64,000 nucleotides of DNA from Guillardia theta CCMP2712 (GCF_000315625.1 NW_005434523.1:14394-78393), one strand, 5' to 3'. Positions 1 to 64,000 are shown, numbered from the stretch's first letter. Notes: generated by a model not told the origin, from the sequence alone. Program-made: numbers and translations.

Positions 1-244
1 GATGATGATGATGATGATGGAGATCAATGGAGACGACGATGATGGAGAAGACGATACTACTGATGCAGACGATGATGATGATGATGATGATGGCGATGAT
101 GATCGCGATGATGATCACGATGGTGGTGGTGGTTGTCGTGGTGGTGGTGGTGGTGGTGGTGATGATGATGATGATGGACATGGAGATGATGATGATGATG
201 ATGCTGACGATGATGATGATGATGATGACGACGACGACGACGAC

Positions 245-276
<32 letters not shown>

Positions 277-307
277 CAATGAAGGAGGTGGTGGTGTTGA
301 TGATGAT
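1..307. repeat. (GAT/GAC/GGT)n trinucleotide microsatellite, probably intronic
   Basis: Pure triplet runs, followed by a ttgcag acceptor at 371-376. Confidence 0.9.
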
Positions 308-376
308 TAAAATGGATTTAGGGATAGACGATGGCAACTAGTCTGATCAACCACAACTCTGAATGTTTTGTTGCAG

Positions 377-1140
377 ATTCAGGAAGAAAGAGAGATCTCA
401 AGGCTCAAGCACATGCGGCTACGTCAGGCTGGAATCGAGCATGATGGGAGGTTGGACTGGATGTACCAAGATGTCGGCGGAAGGAGACAAAGACCAGGAT
501 GTGAGAAATTTTGAAGCTGATATGCCTGTTGTTCCACACCGTTTACTTGTATTGTTACTTCCATCCACCATTTTCTTCTTCTCTCAACCAAACTCAGATT
601 GTCGACTGGTTTGTGCTTCATCAACATCTGAAACAAACTTCATCAAAATCTCAGATGCACTTGTTTAGTTCATGATTTGTTGCCTCCAAGCGTCACATAC
701 ATTGTTTTGCAGTGACTCCCATCAACGACAAGACAAACTTGCACATGTTACAACAAAACGATTTCCGGCAAGAGGTGAAAGATCATTTTGATTGCATTTC
801 CAATCTCCTCAACTTGTGATCCACTTGCAGATATGCAATCAAGTCAAGGACTACGACAACAACCGCAGGAAACTTCTCTTGTTATGCGAGAGTTGCGATG
901 TGAGGATCTGAAAATGATGTGCAGAGGGGACTGGAGAGGCTTTGAGGCAGAAAGGCAGGAAGAAAGGAAGGGATCGTTGCAGAATGACCAAGATGCTGCA
1001 GAGAGGAGTGCGCTGTTGATGGTGGAGGTGATGATTTAGCACTGCAAACCCTTGCCTACAATAACACGATCCTTTGCAGAGGATACAAGCCATCAATGAG
1101 CAAAAGAGAATCGAGAAGATTCGGCGAAAGAGGAGGAAGG
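377..1140 (+). CDS. Partial multi-exon gene; exon 377-500 resembles the N-terminal part of splicing factor CWC25
   Basis: Exon 377-500 (AG before, GT after) translates IQEEREISRLKHMRLRQAGIEHDGRLDWMYQ, similar to the CWC25 EER...LDWMY motif. Further short AG/GT-bounded segments run to ~1140. The family call rests on one motif. Confidence 0.4.
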
Positions 1141-1340
1141 TAGGCTCGTACTGCTGCAAGCTCTGTGTTGCTGATGGAAGCGAAAGGAAATCAAGTCGAG
1201 ACAGCGTCAAGAATCTGGAGTAGCATGAGATCAAGATCAACGATTCTTTGCAAACACTTGCCCAAATTTACATTTATTCATTCTCCCCGCTTCCCACATC
1301 TGATCAAACATCTGTTCCTCCCTCTTCCTCCCTCCCTCCC

Positions 1341-1932
1341 NNNNNNNNNNNNNNNNNNNNNNNNNNNNNNNNNNNNNNNNNNNNNNNNNNNNNNNNNNNN
1401 NNNNNNNNNNNNNNNNNNNNNNNNNNNNNNNNNNNNNNNNNNNNNNNNNNNNNNNNNNNNNNNNNNNNNNNNNNNNNNNNNNNNNNNNNNNNNNNNNNNN
1501 NNNNNNNNNNNNNNNNNNNNNNNNNNNNNNNNNNNNNNNNNNNNNNNNNNNNNNNNNNNNNNNNNNNNNNNNNNNNNNNNNNNNNNNNNNNNNNNNNNNN
1601 NNNNNNNNNNNNNNNNNNNNNNNNNNNNNNNNNNNNNNNNNNNNNNNNNNNNNNNNNNNNNNNNNNNNNNNNNNNNNNNNNNNNNNNNNNNNNNNNNNNN
1701 NNNNNNNNNNNNNNNNNNNNNNNNNNNNNNNNNNNNNNNNNNNNNNNNNNNNNNNNNNNNNNNNNNNNNNNNNNNNNNNNNNNNNNNNNNNNNNNNNNNN
1801 NNNNNNNNNNNNNNNNNNNNNNNNNNNNNNNNNNNNNNNNNNNNNNNNNNNNNNNNNNNNNNNNNNNNNNNNNNNNNNNNNNNNNNNNNNNNNNNNNNNN
1901 NNNNNNNNNNNNNNNNNNNNNNNNNNNNNNNN
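1341..1932. other. Assembly gap (N run)
   Basis: Run of N. Confidence 1.
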
Positions 1933-2175
1933 CATCATCATCATCATCATCATCATCTCCATCATCTCCATCATCATCGTCTCCATTATCATCTTCATCT
2001 CCATCTCCATCATCTCCATCACCTCCATCATCATCGTCGTCGTCGTCGTCGTCATCATCATCATCATCATCATCATCATTCCAACATCTCAATCTCAATC
2101 AGAATCAAATCTCCATTTTCTGCGTGTCTTCTACATCATCATCTCCATCTTCATCTCCATCATCAGCTTCATCAT
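1933..2175. repeat. (CAT)n-type microsatellite
   Basis: CAT/CTC/CGT triplet runs. Confidence 0.9.
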
Positions 2176-3561
2176 GACACATCGGCAACCTTTCATGGCG
2201 CAAGACTCGTTTTACTCAACACCCCGGTCCCAGCTTGCCTCAGCCGCAGGGAAGGTGGGGCCGGCGGTCCCCGGCCGCGGGCCCTTGGCCGCCGGGCCCG
2301 GGGGGGCGGCCCGCCCCACTGGAGACTTCTATCTTCTGCTTCTCTATCTTCTTCATCCTTACTTTACTCGTGTCGTTGACAATCTCTTCAGGAGCATTTC
2401 AAACAGAAATTGCTGAAGAGAGTTCTGAGGAAGAAGTCGAATGGAGCGAGCGGCTGCAGCTGCTTTGACTCAAACTGGCTTACAGGGGAGGGATACTCCC
2501 TTGCGAAGTATTCTGCGATCAGAGGAGGCAACTCAGAGAGCAACCGCCTCCCCTGCAACATCGGTACGTCTGCCAAGCTCGGAAAATTTTTCATCCGACC
2601 CCGTCATGTCCTCGCCAGTGGCGCAATGCGAATGCTGATATCTATTCAGCTGAGGAATCAGCTAGCTTACCCTTTGGATTCATCACTGCAAGCAGCATAT
2701 TCCAAGGATTCATCCAGCAGGTCCTTCATGATCTGCCCCATATGTTCGCATATATCGACGACATCGTCATCGCTACGTATTCGACCTGGGAAGCCCACGC
2801 CGATCATGTTCGAGCCGTGCTAACACGCTGTCGCGAGCATCAGGTTTTTCTCAAGAAAGAGAAAGCTCAATTCTTCCGTACTAGTGTTCAATTCTTAGGC
2901 CACCGCGTCTCCGCCGACGGCGTGACGACGCAACATTCCAAGACAGCGGCTATCTCCGCGTGGCCGCTACCGACGACTACTAAACAAGTCAAGATGTTTC
3001 TTGCAGCCCCTCTGACTGACCTTCTCCGCAAGGGCGCTTAGTTTCAGTGGACTGCAGTCAAAGCGCGTTCGACAGCCTCAAGCAAGCTATCCAACGTTGG
3101 CATTGGAGGTGTACTCTTACAGCAGCCTCCTAACGCCCCGCAAGCTTCTACAGCCGCAAGTCAACTCCGACCGAACAACGCTACCACGCGACCGAACGAG
3201 AGTTACTCGCAATCAAGGATACCATTCTTTTCTTCAAGTGACTCCATTCAAGGTCTTTACTGATCATCAAGCTCTCACGTATTTCCAGACACAGAAAGAG
3301 ATCAGCAGCAGATTGATTCGCTGGCTCCAAACGCTCAGCGAGTTTGCAATCACCGAGTACTGTTACGTCAAAGGTTCTCAGAACGTCGTCCCCGACGCTC
3401 TCAGCCGTCAAGATGAAGCTCCCCTCTGGACTGCAGTCGCTCCTCATCACGAGCAACTCTCTCGCCAAGAGGACGGCTTCTTGCTCGCCTTCACCGTCAG
3501 CGCCTTGCAGCCTTTGTCCGACCAGATTCAAGCCGCCTGCGAGACGTGCGACTTTTGTCGT

Positions 3562-4065
3562 CCTCTTATCCAACGTCTCCGCGCCAAGTCTTCTGTAACA
3601 TCTTTTCTTCTGGATGATGAGCTTCTGTTTTATACAGATTCGTTGCCTCTTATCCAACGTCTCCGCGCCAAGTCTTCTGTAACATCTTTTCATCTGGATG
3701 ATGAGCTTCTGTTTTATACAGATTCGTTGCCTCTTATCCAACGTCTCCGCGCCAAGTCTTCTGTAACATCTTTTCTTCTGGATGATGAGCTTCTGTTTTA
3801 TACAGATTCGTTGCCTCTTATCCAACGTCTCCGCGCCAAGTCTTCTGTAACATCTTTTCATCTGGATGATGAGCTTCTGTTTTATACAGATTCGTTGCCT
3901 CTTATCCAACGTCTCCGCGCCAAGTCTTCTGTAACATCTTTTCATCTGGATGATGAGCTTCTGTTTTATACAGATTCGTTGCCTCTTATCCAACGTCTCC
4001 GCGCCAAGTCTTCTGTAACATCTTTTCATCTGGATGATGAGCTTCTGTTTTATACAGATTCGTTG
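3562..4065 (+). repeat. 84-bp in-frame tandem repeat x6 inside the retrotransposon pol
   Basis: Unit encodes PLIQRLRAKSSVTSF(L/H)LDDELLFYTDSL. Period 84 (3562, 3646...). Confidence 0.95.
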
Positions 4066-4155
4066 CGCCGCATTCGCCTGTGCATTCCGCAAGCATTGCG
4101 TCGAGAAGTTCTCTTGGACGCCCACGACCTTCAGTCCCACCTCGGGTTTTCAAGA

Positions 4156-4260
4156 ACCTACCTTCAGCTAGCAGCAACCTACCTTCAGCTAGCAGCAACC
4201 TACCTTCAGCTAGCAGCAACCTACCTTCAGCTAGCAGCAACCTACCTTCAGCTAGCAGCA
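4156..4260 (+). repeat. 21-bp in-frame tandem repeat x5 within the integrase zinc finger
   Basis: ACCTACCTTCAGCTAGCAGCA (TYLQLAA) x5. Confidence 0.95.
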
Positions 4261-5336
4261 ACCGTCTATTGGCCCCAGCTTCGGAAAGATACCGAGCTTT
4301 ACATCCTGTCATGCCAGCATTGTCTTCAAGGGAAATCTTATCGCCAACGACCCATGGGTAAACCTCATTCCCAGGCCGTTCCCTCGACACGCTTCGAAGT
4401 CGTCAGTCTCGACTTGCTGACTGGACTCCCTCTGCAGGAAATCGATCACCTCCGAACAAGCTGCTCAAAAATTCATCGAAACCGTGTTTCGATCCCAAGG
4501 CCTTTCTCAAGTCCTTATCAACGACAACGCTGCTATCTTTTCGTCCAGATTCTGGAACGCGCTCTTCAAGATGCTCAACGTTCACGTGAAGCATTCGTCG
4601 CCTTTTATGCCTTAAAGCAACGGTCGACCCGAGCGTATGAACTCCGTCGTCCTCGAAGCTCTGCGTATCTACACCACGCAGTATCCTCGAGCCGACTGGG
4701 AAAGGTACCTCCCCATCCTGGAGACTCACCTCGACTCAGCTGTTCGCCGTCCCGTCGGTGCCAGCCGTCCCGTCCCTGCCGCTATCAAGTCGGAGATCTG
4801 GTTTGGCTCTCAACCGCCAACCTCAACATCCCCGACGCCGCCTCGAAGCTCAACCCTCGCTTCGTTGGTGCCTTCCGCATCCTGGAATTTGTTTCAGACA
4901 ACACCGTTCGTCTCGACGTCTTTCCTCGCTTCGCATCGATCAGAAACACCGTCATCAACATCAAGTGGCTTCGTCCGCATACAGAGCGCGATCCTGCCTA
5001 TCAAGATCCCCAGCGACCACCCGAACCTCTGGACACCAGAGATGGCTTGGAGTACGAGATCGAGAGCATTCTCAGCAAACGTCGTCGCGGTCGAGGTATT
5101 CAGTACCTTGTTAAGTGGACAGGCTATGATCAAGTCAGCGAGATCAATTGGCTTCCTGCTCGTGAATTGCAGCAGAAATCAGGTCTTCGCGACCTCATCC
5201 GTCAATTCGAAGAACGTGAAGCTCTTCAAGCTTTACCCTCCATCGCCCTCGACTCATCCGACTTGTCTGAAGTGGAACTTTAAATCCTGTCGTTCCTCTC
5301 CTCATGGTAAGAGCGAAGGACAAGTTGGAACTAAGT

Positions 5337-5575
5337 TGTCAAGCGCAGATGGAGCGATGTTGTATCCATGAGGATCCGGAAACACACGGATACTCGTCGG
5401 ATACTCTGCTTGATATTCTCTATTTAGGCGGACGCTTCCTCAGCGGCCGGCTCCTGAATTTCCCCCACTTGCATGAGTGTGGTGGTTGTGCGTAGTTTAC
5501 CTCCCAGTAAACTGAGAGACTTCTATCTTCTGCTTCTCTATCTTCTTCATCCTTACTTTACTCGTGTCGTTGACA
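5337..5575 (+). repeat. Candidate 3' LTR of element 1
   Basis: Bounded by inverted TGTCAA...TTGACA just after the pol stop. Its last 60 bp recur at 2322-2381. Confidence 0.5.
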
Positions 5576-5600
5576 ATCTCTGTGTTGTGTATACAACAGC

Positions 5601-6516
5601 TCACATATCCATATTTTCATTTCAACAACTGGAAGCTTCCTCGCTCATGGCGAGGTCAAAGAGGCAAACTACAGGAGCTACAGCTTGCCGGATCATGTCA
5701 ACATATCACCTCTTCAGTCAAGTTCTGCTCTGAACAGGTGGTGTAGTGTACTGTACGAGATAGGCGATCGCCTGAGATTCGTACACCGGCGCCATCTCCA
5801 CATCCGCTGACTTGGCGACTTTCTTCTGAGCGAAAAGTTTGTAAGCCAGCAGGCCGAGCCCAGCAGCTCCGACGATGCCGCCGATCACGCCGCCGACGAT
5901 GGCGCCGACGTTGACCCCAGGTGCTGGTGTTGAGGATGTGAAGCTTGCCGAAGAGGCTGCTGAGCTTGCTGGTCCTGCAAGCACCGAGAGCTTGCGCGGA
6001 TCCGTCTTCCAGACAAACAGCCTCGTGCTGGAGGACAGCAGAGCAGTGTGCTGTCCGTTGGAGTACCCGCCAGCGACCGTGTCATTGAGGAACAGGTCTA
6101 CGGATGTAGGCGAGGAGGTTGAAACTATCAGCAAGAGCGGACTGCTCCAGACCGAGTCGAGGACGGACGGCCTGCTGCTGATGGAGTAGGAGTAAGTAGC
6201 GCCATCCGATACCACCATGCTCTGCTGATGGACCGCCTGATCCCCCAGCATGTGACCGAAAGAGTCCAGCACGAAGACAGGTGAGCCTGGCTCGAAGGGG
6301 TCAGCTGAGCTCCCGTTGATGGCGTTGGAGCTGTTGTGGGAAGGAGACAGGATGGAGCTGTCGGAGGCAGGATCGAAGCCGTCCATCCTGTCCTGGAAAT
6401 AGAGCGGATCAGCTGAGAACCTCCAAGGTTGGTAGGCAGCTGGGTAGTTGAGGCTCGGCCTTATGAGCCTCCCAGTGAACTTGTCAGAGAGGTCAACCTG
6501 CAGGAAGGACTGCTGG
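5601..6516 (-). repeat. 916-bp inverted-repeat arm (copy of 9988-10903) carrying the 3' end of the surface-protein gene
   Basis: ORF 5718-6386(-) equals the last 222 aa of ORF 6644-10786 except for a few substitutions (DPASD/DPVSD, SVLAG/SILTG, AQKK/AHKK). Confidence 0.95.
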
Positions 6517-9500
6517 TGTCAATGCAGGATCAGGGTACCTCAAACCTCCGAGCATCAGCATAGTCTCGCCGTCGGGTCTGCTACCTACCTGCCCTCCTCC
6601 CATAGTTGGTGCCTTCCCGAGGAACGGGCTGGTTGCGTCCAGGGTGGAGCTCATTCGAAACATTTCTCTCCCCGAAGCCAATCAGGGAAGTACCAAAGTC
6701 CAGCCGACGTGCAGCAGCGGATCGTTTGTCGTCAAGTCACTTTGCCCAGGCTCCAAGCAGTGCGCGAGCTCGTACTCGCGAGCAGAGCTGAACCCGCTCC
6801 CTTCCTGCTCGACGTCATCGCAGTGCGGCGGTTGCAGTAGCTTCCCATGTTCGTCGCATGCATGCGGGCCTGACAACTGTCCCTCCTACCTCTCGACGGT
6901 ACTCGACGCTTCTCTCTCTACCGTGGTGCCAGACGAAGCGCTCGCTGTGATCGGATGGGATGCTCGGGCCCAGCAGCCAGTCCTGCTCAACCAGGGCTTC
7001 GGGTTCTCTCCCAGCTCGCCTAACCCGCTCCGACTTGAGTTCCCCTCGGACTCTGGGCAGGCGTATCCCTGCGCGGAGGTTCTCCTGTACTTCTCAGCTG
7101 GCTACAGCTCTGACGCCCTTCAGCCTGGCCCTCTGCACTGGCCGGGCGACCTGTCCTACAACCAGAACGCTGTCCGGAACTATGCCGGAGAGGTGACGGA
7201 GGTCAGCTACATGTTCCGACCTGGCTTCATCAATGCAATCTACGGCTCGTTCAGCAACTTCCCTGTGACCACGCTCATCTCTCTTAAAGATCAGTCAGGT
7301 CGCAGACTTCTGCAGGCCTCCAGCTCAGCTCTGCTGGGGGTTGTATCAGCAGGAGGGTTCAAGGTGGGAGATTACATCCGACTGGCTGACGAGGTCATGC
7401 TTGTGAACGCGGTCAGCCAGCAGCAGAACACGCTGTCGGTCACCCGAGGAGCATTGAACACCAGCGTCGCCTCCTCCTTCGCTCTAGGAACCGTGGTCCG
7501 CACTTTCAACCCCGGCTCGGTGCTGCTGCAAGACGTCGCAAGCGACGCGACGACCATTCAAGTATCGGAAGCATCAGGGTTCAACTCGGACAGATACATC
7601 CAGGTCGAGCATGAGGTCATGTACATCACCAGCGTCGACGCCTCGTCCATGACCGTCCTGCGGGCTCAGGAAGGGACGCGTGCGAGCAGCCATGCCGCCT
7701 TCAAGCCGGTGGGCTACGTCCGTCCTTCCCAGCAGTATCCTATCGTGCTGCTGGAGGCCGTCAGCGCGAGTCAGACGACTTTGTCCGTGTCTGACGGGAG
7801 TTTCTTCTACCCGGGCGCCTCCATCCAGGTGCTGAGCGAGACCATGGCGGTCACAGCTGTCTCAGGCGACACCCTGACCGTCCAGCGAGGTCAAGAGTCG
7901 ACCTCAGCTGCCGCGTATCCCAAGCAGGTGCTGGTGACGGTTGTGCAAGGCTCGGCAAGCGTTGTATCGTTTACCAGCAGCATAATACCTTCCATCAACA
8001 GATCCTCCATGAATCTCCTGAGTGACATTAGAAATGATGAAACTGATACCATTCTATATGTGATGGACCCGGTGAAGAACACGTCATCGTCCGGCTTTCA
8101 ACCTGGAGATTATGTGATGGGATTAAGAGGCTCCAATTTTATCTCGGCAGAAGTGATGTTGGTCTTGAGTACTGGGACAGCTAGAGTATCAGATTATCTT
8201 TATCAGAATCTGACTGTTGCAAGAGCACAGTTTGGGACCAGAGCACAGTACACCTACAAAGGAGGCCCAATAATTTACTTATCCAGTCCGCGCATTCTCG
8301 AACAGGCGATGACGGCGACAGATACAAACCCTGTCTTCTCCAACTCTACAGATCTGCAAGCTGGAGACATGCTGTTGGCGTTCCCAGCACAAAACAATGA
8401 AGGTTTTGTTGAAGTGATAGAGTATGAGTCTGGTGGGAGTGTACTTCGAGGATTGATCCCAAACTTTGCGGGCAGGTCGCAGGCAACATCAGTATCAAAA
8501 GGAGCTGTTGTCCAGACCATTGCTCAACCGGCTTACTTGAGTCCTCCTTACTGCACGTCCAAGAGTGGGTCAGATTTGACCATGACGAGCGTATCTAGCT
8601 TCGCTGTCGGCGACATAGTGTCGGATGGCAGTGCAGTTTACACCGTGACAGCTATCAACGAAGGGTCAAGTCAGATGACCGTTGAGAGCCTCTATGTCTC
8701 AGGTGCTACTCCATCATGCTCCAACATAAATCAGTATACTCCTCCTTCATACGTAGTTAAGACAGAAGGCCTGAGAGTTTTGAGCTCTGCTTGGAACCTC
8801 ACAGCTGGTGAATTGGTCCAAGATCCTCTGGCTGTCTTCACCATCCACCTGCAGACCGTGGTCTCTGATTTCTATGCACCTGGAGACTTTGTTTGGATTG
8901 CTGACAAGAGCACGCCTAGTTATGGGTGCTTCCAAGTAGAGCAAGTAGAAGACTACACCCTGCATGTCACAGTCTACACTTTACCTCGCTCTTGGATTGC
9001 ACAGTTGATATTCAATTTTCAGAAAGACACAGCAGTTCTCTACAAGTACGAACGCTTCGATGTGATCAACGGTACTGCTCTCTCCCCAGGAGACATCGTG
9101 CTCTTCTCGTGGTCATTCCAAGGCGGGACAGGTCAAATCATTTCAGCCACCGAAAATGAAATTCGCATGAAATTCACTGCTGGCAGGTACAATGGAGGGC
9201 AATCTTTGTTCAATGATGTATACAATACCTTCCAGCTCCTCCCGGTGTCAAAGACGAGCTACGCCAGGTCAAAGCTTGCTCTCGCTATCAACTCCGAGGT
9301 CAACACGATGACTCTCTTTGACGCGTCCGGGTTCAGAGTGGGGGATAGCTTCACCATCGACCAAGAGGTCATGACCATAGAAAACCTCAACGGCAACGTC
9401 ATCCAGGTCAAGCGCGCTCAGCGAGGCACCTCCGCTGCTTCTCATGCGCTGGACGCGCTTGTGGAATGGACGGCGCCGCTATCCGCTGCCTCTCCTCAAG

Positions 9501-10786
9501 TCGCGTCCGTGACCCCTTTGCTCCGACGTGACCAGCACTTGAGATACATCTCTCAGGTCGGCCCCATCACCCTTCCCAGCTCCATCCAGCAGCTCTCGAG
9601 CTATCAGAATGTCTGGGCAGAGCTCGACGAGGAGATCATCTTGATCCGACAGCCCGCCTCAGGCATCGTCAAGGCGTCTGATCGGGGGCTGAGAGGAACA
9701 GCAGCGGCGGCGCACGTGAGCAACACGACCTACAACATCCCCAACGCCTTCTTCTCCTGGCTCTTCTCCTTCAAGTCAAGCCTGCCGGGTGCATCAGGCT
9801 TCTCAGCTCTGCCCGTGTACGACATGAACGTAGCTGGGGTCATCACCTTGTCAGGGGTTCACGTGCTCTCGGGAGGTAGCAGGGTGACGAGCGAGCCGAC
9901 TCTAGAGCTCACTCTCAACCGCTTCATTGAGAACGAGGCCCGAGGACAGTCAGTCGCAGGCCCTTCGTACTCATACCGCACCTTGATCCAGCAGACCTTC
10001 CTGCAGGTTGACCTCTCTGACAAGTTCACTGGGAGGCTCATAAGGCCGAGCCTCAACTACCCAGCTGCCTACCAACCTTGGAGGTTCTCAGCTGATCCGC
10101 TCTATTTCCAGGACAGGATGGACGGCTTCGATCCTGTCTCCGACAGCTCCATCCTGTCTCCTTCCCACAACAGCTCCAACGCCATCAACGGGAGCTCAGC
10201 TGACCCCTTCGAGCCAGGCTCACCTGTCTTCGTGCTGGACTCTTTCGGTCACATGCTGGGGGATCAGGCGGTCCATCAGCAGAGCATGGTGGTATCGGAT
10301 GGCGCTACTTACTCCTACTCCATCAGCAGCAGGCCGTCCGTCCTCGACTCGGTCTGGAGCAGTCCGCTCTTGCTGATAGTTTCAACCTCCTCGCCTACAT
10401 CCGTAGACCTGTTCCTCAATGACACGGTCGCTGGCGGGTACTCCAACGGACAGCACACTGCTCTGCTGTCCTCCAGCACGAGGCTGTTTGTCTGGAAGAC
10501 GGATCCGCGCAAGCTCTCGATTCTTACAGGACCAGCAAGCTCAGCAGCCTCTTCGGCAAGCTTCACATCCTCAACACCAGCACCTGGGGTCAACGTCGGC
10601 GCCATCGTCGGCGGCGTGATCGGCGGCATCGTCGGAGCTGCTGGGCTCGGCCTGCTGGCTTACAAACTTTTTGCTCATAAGAAAGTCGCCAAGTCAGCGG
10701 ATGTGGAGATGGCGCCGGTGTACGAATCTCAGGCGATCGCCTATCTCGTACAGTACACTACACCACCTGTTCAGAGCAGAACTTGA
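6517..10786 (+). CDS. Large intronless single-pass membrane/surface protein with phage-structural-like beta repeats; apparently 5'-truncated
   Basis: 1380-aa ORF whose frame stays open upstream to the inverted-repeat junction with no ATG or signal peptide. It has 6-7 repeats of type xSGFxxGDxIxxxxEVMxVxxxxxxTLTVxRGxxGTxAxxH, a Cys-rich N-terminus, GRRLLQ, a C-terminal TM helix (VGAIVGGVIGGIVGAAGLGLLAY) and a short Tyr-containing tail. Confidence 0.85.
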
Positions 10787-11782
10787 CTGAAGAGGTGATA
10801 TGTTGACATGATCCGGCAAGCTGTAGCTCCTGTAGTTTGCCTCTTTGACCTCGCCATGAGCGAGGAAGCTTCCAGTTGTTGAAATGAACTCATGGATATG
10901 TGAACACACGATGTGAAGCGAGAAGGAGAAGAAAGGGAGGGGGAGGGAGGAGAGGAGAGGAGATGGGAAAGGAATCGGGAAAGGGCAAGGCAGAGCAGGA
11001 GAAAGGAAGAGACGGAGGGGACAGGAAAAGAGACAGCGCAAAGACAGGAAAAGAGACAAGGAAAAATGGATGGAGTACAGGTGTGTGAGCAAGGGTAGGA
11101 GAAAAAAGTACCAGGGAATGCAGCAGATATATTATCTTCCTCATCAGTTGGAACGCCTTCAGCCCATCTTTTACAATTCTTCGCATTTGGAAAGTTTTCG
11201 TGAGAGGAAGAGCAAGGAGAGGCAGTGTGAGCCAGACGATGCCAGGGAACTACACAAGGAACAAACAGGTCCTCGTGAGGAGTCCTCTGAAGTTCCCGAG
11301 GAGAAGTGAACGGTGAAGTCAAGAGCTGAGAGCGGCCGGGCTACAAGGGAGAGGGGACGCGGCAAGATGATGGATTGTATGCAGTCACAGTAGCGAAGTA
11401 AGAGCAGGTAGTTGATTGACTTCTGAGATAAGAGTATTTATAAAGTAGAGTAAGGGATAGGAAGATAACAGAGACCGGGAAGGATAGAATAAAGGGAAAA
11501 AGTTTAAGAGATAGCGAGAAAGGAGAGTGAGAAGAGAGAGAGAATGAGAAGTGAAAGAAAGAGAGAGAAGAGAGATTAAGAGAGAGAGGAAGAGAGAGAG
11601 AGAGAGAGAGATAGAAGACAGGACCCCATGCTTATATACAGACAACCAGGGGTAAGGTCCGCCCCGAGGATGCTTCCTCTGGTCATTCCAGTTTAGGGGG
11701 CTCTCAGCCTGCCAGTAATATCTAAGGTCGATGTGATATCTGCGTGACTTCGGACTAGTACAAGTTTAAGGCTCTGTGCTCC

Positions 11783-12092
11783 GTCTCAAGAATAGCTGAG
11801 AGTCTCAAGAATAGCTGAGCTGAGTCTCAAGAATAGCTGAGAGTCTCAAGAATAGCTGAGAGTCTCAAGAATAGCTGAGAGTCTCAAGAATAGCTGAGAG
11901 CCTCAAGAATAGCTGAGAGTCTCAAGAATAGCTGAGAGTCTCAAGAATAGCTGAGAGTCTCAAGAATAGCTGAGAGTCTCAAGAATAGCTGAGAGTCTCA
12001 AGAATAGCTGAGAGTCTCAAGAATAGCTGAGAGTCTCAAGAATAGCTGAGAGTCTCAAGAATAGCTGAGAGTCTCAAGAATAGCTGAGAGTC
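11783..12092. repeat. 19-bp minisatellite, about 16 copies
   Basis: GTCTCAAGAATAGCTGAGA head to tail with no spacers. Confidence 0.95.
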
Positions 12093-13674
12093 GCCGGGCT
12101 CTGGTGCTTGACCGACCGATACCGTTACGGTTGAGTAATAACTTGTAAAGGCCTTCCGATACCAGCCTGAGTTACTATAAGAGAACCGGCAAGTCCGGGC
12201 CCGGCCTGGCCCGGGAACTTGGCAAGACTTGTTTTTTTATTTTACTGATGCTTGACTAGTAGTAGGGGTGGGTACAGTCAATTCATTCGTGAGCAAAGGG
12301 TACATAATCTAGTCATTTGGGGGGGTAGGGGTCCAACCTGTTCAAGTTAATTTCAATGAAAGGGATGAGGTGGGGTGGGGGCGGAAGGGAGGGGTGGAAA
12401 GAAGCCGAAGGAGTAGGGTACGACGTCTTTGTTGCGTTATCAAGGTAGGTAGTAGAGGTATGCCCGACCTGACATCATGAATGTGATGGAGAGGGGGTAG
12501 GGTTATGAAGACACGGGTGCATGAAGGAAAACTTTCTTGATATTTAAGGGGTAGGGTAGTCTTTGGAAAAGGTGGGCAATGGAGGGGCAATGTGGGTGGG
12601 GGAATATATCCGACGCCAATTTCAACTTGATGGAATCCGTGGGGTGGGGTCTGATGATGTAGGGGTGACTATGTTGTGTTCCACTCGATCACCCGTACCT
12701 TTATCTACGAATTGGTAGGTGATGGACTGGAAATGTTATTTGAATTGGGGGTAGGGGTACTTTGTCAAAGGTAGGGGTAGTACAAAGCAGGATGTTTGAC
12801 CGTAGATGCTGTCGAAGGATTTGGTAAATGCGGGAAGAGGGAGAGAGGGAGAAAGTAAAATGCTCATGGGGCCAGGAACGAGCACAAGGAAGAGGGAGAG
12901 GAGGAGGAGAGAGAAGAAGAGGAACAGAAAGTCCATGTGAAGAGACAAGATACAAACAGCAGAGTCGAGCATCAAAATATGAGTGAGGATGTTGTGTTGA
13001 TGAGATTGGACAAGCGAGATCAAGAGCGCGCACAGGTTTGAAGATGAATGAGGATGGAGGAAGACAGTGAGATCAAAAGGGGCCCGAAGAGAGGCATAAC
13101 TCTCCTGGTTGTGACGGACGATGATATCGTGTAGAGATGCAAGGTGGTTCTAGGATGATGAGATCGTGTAGAGATGCAAGGTGGTTCTAAGAAGAATATG
13201 GAGTGAAGGATGTTGGAGAGAGAATGACAGGATGGACGATGGAGCGACTGTCTCTTTGCACGGAGAAGTGAAGCAAGAGAGATGAGAGGAGGTCAACTGA
13301 GCAAGCGGCACCAAGCCTTCGCTCCCCACACCTTCTTATTTTCTATGCTGTTGAAGCTGAATCATGAAGGCCTCGTGAGCTGAGGACTTGTTTTTGCAGG
13401 TTCAAGATGACAACTCTGGCAAACGAAGAAAGAATTCTAAGGTGTTGTCGACAAAACCACGTTGATGTTTAGAGAATTGATGAACTGACAGAGAAATGGA
13501 ACGACAACTGCCCTTGTTGCAACCATATGACAGTGGGGAGCCGGTTGTCCAAGGGGTAAGTGCTGTATGGATGGAGAGCTTGTTATGATTCTGTTCCTTT
13601 AGATCATTCAGATGCATGACTCGAAGAATGTCGCGACACCGAATGTATGTCGATGAACACAAGCTGGGGCAGGC

Positions 13675-13750
13675 GGGAGGGAGGGAGGGAGGGAGGGAGG
13701 GAGGGAGGGAGGGAGGGAGGGAGGGAGGGAGGGAGGGAGGGAGGGAGGGA
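13675..13750. repeat. (GGGA)n microsatellite
   Basis: Direct reading. Confidence 0.9.
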
Positions 13751-14514
13751 GAATATCAATGTGAATGTTGTAATTTGTAGATGGAAAGATCACGAAAGGA
13801 TGGATCGTTCTTGATGAGAGCTTCTAAAAGCCCGAGGAGGAGTTTTTCATCTCAAACTTCAGCTTTAACGTCCAGGTCAGCAAGGCCTCCCAGCGATCAT
13901 TGGTTGTTCTACGGGAGCCACAGGTGTATTGATGAGAAACTTGTTTCTCTCCGTTGAGATATGATGTTCAGATACAATGTTGAGAGAGACGTGGTGAAGG
14001 CGTATGAGAACCAGCTTCCGCTACTTTCCCTCGACGATGGGAACGCGGAGGAAGTACCCGGTACGAATGAGACTCGCGCGCCGTTGCTGCTGTTTTAGAT
14101 GTTCGTGTACTGAATCTTTTTCCAAACAGAGGATATGAAGGTGAGAAGTCACAATCAGTATGATAATCTCCGAAGAAGCCAATCGCCGAAGAGTATACCA
14201 AGTCCTCAAAGGTTGTTGAGTAGTGTTGAGTGTGTTTGCGTCATGGTGAATGTTTCTACCTCGTCGACATTGCGTTTGTTTTCCCCATCTTGTCCTTTTA
14301 CATTCTTCTTTATCCTTGTTGTGAGACATTTGTCCTATGACGCATCTCAGCACTCCACTGCACACATTGCGAATTGAATGAAATTGATTTTGTTTTTCAC
14401 AACTCAACATGAATTGTGCGAGTAAGAAACACAAGTGCAATGGAACGTTTTGTAATTTCAATCTGTTTTCGACAAGAAACACACGTTGTGAGTTGTCCTG
14501 ACACTTCTGCACCA

Positions 14515-15085
14515 GCCCAGACTCGCGCTCGTTGATCCGAATGAAAATCACTTTGTTAGACGAAGAATTCACAAACAACGAAAATTTGAGCAGACAGATC
14601 AAGGAAGAAATAGAAAACTTGCTGCCGTCGGTGGATCCTGAAAGAATATCTATCATCGTCAAATCAAAGAAGGATCTTGTCAATGTCGAGGTTCAAATTT
14701 TGGACGACCCACAGCAGACATTGGCCAGGGAGCTTTTGGCGTGCATTGAGGATGGAAAGGGAGGAGGAAAACTCCTTGCAAGCGTGCAGGTCGATCAGGT
14801 TTTGCCTGGTTTTGATTGCTTGTTGAAGTGTTTGCGTTAGGATCTGACTCTGGTCCAATCGAGAGCAGCATCACAAGCTCCTTCTCCTGTAATGATATTC
14901 ATGCGATAAGGCGACAATTTGAAGATCTTCTTGTACAGAGCAAAGACAATCTCGTCCGAAGTGAACATTCACAAGATAGGAACCCTTCGATGGTGAGAAG
15001 AAATCAGTTGAGATAGGATTGTGATGAAAGTTTGCTTTTGCAAATCAACAGGCGAATATTTCAGCATGGCATTCATGGCATTCAG
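14515..15085 (+). CDS. Exons of an unidentified multi-exon gene (may span ~13.2-15.6 kb)
   Basis: Protein-like ORF 14532-14798 (MKITLLDEEF...ERISIIVKSKKDLVNVEVQILDD) bounded by AG/GT and followed by further short GT-AG introns. No family recognised. Confidence 0.35.
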
Positions 15086-15671
15086 GTGATTTTTCACCCT
15101 CAACCTCTACTTCCTTCTTCCTCTAACGGATACAAACAAGTGACGAATCAAAACTTCAACTCGAGCATGAAGTAAGTGCAGTAGAAACGTATCTTTCTTT
15201 CTCCCTCTTCGTTTTCTTCCTCATCCTTCAGTTCTCCTTGTGTTCTACCTTCTCCCTGCCTCTTCTCCTGCAACTTGTAACTTGCATTCTCATTCCTCAC
15301 GTTATTCTTTCACAGAAGTTATGTGGATTCAACTTTCTCAAGTTCGACGCGCACAATCCCCATGGTACAGAAAATGTCAAGATGCGGATAACAATCTGAC
15401 GTTGTCCCCCTTCCCCAACCTCCTCTGATCCCCTCCCCTGTCTTGTTCTCCTCCTCCTCCTCCTCCTCCTCCTCCTCCTCCTCCTCCTCCTCCTCGCTTA
15501 CCCTCCCACTTCTTTCTCTCTCCTCCTTTCAGACTAAAAATTTGAACGCCAACATCCATCGCGTCAGCATAGGCCGAACCGTCTACGGAGACTGGGCTGG
15601 AGTCCTCATGCTACCAACAGGACAAGTGAGATTATTGTGATGAAATTCTGTTTGAAAATTTTAGAATTTAC

Positions 15672-15753
15672 TGCTGCTGATGCTGATTCTGATGCTGATG
15701 ATGCTGATGCTGATGCTGATGACGACGATGACGATGATGATGACGATGCTGCT

Positions 15754-15784
<31 letters not shown>

Positions 15785-15798
15785 ACGACGACGATGCT

Positions 15799-15842
<44 letters not shown>

Positions 15843-15937
15843 CCAGATAGAGATGGTGGTGGTGGTGTGGTGGTGGTGGTGGTGGTGGTGATGGTGATGA
15901 TGATGGAGATGATGACGATGACAACAAGACGACGATG
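15672..15937. repeat. (GAT/GCT/GGT)n microsatellite
   Basis: Direct reading. Confidence 0.9.
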
Positions 15938-16781
15938 AAAGTTGGCTTTGATTGTGATGGAGAAGGAGGTTGTGATTCATCATTTGACGATTTCTTTCTT
16001 TCAGATCTGCAGTAGAACGCCTGGACCAATTCGGATCGAGAAAGCCGGAAGCAACGTTGTGTTTGGATAGAAGAACAACATGAAGTGATGGAAAAGACAC
16101 GGGGTAGGCGGATGATGATTGGTAGGAGGAAGAGCATGAGGAACAGGAGGAAGAGGAGGAGGATGTGGAGGAGGAGGAGGAATGAATGTTTCTGATTGTT
16201 GCAGCCTTTCATTCCTGTATCTTCTTCCTCTTCGCTGCTCTTCCTCCTCCTCCCGCTCCGCTCCCTCCAAGAATCCGCCGATCCCACTCGTTCCTCGGCT
16301 TGTGCTTTATGGAAAACAGTCTCTCTGCTCGCTGACAAAAGAAAATCAACTTGATGTATCATTGTCAACACCATCACTACTTCCTGCTGCTGCTTCTGAA
16401 TCTGCTCTTCCTGCGCCTCCTTCTTCCCTCCTCCTCCTCCTCCTTCTCCTCCTCCTTCTCACCTCTTGTATTGTTCCCCCACACTTGAGTCCTAGGGCGA
16501 GACAAGTTTGCTTCAGCACCTCTCCTCCAAGTTCGATGAGGTCCTGTAGATGCTCGGCCAGTGAGAAGAGAAGAACAAACTTCCAACACCATAACATGTG
16601 TGCTAGCATCTGACACGGCAAAAACAAACAGGACAACACAAAATCTCTACATGTCACCTCAAGTGAGCAAACATCCTCTACACCAAAAACATGGGGGAGC
16701 GCAGAAAACATCAAAATCAACTTCATCTGCAAACACTGCTGATATCTAACCTCAACACTCTCGATTTCATTCGGCAGAGCG

Positions 16782-19700
16782 TCAAGCTGTCCGCACTGTA
16801 CCATCATCCTCGTCATACATGTCAGAACAGCAACGAGATCGAACCGTGATTGCAAACGGATGCTCGCTGATCGCCGTCCAGCTTTCTAGTTCAGCAGGTT
16901 GATCCTTCCCTATCCCCTTCCCTCCCTCCCTCTCTTCCTCCTCTCCCTTCTTCTTCTCTTCCTCCTCCTCCCTCCTCCTGTTCTCCTCCCACTTGTCCGT
17001 GTGCTCTTCTGCTTTGTCCTCCTTCTTGACATCTCTGTACAAAACCCTCGACACATGATTTTCATCACTCTTCTTAGCTTCCGATCCATCTTCTTTCTTG
17101 TCTTCTAAAATCTCTCTCTTCTCTTTCTCTCTCGGTTTGCAGTCTTCGACGTGTTGCAAATACTCTTCGAACGACATCAGGAGACTTTCCCGACACCTGG
17201 TGCAGGAGATCTTGTGTTGTAGTGGAGAATCGAAACCCCCCGCTACCATCTCTCCATCATACAAGGAAGCAAATCGTAATCCCGAGCAAACTTTAATCCC
17301 CCTGCAAACAGCTCGATGTCAGAAAGAACTGATGGTCGTGGTAGGTTTTCAGGAGATGACGATCTTGAAAACAATGACAAGGAGAAGGCGGCAGGAGGAG
17401 TATGAAGAGTATGAGGAGGAGGAGGAGATGGAAGAGGAGGAGATGGAGGAGGAGGAGGAGATGGAGGAGGAGGAGGAGAGTGGAGGAGAGTAGTTGTAGG
17501 AGGAGGAGGAGGAGGAGAAGGAGGAGGAGAGAAGTGGGGGTGATGGAGGAGCAGTAGAATGAATAAGGTTGAAGGAGAAGATCATGATAATGGGAGGAGG
17601 AAGGGAAGGAAGGATAGGAAGAAAGGAAAGAGCAGGCAAACGCGGGAAGGGAGGGAGGGAGAGAAGGAGGGAGGGAAAGAGGAAGGGAAAGAGGAAGGGA
17701 GGGAGGAAGGGAAAGAGGAAGGGAGGGAGGAAGGGAAAGAGGAAGGGAAAGAGCTTTTCTTGCATAATGAACGGCTCACTTACCCTTTCCTGCTCTGCAA
17801 ACTTCTTGCATCGATTTCTCCATCCTGTCCCACCATCGACCTCGCCTCCTGCATACACCTCTTCATCGTCATTGAGGTCTGCGGGAGGCCCCTGACGCTG
17901 GGGTAGAGGAGCTCCCACAGGACTTTGGATCGAGAAGGGACTCTGAAGCAGCAGGCGACGGTTTGTTCCATCATGGCAGCCAGCTGCTGCCTGAGCTGCT
18001 GATCGTCAAGGGTCTTCATGTCTTGAAGGTCTTTGACTAGCTGTTGCAACTTAGCGGGAAGGAGGTCGACAGCTGCTGGGTCGGGGAGCTCGTGAGTTGT
18101 GTCAGGTTGCTCCTCTCTGAACCTCCCAGATGGGGAGGAGAGGAGGGAGGAGAGCCGGTCGGCAAGGCAATGTCGGAGTATCTGTGTCAAGTACAGCATC
18201 TTGAGGGTGATGTCCCTCTTCGCAACCTCAACTTCCAACCAGTTATCGATGAGCAACCTGGTGCAGGACGCGTTGCAGTCGATGCTGTTGGAGCAGAACA
18301 GAACGATGACGAGCAGAGGGCACTTGGTTGTGTTCATCAGCCACATCTTGCTTGTCTCCAACAGCTGAGAGTAAATCAGCACATCTGACGCCCCGACGAC
18401 CGACGGGCAGGAGGAGTAGGCGCTGGTGGGATGCAGAAAGGTCTGCGGGGCCCCCTTGGTGATAAAGACAGCTTCCTCCGTCCTCCTCCTCACGTTCTCC
18501 GGGTCAGGCAGGCCGATCATAGGGTAGAAGGAGGTTGAGAGCGACAACTTGATCAGGTTCACCTGCTCCCTCCGCAAGTCGCGCATGCTCGCTTCTGACA
18601 TCTCCTGTAGGTCATGCGAGAGCTCAAAGTCCAGAGCTTTCAGGTCTACCTCCTCCTCCTCCTCCTCCTCCTCCTCCACCTTCCCCTCCCCCTCCTCCTC
18701 CTCCTCCTCCTCCTCCTCCTCGCCCCCCTTCTTCCTCTTCTTCTTGCCCACCATCGTCCTGAACCCTCCGTCCAGCGTCAGCACCCGCGTCTTCCTACTC
18801 GCGTCGCGCTGCTTCTGCAGCTTCTTGAGCTCCCTCCTCCTCCACCTTCCCTCGGGATCGCTCCTCCTCACCCTGTTCCGCGCCTGAACCAGCGTCTCCT
18901 CTTCCAGCAAGCTCGCATCCTTGAGCAGGGCCGCAAACTGCTCCTTCAGCCGCGTCATCTCATATAGCCTCTGCTCCTCCACCCCGTGCCTCCTGCTCCA
19001 CCTCCTCCCCGACTCCTTCCTCCCCTTCGCCAGGACCCACTCGTCGTACACGTTGAGGAGGGTAAACGGGTCCCCCTCCTCCGACATCAGCCTCCTCCTC
19101 TCCTGCTCCTCCTCCGCCCCCGGATCTAGCCGGAGGAACGGAGACTGTATGCTCATTCCAGCTGCTATCGTCATCATTTCATCCTCAAGCCCCAGCAGGC
19201 AGGACAGCACCAACATCTTCCCGATGCGAAGGTCGACAGGCAGCTGGGACAGGACGCGGCCAAGAGGCAGGATCCTCTCCTCCTCCTCCTCCTCGGTGAT
19301 GAGTTGGAGCTGGCGGAGGACAAGCATGGACGACTCGACGCTGTCTCGAGGAGGAGGTTGGACCCAGTCGAACGTCCTCGGGTCCCCCAGCCCGAGCTGC
19401 TTCATCTGGAGGAGGACGGAGTCGAGTGAGACGCGGAGGATCTCAGGGATGGAGAAGTCGAGCAGATAGTCGAACTGCTCCTGGGAGTAGAGCCTGTAGC
19501 AGACCCCTGGCCCTGTCCTCCCTGCCCTCCCCTTCCTCTGCTCCGCTGACGCCTTGGAGATCCAGTACTCCTGCAGGCTGTGGACCAGGACGCCGCTATC
19601 GTAGCCCATCTCCTTCCCCTTCCCGCTGTCCGCCACGAAGCGGATCCCGTCGATGGTGACGGAGGTCTCGGCGATGTTGGTAGACAGGATGCACTTCCTG

Positions 19701-21180
19701 ACCCCCGGGGGAGGGAGGTCGAAGACTTTGTCCTGCTCCTCAGCGGACAGCGCAGAATGAAGCTTCAGCACTATCCACCTCTTGGTCTCCCTCGCGTACT
19801 CTAGCAGGACGTCGTTGATCGCGTTGATCTCGTTGGAGCCGCTCAGGAAGACAAGCAGGTCCCCCCTCTCGCTCCTAGGGTACTGCTGGTCGATCAGCTG
19901 GAGGAGGAGCAGGTACGGCTTCGGGTCGATAGCCTTCTTCTTCTTGGTCTTGGCCGTCAGCCCCTTCACCCCCATGGCAGCGAAATTTCCCTTGCAGTCC
20001 TCCGCTCTTCTCACTTGCCCATCCTCGTCGAAGTCAACAGGGCGGTAGACGACTTGGATCGGGTAGAGCCGACCGGGGACAGTGATGACAACGGCATCGA
20101 GGTAGTCCCTGAACATGTTCGCGTTGATCGTTGCGCTCATGAGAACAAGCCGCAGGTCCTGTCTCCTCAACAGCAACATCTTGAGGATTCCCAGAAGAAA
20201 ATCTCCAGTCAAATGCCTTTCGTGTACCTCGTCCACAATGACGACGTCGTACTGCGAGAGAAGAGAATCTGCAGCTATCTGCCTTAGCAGCAATCCTTCT
20301 GTCAGGAACAATATCTTCGTCTTCTCCGTCCTGTTGGATTCGAAACGGATCTGATATGCAACCTGGCTCCCATACTCGTTCAGCATTTCACAGGACACCC
20401 TGTTGCAAAGAGAGATGGTGGAAATCCTTCTTGGTTGGGTACATGCAATCGATGTGAACCCTGCTTGAACCAGATACTGTGGGACTTGTGTAGATTTCCC
20501 ACACCCTGTGTCGCCGGCAATTAGAACAACCTGCGTTATCAAAGATGAGAAACGTGTTTGAGACATCATCATCATCTCCATCATCATCATCATCCTCATC
20601 ATCATCCTCATCCTCATCCTCATCATCGTATCCACCACCACCATCACCATCACCTTCGCCATCGCCATCCTCCTCCTCCTCTGACCTGATTGTTCTTCAC
20701 GGCGCTCACAATCTGATCTTTGAAAGCATAGATGGGCAGATCTCTCTGACTTTCTTTCATCTTCTTGATCTTGTTCAACGTCTTCCTCTGCCGAAAGTCT
20801 TCAAACATAATCAACCCTCTCTTCATCTCCTTCACTTCCTCCTCGCTCAACATGCTCCTCCCCCGATTCTTCACCATCACCGTGAAGTTGATCCTGTACC
20901 TCTTGTCATACCTCGCCGGCAAATCGTCAAGCATGTCCATAAGTCGCTTCCTCACTCCTTCCTCTCGGCATGCGAACGGCCTTGGCGGATCCCTAATCGT
21001 CCTCTCCCTCCTCTCCTCGACCTCCTGCTTCCTGTGCTTGCAGTATCTCTCGAAGAACTCCTGGAACTCGTGGAAGGAGGAGGAGGACGACTTTATCAAG
21101 GCCGCGTCCTCGCTGAACAATCTCTCAAGCTCCTCCAGACCTTGTTTGCTGCTGATGAAGTCCCACCTGACGTCCGACAT
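16782..21180 (-). CDS. DHX34: DEAH-box RNA helicase DHX34; exons 21180-20686, 20530-17784, 17301-16782
   Basis: Helicase motifs GDTGCGKST, TQPRRI, DEVHER, MSAT, STNIAETSVTIDGIRFVADSG and QRKGRAGR. DHX34-like N-terminus (RYDKRYRINF, LPIYAFKDQIV). After splicing the C-terminus reads KGGIKV...CTRC...HVEDC, like the DHX34 Cys/His region. Both GT-AG introns join in frame. Confidence 0.88.
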
Positions 21181-21199
21181 GCTGCCGATCTTCAATGCA

Positions 21200-21785
21200 G
21201 GAGGGCAAGGGAGGGGAGGGAGGGAAGGGATGGGAGGGGGAGGAGATGGCAGGAGATGGGAGGGGGAGGAGATGGCAGGTGATGGGAGGGACGGGAGGGG
21301 GAGGAGATGGGAGGGACGGGAGGGGGAGAAGGAAGGTGGGGCAGGGGAGGGAGGGAAAGGGGGAGGGGAGGGACGAGTTTGCAGGCGAGGGAGGAAAAAA
21401 AGTAGGAACCCGGTGTGTAGATGGCCGGAAGAGGGGGAGGGGAGGGGAGGGGAGGGGAGGGAGGGAGGGGAGGGAGGAGAGGGGAGGGGAGGGGAGGGGA
21501 GGGGAGAGGAAGGTGGGAGGGGAGGGGAGTGAGTGAGGGGAGGGAGGGAGAGGAGAGGAGGGAGGGAGGGGAAAGCAGGGAGGAAGGATGTAGAGGGCAG
21601 GGAGAGAGTTAGAGCGATGAAGAGGGAGAGGAGAGGAGGGATTCAGACGGAAGAGAGGGGAGGAAGGAAGGGAGAGGAAATCGGAGGGATGGATGTCAAG
21701 GAAGGAGGGAGGGAGGACAAGGGATTCGGCCTGGAAGTAGAGGAGGGGAGGAAGGTAGAGCAATGAAGAGGGAGAGGTGTAGAGG
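21200..21785. repeat. G/A-rich low-complexity tract (possibly a 5' intron of DHX34)
   Basis: GGGA/GGAG runs; polypyrimidine on the minus strand ending in AG just before the helicase exon. Confidence 0.7.
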
Positions 21786-21967
21786 GAGTAAAACGTCACA
21801 ATTTCATTCAATCAAAAAGAATCCCCCCTCCCCGCCTCCTCCTCCTCCTCGCCAGCACCATTGTTCTTATAATACAAGCTCCAATACCTATCCTCCTCTT
21901 CAAACATTGTGCAATCGTCGCTTTGCAGCGCCGACCATGCCCAGTTTCTGTCCATCACGTCAAGCTT

Positions 21968-22516
21968 TCAATCCACACGTTGATGACGTACCGCATGCAA
22001 GAATTGTTTGACGGCCGACTGCACACTCTGGTACTTCCCCATGGTGAACAGAAATCCGCCGATGGCGTTAAGAATGACCCCTGTGCGACATGTCATGTCA
22101 TGGTTGAACAAAAGATGTAAGCAGCAACACAAGACCATCAACATCACCTAAGATGTAAAGTGAGCTCGCGTGTACGTCTTTGGCAAGGAACTGCAACTTT
22201 GTCAATATGGAGGATGGTCTATGAACATGATTCTCAAGGTTTGATCGCAAGGAACAGAGTGAATTCGTAGTGGACAGGCACAGTTCAGCAGAACTTACAA
22301 AGAATCCGACGCCAGTCTGCTAGAAGTCAGCATCATCGCACAGCAAACAAAGTTTTCTTGCGTTCACCTGTGCTGCTGTCTTGATGTGGCCGACGAGTGA
22401 AGTCACAAGAGCAGAATTGTTGCGAATACAGAGGAACATCGAGTAGTTGAGGAAACATCTGCAACCACAGAATCAACCGTCCTCCTCCTCCTCCTCAGTC
22501 ACTCTCCTTCCCCCTG

Positions 22517-22604
<88 letters not shown>

Positions 22605-23669
22605 CTCATGTCCTAACATACCCAAGAAGAGTTGCTCCAGCTATTGTAAACTGCAAGCCCCAGGAGTAGATCCCTTTGTCCTGCCAATCATCATCATCTC
22701 CATCGAAATCATCATCATCATCATTTTCCGTCTCTATCATCATCATCTCGATCGTCGTCGTCGTCATCATCATCATATCCATACACCCTCCTCGTCCTCT
22801 TCCTGTTCCTCCTCCTCCCTCTCCCTCATCACACAATCAGTCACCAGGTAGCTGACATCAGCGCCAGGTCGGAGCTTCCACTCCAGGTACATCATGAACG
22901 AGAGGATCGGGATAGCAAGGAGGGAATTGTGAGCCAGCAGACCGAGGGTAGGATCTACCCCCTTGCCATAGTGGAACATTCCTCCCATCCCCTGTTTCCC
23001 CTTGTGCTTCGCCTCCACCAGTATGACGTAGAGGGCCTGTGTAACGTTGGACAGCATCGCCATCTGAAGGGCGGAAGGGGAGAGGAACAGGTCCGAAGAA
23101 CCGGCAAGCAAGGTTCCAAACACTATCGTCAAGACGCCGATGACGGTCATGGCTGATGTCTCCGATGCTTCACTGGCGCTACTGCTCGCGAGCTGCTCCT
23201 TCCCCGCCTCCTCGCAGGAGTCTTCCCTCGTTACTTTGACGGATACCAACGCGTCCTCTCCGTTGGAAGTTACCCCCTGTTTTTCTGTCCTACTTATCTT
23301 CTGCCTGTACTGAGATATGCACTTGGCAGCAGCTGAGATGATGATGATGAAGAGAGGAGCTGCTCGCTTGAGCACCCCGTATGTCGGGATGCTTGTAGCC
23401 TGCAGGCTTGCCAGGGCAAGGGCAGCGTTGGAGCAGTACAGGAATGAAACAGGCATGTGCATCATCAGCCCCTTCAAGGTGAAAGTAGGATATTTGGTGA
23501 CACCGATCATGTTCAGTCCCAACAGGGCAACTTGCATCAGCGACATCTGAATCACGAGCAGAAACAGAGGGAAGTTGTAGTTGTAAGTCTGCGAAAGAGC
23601 TTTGTTTGCAAAGGTCATGCAGCTAGAAACCAGCCCATAGAACACAGCACTCCCAAGCTCCTTGAACAT
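21968..23669 (-). CDS. Nucleotide-sugar transporter, SLC35D-like (TPT/DMT fold), multi-exon
   Basis: Multi-TM ORF 23669-~22860 (FYGLVSSCMTFANKAL...YNFPLFL...SIPTYGVLKR). Later exons give NYSMFLCIRNNSALVTSLVGHIK and GVILNAIGGFLFT, with a stop at 21968-21970. Confidence 0.8.
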
Positions 23670-24875
23670 TTCTTCCTATCCACTGGCCGATGACCGATCA
23701 CGCGATATCCAAAGGTTTTGTACACCCCTGAATGTTCCAGGGAGGATGCTGGGAGTGGAATCAACTCTTGCTCAAATTCCAGGTCATCCTCCGATTTTCA
23801 TCTACAGCATCTGAAAACCAACCACTACAGTTATGATAGTCAAATTCGCCCTCCTCTGCACCCCCCCCCCCCTCCTCTTCTACTCCCCTCTCTCTTCTAC
23901 TCCCCTCTCCTCTCTCTCTCCACTCTCTCTCCTCTCTCTCCCCCCTCTCTCCTCTCTCTCTCTCTCTCCTCTCTCCTCTCTCTTCCTCCCATCCCTTCCT
24001 ACTCTCACCCTCCCATTTCGCATCCCACCTGGACCCAAAAGCAGGGCAGCGGTATAACGGATACGAAACCGTCATGGATATGCATTGTAACTGCAATAAA
24101 ACTGTTAGTAACGTATTTGAAACGGTTCTGATTGGCGGCATGCTCGTGTGGTAATGAAGCCAAAGGTGAGGAGGGGAGGGAAGGAGGAGGAGGAGGAGGA
24201 GGAGGAGGAGGAGAGGAAGAAGCGATGAATACTGTGGAGAAGAGGGACGAAGGGACGAAGGAAGTGGAGGAGAAGGTGGGAGGATGGTGGGGAAGGAGCA
24301 ACGACGAAGGGAGGGAGAAGGGACAGGAGAGAGGGAGCGAGGGAGGAGGAAGGACTGAGTGAATGAAGGGCAAAGAAGCAGAAGAAGACCAAGGCATCAA
24401 GGTTACTGGGAAAGAAGGATAGGCCGAAGGAAGATAAGATGGACGATAGTAGCATGCGAGAGAAGCGACATTGCCAAAATAGCACCAGGGTCCCATGGGA
24501 CGGACATTGAAGTTGTATGGTAGAGCAGTGAAGATGTTGGAGAAACTTCTGTGTTGAGAGTGTTTGATGACATCGCTTGCCTTCTCTGAGATGATTGTCG
24601 CTGTTACTATTTGTGAAGAGCGGCATTTCCCACATTCTTGCCCCTCATTTCTCAGCTAGAGAGGGCGGTGTGAGGGGGTACGACCATGGCACACGGCAAC
24701 GCGTGCATGGAGACATGTCGGCCGATGTTTTCAGACAAACATCAAGATGTCTGCACTGCAAGTGAACTCACTCTGCTCCTAGATGGACGCGGGATAAGGA
24801 GCTTTCTTTGGATCGCTAAAGAGTTTCGGGCCTGCACCTGATTGTCTTCCCCGCGCATTTTTCATAGTCCCTGCC

Positions 24876-26145
24876 ATGGAGGCCAACCTGTTGGAAGCAG
24901 GGACGTCTATGGACAGCCTTTGCATTGAGGCAGGGCAGCGGAGCCCGAGGTTGGATCGGAGCAAAGAGAAGAAACAAAAGCGAGGAGTCACTTTCAAGAC
25001 CTGCTCACTGCCTGGCTGGCCTGCAGGGCTTCAGTACACGCATACTCCAGGTCCCTCTCCCTGCTCTTCTTCTGACCGTCTCTATGTCCCTGTGGACCGT
25101 CTTACCTCCTGCCTCTGTCTCCGCATGCTTCCCCTTCTCTTCCTCATCCTATTCCTCTTCGTCTTCGTCTTCGTCTTCGTCTTCGTCTTCCTCGTCTTCT
25201 TCCTCATCCTCGTCACCTTCCTCCATCGCTCGCTCCGGCTTCCTCCGCACCTCCTCTTTCTCCGCTGACTCCGCTCTCACCTCCCAGACCTAGCTGGACT
25301 CTCACCTGGCGACCGGAGGCTGATCCGTATGGACTACCTTCCGGGAGTTACCATCAAGAAGATAGACGACAGGGCCCACCCGGCCTACGGACAGAATGGC
25401 CTCTTCGCCTCCATGGAGTTCACAGTTGGGGATGTGCTGGGGGAATACACGGGGAAGATTGTGCCTGGACACTGCGGAGGAAACTATGTAACACGGCTCT
25501 GGAACTCGGGGCATGACTCGGACTATTTTCGTCCTGGAGTGGATGCGGAGGTGATGGGGAACGAGCTTCGGATGATCAATGACTATCGGAGCGTTCCTGG
25601 GGCCACCGGGCCAAATTGCAAGTTTTCTAGGACGACCTTGAGAGGGTACAGAGCAGCCCTGATTGTAGCTATCAGGTTGAGACGATGCTTGTTATGCTGT
25701 TGGAGTTGCCTTCTTGATGTTGATATTCCTTTGACTCGTCCCTGACCTGCTCGCTCGCTCGCTGTCCCTTCCTCCTCTCGTTTCTTTGTTTGCATGACAT
25801 GTCATCCGCGAGCTTTCTTCGTGATCTTGCACTGAGTCTTGCTTTTGTTGGATTGCAGGAATGTCGCGCCAGGCGAGGAATTCTTGCTGGACTATGGCGA
25901 GGTTTACTGGCATGGCTGGCGGCCCTCTCACACTCACTTCTCTGGCGAGTCAGAGGAGACGTATGAAGGTAGATTTTTCTAGTACCTCATTCCCTTTCTC
26001 ATGCTTACTGCGACTGGCAGACGGTTCTTCCCAGAATCTTGAAGAGAGGGCGGTCAGTGCTGTGCTGCCCGAGGACCTTGAGGCTCTAGAGAACGAGCTT
26101 CGTGAGATGGTGTCGCAAGCGACCGAGGAGTCTGTAAGGGCATAG
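24876..26145 (+). CDS. SET-domain lysine methyltransferase; introns 25051-25287, 25676-25858 and probably one near 25969; start uncertain
   Basis: Spliced product has PGWPAGLQY, HPAYGQNGLFA, GEYTG, GNELRMINDYR, PNC and GEEFLLDYG, which are the SET signature motifs. Confidence 0.85.
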
Positions 26146-26384
26146 AGACGATGATAGTGCTAGCAAGCTCGAGGACTATGAGTTGATAAGTGAACGGATG
26201 GTAAGGCTTCAGCCCTGAGCTGCGTCTCGTTCCCCTACCTTCCTCCTTCTCCTGCTCCTCTCGTTTGGAGTGCATGTAGCTTTCATTCTCAGATGCAGTA
26301 TGCTTGATCCATATACAGCTCTATCCCTCCGACACTCCCGTATCCCTTGCATCTTTTGTCCCTGAAAACCTCCTCTTTCGCTCT

Positions 26385-27450
26385 CTAGCTCTCCCTCGCG
26401 TACTTCACGCTTACCCCCCTCCCCTCCCCGCCCCCCACGATCTCCTCCGGCGTCTCCCACCCTACCATCGGCAGACTCTCCTCGCTCCAATCGTCCTCCT
26501 CCCATGCCTCTGATGCGACCCAAAGCCTCCACTTCTCCGCCTGCTCCTCCTGCTGGTCCGCGTCGTCGTCAAGGCAGAGGGCCCATGCCCCCCGCTTACA
26601 CTGCGCCTTGTGCTGCTCGCGCGACTCGCCGGGTATCATCGTGAGGTCCGTGACCGTCTCCGACAGCTCTTGTTGGTCCGAGTCCTCGGGCGGCTCCCCG
26701 CCAGCACCCCACGCCTGACGTCCTCCCGTCTTGTCGGTCTCGCTGCCCCCCGACAGCGACGAGCACGTTGGCAACCATGGCGTCGCGTCATGCGGGGACG
26801 AGCAGAGGTCGTCATAGTCTGCTGGCTTAGTAGCGGCTGGGGCCTGCCTCTTGCTGCTGCGCTTCTTCCGGTACACCCGACGCGGCGCCTTGCTCCAGTT
26901 GGTCGTGATCTCCGCCCACGCCCGGTACCTCTCCCGGCAGCACTGCTCCAGCGCCTCCAGGCTCACGTCCGCCCCGAGCATCCACGCGAGCTGGCGGAGC
27001 TTGAGCCAGGCCTGCCGGAGCTCCTGGAGCTCGTGGGGGTCGTCGGGGTTCCTCCAGCGGCGGTTGGAGAAGAAGTAGCGCGCGCTGCCGCTCCTTGACA
27101 AGTCCGTCGCCTCCACCTTGTCGGGGAGGATGCAGCGGTCGCGGATCTTGGTGAAGCCGTTGTGCTCGAGGACCTTGTTGAACTCCACCTCCCTCACACC
27201 GTATTCTCCCATGACTTGGCTGTGCGAGCGGACGGCAGGCGGGATGCAGTCGCGGAGGGCGTCGTACATGGAGAGGCGGCCCTTGCGGGGGATGAAGAAG
27301 TGGCTGAGAGAAGGGACGGCGCGGGAGACCTGGGGCAGACAGGAGTCAGGCATGGGCAGGAGGAGGAGACAGGGAGAGGGAGGGGCATACCGCTTGGGCG
27401 AAGGCGAGGGCGACGGTCTTGGAGGCGGGGGAGGCAGAGGGCCGAACCAT
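26385..27450 (-). CDS. Putative winged-helix family, copy 1 (most divergent); intron 27330-27390
   Basis: Exon 1 MVRPSASPASKTVALAFAQA, phase-0 GTATG...CAG intron, conserved core, own acidic tail with GWETPEE. Confidence 0.85.
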
Positions 27451-27629
27451 TGTGCAGGATGGCAAAAGGAAGCTGGTTACGGAATGAAGTAACTCGTGAG
27501 GGTGTGTAGTAAAAACGGAACAGAACGGAAGGGTGCGGGAATGGGTCGATTGGTGGCCGCGAGTAACGTGACAGAGGCAGATTCAAGTAAAGAGCGATAT
27601 TTTCAGAAAAATAAATTCTGGTCATCGCC

Positions 27630-27651
27630 GAGATGCCGATGGTAACGTGAC
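27630..27651 (-). promoter_or_regulatory. 22-bp X-box-like motif upstream of copy 1
   Basis: GAGATGCCGATGGTAACGTGAC on +, 180 bp upstream of the ATG. A half copy (GTAACGTGACAGAGGCAG) lies at 27563. Confidence 0.7.
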
Positions 27652-28525
27652 AGAGGCAGAACGTCCAGTACACCCACCCCCTCCAGAGGCAGTACACCCT
27701 CCTTCATGTACCCCCCTTGAAAGCCTCCACCCCCCCTCAGACCTAGACCTGCCCTCTATCCGAGTCAGACCCAGGCTCCACTTGAAGCTCTTTAGGCCCG
27801 GAGGCTCCTGGTAGACTTGGATGTGTCGGAGTGGCTGATTATCGGTCCGGGCCCTTCGGCCGCCGCCCGGGACTCGCCCGGCCCGGGGACCGTTGGGCTG
27901 ACGAGTGCAAGACTGAGGTCGAATGACGAGTCATCCGATGATCAGTATCAGGACCCGCATCGGAACATCGACCACTTGAAACATGATCTCATCTTGCATG
28001 CCTGACAATATCAGAATCAGGCAAGAAGTATTCACACTATCCTTCCATGTCATGAGCATCCGCCATCACCGCCGCCGCGCTTTGCACTCTGCGGCTTCTC
28101 GAGTCAGTCGGAATCTTGAACTCATGCTGTGGGCATAACTTCACACAAGAGATGAAATGTTTGTGTAAAACTTCAATGTTAGAGATCTATGTTCATCGAC
28201 ATGAACACAGATAGTAGCTTCAAACTCTTCTCGAAAGGTAAGGACTCGGACCTCTACTCACCCCATCCGGCTCCGAGTCTTCGAGGACCCAACTTCAGAT
28301 GGGAATGGACACCCGACCCACATTCAAGTTGGACGGCAGGGACTTCACGATGCTCAATACAAGCAGCCGGAGGGCTCAAGACTGAATCGGGTCCACGAAG
28401 CCTCTCGTGTGTTATGACTGACTCTAGGCCCTGATTAAAGTGTTGTTGACTAGCGATGCGGGTACTGCTCCTTACTGCTTGAGCAACCTCTGGAGTGAAA
28501 TCAGCCGTACTGAGCAGATCTTAAC

Positions 28526-28778
28526 TAACTAGTCATTTTATTGTCACCCTCGCAGTCTACTCGTCTTGACTAGTTCTTTTCTTGTCACCATTGCTGTCTG
28601 TCTTGACTAGTTCTGTTCTTGTCACCATTGCTGTCTGTGTTGACTAGTTGTTTTCTTGTCACCATTGCTGTCTGTGTTGACTAGTTGTTTTCTTGTCACC
28701 ATTGCTGTCTGTGTTGACTAGTTGTTTTCTTGTCACCATTGCTGTCTGTGTTGACTAGTTCTTTTCTTGTTACCCTCG
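28526..28778. repeat. 37-bp minisatellite, about 6.5 copies
   Basis: TTGACTAGTT(G/C)TTTTCTTGTCACCATTGCTGTCTGTG at 28566, 28603, 28640, 28677, 28714 and 28751. Confidence 0.9.
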
Positions 28779-30389
28779 CGGTAGTCGTCGTTTCATTTAA
28801 ACTTGACAATCTCCTTACACCTCTTGGCTCTCCTTACAGCATATCATAACTGTCTTTTATGCACTAGCTCAACCTTCTTGAGTAAGACGAAAGCTCAGTC
28901 ACCTATAGAGAAGGGAGACTGATTCCTACGAGCTCTGACAGCATCTAATCCCATAATGCTGACACTCCTGGCGCTATTCAGGTATCAACGAATTGTTTTG
29001 CTGTCTCAGACGTTGAGCAAGATGAAGATAACAGCTGAGTGCTTTGAAACATTCAGCAGTTATTTCATGGTAAGATCCTGAATGCCTCTAAACATTCAGT
29101 AAGTGCCACCCGCGTCAGCAATGCCGTCTGGAATCTCTCAGATTCTATCTTACTTCTTGTTGCAGTGCTGGGGAATGTGGGGCTCATAGGGTTGTGGAGG
29201 GCGATATGCATCAGATTCTTTGCTTGCAGAAGGATAGAGACGAGAGGAGTTGAGGAGAGCTGAGAGGATACGTAGACAAGCTGCAGCTGCAGAGGAGTAG
29301 ACTATGAAGCAGGTTGAATAGAAGCACATAAGAAGAAGAGTATGCTACAGAAAGGATTGAAGCAAGTGGACGCGGTTGGAGGTCTGAGAAGAGACAAGGT
29401 GGAGGAGGAAGAGACATGGCGGAGAAGGAAGAGACAAGTCGGAGAAGGAAGAGCAGACGGAAGACTCTGAGACTTCATTTCCGCTCTCGTTTCTTCCGCT
29501 CTGTCCGGTTGTTTTATTCGAGAGCGTCAAGACGAGCAGATAGAAATAGCGACAATCAAACAATTTGGTCTGTAATAGTTCCCATTCGCTACCTCAGCTT
29601 TCCAAAATGACACATGCACCATCAAGACAGCCAGACAATTAAAACGTGAGCATGAAGGGCGTGAGTGAAGACAGCAAGGAGACTTGACAGTGAGATGTCG
29701 ATGTTGAGAGAGAAGGACAGAACGGGCAAGACAATATTTCACATGCTCCCCTCCCTACCTTCTTTTCAAATGGGTAGCAGACAAATGTAGAGGGAGGGCA
29801 AAAGGGCCAGGCAGAGCTGATATGAAGAGATAAATAACGCAGATTGGTGATCCCATCCAGTAGACCTTTCGATGAGCAACCATATCACGGTTTTCAGATG
29901 GGAAGTTTCGTTCGTTTGCGATGACGAAGGATTTATGGAAAATGCACACGAGAATACAAGAGGAGAGTCTGACGAATGGAGAGAAGGAAGAAGGAGAGAA
30001 AGGAGAATAGATCATAACGATCTTGTTAGCTTTCTTGCGCACCAAGTCATTAGCTGTGAAGTTGATCTCAGATTGTCGTGATGAATGTTCTCCACAAACG
30101 ACATGGAAAGGGTGGTTGTGACTAGACTAAGTAAAGCTTCATACTGTTCACAAGATCTGCACGTTAATGACAGATAGCATTCTTCAGGTTGAAATCACCT
30201 ACAGGAACCGCGTTAGAAACTAGCAAGGTTTCTTTGAGCCATTGTGTATCGTGGGCAAACAGGTTGAATCAATGAGCTGAGAATGAAGAAGAAAAGATTA
30301 TGCGACGAAATGGCACAAAGTTTTAAGAATCACACCTGAGGCAAGAGATGCGAGGGTGAGAGCAGACAAGAAAACGAGCGAGAAAAGAT

Positions 30390-31345
30390 AACGTGAACAA
30401 CGAGAGAGAAAGGAAAACGTGAACAACGAGAGAGAAAGGAAAACGTGAACAACGAGAGAGAAAGGAAAACGAAAGATTGAAAGAAGAAAATCAAATGAAG
30501 AGAAGAGGAGGGAAGTGAAAAAAAGACAATGCGCAGGATGTAATGAGAGGGAAGCAAGAGCGCTTTCAGTGGAAAAGTGACAAAAAAGGGAATAGGAAAA
30601 AGAGATCAACAGAGAGGACAAGGAGGGAATGAAAACGGCATTATAAAGATGATAGGAAATGGAAGCAAGATAAGTGCACAGAAATGGCCTTGCAAAACAA
30701 CAATTAAGTGGAGGAAAAATGCAGAGAAGAGCAGAGAAAAGGCGAGGAGGGAAGTGGAGAGGAGAGAAGCGACCACACGACACGAAATCAGAAGGGAAGA
30801 GATAAGGAGAGAGGAGAAGAGGAGAGGAGAGGAGAGGAGAGGAGAGGAGAGGAGGGAAGAGCAGGGAAGAAGAGAAGAGAAGAGAAGAGAAGAGAAGAGA
30901 AGAGAAGAGAAGAGAAGAGAAGGAAAGAAAAGGAAAGAGAAGAGAGAAGAGCAAAGTAGAGTAGAGAAGAGAAGAACTATCGAGTGGAAGAGACAGAAAG
31001 AAAGAGGTAGGAAACCAGGGGGAAAGAAGAGGAGAGGAGAGAAGAGAAGAGAGGAGAGGAGACAAGAGGAAAGGAGAGGAGAGGAGAGGAGAGGAGAGGA
31101 GAGGAGAGGAGGGAGAGGATAGAAGGAGAGTGAGGTCTATACAAGAGAGGAAAAGCGCAAGGAGGGGAAAGCAGAGCAGACATGAGAAAACGATTCAAAC
31201 GAATAAGATAGGAGACAAGAGAGGAGACAGGATAGGATAGGATAGGATAGGATAGGATAGGATAACAAGGGAAGAGGAGAGATGAGATGAGATGACAAGG
31301 GAAGAGGAGAGATGAGATGAGATGAGATGAGAGCGCAGAGCAAAG
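30390..31345. repeat. AG-rich simple repeats (AACGTGAACAACGAGAGAGAAAGGAA x3, GAGGA, AGAAG, GGATA, GAGAT)
   Basis: Direct reading. Confidence 0.85.
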
Positions 31346-32460
31346 CAGATCAGAGCAGAGGGGAGACAACACTCGAAAAGGGCTGCTAGGAAGTTCTAGA
31401 TGTAATACCTCCTCCTCCACCTGCTTCCTACCATCTGTCTTCTTGAAAGCAATTTCCCAGCTCCAGGCAACCCTGCACTCGAGGAGGCACAGGCAAATGT
31501 ACAGTAAAACCTTTTTCAATCTTTTACGAGAGCCCTAGCACAGCGAGCTCACCTCAGATTGGACCTACCCAAGGTAAGGGACAGCACTCAAGGCTAGGCT
31601 TGCTGACCTACTATACTCTATGCCCTCGAGAACGGGACTGCCTGAAGCCTACACCAGCAGGCTGCATGCCTGGCACTCTAGAGCCTCGCACAAGAATGGA
31701 TGACAGGCTCTTTGTTCGATCGATGACAGGCTCTTTGCCTGTGTTGCATCGAAGTGTTGCATCGAAGTGTTGCATCGATGTAGCTGATGCTGTTCCTGTG
31801 ATGCTGTTCCTGTATTCTCCCGTCAATGATAGGTAGCGACAGACTTGCAGGTGTCAGACATTGCTGCTTGGCGTTTGAAAATGAGGTTGCTGTAAAAGAT
31901 TCATCTCTCTAAATGAAGTCGCTGTCTACAACGCTTCATCTTTATATCACTGAAACCAAACTACAAAATTTGACACCAGGCGAGTTCAGCCTTCAGGGGT
32001 GGTCAAGGAAACCATCAAAGGTGGTCAGGTCCCATACGCACGAGCGATCTTGACTCGTGCGTCTCAGCTCACATCACAGAAAAGGCCAGAAGGTTTAAGG
32101 ACTCCTCCTCCATGACTCCCACACGCGATCATTACCGAAGGTTGTGTGTACAACAAGTATCCTCCTTTTGCGTTCCCTTCAGACATTCATGGTCCATCAC
32201 TCAGAAACCGTCAGCCCCTTGTAACTCGTGCAGATTGCAAACAAGGCTCTGAGAAAGATTGTTGTCTGAACCCGTCGCCACATACCTCGGCTGCCGTACA
32301 CCTTCCGACCTTTCAAGCTCTCGAGCAGCTTTTGCGAAAGAACACATTTGACTGGTTGGAATGACTCATGCTTGTTGCTCTAGTGCACAAGTGACAGACT
32401 GCCTACCAATCTTTATCAATCCAATGACAGAACCTCTCGTGCCTATGAAATGCCAAGGAG

Positions 32461-35400
32461 TGTAGGGAATCATCCCTCACGTCCTCGAGGTAGGAAGGGG
32501 GCGAGTCTCGCGGGTCATTTTGCCTGCGGGAGCCCGGCGCTTGTCGCGAGCCGGGGCTTGAAGCATGCAAGCAAGCGGGGCAGGCTGCAGAGGGTAGACA
32601 GAAGAAGGGGAAAGGGCGGGAAATGCATTTTTGTGCTGCTCACACAAAGCCCCTCCCTGCACGAGCTTGACGATCAGCCTCGTCCTTGGAGGCGGACTGC
32701 TTCGGCCTCTTCCCTCCAATGGCAAGGTGACTTATTTTCCCCATGACAAGAGCTCAAGAGACGGCGAGAAATCAACAGCACGACCATCATCCATGACACG
32801 ACGATACATGTAAAACACAAGACAAGACAAGTCGAGACATGAAGCATCGAGGGTCATACACCACGACAAGATGCCCAAGCATACGTGCAGGACACCATTG
32901 TAACGTGACAGAGTACAAGACCTCAACCCATGGCAAAGAGCAGAGGACACTATTCCAGTCTATCTTCCGCAGCAGCGACATACACAAGTCACCAGGAACG
33001 GAAGCAGGCAGGCAGGGAAGAAGAGGGGAGCAAGCAACTGGTCCAAGGGAGGGGTATGGTACCCAACCTCGTCCTCCTAGGCGAGGGCAGCTCCGTTGAT
33101 CTGTCCCCGTCGGTCCCTCTGGTGGTTGTGATCCGATGACAAGCCATGGGGATGAGAGTTTCAAGAGTGAAGCTTTGTCTCAACGAGAAGGTACTAAGGC
33201 GAGGGAAAACAGCAACCGAGATGTAGAGAAGCACAGAGACAGGAAAGGCCTATTTGTAATCATCCCACCACAGACGTGAGGGTGAGACATCAGGTCCCTC
33301 TGGACGCATGAGAGCTACTTCGTAAAAAAAACTGTTGAACAATCGGGGTCAAACATTCCGATCGTAACGTGACGGTCATTCTCAGAGCCTGCATGTGTGT
33401 GACCTGCTGACTGAACATCGCCGATCGCAACGTGATAGGAATGTCATGTCCCGCGAAGGAAGCATTGAAAGACTGACGAGCTGACGTTCATAGTGAGGAT
33501 CAATACTTCTAGTCTACCTTGAAACGACGGTGCGGATCTTGAGATGCCGATAGTAACGTGACCATAACTTCACAACGCAAACAAAAAGAGACAAGTCAGC
33601 AACCTAACGACAAGCTTGCGGACAGCTTCGCGACTCCCCTGGTCGACAAGTCGAAACATGGTCTTTCGTCCTCCTCTCTCCAACTCCTTGAGCTACCCAG
33701 GGGGTAGCTAAACTTGCAGCCATCGCAGGACACGAGGTTTATTTGCAATACAGCGTCAATCATGCTTGGTGGTGTCTTTGTTCTTGAAGGATAACGGAAG
33801 AGGAAATATAGAGATACCGTGAACAAACAGACATCAAGCATGCGAGCTTGCTTAGAATCAGAATCAAGTTTTGCAGGCGAAAACAACATAGAGAGCCAGC
33901 GGAGGAGGGGGAAAGGTCAGGGTCGAAGATCCAAGACCGACACGGAGAGGTAATGAGCCAGACTGCCATCTTGCTCAATCTCTGTCACGCTGTCACGTTG
34001 ATCAGGTTAACTTTATACTGAAACTCTTCAGTTCATCAAGGACACTGTGCTGTTGGCTGATGTTTTTCTTGACCGCAGCCCATCGATCAAGCTGTACAAA
34101 GCAGTTTTGGAGAGCAGGTCAGGAAACATGCACATGCTGTGCTGCGATGCTAGAGCACAACATTAGCAGGGCATCTTACTACAGCTCGCTGGGATCCCCT
34201 ACAGCAGCCGGCTCAGTGCAGCCAAGGCTGCCAGGCCAGACAAGGCTAGCTCGTCAGCCTGTCCAGCCTTGAGCGTGGCTCGAGGCCTGAGGGCTGCTGC
34301 AAGGTCGATTGCACGACGAGGTTGTCCGATGCCTGTGGCTCGCGATGGTGGGGTAGGGAAGGCGGTATGGAAGTGGAGACCATGAGACGTCGGCAAGCCA
34401 GCGCGGAGACTTTGAGGCAGAGGAGAAGGCTTCAAGCGACATACAAGTACCGATCATCGCCCCGAGCTTGTAGCCATATATGCCTAGAGAGCCTGCTCGC
34501 AGCCCTCATCTCACAAGGAGAGGCGGGATGCTTGCTGACCAGCTCCCGGCGCTTGAGAGAGGCATGATGAGGTACCACACAGCTCATTGACTGCTCATAG
34601 TTGACGATCACGTTACCATCGGCATTGGAAGTAAACTATGGTCTCGGATCTCATCAGGTCCGATGTGAGGGACGATCACGTTACCATCGGCATGGTTGAG
34701 TCAGCAGGTCACTGAGCCGGAGGTCGAGGAGAGCTGGAAGGGACGAGGATAGCGGTCACGGCATACTGAAGCGACCGTCAAGCCCGCGGCACGTTACGAT
34801 CGGCATCTGAGATCACGTTACCGTCGGCATGTTTGTCGCCAATATTGCCAGTGGTCTTTTTTCGACACTGGAGGGGGTGGTGCTTTCATGCTCCAGGAGG
34901 TAGGGGTAGGCTCAGATCGGAGGGGAACGACGGGGACAGATCAATGGAGCTGCCCTCGCCTAGGAGGACGAGGTTGGGTACCATACCCCTCCCTTGGACC
35001 AGTTGCTTGCTCCCCTCTTCTTCCCTGCCTGCCTGCTTCCGTTCCTGGTGACTTGTGTATGTCGCTGCTGCGGAAGATAGACTGGAATGGTGTCCTCTGC
35101 TCTTTGCCATGGGTTGAGGTCTTGTACTCTGTCACGTTACAATGGTGTCCTGCACGTATGCTTGGGCATCTTGTCGCGGTGTATGACCCTCGATGCTTCA
35201 TGTCTCGACTTGTCTTGTCTCGACTTGTCTTGTCTTGTGTTTTACATGTATTGTCGTGTCATGGATTATTGCCCATGGCGACGGGACACGTGCGTTTCGC
35301 CCCTCGGGCGAATCTGGCTTGCCTTCGCTTTCCAGACTGTGCATACGTAGAGCCATGCATCGATATCCGGCAGCAGCAACGATGTTTGGTGACGTACACA

Positions 35401-37970
35401 GCTCTGATTGGTGTGGCGATGTCATTCTAGAACGAGCAAGGATCAGGATCTCAGACACAAGACCGGACGCACAAGACGAGCCAAAGAGAGGAGCGAGAAG
35501 ACCACAAGCCAACACAAGCAGGCGAAGGCCAGGGTCTGAAGATGCACTCTAGGGTAGGACAATGCAGGAAAACGACATGACGCAAGCTTGCTGGTAGAGG
35601 CAACAGACCTACGCAAGATCCTCGCTCAGCTGCCGTCTCCGTCCCTCTTCGGCATGCTCTGACGGTAGCGCTGAGACGTCAGGCCTGAAGGGGTTAAGTT
35701 TATTAAAGTTAACCTGATCATCCTTCTTTCTCAAAGGCTCTCGAGCGCACGAGGACTAAGAGGCAGAGATGAAGCTTGTTCAGACAGCAACCTCATCTCC
35801 AATCCGACCATGTAGCAAACTTGGATTTCTCCAAGTCTTGACGAGAGAAAGTTTTCCAAGCGATGTCACGTTGATGCCATATGAACAGCACCTTTGTTTA
35901 TTGATAAGAGATTGAGCAAGATGGCAGTCTGGCTCATTACCTCTCCGTGTCGGTCTTGGATCTTCGATCCTGACCTTTCCCCCTCCTCCGCTGGCTCTCT
36001 ATGTTGTTTTTCCGTGCAAAACTTGATTCTGATTCTAAGCAAGCTCGCATGCTTGATGTCTGTTTGTTCACGGTATCTCTATATTTCCTCTTCCGTTATC
36101 CTTCAAGAACAAAGACACCACCAAGCATGATTGACGCTGTATTGCAAATAAACCTCGTGTCCTGCGATGGCTGCAAGTTTAGCTACCCCCTGGGTAGCTC
36201 AAGGAGTTGGAGAGAGGAGGACGAAAGACCATGTTTCGACTTGTCGACCAGGGGAGTCGCGAAGCTGTCCGCAAGCTTGTCGTTAGGTTGCTGACTTGTC
36301 TCTTTTTGTTTGCGTTGTGAAGTTATGGTCACGTTACTATCGGCATCTCAAGATCCGAACCGTCGCTTCAAGGTTGACATTCCTATCACGTTGCGATCGG
36401 CGATGTTGAGTCAGCAGGTCACACACATGCAGGGTCTGAGAATGACCGTCACGTTACGATCGGAATGTTTGACCCCCATTATTCAACAGTTGTTTTTCGA
36501 AGCGGCTCTCATGCGTCCAGAGGGACCTGATGTCTCACCCTCCCGTCTTTGGTGGGATGATTACAAATAGGCCTTTCCTGTCTCTGTGCTTCTCTACATC
36601 TTGTTTGCTGTTTTCCCTCGCCTTAGTACCTTCTCGTTGAGACAAAGCTTCACTCTTGAAACTCTCATCCCCATGGCTTGTCATCGGATCACAACCACCA
36701 GAGGGACCGACGGGGACAGATCAACGGAGCTGCCCTCGCCTAGGAGGACGAGGTTGGGTACCATACCCCTCCCTTGGACCAGTTGCTTGCTCCCCTCTTC
36801 TTCCCTGCCTGCCTGCTTCCGTTCCTGGTGACTTGTGTATGTCGCTGCTGCGGAAGATAGACTGGAATAGTGTCCTGCACGTATGCTTGGGCATCTTGTC
36901 GCGGTGTATGGCCCTCGATGCTTCATGTCTCGACTTGTCTTGTCTTGTGTTTTACATGTATCGTCGTGTCATGGATGATGGTCGAGAGGTGTTGCAGTCT
37001 GCTTGTCGCTGTCATGGCGTCTTGTGGCATGCTCTGCACTTGTTGTTTCTTCGCCCACGGTTCATCATCGGCACTTGCGCTGTTGGCTGCTGTCTTGCTT
37101 GACCGCAGCCCATCGATCAAGCTGTACAAAGCAGCTTTGGAGAGCAGGTCAGAGAACATGTACAAGCTGTGCTGCCATGCCGCTGGGACATGAAGCTCTT
37201 GGCTTAGCACGTGCACTAGGCATATGCGGTATGGTCGACAGCAAGTCTGTCGAGCTTTGCAAGTAAACCTCACACATCCTACCCTTCCCTTGTGTACCGC
37301 CCAGTGCACGCCCTCTCCCCTCCTTCTGTCTACCCTCTGCAGCCTGCCCCGCTTGCTTGCATGCTTCAAGCCCCGGCTCGCGACAAGCGCCGGGCTCCAG
37401 CAGGCAAAGCAACCCGCGAGGCTCGCTCCCTTCCTACCTCGAGGACGTGAGGGATGATCCCCCACAGCAGCCGGCTCAGTGCAGCCACAGACAAGGCTAG
37501 CTCGTCAGCCTGTCCAGCCTTGAGCGTGGCTCGAGGCCTGAGAAAGCACGACGAGGTTGTCCGATGCCTGTGGCTCGTCGCTGGACACTCGGAGGCGGAC
37601 TCGGCACGACCTTACAGGCGTGGTGTAGCGTAGCACAAGGCCTGGGCCTGACGCTCCTCTGCTCGTGGCCTGCGTGTGCCCATCACGTGACCATCAAGCT
37701 CGCGATGGTGGGGTAGGGAAAGGCGGTATGGAAGAGGAGGTTTGGATCAGCAGGCAGAGGGAGTGGAGGCGATGGCTGCAGGTAGCGATGCTGACGATGA
37801 GACGTCGGCAAGCCAGCGCGGAGACTTTGAGGCAGAGGAGAAGGCTTCCAGCGACATACAAGTACCGATCATCGCCCCGAACTTGTAGCCATATATGCCT
37901 AGAGAGCCTGCTCGCAGCCCTCATCTCACAAGGAGAGGCGGGATGCTTGCTGACCAGCTCACGGCGCTTG
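32461..37970. repeat. Mosaic of inverted and direct segmental repeats rich in the 22-bp motif
   Basis: 32461-32610 is inverted to 37316-37466, and ~32782-33982 is inverted to ~35908-36983. A third partial copy lies at ~34925-35263. ~34020-34556 is repeated directly in pieces at ~37075-37970. Confidence 0.85.
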
Positions 37971-38311
37971 ACAAACGAGTTGCTGACGCAAGCAATGTAT
38001 TCCAATGGTCTCAACAATGTCTCTAAAAGACGTCTGGTAGTCCGCTACGTAAGCATCCTTGTCTTCTACAGTTGCGTTTATGTTGTATTCGTCTTCTTCT
38101 TTTTGTCTACTTGACTCTTTCTGCGTTGTCTCCTCCGCCACTCTGCGTCTCTTGAGATCTTGCTCTTTGCTCGTCCTCTTGTAGTCTGCTCTTCGTCTCT
38201 AGTCGTCTTGGATCAAGCTCTGGACTTCTACCCTTGTGAGTGCCCCGATGCTTTCGTCTGCTGACGCATCGGTCTTGCCTATCTCATCTTCATCTCCTCA
38301 GGTGACCTCTA

Positions 38312-38688
38312 CTTCGTGCCTGGTCATGACTCTTGCTCGTCTTCGTGCCTGGTCATAACTCTTGCTCGTCTTCGTGCCTGGTCATGACTCTTGCTCTTCT
38401 TCGTGCCTGGTCATGACTCTTGCTCGTCTTCGTGCCTCGTCATGACTCTTGCTCGTCTTCGTGCCTGGTCATGACTCTTGCTCGTCTTCGTGCCTGGTCA
38501 TGACTCTTGCTCGTCTTCGTGCCTGGTCATGACTCTTGCTCGTCTTCGTGCCTCGTCATGACTCTTGCTCGTCTTCGTGCCTCGTCATGACTCTTGCTCG
38601 TCTTCGTGCCTGGTCATGACTCTTGCTCGTCTTCGTGCCTGGTCATGACTCTTGCTCGTCTTCATGCCTGGTCATGACTCTTGCTCTT
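38312..38688 (+). repeat. 29-bp minisatellite, about 13 copies
   Basis: CTTCGTGCCT(G/C)GTCATGACTCTTGCTCGT. Confidence 0.95.
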
Positions 38689-41500
38689 CTCTCTTGAGCT
38701 TCTCGTCTTCATCTCGCTGTGCAGTAAATTCCAGACCAGGACAGGCCCTTTGCCAGCCTCGAAATAACCAGCCGTCAAGTAGAGCTTTGCTAGTAAGCTT
38801 CACATCCTACCCTTCCCCTGTGTACCCCCCATTGCAGGCTACCATGGGGGTTCTTGGCCATGATGGTGACTTGGGAAGGAGCGACAAGAGTAAAGGAGGG
38901 ACCGAGAAGTTGTATGAGGAGGTTTGGATCAGCAGGTAGAGGGAGCGTTTGCAATGGCTGTCAGTGCAGGTGTGGCAAGGATTGATTGTAGCTCGAGAGG
39001 TCGGAGAGAGGGGGCGAGAGATGACGAGGAGGGTTGTACAGCTGGACGAGAGCAGAGGGAGGCCGGAGAGCTAGTTCAAAGAGTAGGGAAGGATGATCGA
39101 CTCGAAGAGGAGATGACAGTGAGAAGGGTAGGGGAGGACTTACGATCAGACGGTGCCGGACTAGCGATGAGACTCGGAGGTCGAGGCGGTGAGCCTTGAA
39201 GCGGCATGGAGGTATTGATCAGCGCTCCTATCTCGTAGCCATCTGCACGCCTACTTGCGGCTCTAGTGCCTGGAGCGAGAGAGAAGGCGATAGACGTCAT
39301 GAAGTTTACCACGGGACGTGACAGCTTGCGGACTAGACTTGCGGTCGTGGTTGTCACGTTACCATCGGCATCTCAAGATCAAGGCTCTACGTCTCCCCCG
39401 GTAGTCTCGGAGTCTACCTCCGTGTAAGGCGGTCAGAAGCTCTTCTGTGCCGCCCTGAGGCGTTGGCAGGCTTCAAGCAGACCCGCTCCTCTCTCCCCCA
39501 GTCGCGAGGGGACATGCAAGCGATGACACAACCCCCCCCACCTGACCTGACAAAATCTTACGTCAGAAGAGAGCAGGGATAATGGACCTGATGTTTGCTC
39601 CGGCTGATCATGTTACCGTCGGCATTGTTGAGTCAGCAGGTAGCAGAGACGGAAACCTTGCCGGTCATAGGCAACGCATTGGACAACAAGTTACCAACCG
39701 ACTGTCGTACCGGTGGTCACGTGATCAGACTTGAGTGGCGATCACGTTACGATCGGGATGTAGTCCACGTTACCATTGGCATCGACTGAAGAAGTCCGGC
39801 TGTCAGACATCAGGGCTATACAGAGGGGTCCCTTGGAGAGGAAACTTGAGTCAGCAGGATTGGGGTGGGTGGGCAGAGAGGGCGATTGGACGGTGAAGAA
39901 TTGGGAGGGTTGAAGGAGCCTGGAAGCTCATCGAAGAGACGATCGTCGTTTGTGCGAGGCGGACCTTTGTCGGGCAATTTTGACTGATCACGTGGCCATC
40001 GGCTTTTCTGAGTCAATCATCACGTGACCATCGGCTTTTCTGAGATAGTGGTCACGTTACCATCGGCATCTGAAGTAGATCTGAGAGATGTTGAGTCAGC
40101 AGGTCACTCTGTTGATGGTTGTCACGCGAGGTCTGAGGACCGTGGAACAACCGGCTCAAGGCTTTTCGTCTTGTCATCATCGGTCCCTTGGACTCCACGT
40201 GATGCGAGATTTGACGTCAGGCTCATCTTGGAACAAACAAGGACGAGGAGAGTGAACTTGGGATCCGTTGCATACCATCGTTCACGGTCGCGAGGCTAGA
40301 CGTTTTACAGCAAGAATTTTTCTGCGACATCCAATCTTGAAGCACTGGCATTCTGAAGTGGAAGCAACAGTTCATCCAACTCTCCCTGTAACTTTGCAGA
40401 ACCCGAAAGAAATTTTTCACTTTGTAACTCGGGATGACTGTCCAGGCTTCGAAACAAAGAATCCAAAACAAAATCGCCGAAATCAAATGTTGTCTTCAGA
40501 AAAATCGAATCACGAATCCGAATCAGGCGTAATAATCTGAGAACAAAGAGAAAATTTTCTCTTTGCAATCGAATCACTCCCCACCTCACTGGCCAGATAC
40601 TATTCAGTCCAAAGATCTCCCGCAACACTGAGCCCAAGTACACCTTAGATTCTCACACCACACGAGTAGCTCTCCAACCACTCAGATGTACAACCTTGCA
40701 ACACTCAAAGTTGGACTCACAGATCGGTCGGTCAACAACACCAATGCTTTTTTTGTCCACAGCAACTTCCTCCCCTTCACTCCCTTGCGTCCACCCTCAA
40801 TGCACACCCCGCGCTCCACGTGTCCTCTTACCTTTCCCTCCACTGATGAGAAACGTTCCCCTGAACTTGTCATCGTCTTCAAGAGGTTATCCGGGTTTTT
40901 ACAATAACCTCTCTTGAGTTGCAAAACTTCTTGAACTTGGTGAAGTATTGTTGTTTCTCGAGTTCGACATTCTTTCTCACAAAGGGCAGTAGAAGCAGCG
41001 TAAGGTGTGAAGAAGCAGAAGCACAAGACAAAGGTCATTGATCGGTGCAGTACAAGAGCTCGGGCTTGTAGCACGAGGAAAGCAAGGAGAGGTAGCTCAT
41101 TCACTGCAGTAGCTGGTTAACTGTTGGCTGCCGACTAAGACTGGTCACCTTCAAGCCGCCGACAATGAGTTGACAGTAAGTTCAGTATCAAACACATTCC
41201 TTGACTCTGCGTAAACCAGGCAAACCAGATTAGCATGCAAACGCTAGTCTCCTGGGACTTGCCCTCGTTGCATCCTGACGATAAGAGGAAACCTGTGTAG
41301 AAAAAGAGTAAACGATGCAGTGGCAACAAATGTGATTGACTAGTGCTACTGCTACTGCTGCTACTAGCTTGACGATGGTTGCAAACACGCCAAACCATGC
41401 AAGCGTAAATCATCAATCATTCATTAAATTGTGTAAAACAATGCAGAGCAGCAAGTAAGCTATACCCCACCAAGCTCTGTTAAATGAAAACCTGCCAGCT

Positions 41501-42625
41501 TCAGGCACTCCCGCGCTCTCCTCCGCTCCATACCGCCCTCCCTAGGCCCGTCGACTCCTCCGGCGTCTCCCACCACCCTTCAAACGCAAGCTCCTCCTCC
41601 TGCCAGCTCTCCTCCTCCTCCCTCGCCTCGCCAAGCAGGTGAAGCTCCCACGGCTCTGACTGGATGGACGCGACATCATTCTGAACAGGTAGAAAGCTCC
41701 CAGCCTCTCGATTCTCCTCCTCCCCCGACGACCAAAATGATGGCTCCCTACTGCCATAAGGTCCCTCAATCCCGGTCTCCTCCTGCATCCTCTCCTTCCC
41801 TCTCCCCCACAGCCGGGCACACAAGCTAGCCTCGGACCTCTTGTCCTCGACCATGATGCCTTGCACTGCCCCCGCCTCCTCCAGAGACTCAGCGGCCTCC
41901 TCTCCCGACGACCAGGTTGCAGGCGACCATGCCTCTTCGGCCCTGCTCTCGCTTGCAACACCCGCAGCATTCATCATCGTACCCTCCATCCCCTGCTTGC
42001 ACTCCTCTCCCGCGCCTCTCCCTCCCTTCATCCCCGTCCTCGCCTTCCGGTACACCCGACGCGGCGCCTTGCTCCAGTTCACCGTCATCTCCGCCCACGC
42101 CCCGTACCTCTCCCGGCAGCACTGCTCCAGCGCCTCCAGGCTCACGTCCGCCCCGAGCCTGCACGCGAGCTGGCGGAGCTTGAGCCAGGCCTGCCGGAGC
42201 TCCTGGAGCTCGTGGGGGTCGTCGGGGTTCCTCCAGCGGCGGTTGGAGAAGAAGTAGCGCGCGCTGCTGCTCCTCGAGAAGTCCGTCGCCTCGACATCGT
42301 CGGGGAGGATGCAGCGGTCGCGGATCTTGGTGAAGCCGTTGTGCTCGAGGACCTTGTTGAACTCCACCTCCCTCACCCCGTACCCCCCGAACGTCTGCTC
42401 CGCGCTACGGGCGGCGGCCGGGATGCAGTCGCGGAGGGCGTCGTAGAGGGAGAGGCGGCCTTTGCGGGGGATGAAGAGGTGGCTGAGGGAGGCAGGGACG
42501 GCTCGGGAGACCTGAGAGCAGGGGTGAGGTCTGAGCAGGAGATGAGAGGAGGGGGAGGAGCATACCGCTTGGGCGAAGGCGAGGGCGACGGCCTTGGAGG
42601 CGGGGGAGGCAGAAGGCCGGACCAT
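41501..42625 (-). CDS. Putative winged-helix family, copy 2; intron 42512-42565
   Basis: Same two-exon structure and core, intact frame, longest acidic tail. Confidence 0.85.
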   Translation of the reverse strand: MVRPSASPASKAVALAFAQAVCSSPSSHLLLRPHPCSQVSRAVPASLSHLFIPRKGRLSLYDALRDCIPAAARSAEQTFGGYGVREVEFNKVLEHNGFTKIRDRCILPDDVEATDFSRSSSARYFFSNRRWRNPDDPHELQELRQAWLKLRQLACRLGADVSLEALEQCCRERYGAWAEMTVNWSKAPRRVYRKARTGMKGGRGAGEECKQGMEGTMMNAAGVASESRAEEAWSPATWSSGEEAAESLEEAGAVQGIMVEDKRSEASLCARLWGRGKERMQEETGIEGPYGSREPSFWSSGEEENREAGSFLPVQNDVASIQSEPWELHLLGEAREEEESWQEEELAFEGWWETPEESTGLGRAVWSGGERGSA

Positions 42626-43017
42626 GCTGCAGTGAAGGGAGCGACAATATGCTTTTGATTGATGTTGGCTTCGGAGAGTATGTTTTTGAGCTGTTGACAA
42701 AGGGGAGAGGGAGAGGAGATTGGGTTGGACGTGGTGTTGTTGGAGGACGCTGCTGGAGGATACCCTGTTGTGGATCAAGAGCAGAAGGAGCAGCTGGTGC
42801 TAGGGGCAGAGGGGAGGAGGGGGAATGCAAAGGGGTCCGTTCCTTCATCATCTGTTCCCCTGTTGATAGACCGACTACCCCTCATTGTGACTCAATATTG
42901 AGTGTACCGGTACTTGGATCCGGATCTTCCGATTCCCCCTCTGTGCAACTTTCCCCGACCCCAAGGTAACCACCCACCCTTTCAAGCTGTTTGTACCCAC
43001 CCCTTCTTGCCGGTCGT

Positions 43018-43039
43018 GAGATGCCGATGGTAACGTGAC
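43018..43039 (-). promoter_or_regulatory. 22-bp X-box-like motif upstream of copy 2
   Basis: Exact GAGATGCCGATGGTAACGTGAC. Confidence 0.7.
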
Positions 43040-43419
43040 GTGAAGTACAAATGATTTTTCAAAATTTCTTTTTTGACGAGTAAACCAGGCCTGCCTCAGT
43101 ATCGGTCAGCACTAAGTGAAGCCAGGCAGGGTTGACGTTTTGAGTGAAGACACGCCTTGAGTGAAGACACGCTTTGAGTGAGGCAGAAGTTTCTTTTGAC
43201 TTGACGGCACACTAAAGGTGAAGACAGATGTCTCATATGTTTGAAGACAAGTCCAAGAAAGGTGTGAGGTCCCACACTTTCAGCAAGCAACCTTTACTTT
43301 CAATCAAATTCACACTGTCAAATCATAGCTTCGTTACAATCTGCCTTACATGTTCGCCTTCAACCATAACATCCCCCTTTTCTCCTCAACGTATCTTGAC
43401 ATTTCCACTGATCCCGTGC

Positions 43420-44360
43420 TTATTCTACAACATTCCATCTTGCCTCCCCTAGGCCCGTCACCTCCTCCGGCGTCTCCCACCACCCTTCAAACGCAAGCTC
43501 CTCCTCCTGCCAGCTCTCCTCCTCCTCCCTCGCCTCGCCAAGCAGGTGAAGCTCCCACGGCTCTGACTGGACGGACGCGACATCATTCTGAACAGGTAGA
43601 AAGCTCCCAGCCTCTCGATTCTCCTCCTCCCCCGACGACCAAAATGATGGCTCCCTACTCCCGCTACCAGCAGGTCCCTCAGCTCCGGTCTCCACCTCCA
43701 TCCTCTCCTTCCCTCTCCCCTCCTGCCCCTTGCCCCTCCCTCCCTTCCTCCCCGTCCTCGCCTTCCGGTACACCCGACGCGGCGCCTTGCTCCCAGTTCA
43801 CCGTCATCTCCGCCCACGCCCCGTACCTCTCCCGGCAGCACTGCTCCAGCGCCTCCAGGCTCACGTCCGCCCCGAGCCTGCACGCGAGCTGGCGGAGCTT
43901 GAGCCAGGCCTGCCGGAGCTCCTGGAGCTCGTGGGGGTCGTCGGGGTTCCTCCAGCGGCGGTTGGAGAAGAAGTAGCGCGCGCTGCTGCTCCTCGAGAAG
44001 TCCGTCGCCTCGACATCGTCGGGAAGGATGCAGCGGTCGCGGATCTTGGTGAAGCCGTTGTGCTCGAGGACCTTGTTGAACTCCACCTCCCTCACCCCGT
44101 ACCCCCCGAACGTCTGCTCCGCGCTACGGGCGGCGGCCGGGATGCAGTCGCGGAGGGCGTCGTAGAGGGAGAGGCGGCCCTTGCGGGGGATGAAGAGGTG
44201 GCTGAGGGAGGCAGGGACGGCTCGGGAGACCTGGAGGGGGGAGGGGACGGGTTAGAGCAGAGGAAAGAGGGAGGAGATGAGATGAGGGGGAGGAGCATAC
44301 CGCTTGGGCGAAGGCGAGGGCGACGGCCTTGGAGGCGGGGGAGGCAGAGGGCCGGACCAT
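43420..44360 (-). pseudogene. Family copy 3, +1 frameshift near 43793 (pseudogene, truncated variant or sequencing error); intron 44231-44300
   Basis: AACTGGGAGC versus AACTGGAGC in the other copies; core and tail fall in different frames. Confidence 0.7.
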
Positions 44361-44555
44361 GGAGGCTTAGTTAGCGTTTCTACTCCAGGAAAGGGGGCGG
44401 GAGAAGATAAAAAGCCTCTAGTTTACTACATCCTTGCATCCCCCGCCTGTTTTCCCGACTGATGACCCCACCCTTCCCAACAAATCACCCAGTATAAGAA
44501 CCCCTGGTCTCTTGAAAGGTTTAAATGTGTTTTACTCGTCGGACCGACGGAATCA

Positions 44556-44577
44556 GAGATGCCGATGGTAACGTGAC
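44556..44577 (-). promoter_or_regulatory. 22-bp X-box-like motif upstream of copy 3
   Basis: Exact GAGATGCCGATGGTAACGTGAC. Confidence 0.7.
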
Positions 44578-45167
44578 CTAGGACATCCGAGTCAGAGGAG
44601 TCCGACTCCGAGGCCTCGAGGATTGTACTTGGATAGAAAAGACTTGGAGTCCCATAGTCATCATACACGTGCTCAAGTACTGATCCAAGCACGAGAATGT
44701 CAAGAGCGCTCCTCCTTTGTTTGCCAGGTGGCTGAGCTTGGAGACGAGCAGAAAGTATCCTCTCTCCTCTTGTCACTTACTTCGACGTTTCTTATGAATA
44801 TCTTGCTGTTTGGTACAGGCAACTACGCAAAGGTACCGTGAAAAGCCAATTTCAATATGCATGTTTCCCTATTAAATCATACAACTACAAGTCCATCTTG
44901 TTAGGATTGAACGTCTTCGATAACTTTCGAATTAAAGTGGAACTTGATACAAAGCAAGTTTGAAACACTCAGTACAACCACATCGTAAGTTGATAGTTTG
45001 AAATGATCCGAAACGATCAGTCAAGAAATGATGATATCAAACAAGTGAGGAAGAGCGAAGGATGTGCAGGAAATTGATCTCAAGAGCGAGTCTGACATCC
45101 AGATTCAAATGAAACAGCAAGAGACTCAAGCACTGCTCAAAACAAATTGCTGTCTACTTCCTGTCAT

Positions 45168-46159
45168 TCAGGTCCAGCTCCTGCTCCCCCAGTCTCTTTC
45201 CAAGTCGTTCAGGCCCTGAGGTGTTTCTCTTCCCACCCGCTGAAGCGCTCCTCCCTCGAGACTGATATCCTCCTCCTCATTTTCATCATCGAAGCTCTGC
45301 TCCCAAGATTCATCAAGCAATTCCTCCTTATCGGATGTTTCATCAAGCTGCTCATCGCCAGCGAAGCCAGTAGATGATCCAACCATGCTCTCACCCGCTG
45401 CTGACGGTCCTGCCTCCTCTATCTCCTCGACCTCTTTCCCAGCTGAAGATGATAAACTGTGGACATGTGACGAACCCTGCTGAGATAAGCTAGCAACTCC
45501 AGCCTTCCCCTGCCTACACTCCTCCCCATCGCCTCTCCCTCCCTTCCTCCCCGTCCTCGCCTTCCGGTACACCCGACGCGGCGCCTTGCTCCAGTTCACC
45601 GTCATCTCCGCCCACGCCCCGTACCTCTCCCGGCAGCACTGCTCCAGCGCCTCCAGGCTCACGTCCGCCCCGAGCCTGCACGCGAGCTGGCGGAGCTTGA
45701 GCCAGGCCTGCCGGAGCTCCTGGAGCTCGTGGGGGTCGTCGGGGTTCCTCCAGCGGCGGTTGGAGAAGAAGTAGCGCGCGCTGCTGCTCCTCGAGAAGTC
45801 CGTCGCCTCCACCTCGTCGGGGAGGATGCAGCGGTCGCGGATCTTGGTGAAGCCGTTGTGCTCGAGGACCTTGTTGAACTCCACCTCCCTCACCCCGTAC
45901 CCCCCGAACGTCTGCTCCGCGCTACGGGCGGCGGCCGGGATGCAGTCGCGGAGGGCGTCGTACATGGAGAGGCGACCCTTGCGGGGGATGAAGAGGTGGC
46001 TGAGGGAGGCAGGGACGGCTCGGGAGACCTGGAGGGGGGAGGGGACGGGTTAGAGCAGAGGAGAAGAGGGAGGAGATGAGATTAGGGGGAGGGGCATACC
46101 GCTTGGGCGAAGGCGAGGGCGACGGCCTTGGAGGCGGGGGAGGCAGAGGGCCGAACCAT
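45168..46159 (-). CDS. Putative winged-helix family, copy 4; intron 46029-46099
   Basis: Intact core plus a unique acidic tail (VGRETPQG variant). Confidence 0.85.
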
Positions 46160-46364
46160 AAGATAATATGTTTGTCCTGTTGTTTCTAGCAACACTGTAC
46201 AGTCACTGTGAATGCTCATTCAACCTTGCCTCATGGTTGTTCTATGCGTATGTAGGATGAGGAACCCGTTCCAAATACAGATGATGGACCGGTCATACAA
46301 AATCGCACTACCCCCCACTCCCTGCGGATGCTTTTCTAGATAGGGTGGTGGCCATGCAGTCGCT

Positions 46365-46386
46365 AAGATGCCGATCGTAACGTGAC
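46365..46386 (-). promoter_or_regulatory. X-box-like motif in the 321-bp divergent interval between copies 4 and 5
   Basis: AAGATGCCGATCGTAACGTGAC. Confidence 0.7.
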
Positions 46387-46480
46387 CGATCCTCGCATAT
46401 CTATTTTCGTTTCCTTTTCAAGACCATTTTCACCCTTCGATAATTTTCTTGTCTCGCACATTCCATCCTCCCATCCTATT

Positions 46481-47386
46481 ATGGTTCGGCCCTCTGCCTC
46501 CCCCGCCTCCAAGGCCGTCGCCCTCGCCTTCGCCCAAGCGGTATGCCCCTCCCTTCTCCTTTCGTCACCTCCTCTGCTCTAACCCGTCCCCTCCCCCCTC
46601 CAGGTCTCCCGAGCCGTCCCTGCCTCCCTCAGCCACCTCTTCATCCCCCGCAAGGGTCGCCTCTCCCTCTACGACGCCCTCCGCGACTGCATCCCGGCCG
46701 CCGCCCGTAGCGCGGAGCAGACGTTCGGGGGGTACGGGGTGAGGGAGGTGGAGTTCAACAAGGTCCTCGAGCACAACGGCTTCACCAAGATCCGCGACCG
46801 CTGCATCCTCCCCNNNNNNNNNNNNNNNNNNNNNNNNNNNNNNNNNNNNNNNNNNNNNNNNNNNNNNNNNNNNNNNNNNNNNNNNNNNNNNNNNNNNNNN
46901 NNNNNNNNNNNNNNNNNNNNNNNNNNNNNNNNNNNNNNNNNNNNNNNNNNNNNNNNNNNNNNNNNNNNNGTGAGCCTGGAGGCGCTGGAGCAGTGCTGCC
47001 GGGAGAGGTACGGGGCGTGGGCGGAGATGACGGTGAACTGGAGCAAGGCGCCGCGTCGGGTGTACCGGAAGGCGAGGACGGGGAGGAAGGGAGGGAGGGG
47101 CAAGGGGCAGGAGGGGAGAGGGAAGGAGAGGATGGAGGAGACCGGGGCTGAGGGACCTGCTGGTAGCGGGCAGAATCGAGAGGCTGGGAGCTTTCTACCT
47201 GTTCAGAATGATGTCGCGTCCGTCCAGTCAGAGCCGTGGGAGCTTCACCTGCTTGGCGAGGCGAGGGAGGAGGAGGAGAGCTGGCTGGAGGAGGAGCTTA
47301 CGTTTGTAGGGTGGTGGGAGACGCCGGAGGAGGTGACGGGCTTAGGGAGGACGGGCTGCCATGTATGGCGCGAAGGAGGATGGTGA
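46481..47386 (+). CDS. Putative winged-helix family, copy 5 (spans N gap 46814-46969); intron 46541-46603
   Basis: Same structure on both sides of the gap. Confidence 0.75.
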
Positions 47387-48300
47387 TGGGTTTGGGGTGA
47401 GGGACGTTCTGCAAGAGGTATCGGAGGTCTTGTAGATAGGTCACGAGGGGCTCGGGGATGATGGCGAAACAAATAGACGTAAAGTGGTGTTAACATGAGA
47501 ACAATAATTTGATGATTAAATTGATAGATGTTTCCATTGCACCTCAGCGTTCCTGGAGGTCTTTGCAGATACCTCAAAAGCTCCATCCTGAGCGTGATCT
47601 CCCACCAAGAGCAGTTGAGAGAGACATTTGTTCTGTGATTGGAGGCAAACAATTCCTACACCGTCACGCCAACTTGCGGATACATCAATCGACAACGGTC
47701 AACCTCTCTGTTCACATACGGACACAACGTTACAACCATGCCGTGGTGCATGCATCTAGCTAGTTGGCTACAAACTTCTTATGCAGTAGGAACCTTTCTT
47801 TTTTTTCGGAACCATCAATTCACTCCAACACCTTTCATTCAGTACTTGTGTCGACATGAGCTGACGCCAGTCACGTTACAGTCGGCATCACGATTTCGTT
47901 ACAATGGACCTCGGTCCGAGCAGTAAAACATCATTTATTATATGCATCGATTCGGAAGCACTATTCAAATCCAGTCTCGATGCATGAAGTACCTTAAATC
48001 CCACACTGACTTCACCGCTTCCTCTTTCCGTTGCAGCCCATCATTTGCCTCTCTCTGACAACCACCCGACGGGGGCATCACAGAGATTGGCAGCTGAGCC
48101 TGATAAGGCAGCAAAGGTGACGAGAGCTGGACTGGCAGCTGGACTGGTGCGACGAGGAGGGTTGAGCGGTTTACTTTTTGAAAAGATGCCCGTGAGGCGG
48201 GCCCGGTTGTAGCACACCCCCCTCTTATAATTATTATTATCATTATTGTTCCGTTTCCGATGGACTAAAAAAGAATGAGGGGATCTGTAGTAAGTTGACG

Positions 48301-48322
48301 GTCACGTTACCATCGGCATCTC
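48301..48322 (+). promoter_or_regulatory. 22-bp X-box-like motif upstream of copy 6
   Basis: Exact GTCACGTTACCATCGGCATCTC. A variant lies at 47870. Confidence 0.7.
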
Positions 48323-48663
48323 AAACGACGAAATTAAAAAATCTCATTGCGCGAAGCAGGGGTACCTGACAACTGAATCTAGGGGGTAGGGGTCTTGTAT
48401 CGGGGAAAGTTGCAATGGGGGAATGACGAGCCCTGAGGACCGGTACTAAGGGGAGCATGCGTCAGACCCTGTACCACTCTATCCTCCCTTCCCCTCCCTT
48501 TCCCCCCCTCTCACCCTCCCCTCCATAACCCATACCCTCTGATCTCTTCATCAACTGATTCCCTTCTCTGCCTCACCGAATCTCTTTCAAGCAGCCCGCC
48601 CTCTCCATCACGACATATCATCACTAGCGAAATCCCCGTGCCTCCTACATAATCCTTCCTCCC

Positions 48664-49577
48664 ATGGTCCGGCCCTCTGCCTCCCCCGCCTCCAAGGCCG
48701 TCGCCCTCGCCTTCGCCCAAGCGGTATGCCCCTCCCCCTCATCTCATCTCCTCCCTCTTTCCTCTGCTCTAACCCTTCCCCTCCCCCCTCCAGGTCTCCC
48801 GAGCCGTCCCTGCCTCCTTCAGCCACCTCTTCATCCCCCGCAAGGGCCGCCTCTCCCTCTACGACGCCCTCCGCGACTGCATCCCGGCCGCCGCCCGTAG
48901 CGCGGAGCAGACGTTCGGGGGGTACGGGGTGAGGGAGGTGGAGTTCAACAAGGTCCTCGAACACAACGGCTTCACCAAGATCCGCGACCGCTGCATCCTC
49001 CCCGACGAGGTGGAGGCGACGGACTTCTCGAGGAGCAGCAGCGCGCGCTACTTCTTCTCCAACCGCCGCTGGAGGAACCCCGACGACCCCCACGAGCTCC
49101 AGGAGCTCCGGCAGGCCTGGCTCAAGCTCCGCCAGCTCGCGTGCAGGCTCGGGGCGGACGTGAGCCTGGAGGCGCTGGAGCAGTGCTGCCGGGAGAGGTA
49201 CGGGGCGTGGGCGGAGATGACGGTGAACTGGAGCAAGGCGCCGCGTCGGGTGTACCGGAAAGGCGAGGACGGGGAGGAAGGGAGGGAGGGGCAAGGGGCA
49301 GGAGGGGAGAGGGAAGGAGAGGATGGAGGAGACCGGGGCTGAGGGACCTGCTGGTAGCGGGCAGAATCGAGAGGCTGGGAGCTTTCTACCTGTTCAGAAT
49401 GATGTCGCGTCCGTCCAGTCAGAGCCGTGGGAGCTTCACCTGCTTGGCGAGGCGAGGGAGGAGGAGGAGAGCTGGCTGGAGGAGGAGCTTACGTTTGTAG
49501 GGTGGTGGGAGACGCCGGAGGAGGTGACGGGCTTAGGGAGGACGGGCTGCCATGTATGGCGCGAAGGAGGATGGTGA
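48664..49577 (+). pseudogene. Family copy 6, +1 frameshift at ~49260; intron 48724-48793
   Basis: CGGAAAGGCG versus CGGAAGGCG in copy 5. Confidence 0.7.
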
Positions 49578-50491
49578 TGGGTTTGGGGTGAGGGACGTTC
49601 TGCAAGAGGTATCGGAGGTCTTGTAGATAGGTCACGAGGGGCTCGGGGATGATGGCGAAACAAATAGACGTAAAGTGGTGTTAACATGAGAACAATAATT
49701 TGATGATTAAATTGATAGATGTTTCCATTGCACCTCAGCGTTCCTGGAGGTCTTTGCAGATACCTCAAAAGCTCCATCCTGAGCGTGATCTCCCACCAAG
49801 AGCAGTTGAGAGAGACATTTGTTCTGTGATTGGAGGCAAACAATTCCTACACCGTCACGCCAACTTGCGGATACATCAATCGACAACGGTCAACCTCTCT
49901 GTTCACATACGGACACAACGTTACAACCATGCCGTGGTGCATGCATCTAGCTAGTTGGCTACAAACTTCTTATGCAGTAGGAACCTTTCTTTTTTTTCGG
50001 AACCATCAATTCACTCCAACACCTTTCATTCAGTACTTGTGTCGACATGAGCTGACGCCAGTCACGTTACAGTCGGCATCACGATTTCGTTACAATGGAC
50101 CTCGGTCCGAGCAGTAAAACATCATTTATTATATGCATCGATTCGGAAGCACTATTCAAATCCAGTCTCGATGCATGAAGTACCTTAAATCCCACACTGA
50201 CTTCACCGCTTCCTCTTTCCGTTGCAGCCCATCATTTGCCTCTCTCTGACAACCACCCGACGGGGGCATCACAGAGATTGGCAGCTGAGCCTGATAAGGC
50301 AGCAAAGGTGACGAGAGCTGGACTGGCAGCTGGACTGGTGCGACGAGGAGGGTTGAGCGGTTTACTTTTTGAAAAGATGCCCGTGAGGCGGGCCCGGTTG
50401 TAGCACACCCCCCTCTTATAATTATTATTATCATTATTGTTCCGTTTCCGATGGACTAAAAAAGAATGAGGGGATCTGTAGTAAGTTGACG

Positions 50492-50513
50492 GTCACGTTA
50501 CCATCGGCATCTC
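50492..50513 (+). promoter_or_regulatory. 22-bp X-box-like motif upstream of copy 7
   Basis: Exact GTCACGTTACCATCGGCATCTC. A variant lies at 50061. Confidence 0.7.
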
Positions 50514-50858
50514 AAACGACGAAATTAAAAAATCTCATTGCGCGAAGCAGGGGTACCTGACAACTGAATCTAGGGGGTAGGGGTCTTGTATCGGGGAAAG
50601 TTGCAATGGGGGAATGACGAGCCCTGAGGACCGGTACTAAGGGGAGCATGCGTCAGACCCTGTACCACTCTATCCTCCCTTCCCCTCCCTTTCCCCCCCT
50701 GTGCAACTTTATAAAGTAAATAAAGGGCCTCGAGCCCGAACCCGCCTCCCTCCTCCTCCTCTCCCTCTTGCTTGACCTCCTCACCGTGCTTGCTGCATCG
50801 GTTGTCGTCCTCTAACCCAGATCTCAAGCACACAGCTGAAAACTCTGAATTCCCTGCC

Positions 50859-51816
50859 ATGGTTCGGCCCTCTGCCTCCCCCGCCTCCAAGGCCGTCGCC
50901 CTCGCCTTCGCACAAGCGGTATGCCCCTCCCCCTCATCTCATCTCCTCCCTCCTCTGGCCTGACCCCTGCTCTCAGGTCTCCCGAGCCGTCCCTGCCTCC
51001 TTCAGCCACCTCTTCATCCCCCGCAAGGGCCGCCTCTCCCTCTACGACGCCCTCTGTGACTGCATCCCGGCCGCCGCCCGTAGCGCGGAGCAGACGTTCG
51101 GGGGGTACGGGGTGAGGGAGGTGGAGTTCAACAAGGTCCTCGAGCACAACGGCTTCACCAAGATCCGCGACCGCTGCATCCTCCCCGACGAGGTGGAGGC
51201 GACGGACTTCTCGAGGAGCAGCAGCGCGCGCTACTTCTTCTCCAACCGCCGCTGGAGGAACCCCGACGACCCCCACGAGCTCCAGGAGCTCCGGCAGGCC
51301 TGGCTCAAGCTCCGCCAGCTCGCGTGGATGCTCGGGGCGGACGTGAGCCTGGAGGCGCTGGAGCAGTGCTGCCGGGAGAGGTACGGGGCGTGGGCGGAGA
51401 TGACGGTGAACTGGAGCAAGGCGCCGCGTCGGGTGTACCGGAAGGCGAGGACGGGGACGAGAGGGAGAGGCGCGGGAGAGGAGTGCAAGCAGGGGATGGA
51501 GGGTACGATGATGAATGCTGCGGGTGTTGCAAGCGAGAGCAAGGGCGTAGAGGCATGGTCTCCTGCAACCTGGTCGTCGGGAGTGGAGGCCGCGGAGTCT
51601 CTGGAGGGAGCGGGGGCAGTGCAAGGCATCATGGTCGAGGACATCAAGTCAGTGAAGTCAGAGCCGTGGGAGCTGAGCCTGCTTGGCGAGGCGAGGGAGG
51701 AGGAGGAGAGCTGGCTGGAGGAGGAGCTTCCGTTTGTAGGGTGGTTAGAGACGCCGGAGGAGGTGACGGGCCTAGGGAGGGCGGTATGGAGCGGAGGAGA
51801 GCGCGGGAGTGCTTGA
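50859..51816 (+). CDS. Putative winged-helix family, copy 7; intron 50919-50976
   Basis: Intact; the tail is an internally shortened version of the copy 2 tail. Confidence 0.85.
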
Positions 51817-54021
51817 AGCTGGAAGGTTTTCATTTAACAGAGCTTGGTGGGGTATAGCTTACTTGCTGCTCTGCATTGTTTTACACAATTTAATGAATGA
51901 TTGATGATTTACGCTTGCATGGTTTGGCGTGTTTGCAACCATCGTCAAGCTAGTAGCAGCAGTAGCAGTAGCACTAGTCAATCACATTTGTTGCCACTGC
52001 ATCGTTTACTCTTTTTCTACACAGGTTTCCTCTTATCGTCAGGATGCAAGGAGGGCAAGTCCCAGGAGACTGGCGTTTGCATGCTAATCTGGTTTGCCTG
52101 GTTTACGCAGAGTCAAGGAATGTGTTTGATACTGAACTTACTGTCAACTCATTGTCGGCGGCTTGAAGGTGACCAGTCTTAGTCGGCAGCCAACAGTTAA
52201 CCAGCTACTGCAGTGAATGAGCTACCTCTCCTTGCTTTCCTCGTTCTACAAGCCCGAGCTCTTGTACTGCACCGATCAAGGACCGCCCGTAGCGCGGAGC
52301 AGACGTACGGGGGGTACGGGGTGAGCGAGGTGGAGTTGACCTTGTTCTTGTGCTTCTGCTTCTTCACACCTTACGCTGCTTCTACTGACCTTTGTGAGAA
52401 AGAATGTCGAACTCGAGAAACAACAATACTTCACCAAGATTTCAATTCTCTCCTAACTACCTGTAATTGAATGCTCAAATCATCACAGTTGGAACCCATC
52501 TCGACAAGTCTGCTTGTCGGGAGCATCAAGGGGTGGAGGCCCGGCTTCAACTTCGACGACTGCAGGCATGCAAGAGACCAGCAGGATAAGTCTTCACAAC
52601 CGGCACGAGGAACTGGTCAACGACGGGACGAATGATGTCAGCAGCAGAGCTGTTGATCGCTTAGATCAGGCTCTTTCAAGAAGTCTTGCAACTCAAGAGA
52701 GCTTGTTTCAAGATTGCTTGTCCCAGAATAAAGCTTGCTTTAAACAGTCTAGCTTCGCGTCCTTGAACGATGGTATGCAACCGAACCCAAATTCTTGCTG
52801 CTCGTCCTTGTTTGTGCCAAGATGAGCTTGACGTCCAATCTCTCATCACGTGCAGGGCCGGCAGCCAAGTTGAGGACTAACTCAAGCGCCGATGGCCACG
52901 TTATCAGTCAAAATTGCCCGACAAAGGCCACGACAAGACGCGCACAGAAAGCCAGTCTGACCCTCCGCCTCGCACAATCGACGATCGTCTCTTCGATGAG
53001 CTTAAGATGCTGATGGTAACTTGTTGTCCCATGCGTTGCCTATGACCGGCAAGGTTTCCGTCTCTGCTACCTGCTGACTCAACAATGCCGACGGTAACAT
53101 GATCAGCCGGAGCAAACATGAGGTCCATTATCCCTGCTCTCTTCTCACGTAAGATTTGTCAGGTCAGGTGGGGGGGGTTGTGTCATCGCTTGCATGTCCC
53201 CCCGCGACTGGAGGAGAGAGGAGCGGGTCTGCTTGAAGCCTGCCAACGCCTCAGGGCGGCACAGAAGAGCTTCTGACCGCCTTACACGGAGGTAGACTCC
53301 GAGACTACCGGGGGAGACGTAGAGCCTTGATCTTGAGATGCCGATGGTAACGTGACAACCACGACCGCAAGTCTAGTCCGCAAGCTGTCACGTCCCGCAG
53401 AAAACTTTATGACGTCTATCGCCTTCTCTCTCGCTCCAGCCACTAGAGCCGCAAGTAGGCGTGCAGATGGCTACGAGATAGGAGCGCTGATCAATACCTC
53501 CATGCCGCTTCAAGGCTCACCGCCTCGACCTCCGAGTCTCATCGCTAGTCCGGCACCGTCTGATCGTAAGTCCTCCCCTACCCTTCTAACTGTCATCTCC
53601 TCTTCGAGTCGATCATCCTTCCCTACTCTTTGAACTAGCTCTCCGGCCTCCCTCTGCTCTCGTCCAGCTGTACAACCCTCCTCGTCATCTCTCGCCCCCT
53701 CTCTCCGACCTCTCGAGCTACAATCAATCCTTGCCACACCTGCACTGACAGCCATTGCAAACGCTCCCTCTACCTGCTGATCCAAACCTCCTCATACCAA
53801 CTTCTCGGTCCCTCCTATACACTTGTCGCTCCTTCCCAAGTCACCATCATGGCCAAGAACCCCCATGGTAGCCTGCAATGGGGGGTACACAGGGGAAGGG
53901 TAGGATGTGAAGCTTACTAGCAAAGCTCTACATGACGGCTGGTTATTTCGAGGCTGGCAAAGGGCCTGTCCTGGTCTGGAATTTACTGCACAGCGAGATG
54001 AAGACGAGAAGCTCAAGAGAG

Positions 54022-54544
54022 AAGAGCAAGAGTCATGACCAGGCATGAAGACGAGCAAGAGTCATGACCAGGCACGAAGACGAGCAAGAGTCATGACGAG
54101 GCACGAAGACGAGCAAGAGTCATGACCAGGCATGAAGACGAGCAAGAGTCATGACGAGGCACGAAGACGAGCAAGAGTCATGACCAGGCACGAAGACGAG
54201 CAAGAGTCATGACCAGGCACGAAGACGAGCAAGAGTCATGACGAGGCACGAAGACGAGCAAGAGTCATGACGAGGCACGAAGACGAGCAAGAGTCATGAC
54301 CAGGCACGAAGACGAGCAAGAGTCATGACCAGGCACGAAGACGAGCAAGAGTCATGACGAGGCACGAAGACGAGCAAGAGTCATGACGAGGCACGAAGAC
54401 GAGCAAGAGTCATGACCAGGCACGAAGACGAGCAAGAGTCATGACCAGGCACGAAGACGAGCAAGAGTCATGACGAGGCACGAAGACGAGCAAGAGTCAT
54501 GACGAGGCACGAAGACGAGCAAGAGTCATGACGAGGCACGAAGA
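54022..54544 (-). repeat. 29-bp minisatellite, about 18 copies (inverted partner of 38312-38688)
   Basis: ACGAGCAAGAGTCATGAC(C/G)AGGCACGAAG. Confidence 0.95.
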
Positions 54545-55350
54545 AGAGGTCACCTGAGGAGATGAAGATGAGATAGGCTGATGAATGCGTTAGCAAAGAG
54601 AAGAGTGGCGGAGGAGGGGAGAATGCAAGGGTAGCAAAGTGGGGAAAACATGGAATAGCGTTGGAATAAGGACCGAAGAGGAGGAGACACGCGCATTGCA
54701 TGAGGGACAAGACAAGAAGATCAAGAGTTCATGGGCTGAGTACTCAGATCGATGGAGTGGAAAACGCTGATGAGGCCGGGAAGGGAGGAGGGAAGGGAGA
54801 GCGATAATGAAATCAATAGCTGTCAACAATAGATCAATGCTTCAACAGTGTTTGAAATAGATCAATTTTTCAAGAGCAGTTTCATTGTCTCCATTCTCGA
54901 AAGCAGATTGCAGCGAACTAGCGCCTAGTGGAGATGATTGCAAGAATAGGTCTTACATTAAAGAGTATAATATCAATGCTTGAGAGGTATGAGGCTGGGG
55001 AGGTAACCACAAGCAGTACGTGATCGATCCTGGTACGTCACAAGCAAACGGATACTTTCCTGCAGTGACTGGAGGCCGCCAGGTCTCGCAATCGTTACGG
55101 GGCAGCAGTCTGCGTGAGCATGGAGGGAGCGGTAGCGACCAGGAACCCTCGAAGAGCCGCACATCCTGGCGCACTGATGGTGGAAGGGACGTGACGACAA
55201 TGCAGCTGGACTCAGGTAGCGTCATCGCCACCAAGTCTTTCTTTGTCACGGTCCGAAGAGTAAAACGACATGTACAAGAGTCGGCACTGACCTCTGCTAA
55301 CTCCAAGGCTTCGGGAGCTCCAGGGCCACAACCTATCAGATCATTGCAAG

Positions 55351-55640
55351 TTAGCTGAAGTCCAATCCTGTTTCTTCAAGAAACAACTTGGTTGCTGACG
55401 TGATGCGCTGAAGGTCAGTCTGTAGAGATTGATCTCGGAGGCGTTCAAAGAACGCTCGAGGATGAATCTTGGTCATGAGATCTGCAAGGTTACCTTGGGT
55501 ACTGATATGAAAGATCTCTATGATGCCTTCCTGAGCTTTCTCACGTACATAATGGAATTGCATATCAGAGTGACATGATCTGCCCTGATGGAGGGAGTGT
55601 TGAGAAAATTGATTATCCACGTAGATAATGGAAGGAGCTG
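55351..55640 (-). mobile_element. Ty1/Copia RNase H C-terminal fragment
   Basis: IIYVDNQ...HSDMQFHYVREKAQEGIIEIFHISTQGNLADLMTK, the typical Copia RNase H ending. Confidence 0.8.
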
Positions 55641-55735
55641 AAAGAGTATGTGCAGCTCTTGAACCAGGTTGCGCAGATACACTACATTGTAGAACGCCAT
55701 TGAGAACGCCCGCTTCCATGCTGCTGGTGCCACCC

Positions 55736-58700
55736 ATGATGGCCAGGAGTCGAGACATCGATTTCGTTCCAAGGCCGTCATATGATCCTCAGGATTCTGA
55801 GATCAAGGAGGAATCAACGGTTCTCGCAGAAAATGACACTAATCAACGGCTGCTTATTGAACTTGCTGAAAGTCAGGCTAAGATCGCACAGCTGCAGGAA
55901 ATTGTGGCTGCTTTGAAGGGTCAATGCCAGACGCCAAGTGGGGAAGGACAGGAGAATCGTCATCCATCTTCCACAGGACCAGCGGAACCGAAGAAAGTCA
56001 AGAGGCTTTTTGATTCGCGCAACTCGAGGAAATTCAATGGTGAGATGGAAGTGGCCCTGAGTTCTCAGTTGTCAGCTGGTTGGCGACGTTGGAGTTCCAG
56101 CTGATGTCTTCCACAGGAGCAGTGGGTCAACTCTGCTAAAGGCTTCACGGGTGAGAATGTGACCAACTGCCTGCTGGAACGCGAGCATGGATAGACAGGA
56201 GAAGATGAAGTGGGAGGCATTGAATACAGGACGGATGTCATGGGAAGACTTTACCAAACTCATGAAGAAGATGCGGTTGTCTCCAGATTTTCCGATCCGG
56301 CTGATGACTCTATTGCGGGACATGAAGCAGGGCCCGAAAGAGTCAATCTCCAACTTCATTCAGAGATATTCGGCGATGACGAATCTGCTAGTTGCTTTTT
56401 CTCCGGATAAGGTATCGTTCGGCAACTTCGTCATCGAACAGATATTTGTGAACAACGTGTCCTCAAGAACTGTTCAATCGCGGCTGATTGAACTGTTGTC
56501 ACCACTTCGGGAAGCGGCAAGGGCATACGCACAGGAGGCGGGCCAGGAGTACATGGTACCGTTGGCTTCAAGTTGCTACCTACCCACACTGTTCGAGAAG
56601 GCAGTTTCTGCGGCCCCGTGCAAAGTTGATACGGCTGCGACAGTGGCACTTGGAGCCGCTCGATCCGGTAAGGAAGACAGGAGCTCTATGAAGCAAAGGA
56701 TAGGAAGCGGCTCAGGTGTTTCGAGTGCGGAGAAGAAGGGCACATACGTGCGAAGTGTCCGAAACTGACCAGCACTCAGCCTTTGAACGAGGATCGTCGC
56801 CTAGCGAAGGGGAGACCCTAGGCGACGCCAACCCCTCCCTCCCCCCTTCCTTCCCTGTGCCATCACTTACACGCTTCCACAGGATCAGCGGTCGCAACGC
56901 AAAAACAAATGTTGACCACGCCTTTCAAGGTCCTGCATGGCGGTGTTGGACGGGAGGAAAGAAACGCTGCGTGCACTACTGGATACAGGGGCGGACGAGA
57001 CCTTCATCGATGAGCAGGTGGCTCGGAGGATGGGGCTCTGGTCGGACTAAAGCGCGCAGCTCGGGTCAGACGAACCCATCGCGGTGGAGATGGTGAACGG
57101 TGTTCGTGAGATATCCAATGGATCTGTGACACTTGAGTTTGCTTTGGGACCACGATTCCAGAGTCAGGCAAGGTTCTACATCATCTGCCTCCAGCATACT
57201 GACGTGATTCTTTCGTCGATTGACGAGTGGAAAGCAGATGCCCGGTTTAGAAAAGGTCGAGTACAGCTTCCGGTGGAGGTACGACCAGATCATGCGGACA
57301 AGTCACGCCGACTGTGCTTGTCTACTGAGGAGTTAATGCATGATATTCGGGCTGGTGAAGTCGTGGAGTTTTATCAGATCAATCTAGCACAGAAGACGAC
57401 GACTGATGGGAATGATCAAACTCAGTTGTACACCAAACAGCTTCTGAAGGATTACCAGGACGTTGTTGTGGATGAGATCCCGGTGGGAGCGAAGTCAAAT
57501 CGTGAGTTCTAGGCTAAAATCGAGTTACGTGAAGGTGCTCAACCAGTTCAGAGCAAGCCTTATCCGATTCCAATCGCACTTGAGGGAGACTACAGGAGGC
57601 TTTATCGTACATGCTGCAAAGGGATATGAACGAACTCTCATCTCATCGTCAGTCTTCTCTAGCCCTGTGATCTGTGGGAAGAAGAAGGATGGAGCTGCAA
57701 GGTTTTGTGTGAACTTGAGGAATATCAATCAAATCGTAGGGAACCATGACTATCCGCTACCGATTGTTCAAGGGTTGATCGAGCGGATTGGACGAAGGAT
57801 ACAACAACGCAAACCCGAGCTGATGCAAGAAGGGGTCTGCCGGAGCAGATCAGAGTCTGTATCTCCAGCATGGACGTCTCTCGTTCATATTGGCAGGTCG
57901 AGCTGGAAGAGGGTTTCAAACCCATCACCTCGTTTGTTTGCAAGTTGGGCAAGTTTCACTTTACCAGCCTACCCCTCGGATTGGTCGACTCAGATTCTCA
58001 GTTCCAACGCTTCTTAGAGTCAGTGTTGAAAGGCTTGGAGGATACATTCTCGTACATTGACGATGTGACATCAATTTCAGTCGGGACGATACAAGATCAT
58101 CATCGTCAGATCCGAGGTGTTCTGGACCAATTTTGGAAGGAGACGCTTTTTGTGAAGAAATCAAAATGTCAGTTCTTTGTCAATGAGCTGGATTTCTTGG
58201 GATTTCGTATTGGAGAATCAGGAATTCGTACGCAACAGCCGAAGGTGGAGGCTATTCTGGCGCGACCGGCGCCTAGCAACGTGAAAGAAGTGAAATCTTG
58301 GCTGGGAGTAGGGAACTACTATAGGCGATTTATCCCTGAGTTCGCGGAGCTAGACATACCCCTGACCAATCTTTTGAAGGAGAATTTCAAGTTTGTGTCG
58401 GACGAGGCTTGCCAAGCGTCCCTAGATCAGTTGAAGAAGGCGTTCGTCAACCTCCGGTTCTTCAATATTTCAATCCAGATTTGCACCCCATCTGTTTGTC
58501 GATGCAAGTGATAAGGCGATTGGAGCAACAGTGATGCAACAGTCAGACGGACAAACATTTCTACCTGTGGGCTTCTGCAGCAAAAGATTGAACCCGGCAC
58601 AGATGAACTATCCTGTTCGTGAACGAGAATGTTTAGCGATTGTGTCGGCCTTGCTGCATTTTCAATACTTTCTGTATGGGCAGAAAATTGTCATCCATAC

Positions 58701-59752
58701 GGACCATCAGAGTTTGAAATACTTGCTTTCTCAGAAGTGTCTGAAAGGACGGTTGTTCAGGTGGACTCAACTACTTGCGGACTACACTCTCGAAGAAGTG
58801 CAGTATTTCCCTGGAACCGAGAACGTCTTGGCTGATTTTCTTTCGAGACCTTCTGACCTAGTAGGGACAGAGAGTGGAATAGTGATGGCTGAGTCATCTA
58901 CCATCGCTGATGATACTCCTGGAAGATTCAATTCAGATCCCACGGTATTTGCAGTGAACAACATTCAACCTTGGATGTTGGCTCTCAGCCTCCTGCTCCC
59001 ATCGTCGCGGCAGATGGTGACTTCTACGGAGTGAAAAAGATTTTGCGTCGTCGGGGCTCAGGCAATCGTACAGAATATCTTGTTCGATGGGAGGGCTATG
59101 ATGATCCTATTCAAGATTCTTGGCTCCCATCTTCTGAGTTACGAGCGCCTACTTTGCGCAAGATGGTGCGCGACTTTAATGATGCTCTGCGTCGACATTG
59201 ATCTTTTGAGGTTGCTTGCTTTCTTTAACTTCAACAGCGAAGTACTTGGTTGCTCCAAGCTCAACAAGCTTGCAAGTGGGAACGAAATGTTACGAAAAGG
59301 TTACCGTAAGTTTCTGCCGGCCGTTGTTCTTCTGGTAGTCATTTTGATTTGAGAATGAAACGATGCGATTGACTGTCCCAGATTTTGCTTTTCGAATGGG
59401 TAGGCACTATATGGAAATATACTATTAGCTCAATCGAGAAAAATTGTTAGAATGTAGGGAGGGTACGCTGCTATATGAGCAGTCAGGGGACCCCACCCCC
59501 TGTCAGTATATATTGAAAGCACCTGTGAATATTTCGGGTTAAATTTCAAATCACTTTGAATAAAGTCAAAAACTTGGAATCTGGGAGCCGGCGGGAAACG
59601 GCCCTAAAAGGCCTTTCTGACCGAGGACGTCGTTTGTTCTAGACAGGTTCAGGCAGAGGCAGTGGTGTGTGTGTGTGCTGGTAAAACTCTTTCTCTACTT
59701 CCTTGTTGTGAGTTGAGAGATCAGATAGTAACAGTAGATCCACGTCCTAACA
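55736..59752 (+). mobile_element. Degenerate Ty3/Gypsy chromovirus (element 2): gag-PR-RT-RH-chromodomain, no integrase, 5' LTR not seen
   Basis: Gag (MKQGPKESISNF; zinc knuckle CFECGEEGHIRAKC at 56717). Protease ALLDTGA at ~56975. RT KKKDGAARFCV, SYWQV, YIDD, FLGF. RNase H DASD, NYPVRERECLAIV, TDHQSL, ADFLSR. Chromodomain YLVRWEGY..DSW ending at 59201. Many stops and frameshifts. Candidate LTR is TGTTAC 59288...GTAACA 59733 or TGTTAG 59445...CTAACA 59752. Confidence 0.9.
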
Positions 59753-60341
59753 AAAAGACAAGTACACGACAGAGAAGAAAATATCAAATCTGATTGTATT
59801 AAAAAGGCAGGCAAGGCAGGCATATTCGAGAAGAAATACCGAGAAACTCTTTCCTTAAACTTCATGCCGCCTCAGTGCGCTGTTGAGTCGATGCTTTTAC
59901 ATGTGCAATCTCATGTCTCATCTAAATATCTCTCAGCCGAGCTTTCTAATGATCGAACTATCATGTCTGATCAAGCTTACTCTGTCCACTTACACCCGCA
60001 AGACTTTGCCTACGGTAAATGCCTTCCAATCCTGCTGTCGTCTCATTCACGCTATTCAAAGTCCCGGGATCAGCTTTCATCGCTCTCCATCTTGCAAACT
60101 TATCTGTCTCTCCCTCTTCTCTCGTACGCTTCCCCCGCTCCCCCTTCGTAGGCTCCGCAGCTCCAACATCCACCTGCTCAGGCTGTCTCCCTACAAGCGA
60201 CTTGAAGCACATTTATTGTTCTACCGCTTCAACACAAACATTCATATCAGCCCTGGGTGACTTAACGCGAATTGACTCGCCTCCTACGCTCCCTCCCTCC
60301 ACGTCCCCGCTTGCTCCCTATACAGACCCTCTCCTCTTTCT

Positions 60342-61265
60342 TCAAGCCCATCCCCATCCGTCGCTCCACACAGAGCAGACCGTCCTCCCTAAGCCCGTCA
60401 CCTCCTCCGGCGTCTCCCACCATCCTACCCGCGGGAGCTCTTCTTTCTCCAGCAAGCTCTCCTCCTCCTCCTCCCTCGCCTCGCCTGGGATGCTCAGATC
60501 GAAGGGCTCCTCCTTGACAGACATGACACCAGGCCAGACGCTGGACAAGCCATCGAATGCGATCTCATCCTCGTCGTGTGCCTCAACCGATCTTGTTTCT
60601 GACCCCTCCTCCACCCACGCCCCCTCCTTCCCAGAGACTTTCTTCCCTTCCAATCCATCCTTCTTGCCTGCCTTGTGCTTGTTGCGGTACACCCGACGCG
60701 GCGCCTTGCTCCAGTTCACCGTCATCTCCGCCCACGCCCCGTACCTCTCCCGGCAGCACTGCTCCAGCGCCTCCAGGCTCACGTCCGCCCCGAGCCTCCA
60801 CGCGAGCTGGCGGAGCTTGAGCCAGGCCTGCCGGAGCTCCTGGAGCTCGTGGGGGTCGTCGGGGTTCCTCCAGCGGCGGTTGGAGAAGAAGTAGCGCGCG
60901 CTGCTGCTCCTCGAGAAGTCCGTCGCCTCCACCTCGTCGGGGAGGATGCAGCGGTCGCGGATCTTGGTGAAGCCGTTGTGCTCGAGGACCTTGTTGAACT
61001 CCACCTCCCTCACCCCGTACCCCCCGAACGTCTGCTCCGCGCTACGGGCGGCGGCCGGGATGCAGTCGCAGAGGGCGTCGTACAGGGAGAGGCGGCCCTT
61101 GCGGGGGATGAAGAGGTGGCTGAGGGAGGCAGGGACGGCTCGGGAGACCTGAGAGTAGAGGTGAGGTCTGAGGAGGAAAGGGTCATGAGGAGAGGAGGGG
61201 CATACCGCTTGGGCGAAGGCGAGTGCGACGGCCTTGGAGGCGGGGGAGGCAGAGGGCCGGACCAT
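60342..61265 (-). CDS. Putative winged-helix family, copy 8; intron 61149-61205
   Basis: Intact two-exon gene with a further tail type. Confidence 0.85.
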   Translation of the reverse strand: MVRPSASPASKAVALAFAQAVCPSSPHDPFLLRPHLYSQVSRAVPASLSHLFIPRKGRLSLYDALCDCIPAAARSAEQTFGGYGVREVEFNKVLEHNGFTKIRDRCILPDEVEATDFSRSSSARYFFSNRRWRNPDDPHELQELRQAWLKLRQLAWRLGADVSLEALEQCCRERYGAWAEMTVNWSKAPRRVYRNKHKAGKKDGLEGKKVSGKEGAWVEEGSETRSVEAHDEDEIAFDGLSSVWPGVMSVKEEPFDLSIPGEAREEEEESLLEKEELPRVGWWETPEEVTGLGRTVCSVWSDGWGWA

Positions 61266-61551
61266 GGATGTATCGTACTGTGTGAGATGTGGGGGAAGTG
61301 CCAAGTGCTGTTGCAGGGCCAAGGGAGGTATGTGGGTACGGATACTACTTGAGGGAGAGGGAGAACACTTGGGGACACGCCAGGGAACGGGGAGAGTACA
61401 CCCCACCCCCATTCGCTTCCGCACCCGTTTTCCCCTCGAAAATAGACCGGTACTCCGCAAATACATTTTGATCTCCCACCCCCTAGATTGCCCTTGTTTT
61501 CACCCCTACTCGATGAGATTTCATAAAATTGCCTTTTAGGCACCGAAAATT

Positions 61552-61573
61552 AAGATTCCGATGGTAACGTGAC
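61552..61573 (-). promoter_or_regulatory. X-box-like motif upstream of copy 8 (between divergent copies 8 and 9)
   Basis: AAGATTCCGATGGTAACGTGAC followed by CGTCAACTTAC, as at 48290. Confidence 0.7.
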
Positions 61574-62550
61574 CGTCAACTTACAGTTCAGCAGTAAAGA
61601 AAAAAATAGTAATTTTTCTTTTTTCGGGATCTTCCTGGGTCAGTAATAAACGACTGTACACTGCCACCCCCCTTGCGGACACAATTTTCAGGGGTCCTTC
61701 CATGGGGAGCCTCCGACAATTTTGTGTGCGGAAGTTCACACGGAAAGTTCCGGGCTGGCCTCAGGCAGATACTATTATTTTATATCACTCTCTCCTGGAT
61801 CATCCGTTATCATTCCGTTATGATGGGCGCAGGGACCATTAGGTCCAATTGTGTGTGGTACTAATTTTTACTCAAGCGGCCCTGCAGATTTCAAGAACTT
61901 TCAGTGAATCTTCGTAAAAGTCTATTTTAGCTGAATCGCGCGATTGTGAAACGTTGAGTTTGAATATGATCGTGCAAGCCTCTATGTGAAGCCTCGGGTG
62001 GGGAGACGGGCACGAAAACTTATACCTCGAAAACCGGTCCGCCGGACCCGGGCGGTCACGGTGGCGACCGGAGGCGCCGAGGCTGGGAGGCCGCCGTGGA
62101 AAAGCTCACAATAGCAAAGTTAAACTTTAGTAAAGCCAGTTGCTGGTTGTATGAAGCTCTTTGAGGACTCAGAAAAAAAGGCAAAAACCGACCGGAGGGA
62201 GGAAAGTTTTTGGTTCAGATATAGCGCATGTTTTTTTCCTGTACTCCCGATCCGACGGAATCTCGAGAGCTCTTGGCGGTATCAATGACTGGGTGCATTA
62301 TACTCCGGCTGGTGCCGAACCTCGCCTTGCTGAAAGAAGTGGTACTCAGTCGACGAAACGGTGTGAGATCATTCGGCAATAAGCGTAAAAGTAGTTTTAG
62401 TTGTCAACTATAAGTCCTCCTTTGCCGTTCCCCCCTCTTCATCTCTCCTTCCCCGTCCATCCAAGCCATCAATCCCCTTCAACAGCAGATCAAGCCACCT
62501 CATTACTCTCCTCGCCCCTTGCTACCTCCCGTCGTTGAAGACATTCCACC

Positions 62551-63473
62551 ATGGTTCGGCCCTCTGCCTCCCCCGCCTCCAAGGCCGTCGCCCTCGCCTT
62601 CGCCCAAGCGGTATGCCCCTCGCCTCCTCTCCTCCTCTGCTCTGCTCTGACACCTGCTCCCTTCAGGTCTCCCGAGCCGTCCCTGCCTCCCTCAGCCACC
62701 TCTTCATCCCCCGCAAGGGCCGCCTCTCCCTCTACGACGCCCTCTGCGACTGCATCCCGGCCGCCGCCCGTAGCGCGGAGCAGACGTTCGGGGGGTACGG
62801 GGTGAGGGAGGTGGAGTTCAACAAGGTCCTCGAGCACAACGGCTTCACCAAGATCCGCGACCGCCGAGTCATCCCCGACGTCCTGGGGGAGACGGACTTC
62901 TCGAGGAGCAGCAGCGCGCGCTACTTCTTCTCCAACCGCCGCTGGAGGAACCCCGACGACCCCCACGAGCTCCAGGAGCTCCGGCAGGCCTGGCTCAAGC
63001 TCCGCCAGCTCGCGTGGAGGCTCGGGGCGGACGTGAGCCTGGAGGCGTTGGAGCAGTGCTGCCGGGAGAGGTACGGGGCGTGGGCGGAGATGACGGTGAA
63101 CTGGAGCAAGGCGCCGCGTCGGGTGTACCGCAACAAGCACAAGGCAGGCAAGAAGGATGGATTGGAAGGGAAGAAAGTCTCTGGGAAGGAGGGGGCGTGG
63201 GTTGAGGAGGGGTCAGAAACAAGATCGGTTGAGGCACACGACGAGGATGAGATCGCATTCGATGGCTTGTCCAGCGTCTGGCCTGGTGTCATGTCGGTCA
63301 AGGAGGAGCCCTTCGATCTGAGCATGCCAGGCGAGGCGAGGGAGGAGGAGGAGGAGAGCTTGCTGGAGAAAGAAGAGCTCCCGCGGGTAGGATGGTGGGA
63401 GACGCCGGAGGAGGTGACGGGCTTAGGGAGGACGGTCTGCTCTGTGTGGAGCGACGGATGGGGATGGGCGTGA
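62551..63473 (+). CDS. Putative winged-helix family, copy 9; intron 62611-62666
   Basis: Inverted near-identical partner of copy 8 (arms ~60176-61265 and 62551-63645). Confidence 0.85.
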
Positions 63474-64000
63474 AGAAAGAGGGTCTGTATAGGGAGCAAG
63501 CGGGGACGTGGAGGGAGGGAGCGTAGGAGGCGAGTCAAGTCAAGTTAAGTAGCAATGTCATTTTCCAGGTCTGATATGAATGTTTGTGTTGAAGCGGTAG
63601 AACAATAAATGTGCATCAAGTCGCTTGTAGGGAGACAGCCTGAGCTTAACAAATCACTATGCCAACACTTAAACGCTACTTCATCAATCACTACGCCAAC
63701 TCAACGCTACCAAATTGTGTCACAACCCGACTTTTACTGGTTGCAGACGTCTACAGTGAATGCTCAAAGCACCTCCGCTGGATCGCACACAAAGGTGAAG
63801 AGTAGAAATATGAAGTTCATGATAACACCAACACACTATCGATTCGTTGCACACACAGCAAGGGAAAGGACAGACCACCTGAGCAGTTGTTCACGATCGT
63901 TTTATAGTCGAGGGGAACCACCAGGGGTGGCGAGGCTCTCGAAGATTCTCGAGTGGACCTTCAAGCGCAGTTCAATAAGAACTCACGTTGGATTTCTCTA

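Follow-up and report, generated by a model that had tools for sequence, protein, structure and literature searches.

What do the nine related genes in this stretch of the Guillardia theta nuclear genome encode, and is the short motif in front of most of them their regulatory site? We analysed a window of 64,000 nucleotides, that is, the whole stretch of DNA, numbered from its first letter. Cryptophyte gene regulation is almost unexplored, and no database annotates the family to which these genes belong. We consider it somewhat probable that they form part of a cryptophyte-restricted winged-helix family of nuclear DNA-binding regulators, with the upstream motif as a cis-regulatory site.

Nine two-exon genes

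A tblastn search recovered nine family copies (c1 to c9). All nine are real two-exon copies, as an earlier note on this DNA had claimed, and they have the same splice.

26385-27450, minus strand: c1 (GUITHDRAFT_119578), start codon at 27450, exon 1 at 27391-27450, exon 2 from 27329; intact
41501-42625, minus strand: c2, start codon at 42625, exon 2 from 42511; intact, acidic tail long
43420-44360, minus strand: c3 (GUITHDRAFT_119580), start codon at 44360; truncated reading frame ends at 43679, tail remnant in another frame
45168-46159, minus strand: c4, start codon at 46159, exon 2 from 46028; intact
46481-47386, plus strand: c5, start codon at 46481, exon 2 from 46604; gap at 46814-46969, tail intact
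48664-49559, plus strand: c6 (GUITHDRAFT_119582), start codon at 48664; truncated reading frame ends at 49342, tail remnant to 49559
50859-51816, plus strand: c7, start codon at 50859, exon 2 from 50977; intact
60342-61265, minus strand: c8 (GUITHDRAFT_119585, protein P0001), start codon at 61265, exon 2 from 61148; intact, the protein modelled
62551-63473, plus strand: c9 (GUITHDRAFT_119586), start codon at 62551, exon 2 from 62667; intact

Exon 1 measures 60 nt in all nine copies (MVRPSASPASKAVALAFAQA). The intron is of the GT..AG type, in phase 0 and 54 to 71 nt long in the copies where it was measured; not every copy has an intron length divisible by three, and some have stops inside the intron. 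NCBI models P0001 to P0006 show the identical splice, and the NCBI matches (GUITHDRAFT_119578-119588) are all annotated as hypothetical. The most divergent copy within the window is c1, while c9 is 98% identical to c8 across 820 nt.

Six of the nine copies are intact. The frameshift in c3 falls just after ...MTVNW, so that PRRVYR and the acidic tail are lost; that in c6 falls just after PRRVYRK and removes the acidic tail. Of the architecture described earlier, a domain of about 175 aa followed by PRRVYR(K/N) and an acidic tail, c3 lacks both of the latter elements and c6 lacks the tail. The gap in c5 (156 N) equals exactly 52 codons that are present in c4 and c6, and the frame is kept as written, although continuity across the gap is unprovable because its length is an estimate. 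No RNA reads over c8 or c9 appeared in the roughly 6% of one raw RNA run that was read.

A family of cryptophyte genes

Judged by sequence comparison, the nine genes are local members of a large, unnamed and undescribed family restricted to cryptophytes. The G. theta genome (87 Mb) contains 70 matches at about 40 loci, so the family is far larger than the nine copies of which the earlier note was aware. Public data hold 534 clusters at E ≤ 1e-3 and 213 at E ≤ 1e-10, and every named homologue comes from a cryptophyte (Guillardia, Hanusia, Rhodomonas spp. or Baffinella). Since many homologues are MMETSP transcripts, family members are transcribed. Between diverged subfamily members dN/dS is 0.17 to 0.39.

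Neither four of the copies nor 87 family members matched Pfam at E ≤ 10, and full-length members, including ten of 465 to 920 aa, carry no Pfam domain. Sequence methods found no link to any DNA-binding family, nor did they connect the family to RFX or Pox_D5.

Predicted fold

Two AlphaFold models built from independent alignments (pLDDT 80.7 and 84.2) both show a winged helix that starts at Met1. It spans residues 1-116 in the order H1-S1-H2-H3-S2-wing-S3, with helix 1 encoded by exon 1; the elements of the model with pLDDT 84.2 are H8-21, E33-35, H42-49, H68-77, E81-85 and E105-113. This order matches the alignment of the core that had been made by eye. The winged helix is followed by a helical hairpin (about residues 119-165), by a short basic stretch (PRRVYRK...) that may be a nuclear localization signal–like element, and by an acidic, variable tail with a GWWETPEE-like motif at its end. 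The wing loop (residues 87-104) is variable in length, with a pLDDT of about 52. Basic residues occur in at least 86% of 87 members at R36, R55, position 63, K73, K/R82, R84, R86, R112 and R114, and the arginines on strands 2 and 3 at the wing base (R84, R86, R112 and R114) are invariant.

An exhaustive structural search of 48,161 PDB chains ranked RFX5 first (8zjr_M, Z 8.3, rmsd 2.7, 80/82 residues) and RFX1 second (1dp7_P, Z 6.5, rmsd 2.8, 73/76 residues). The other, independent model returned the same top two. The third-best match reached only Z 5.5, and Z 8.3 is itself a middling level by the tool's scale; nearly all of the top 50 matches were winged-helix domains. Given the AlphaFold winged helix and these two best matches, the earlier call of an RFX-like winged helix holds, by structure only. 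The P4/D5 winged helices mentioned in the same note were also recovered. The Pox_D5/P4 alpha origin-binding domain (PF03288; 1KA8) has the same fold (1ka8_A, Z 5.0, 77 residues), and all 10 ESM Atlas rows, mostly phage or viral, were Pox_D5, D5_N, DUF5906 or VapE (TM 0.49-0.57, 79-89 residues aligned). The predicted winged helix is structurally closest to RFX domains and to origin-binding domains of the Pox_D5/P4 type, and would offer a second data point on winged-helix recruitment from, or sharing with, viral primases.

The family differs from both systems. Rather than the C-terminus of a primase-helicase, as in Pox_D5/P4, its members are stand-alone eukaryotic proteins of 200 to 560 aa with an intron, the domain at Met1 and no other Pfam domain. 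PF03288 matched none of the family proteins and nothing in the genome, and an hhalign comparison with the P4 domain, entered as one sequence, found nothing (probability 0.4%). With RFX (PF02257; 1DP7, RFX1 with X-box; 8ZJR, RFX5) the family shares a superposable winged-helix topology and a motif order of (A/P)R(S)..(L)(Y/F) at S1-H2, F.K.L in H3 and basic S2 and S3. Unlike RFX, however, its domain begins at Met1, the window copies have a long, variable, acidic wing, and Pfam finds no dimerization or B/C domains in full-length members. The RFX wing W1, conserved and basic, reportedly recognizes an X-box half-site through its major groove. HMM and BLAST similarity to RFX is absent, and a six-frame genome scan with PF02257 gave only two subthreshold matches, both at unrelated loci. 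RFX has been reported from opisthokonts and amoebozoans, with three stray matches elsewhere only, and winged helices of this type are held to be confined to those two groups (PMC10530576). The present family, in contrast, belongs to cryptophytes.

With dozens of members per genome, several hundred clusters, a cryptophyte-only distribution and an RFX/Pox_D5-like fold, the family is a strong candidate for the main lineage-specific regulator family in these algae. A parallel is ApiAP2 of apicomplexans, for which experiments have established DNA binding as well as target motifs. In both cases one fold (DNA-binding in ApiAP2, predicted to be so here) has given rise to dozens of paralogues in a single protist lineage, with variable, low-complexity tails and no other recognizable domains.

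The upstream motif

A 22-mer, here called the M motif, has 15 matches at ≤3 mismatches in the window versus 0 in 100 shuffles. As previously claimed, it stands upstream of c1 to c4 and c6 to c8 in gene orientation, at distances of 180 to 393 nt, and c5 and c9 each share one site with the gene divergent to them.

27630-27651, minus strand: exact, 180 nt upstream of the c1 ATG
43018-43039, minus strand: exact, 393 nt upstream of c2
44556-44577, minus strand: exact, 196 nt upstream of c3
46365-46386, minus strand: two mismatches, 206 nt upstream of c4, in the c4/c5 divergent spacer (322 nt); 95 nt from c5 and reversed relative to it
47870-47891, plus strand: degenerate, three mismatches, 431 nt before the c6 motif; duplicate copy at 50061-50082
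48301-48322, plus strand: exact, 342 nt upstream of c6
50492-50513, plus strand: exact, 346 nt upstream of c7
61552-61573, minus strand: two mismatches, 287 nt upstream of c8; common to divergent c9

The surrounding DNA does differ, as had been stated: identity over the 300 nt upstream of the copies is 47 to 53%, equal to the shuffled baseline (48%). The 22-mer is the only significant upstream segment common to c1, c2, c3, c4, c6/7 and c8; the motif flanks of c6 and c7 are identical, within a 2191-nt tandem unit. The element takes the form (T)CACGTTACCATCGGCAT(C), 18 to 22 nt long, and its invariant positions among about 25 instances are TCACGTTAC and TCGG.AT.

About 14 more copies, which the first reading missed, lie in the window remote from any family gene.

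33354-33562, minus strand: two copies and an AP-1-like co-motif, lying within one arm of a local inverted repeat; no adjacent family gene
34609-34831, plus strand: array of four copies in one orientation, with TGAGTCAGCAGGT at 34697; no adjacent family gene
36328-36467, plus strand: two copies, inverted-duplicate partner of 33354-33562
39353-40072, plus strand: array of seven copies or variants, interleaved with TGAGTCAGCAGG co-motifs and containing a 32-nt tandem unit at 39987-40067
53006-53356, minus strand: three copies, inverted-duplicate partner of part of 39353-39630

Genome-wide, a relaxed pattern of the motif gave 22 matches versus 0 for a control, and 14 of the 22 precede a family gene by no more than ~800 nt and are oriented like it. 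Variants also occur at -73 and -144 of two paralogues on another scaffold (C45). Counting the latter, motif and gene occur together in seven or more independent sequence contexts. No M motif precedes the tenth copy, which lies on the same scaffold as the nine, nor the copies on C102, C110, C71 and C109 or any of 18 distant paralogues. Because it is the sole conserved upstream island and recurs at the C45 paralogues, the M motif is most probably a cis-regulatory site under selection, linked to this subfamily. Its binder may be a family member or another factor (bZIP or bHLH) that reads the ACGT core.

Alternative readings

In the reading that we favor, the family would be a lineage-specific expansion of nuclear DNA-binding regulators. 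The fold, in the models, and the phyletic pattern are direct observations, and we infer DNA binding from the conserved basic residues and from the basic stretch with its acidic tail; autoregulation would be a further inferred step. The pairing of gene and motif provides a concrete in vitro test case, the 1-175 fragment versus the 18-22-mer.

The earlier note went further: RFX-like factors with an acidic activation tail would bind the X-box-like 22-mer in their own promoters. In its full form, this model would probably have dimers sit on GTTACC-ATC-GGCATC, an imperfect dyad, and the tail switch on the promoters. We regard this as unlikely. RFX domains are the best structural matches, motif and gene recur together across independent contexts, and the claimed resemblance to the X-box consensus (GTNRCC-N0-3-RGYAAC) is real, at one mismatch, a likeness that 0.44% of random 22-mers drawn from the window attain. 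However, the conservation profile does not fit two 6-bp half-sites. Variation is greatest at positions 9 and 18, the final bases of each putative half-site; T11 and C12 in the "spacer" hardly vary, and conservation continues 5' of the X-box, with an invariant TCAC there. Nor is the wing conserved, most paralogues lack the motif, and it also adjoins unrelated Zn2Cys6-like genes and forms gene-less arrays with an AP-1-like site.

The motif copies could instead be nonfunctional remnants of a local short repeat or micro-element, with their upstream position a by-product. The clustering of the relaxed-pattern matches (18 of 22 in this cluster or on contig C550, which resembles part of it), the arrays with their 32-nt tandem unit and the wealth of inverted and tandem duplications in the region all fit such an origin. 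Yet motif orientation always follows the gene, and single copies sit within otherwise unrelated flanks. The C45 paralogues, of ~54% identity, still carry a variant upstream although large indels flank it on either side, and a 29-nt island is kept within different flanks on C49 and C106. We judge this origin improbable.

A similarly small chance attaches to a winged helix that is not a sequence-specific DNA binder and acts via protein or RNA contacts. Cullin WHB and ESCRT-II winged helices, which are protein-interaction modules, appear at Z ~5 in the same search, and together with La-motif and Pol III subunit domains they span Z 4 to 6; in helix 3, the acidic residues E68, E70 and E76 are conserved and just one basic residue is invariant. 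Against this, DNA-binding domains make up the two best matches and the entire Atlas list, the conserved Arg/Lys residues, about ten in number, gather on strands 2 and 3, at the wing base and on helix 3, and a basic stretch followed by an acidic tail would be typical of activators.

That the genes are relics or passengers of a viral or selfish element, with a detached D5/P4-type domain and iteron-like arrays marking former replication or recombination sites, is very unlikely: the Atlas rows and the P4 match point that way, as do the clustered short ori repeats annotated in the P4 record (ori and crr), which resemble the same-orientation M-motif arrays, but the neighborhood contains no primase or helicase, Pox_D5 matches nothing in the genome, the intron position is common to paralogues of ~35% identity, flanks are not conserved as expected for a mobile unit, purifying selection acts, and hundreds of diverged members are transcribed in several cryptophyte genera.

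Mosaic conservation of the cluster

The cluster arose by tandem and inverted duplication. Its largest feature is a palindromic block.

38307-54403, no strand: large palindromic block, arms 38307-39554 and 53155-54403, 98-99% complementary and flanked by 29-nt tandem arrays

Within it c2 to c4 lie on the minus strand and c5 to c7 on the plus strand, with the center near 46.4 kb, beside the N gap. Between copies, exon 1 is 95 to 100% identical and the core 89 to 99%, and tails are 47 to 64% identical except in the c8/c9 pair (99%). The flanks and tails cannot be aligned, nor can most of the intron, while about 600 nt comprising exon 1 and the core of the domain have stayed at 89 to 100% identity, probably via gene conversion. 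A uniform cassette, DNA-binding by prediction, amid unalignable flanks would make a clean case of exon-restricted gene conversion.

A bolder synthesis, which we hold to be unlikely, is that a major transcription-factor family evolved independently in cryptophytes out of an RFX/D5-primase-type winged helix, parallel to the rise of RFX in opisthokonts and amoebozoans, and that one subfamily binds TCACGTTACCATCGGCAT, singly in its own promoters and in iteron-like arrays, as a self-regulating cluster whose cassette is kept uniform by gene conversion.

Between close copies dN/dS is 0.5 to 1.0; with two copies frameshifted, part of the cluster may therefore be decaying. A short relic of the family lies at 52285-52368.

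A cryptophyte family of predicted winged-helix proteins

We find that the window carries nine copies of a two-exon gene (c1 to c9) and one short relic, as detected by tblastn with one copy as query. These genes belong to a cryptophyte protein family that had not been described before and is predicted to have an RFX/Pox_D5-like winged helix. Their best protein matches are GUITHDRAFT_119578 to 119588 of Guillardia theta CCMP2712, each annotated 'hypothetical protein'. In each copy, exon 1 is 60 nt long and encodes MVRPSASPASKAVALAFAQA, and exon 2 begins at VSRAVP. The intron between them is of the GT..AG type and spans 54 to 71 nt where it was measured (six copies); its length does not divide by three in every copy, and some copies have stops within it. 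The splice in the NCBI gene models is the same as the one predicted here. All nine copies have the two-exon structure that the earlier note proposed. A single raw RNA run placed essentially no reads on c8 or c9; the remaining runs were of genomic DNA or had matches of just 18 to 23 nt.

The earlier note also described a tail following PRRVYR. This holds for c1, c2, c4, c7, c8, and c9, which are intact, but not for c3 and c6, which are frameshifted directly after MTVNW and PRRVYRK, respectively. Both enter the same alternative frame, and each ends at a length of ~200 amino acids. In c5, a gap interrupts the gene: the left flank stops after exon 2 codon 70 (...CILP) and the right flank restarts at codon 123 (VSLEAL...). 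The 156 N correspond exactly to the 52 codons found in c4 and c6, with the frame kept; for a gap of estimated length, such agreement speaks for consistency, not continuity.

Across the 87-Mb, 669-contig G. theta assembly, in which the window is C151:14394-78393, the family amounts to 70 matching stretches in ~40 loci, often tandem or inverted pairs, with identities down to ~26%. The position of the intron is common to paralogues of ~35% identity. dN/dS is 0.17 to 0.39 between diverged subfamily members and 0.5 to 1.0 among near-identical local copies. Searching 1.84 billion representatives with a profile of 19 members recovered 534 clusters (defined at 50% identity) at E ≤ 1e-3. When 20 of these clusters were sampled for names, all proved to be unnamed metagenome proteins or cryptophytes, many of the latter MMETSP transcripts; those named were Guillardia, Hanusia phi, three Rhodomonas, and Baffinella. 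With the full-length alignment as profile, common words swamped the search, which brought back no more than 12 cryptophyte proteins, all already known. No Pfam domain was found in any member, including ten of 465 to 920 amino acids, and searches of Pfam, PHROGs, and PDB sequences with the copies and 87 family members gave no meaningful match. Searching phages by tblastn with the domain gave two chance matches, one of them antisense to an annotated gene.

The earlier note had called the domain an RFX-like winged helix, and structure prediction agrees. A first AlphaFold model (exon 2, 19 sequences) had a pLDDT of 80.7, and an exhaustive VIA-align search with it ranked RFX1 (1dp7, Z 4.3) first, RFX5 (8zjr, Z 4.1) second, and the P4 origin-binding domain fourth. 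The second model, with exon 1 added and an 87-sequence alignment, reached a pLDDT of 84.2 and forms a complete winged helix (H8-21, S33-35, H42-49, H68-77, S81-85, wing, S105-113). It matched RFX5 over 80/82 residues (rmsd 2.7) with a Z of 8.3, a level that is only 'middling' by the tool's own scale, and RFX1 over 73/76 residues (Z 6.5); the next match below these two scored 5.5, and 1ka8 scored 5.0. An ESM Atlas shape search gave Pox_D5, D5_N, DUF5906, or VapE proteins in 10 of 10 rows (TM 0.49 to 0.57), and the Atlas feature search gave no usable match. Foldseek against PDB returned nothing at E ≤ 0.001, with RFX5 at rank 2 (probability 0.63). Single-sequence hhalign with the P4 origin-binding domain was negative; the IMG/VR relatives of that domain, at 93 to 100% identity only, offer too little diversity for an hhalign profile. 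On the models, then, the predicted winged helix is solid, and RFX is its probable, although not certain, nearest relative. We found no canonical RFX or Pox_D5 gene in the G. theta genome. A EukProt-wide survey reported RFX beyond opisthokonts and amoebozoans in three taxa only, with no cryptophyte among them (PMC10530576). Exon 1 is not a signal peptide, because its sequence, M(V/G/P)RP.AS.EN(K)..AL.FA..V(T), is kept at the N-terminus family-wide and makes up the domain's helix 1.

The family members are candidate DNA binders. Their nearest folds are DNA-binding domains, nine positions (36, 55, 63, 73, 82, 84, 86, 112, and 114) are basic in 86 to 100% of 87 members, and the domain is followed by a basic stretch and then an acidic tail. 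However, the window copies have a variable, acidic wing loop and a helix 3 that is acidic in part, and there are winged helices whose partners are proteins, not DNA.

Mosaic conservation of the cluster

Conservation among the copies is mosaic. Identity between copies is 95 to 100% in exon 1, 62 to 83% in the intron, 89 to 99% in the first 480 nt of exon 2, and 47 to 64% in the tails (99% for the c8/c9 pair). The upstream 300 nt show 47 to 53% identity against a shuffled baseline of 48%, and the downstream flanks are also at baseline, recent duplicate pairs excepted. Because comparison of c1 with the other copies gives a dS of only 0.13 to 0.16, the unalignable flanks are not explicable by point divergence. 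A transposon-borne gene is ruled out by flanks at shuffled baseline. The simplest reading is an old set of paralogues, among which gene conversion would keep a domain cassette of ~600 nt uniform.

The flanks of c6 and c7 are identical (a 2191-nt tandem unit), and c2 to c4 (minus strand) and c5 to c7 (plus strand) lie inside one large palindrome. A second inverted repeat has at its center a four-copy array (34609-34831) of the conserved upstream 22-mer, hereafter the M motif.

Repeats, remnants, and outlying copies of the cluster
28566-28774: 37-nt tandem repeat, 5.6 copies
30298-31519: long (AGGAG)n / Ser-Leu-rich low-complexity stretch, with spurious long ORFs on both strands
32944-33983 and 35907-36876: second inverted repeat, 98-99% complementary, M motifs in both arms, no family gene within
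38307-39554 and 53155-54403: outer arms of the palindrome, 98-99% complementary, flanked by 29-nt tandem arrays
38312-38690 and 54020-54548: 29-nt tandem arrays in inverted orientation (13 and 18 copies, 97% matches), bracketing the palindromic block with c2 to c7
52285-52368: family relic of 28 codons at the edge of an inverted-repeat arm, 64% identical to residues 140-167 of the c8 ORF
56187-59034: LTR retrotransposon remnant between c7 and c8, with weak gag, RVT_1 (E 9e-16), and RT_RNaseH (E 2e-26); probably broken, because these domains are in different frames
L034:6411-7430 (fetched stretch of the same scaffold, C151), ~6.4 kb past the window end: tenth family copy, GUITHDRAFT_119588, core 93% identical

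Two further near-identical copies lie on an unplaced small contig (C550; 3818 nt), together with three M motifs (relaxed pattern) and an N gap of its own. This contig may derive from the c1 to c9 cluster, as an allele or a collapsed part of it.

A conserved element upstream of the copies

The M motif is a genuine element. Within the window, GTCACGTTACCATCGGCATCTC has 15 matches at ≤3 mismatches, versus none in 100 shuffles. It lies 180 to 393 nt upstream of c1 to c4 and c6 to c8 in gene orientation, and c5 and c9 each have a site in common with their divergent partner, much as the earlier note had placed it (180 to 395 bp). That note's observation of differing DNA around the motif also stands: in pairwise blastn of the 700-nt upstream regions, the 22-mer was the only significant segment common to c1, c2, c3, c4, c6/7, and c8. 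About 14 further copies in the window form same-orientation arrays, often adjoining TGAGTCAGCAGGT, an AP-1/GCN4-like element. The co-motif 18-mer GTTGAGTCAGCAGGTCAC has seven genome matches at ≤1 mismatch, four of them in this cluster.

Co-motif beside M-motif copies
33402 (minus), 34697, 39629, 39847, and 40092: TGAGTCAGCAGG(T), with a perfect AP-1/GCN4-type TGAGTCA

The M motif is neither coding sequence nor a known RNA, as its arrays have no spanning ORF and no Rfam match. Nor is it the generic promoter element that the earlier note had named as a refuting alternative: the relaxed pattern CACGNTACNNTCGGNATC has only 22 matches in 87 Mb (0 for the control). At ≤1 mismatch, all 18 genome occurrences of the M-motif 18-mer are in this cluster or on C550.

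The earlier note's likening of the motif to an RFX X-box survives in part. The motif is one mismatch from GTNRCC-N0-3-RGYAAC, a fit equaled by just 0.44% of 22-mers sampled across the window, but its conservation profile fits less well. Across instances, TCACGTTAC and TCGG.AT do not vary. Variation is greatest at positions 9 and 18, where the supposed half-sites end; T11 and C12, in the 'spacer', hardly change, and the ACGT core reaches 5' of the X-box. We therefore hold 'X-box-like' as a lead only.

Many relatives lack the motif. It is absent at ≤4 mismatches near the tenth copy and the copies on contigs C102, C110, C71, and C109, and at ≤3 mismatches from the 10-kb stretch holding the tenth copy. 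Among 18 distant paralogues, ≤5 mismatches gave only one weak reverse-strand match, and a Baffinella homologue and the Tara homologue have none. Two of the relaxed-pattern sites precede the inverted paralogues of a pair on contig C45 (~54% identical to c8), at upstream distances of 73 and 144 nt, and are kept despite large indels on either side. The motif is probably under selection. Two more sites, on contigs C49 and C106, are each found upstream of a Zn2Cys6-like gene, in divergent orientation to it.

M-motif variant CTCAGCAGTCACGTTACTCTCGGCATCAT, a 29-nt island in different surrounding DNA
L032:2523 (G000:C49:202023): the L032 stretch carries an ORF related to the C106 Zn2Cys6-like gene
L033:2516 (G000:C106:80516): a divergent gene with a Zn2Cys6-like CxxC...C motif starts ~440 nt away
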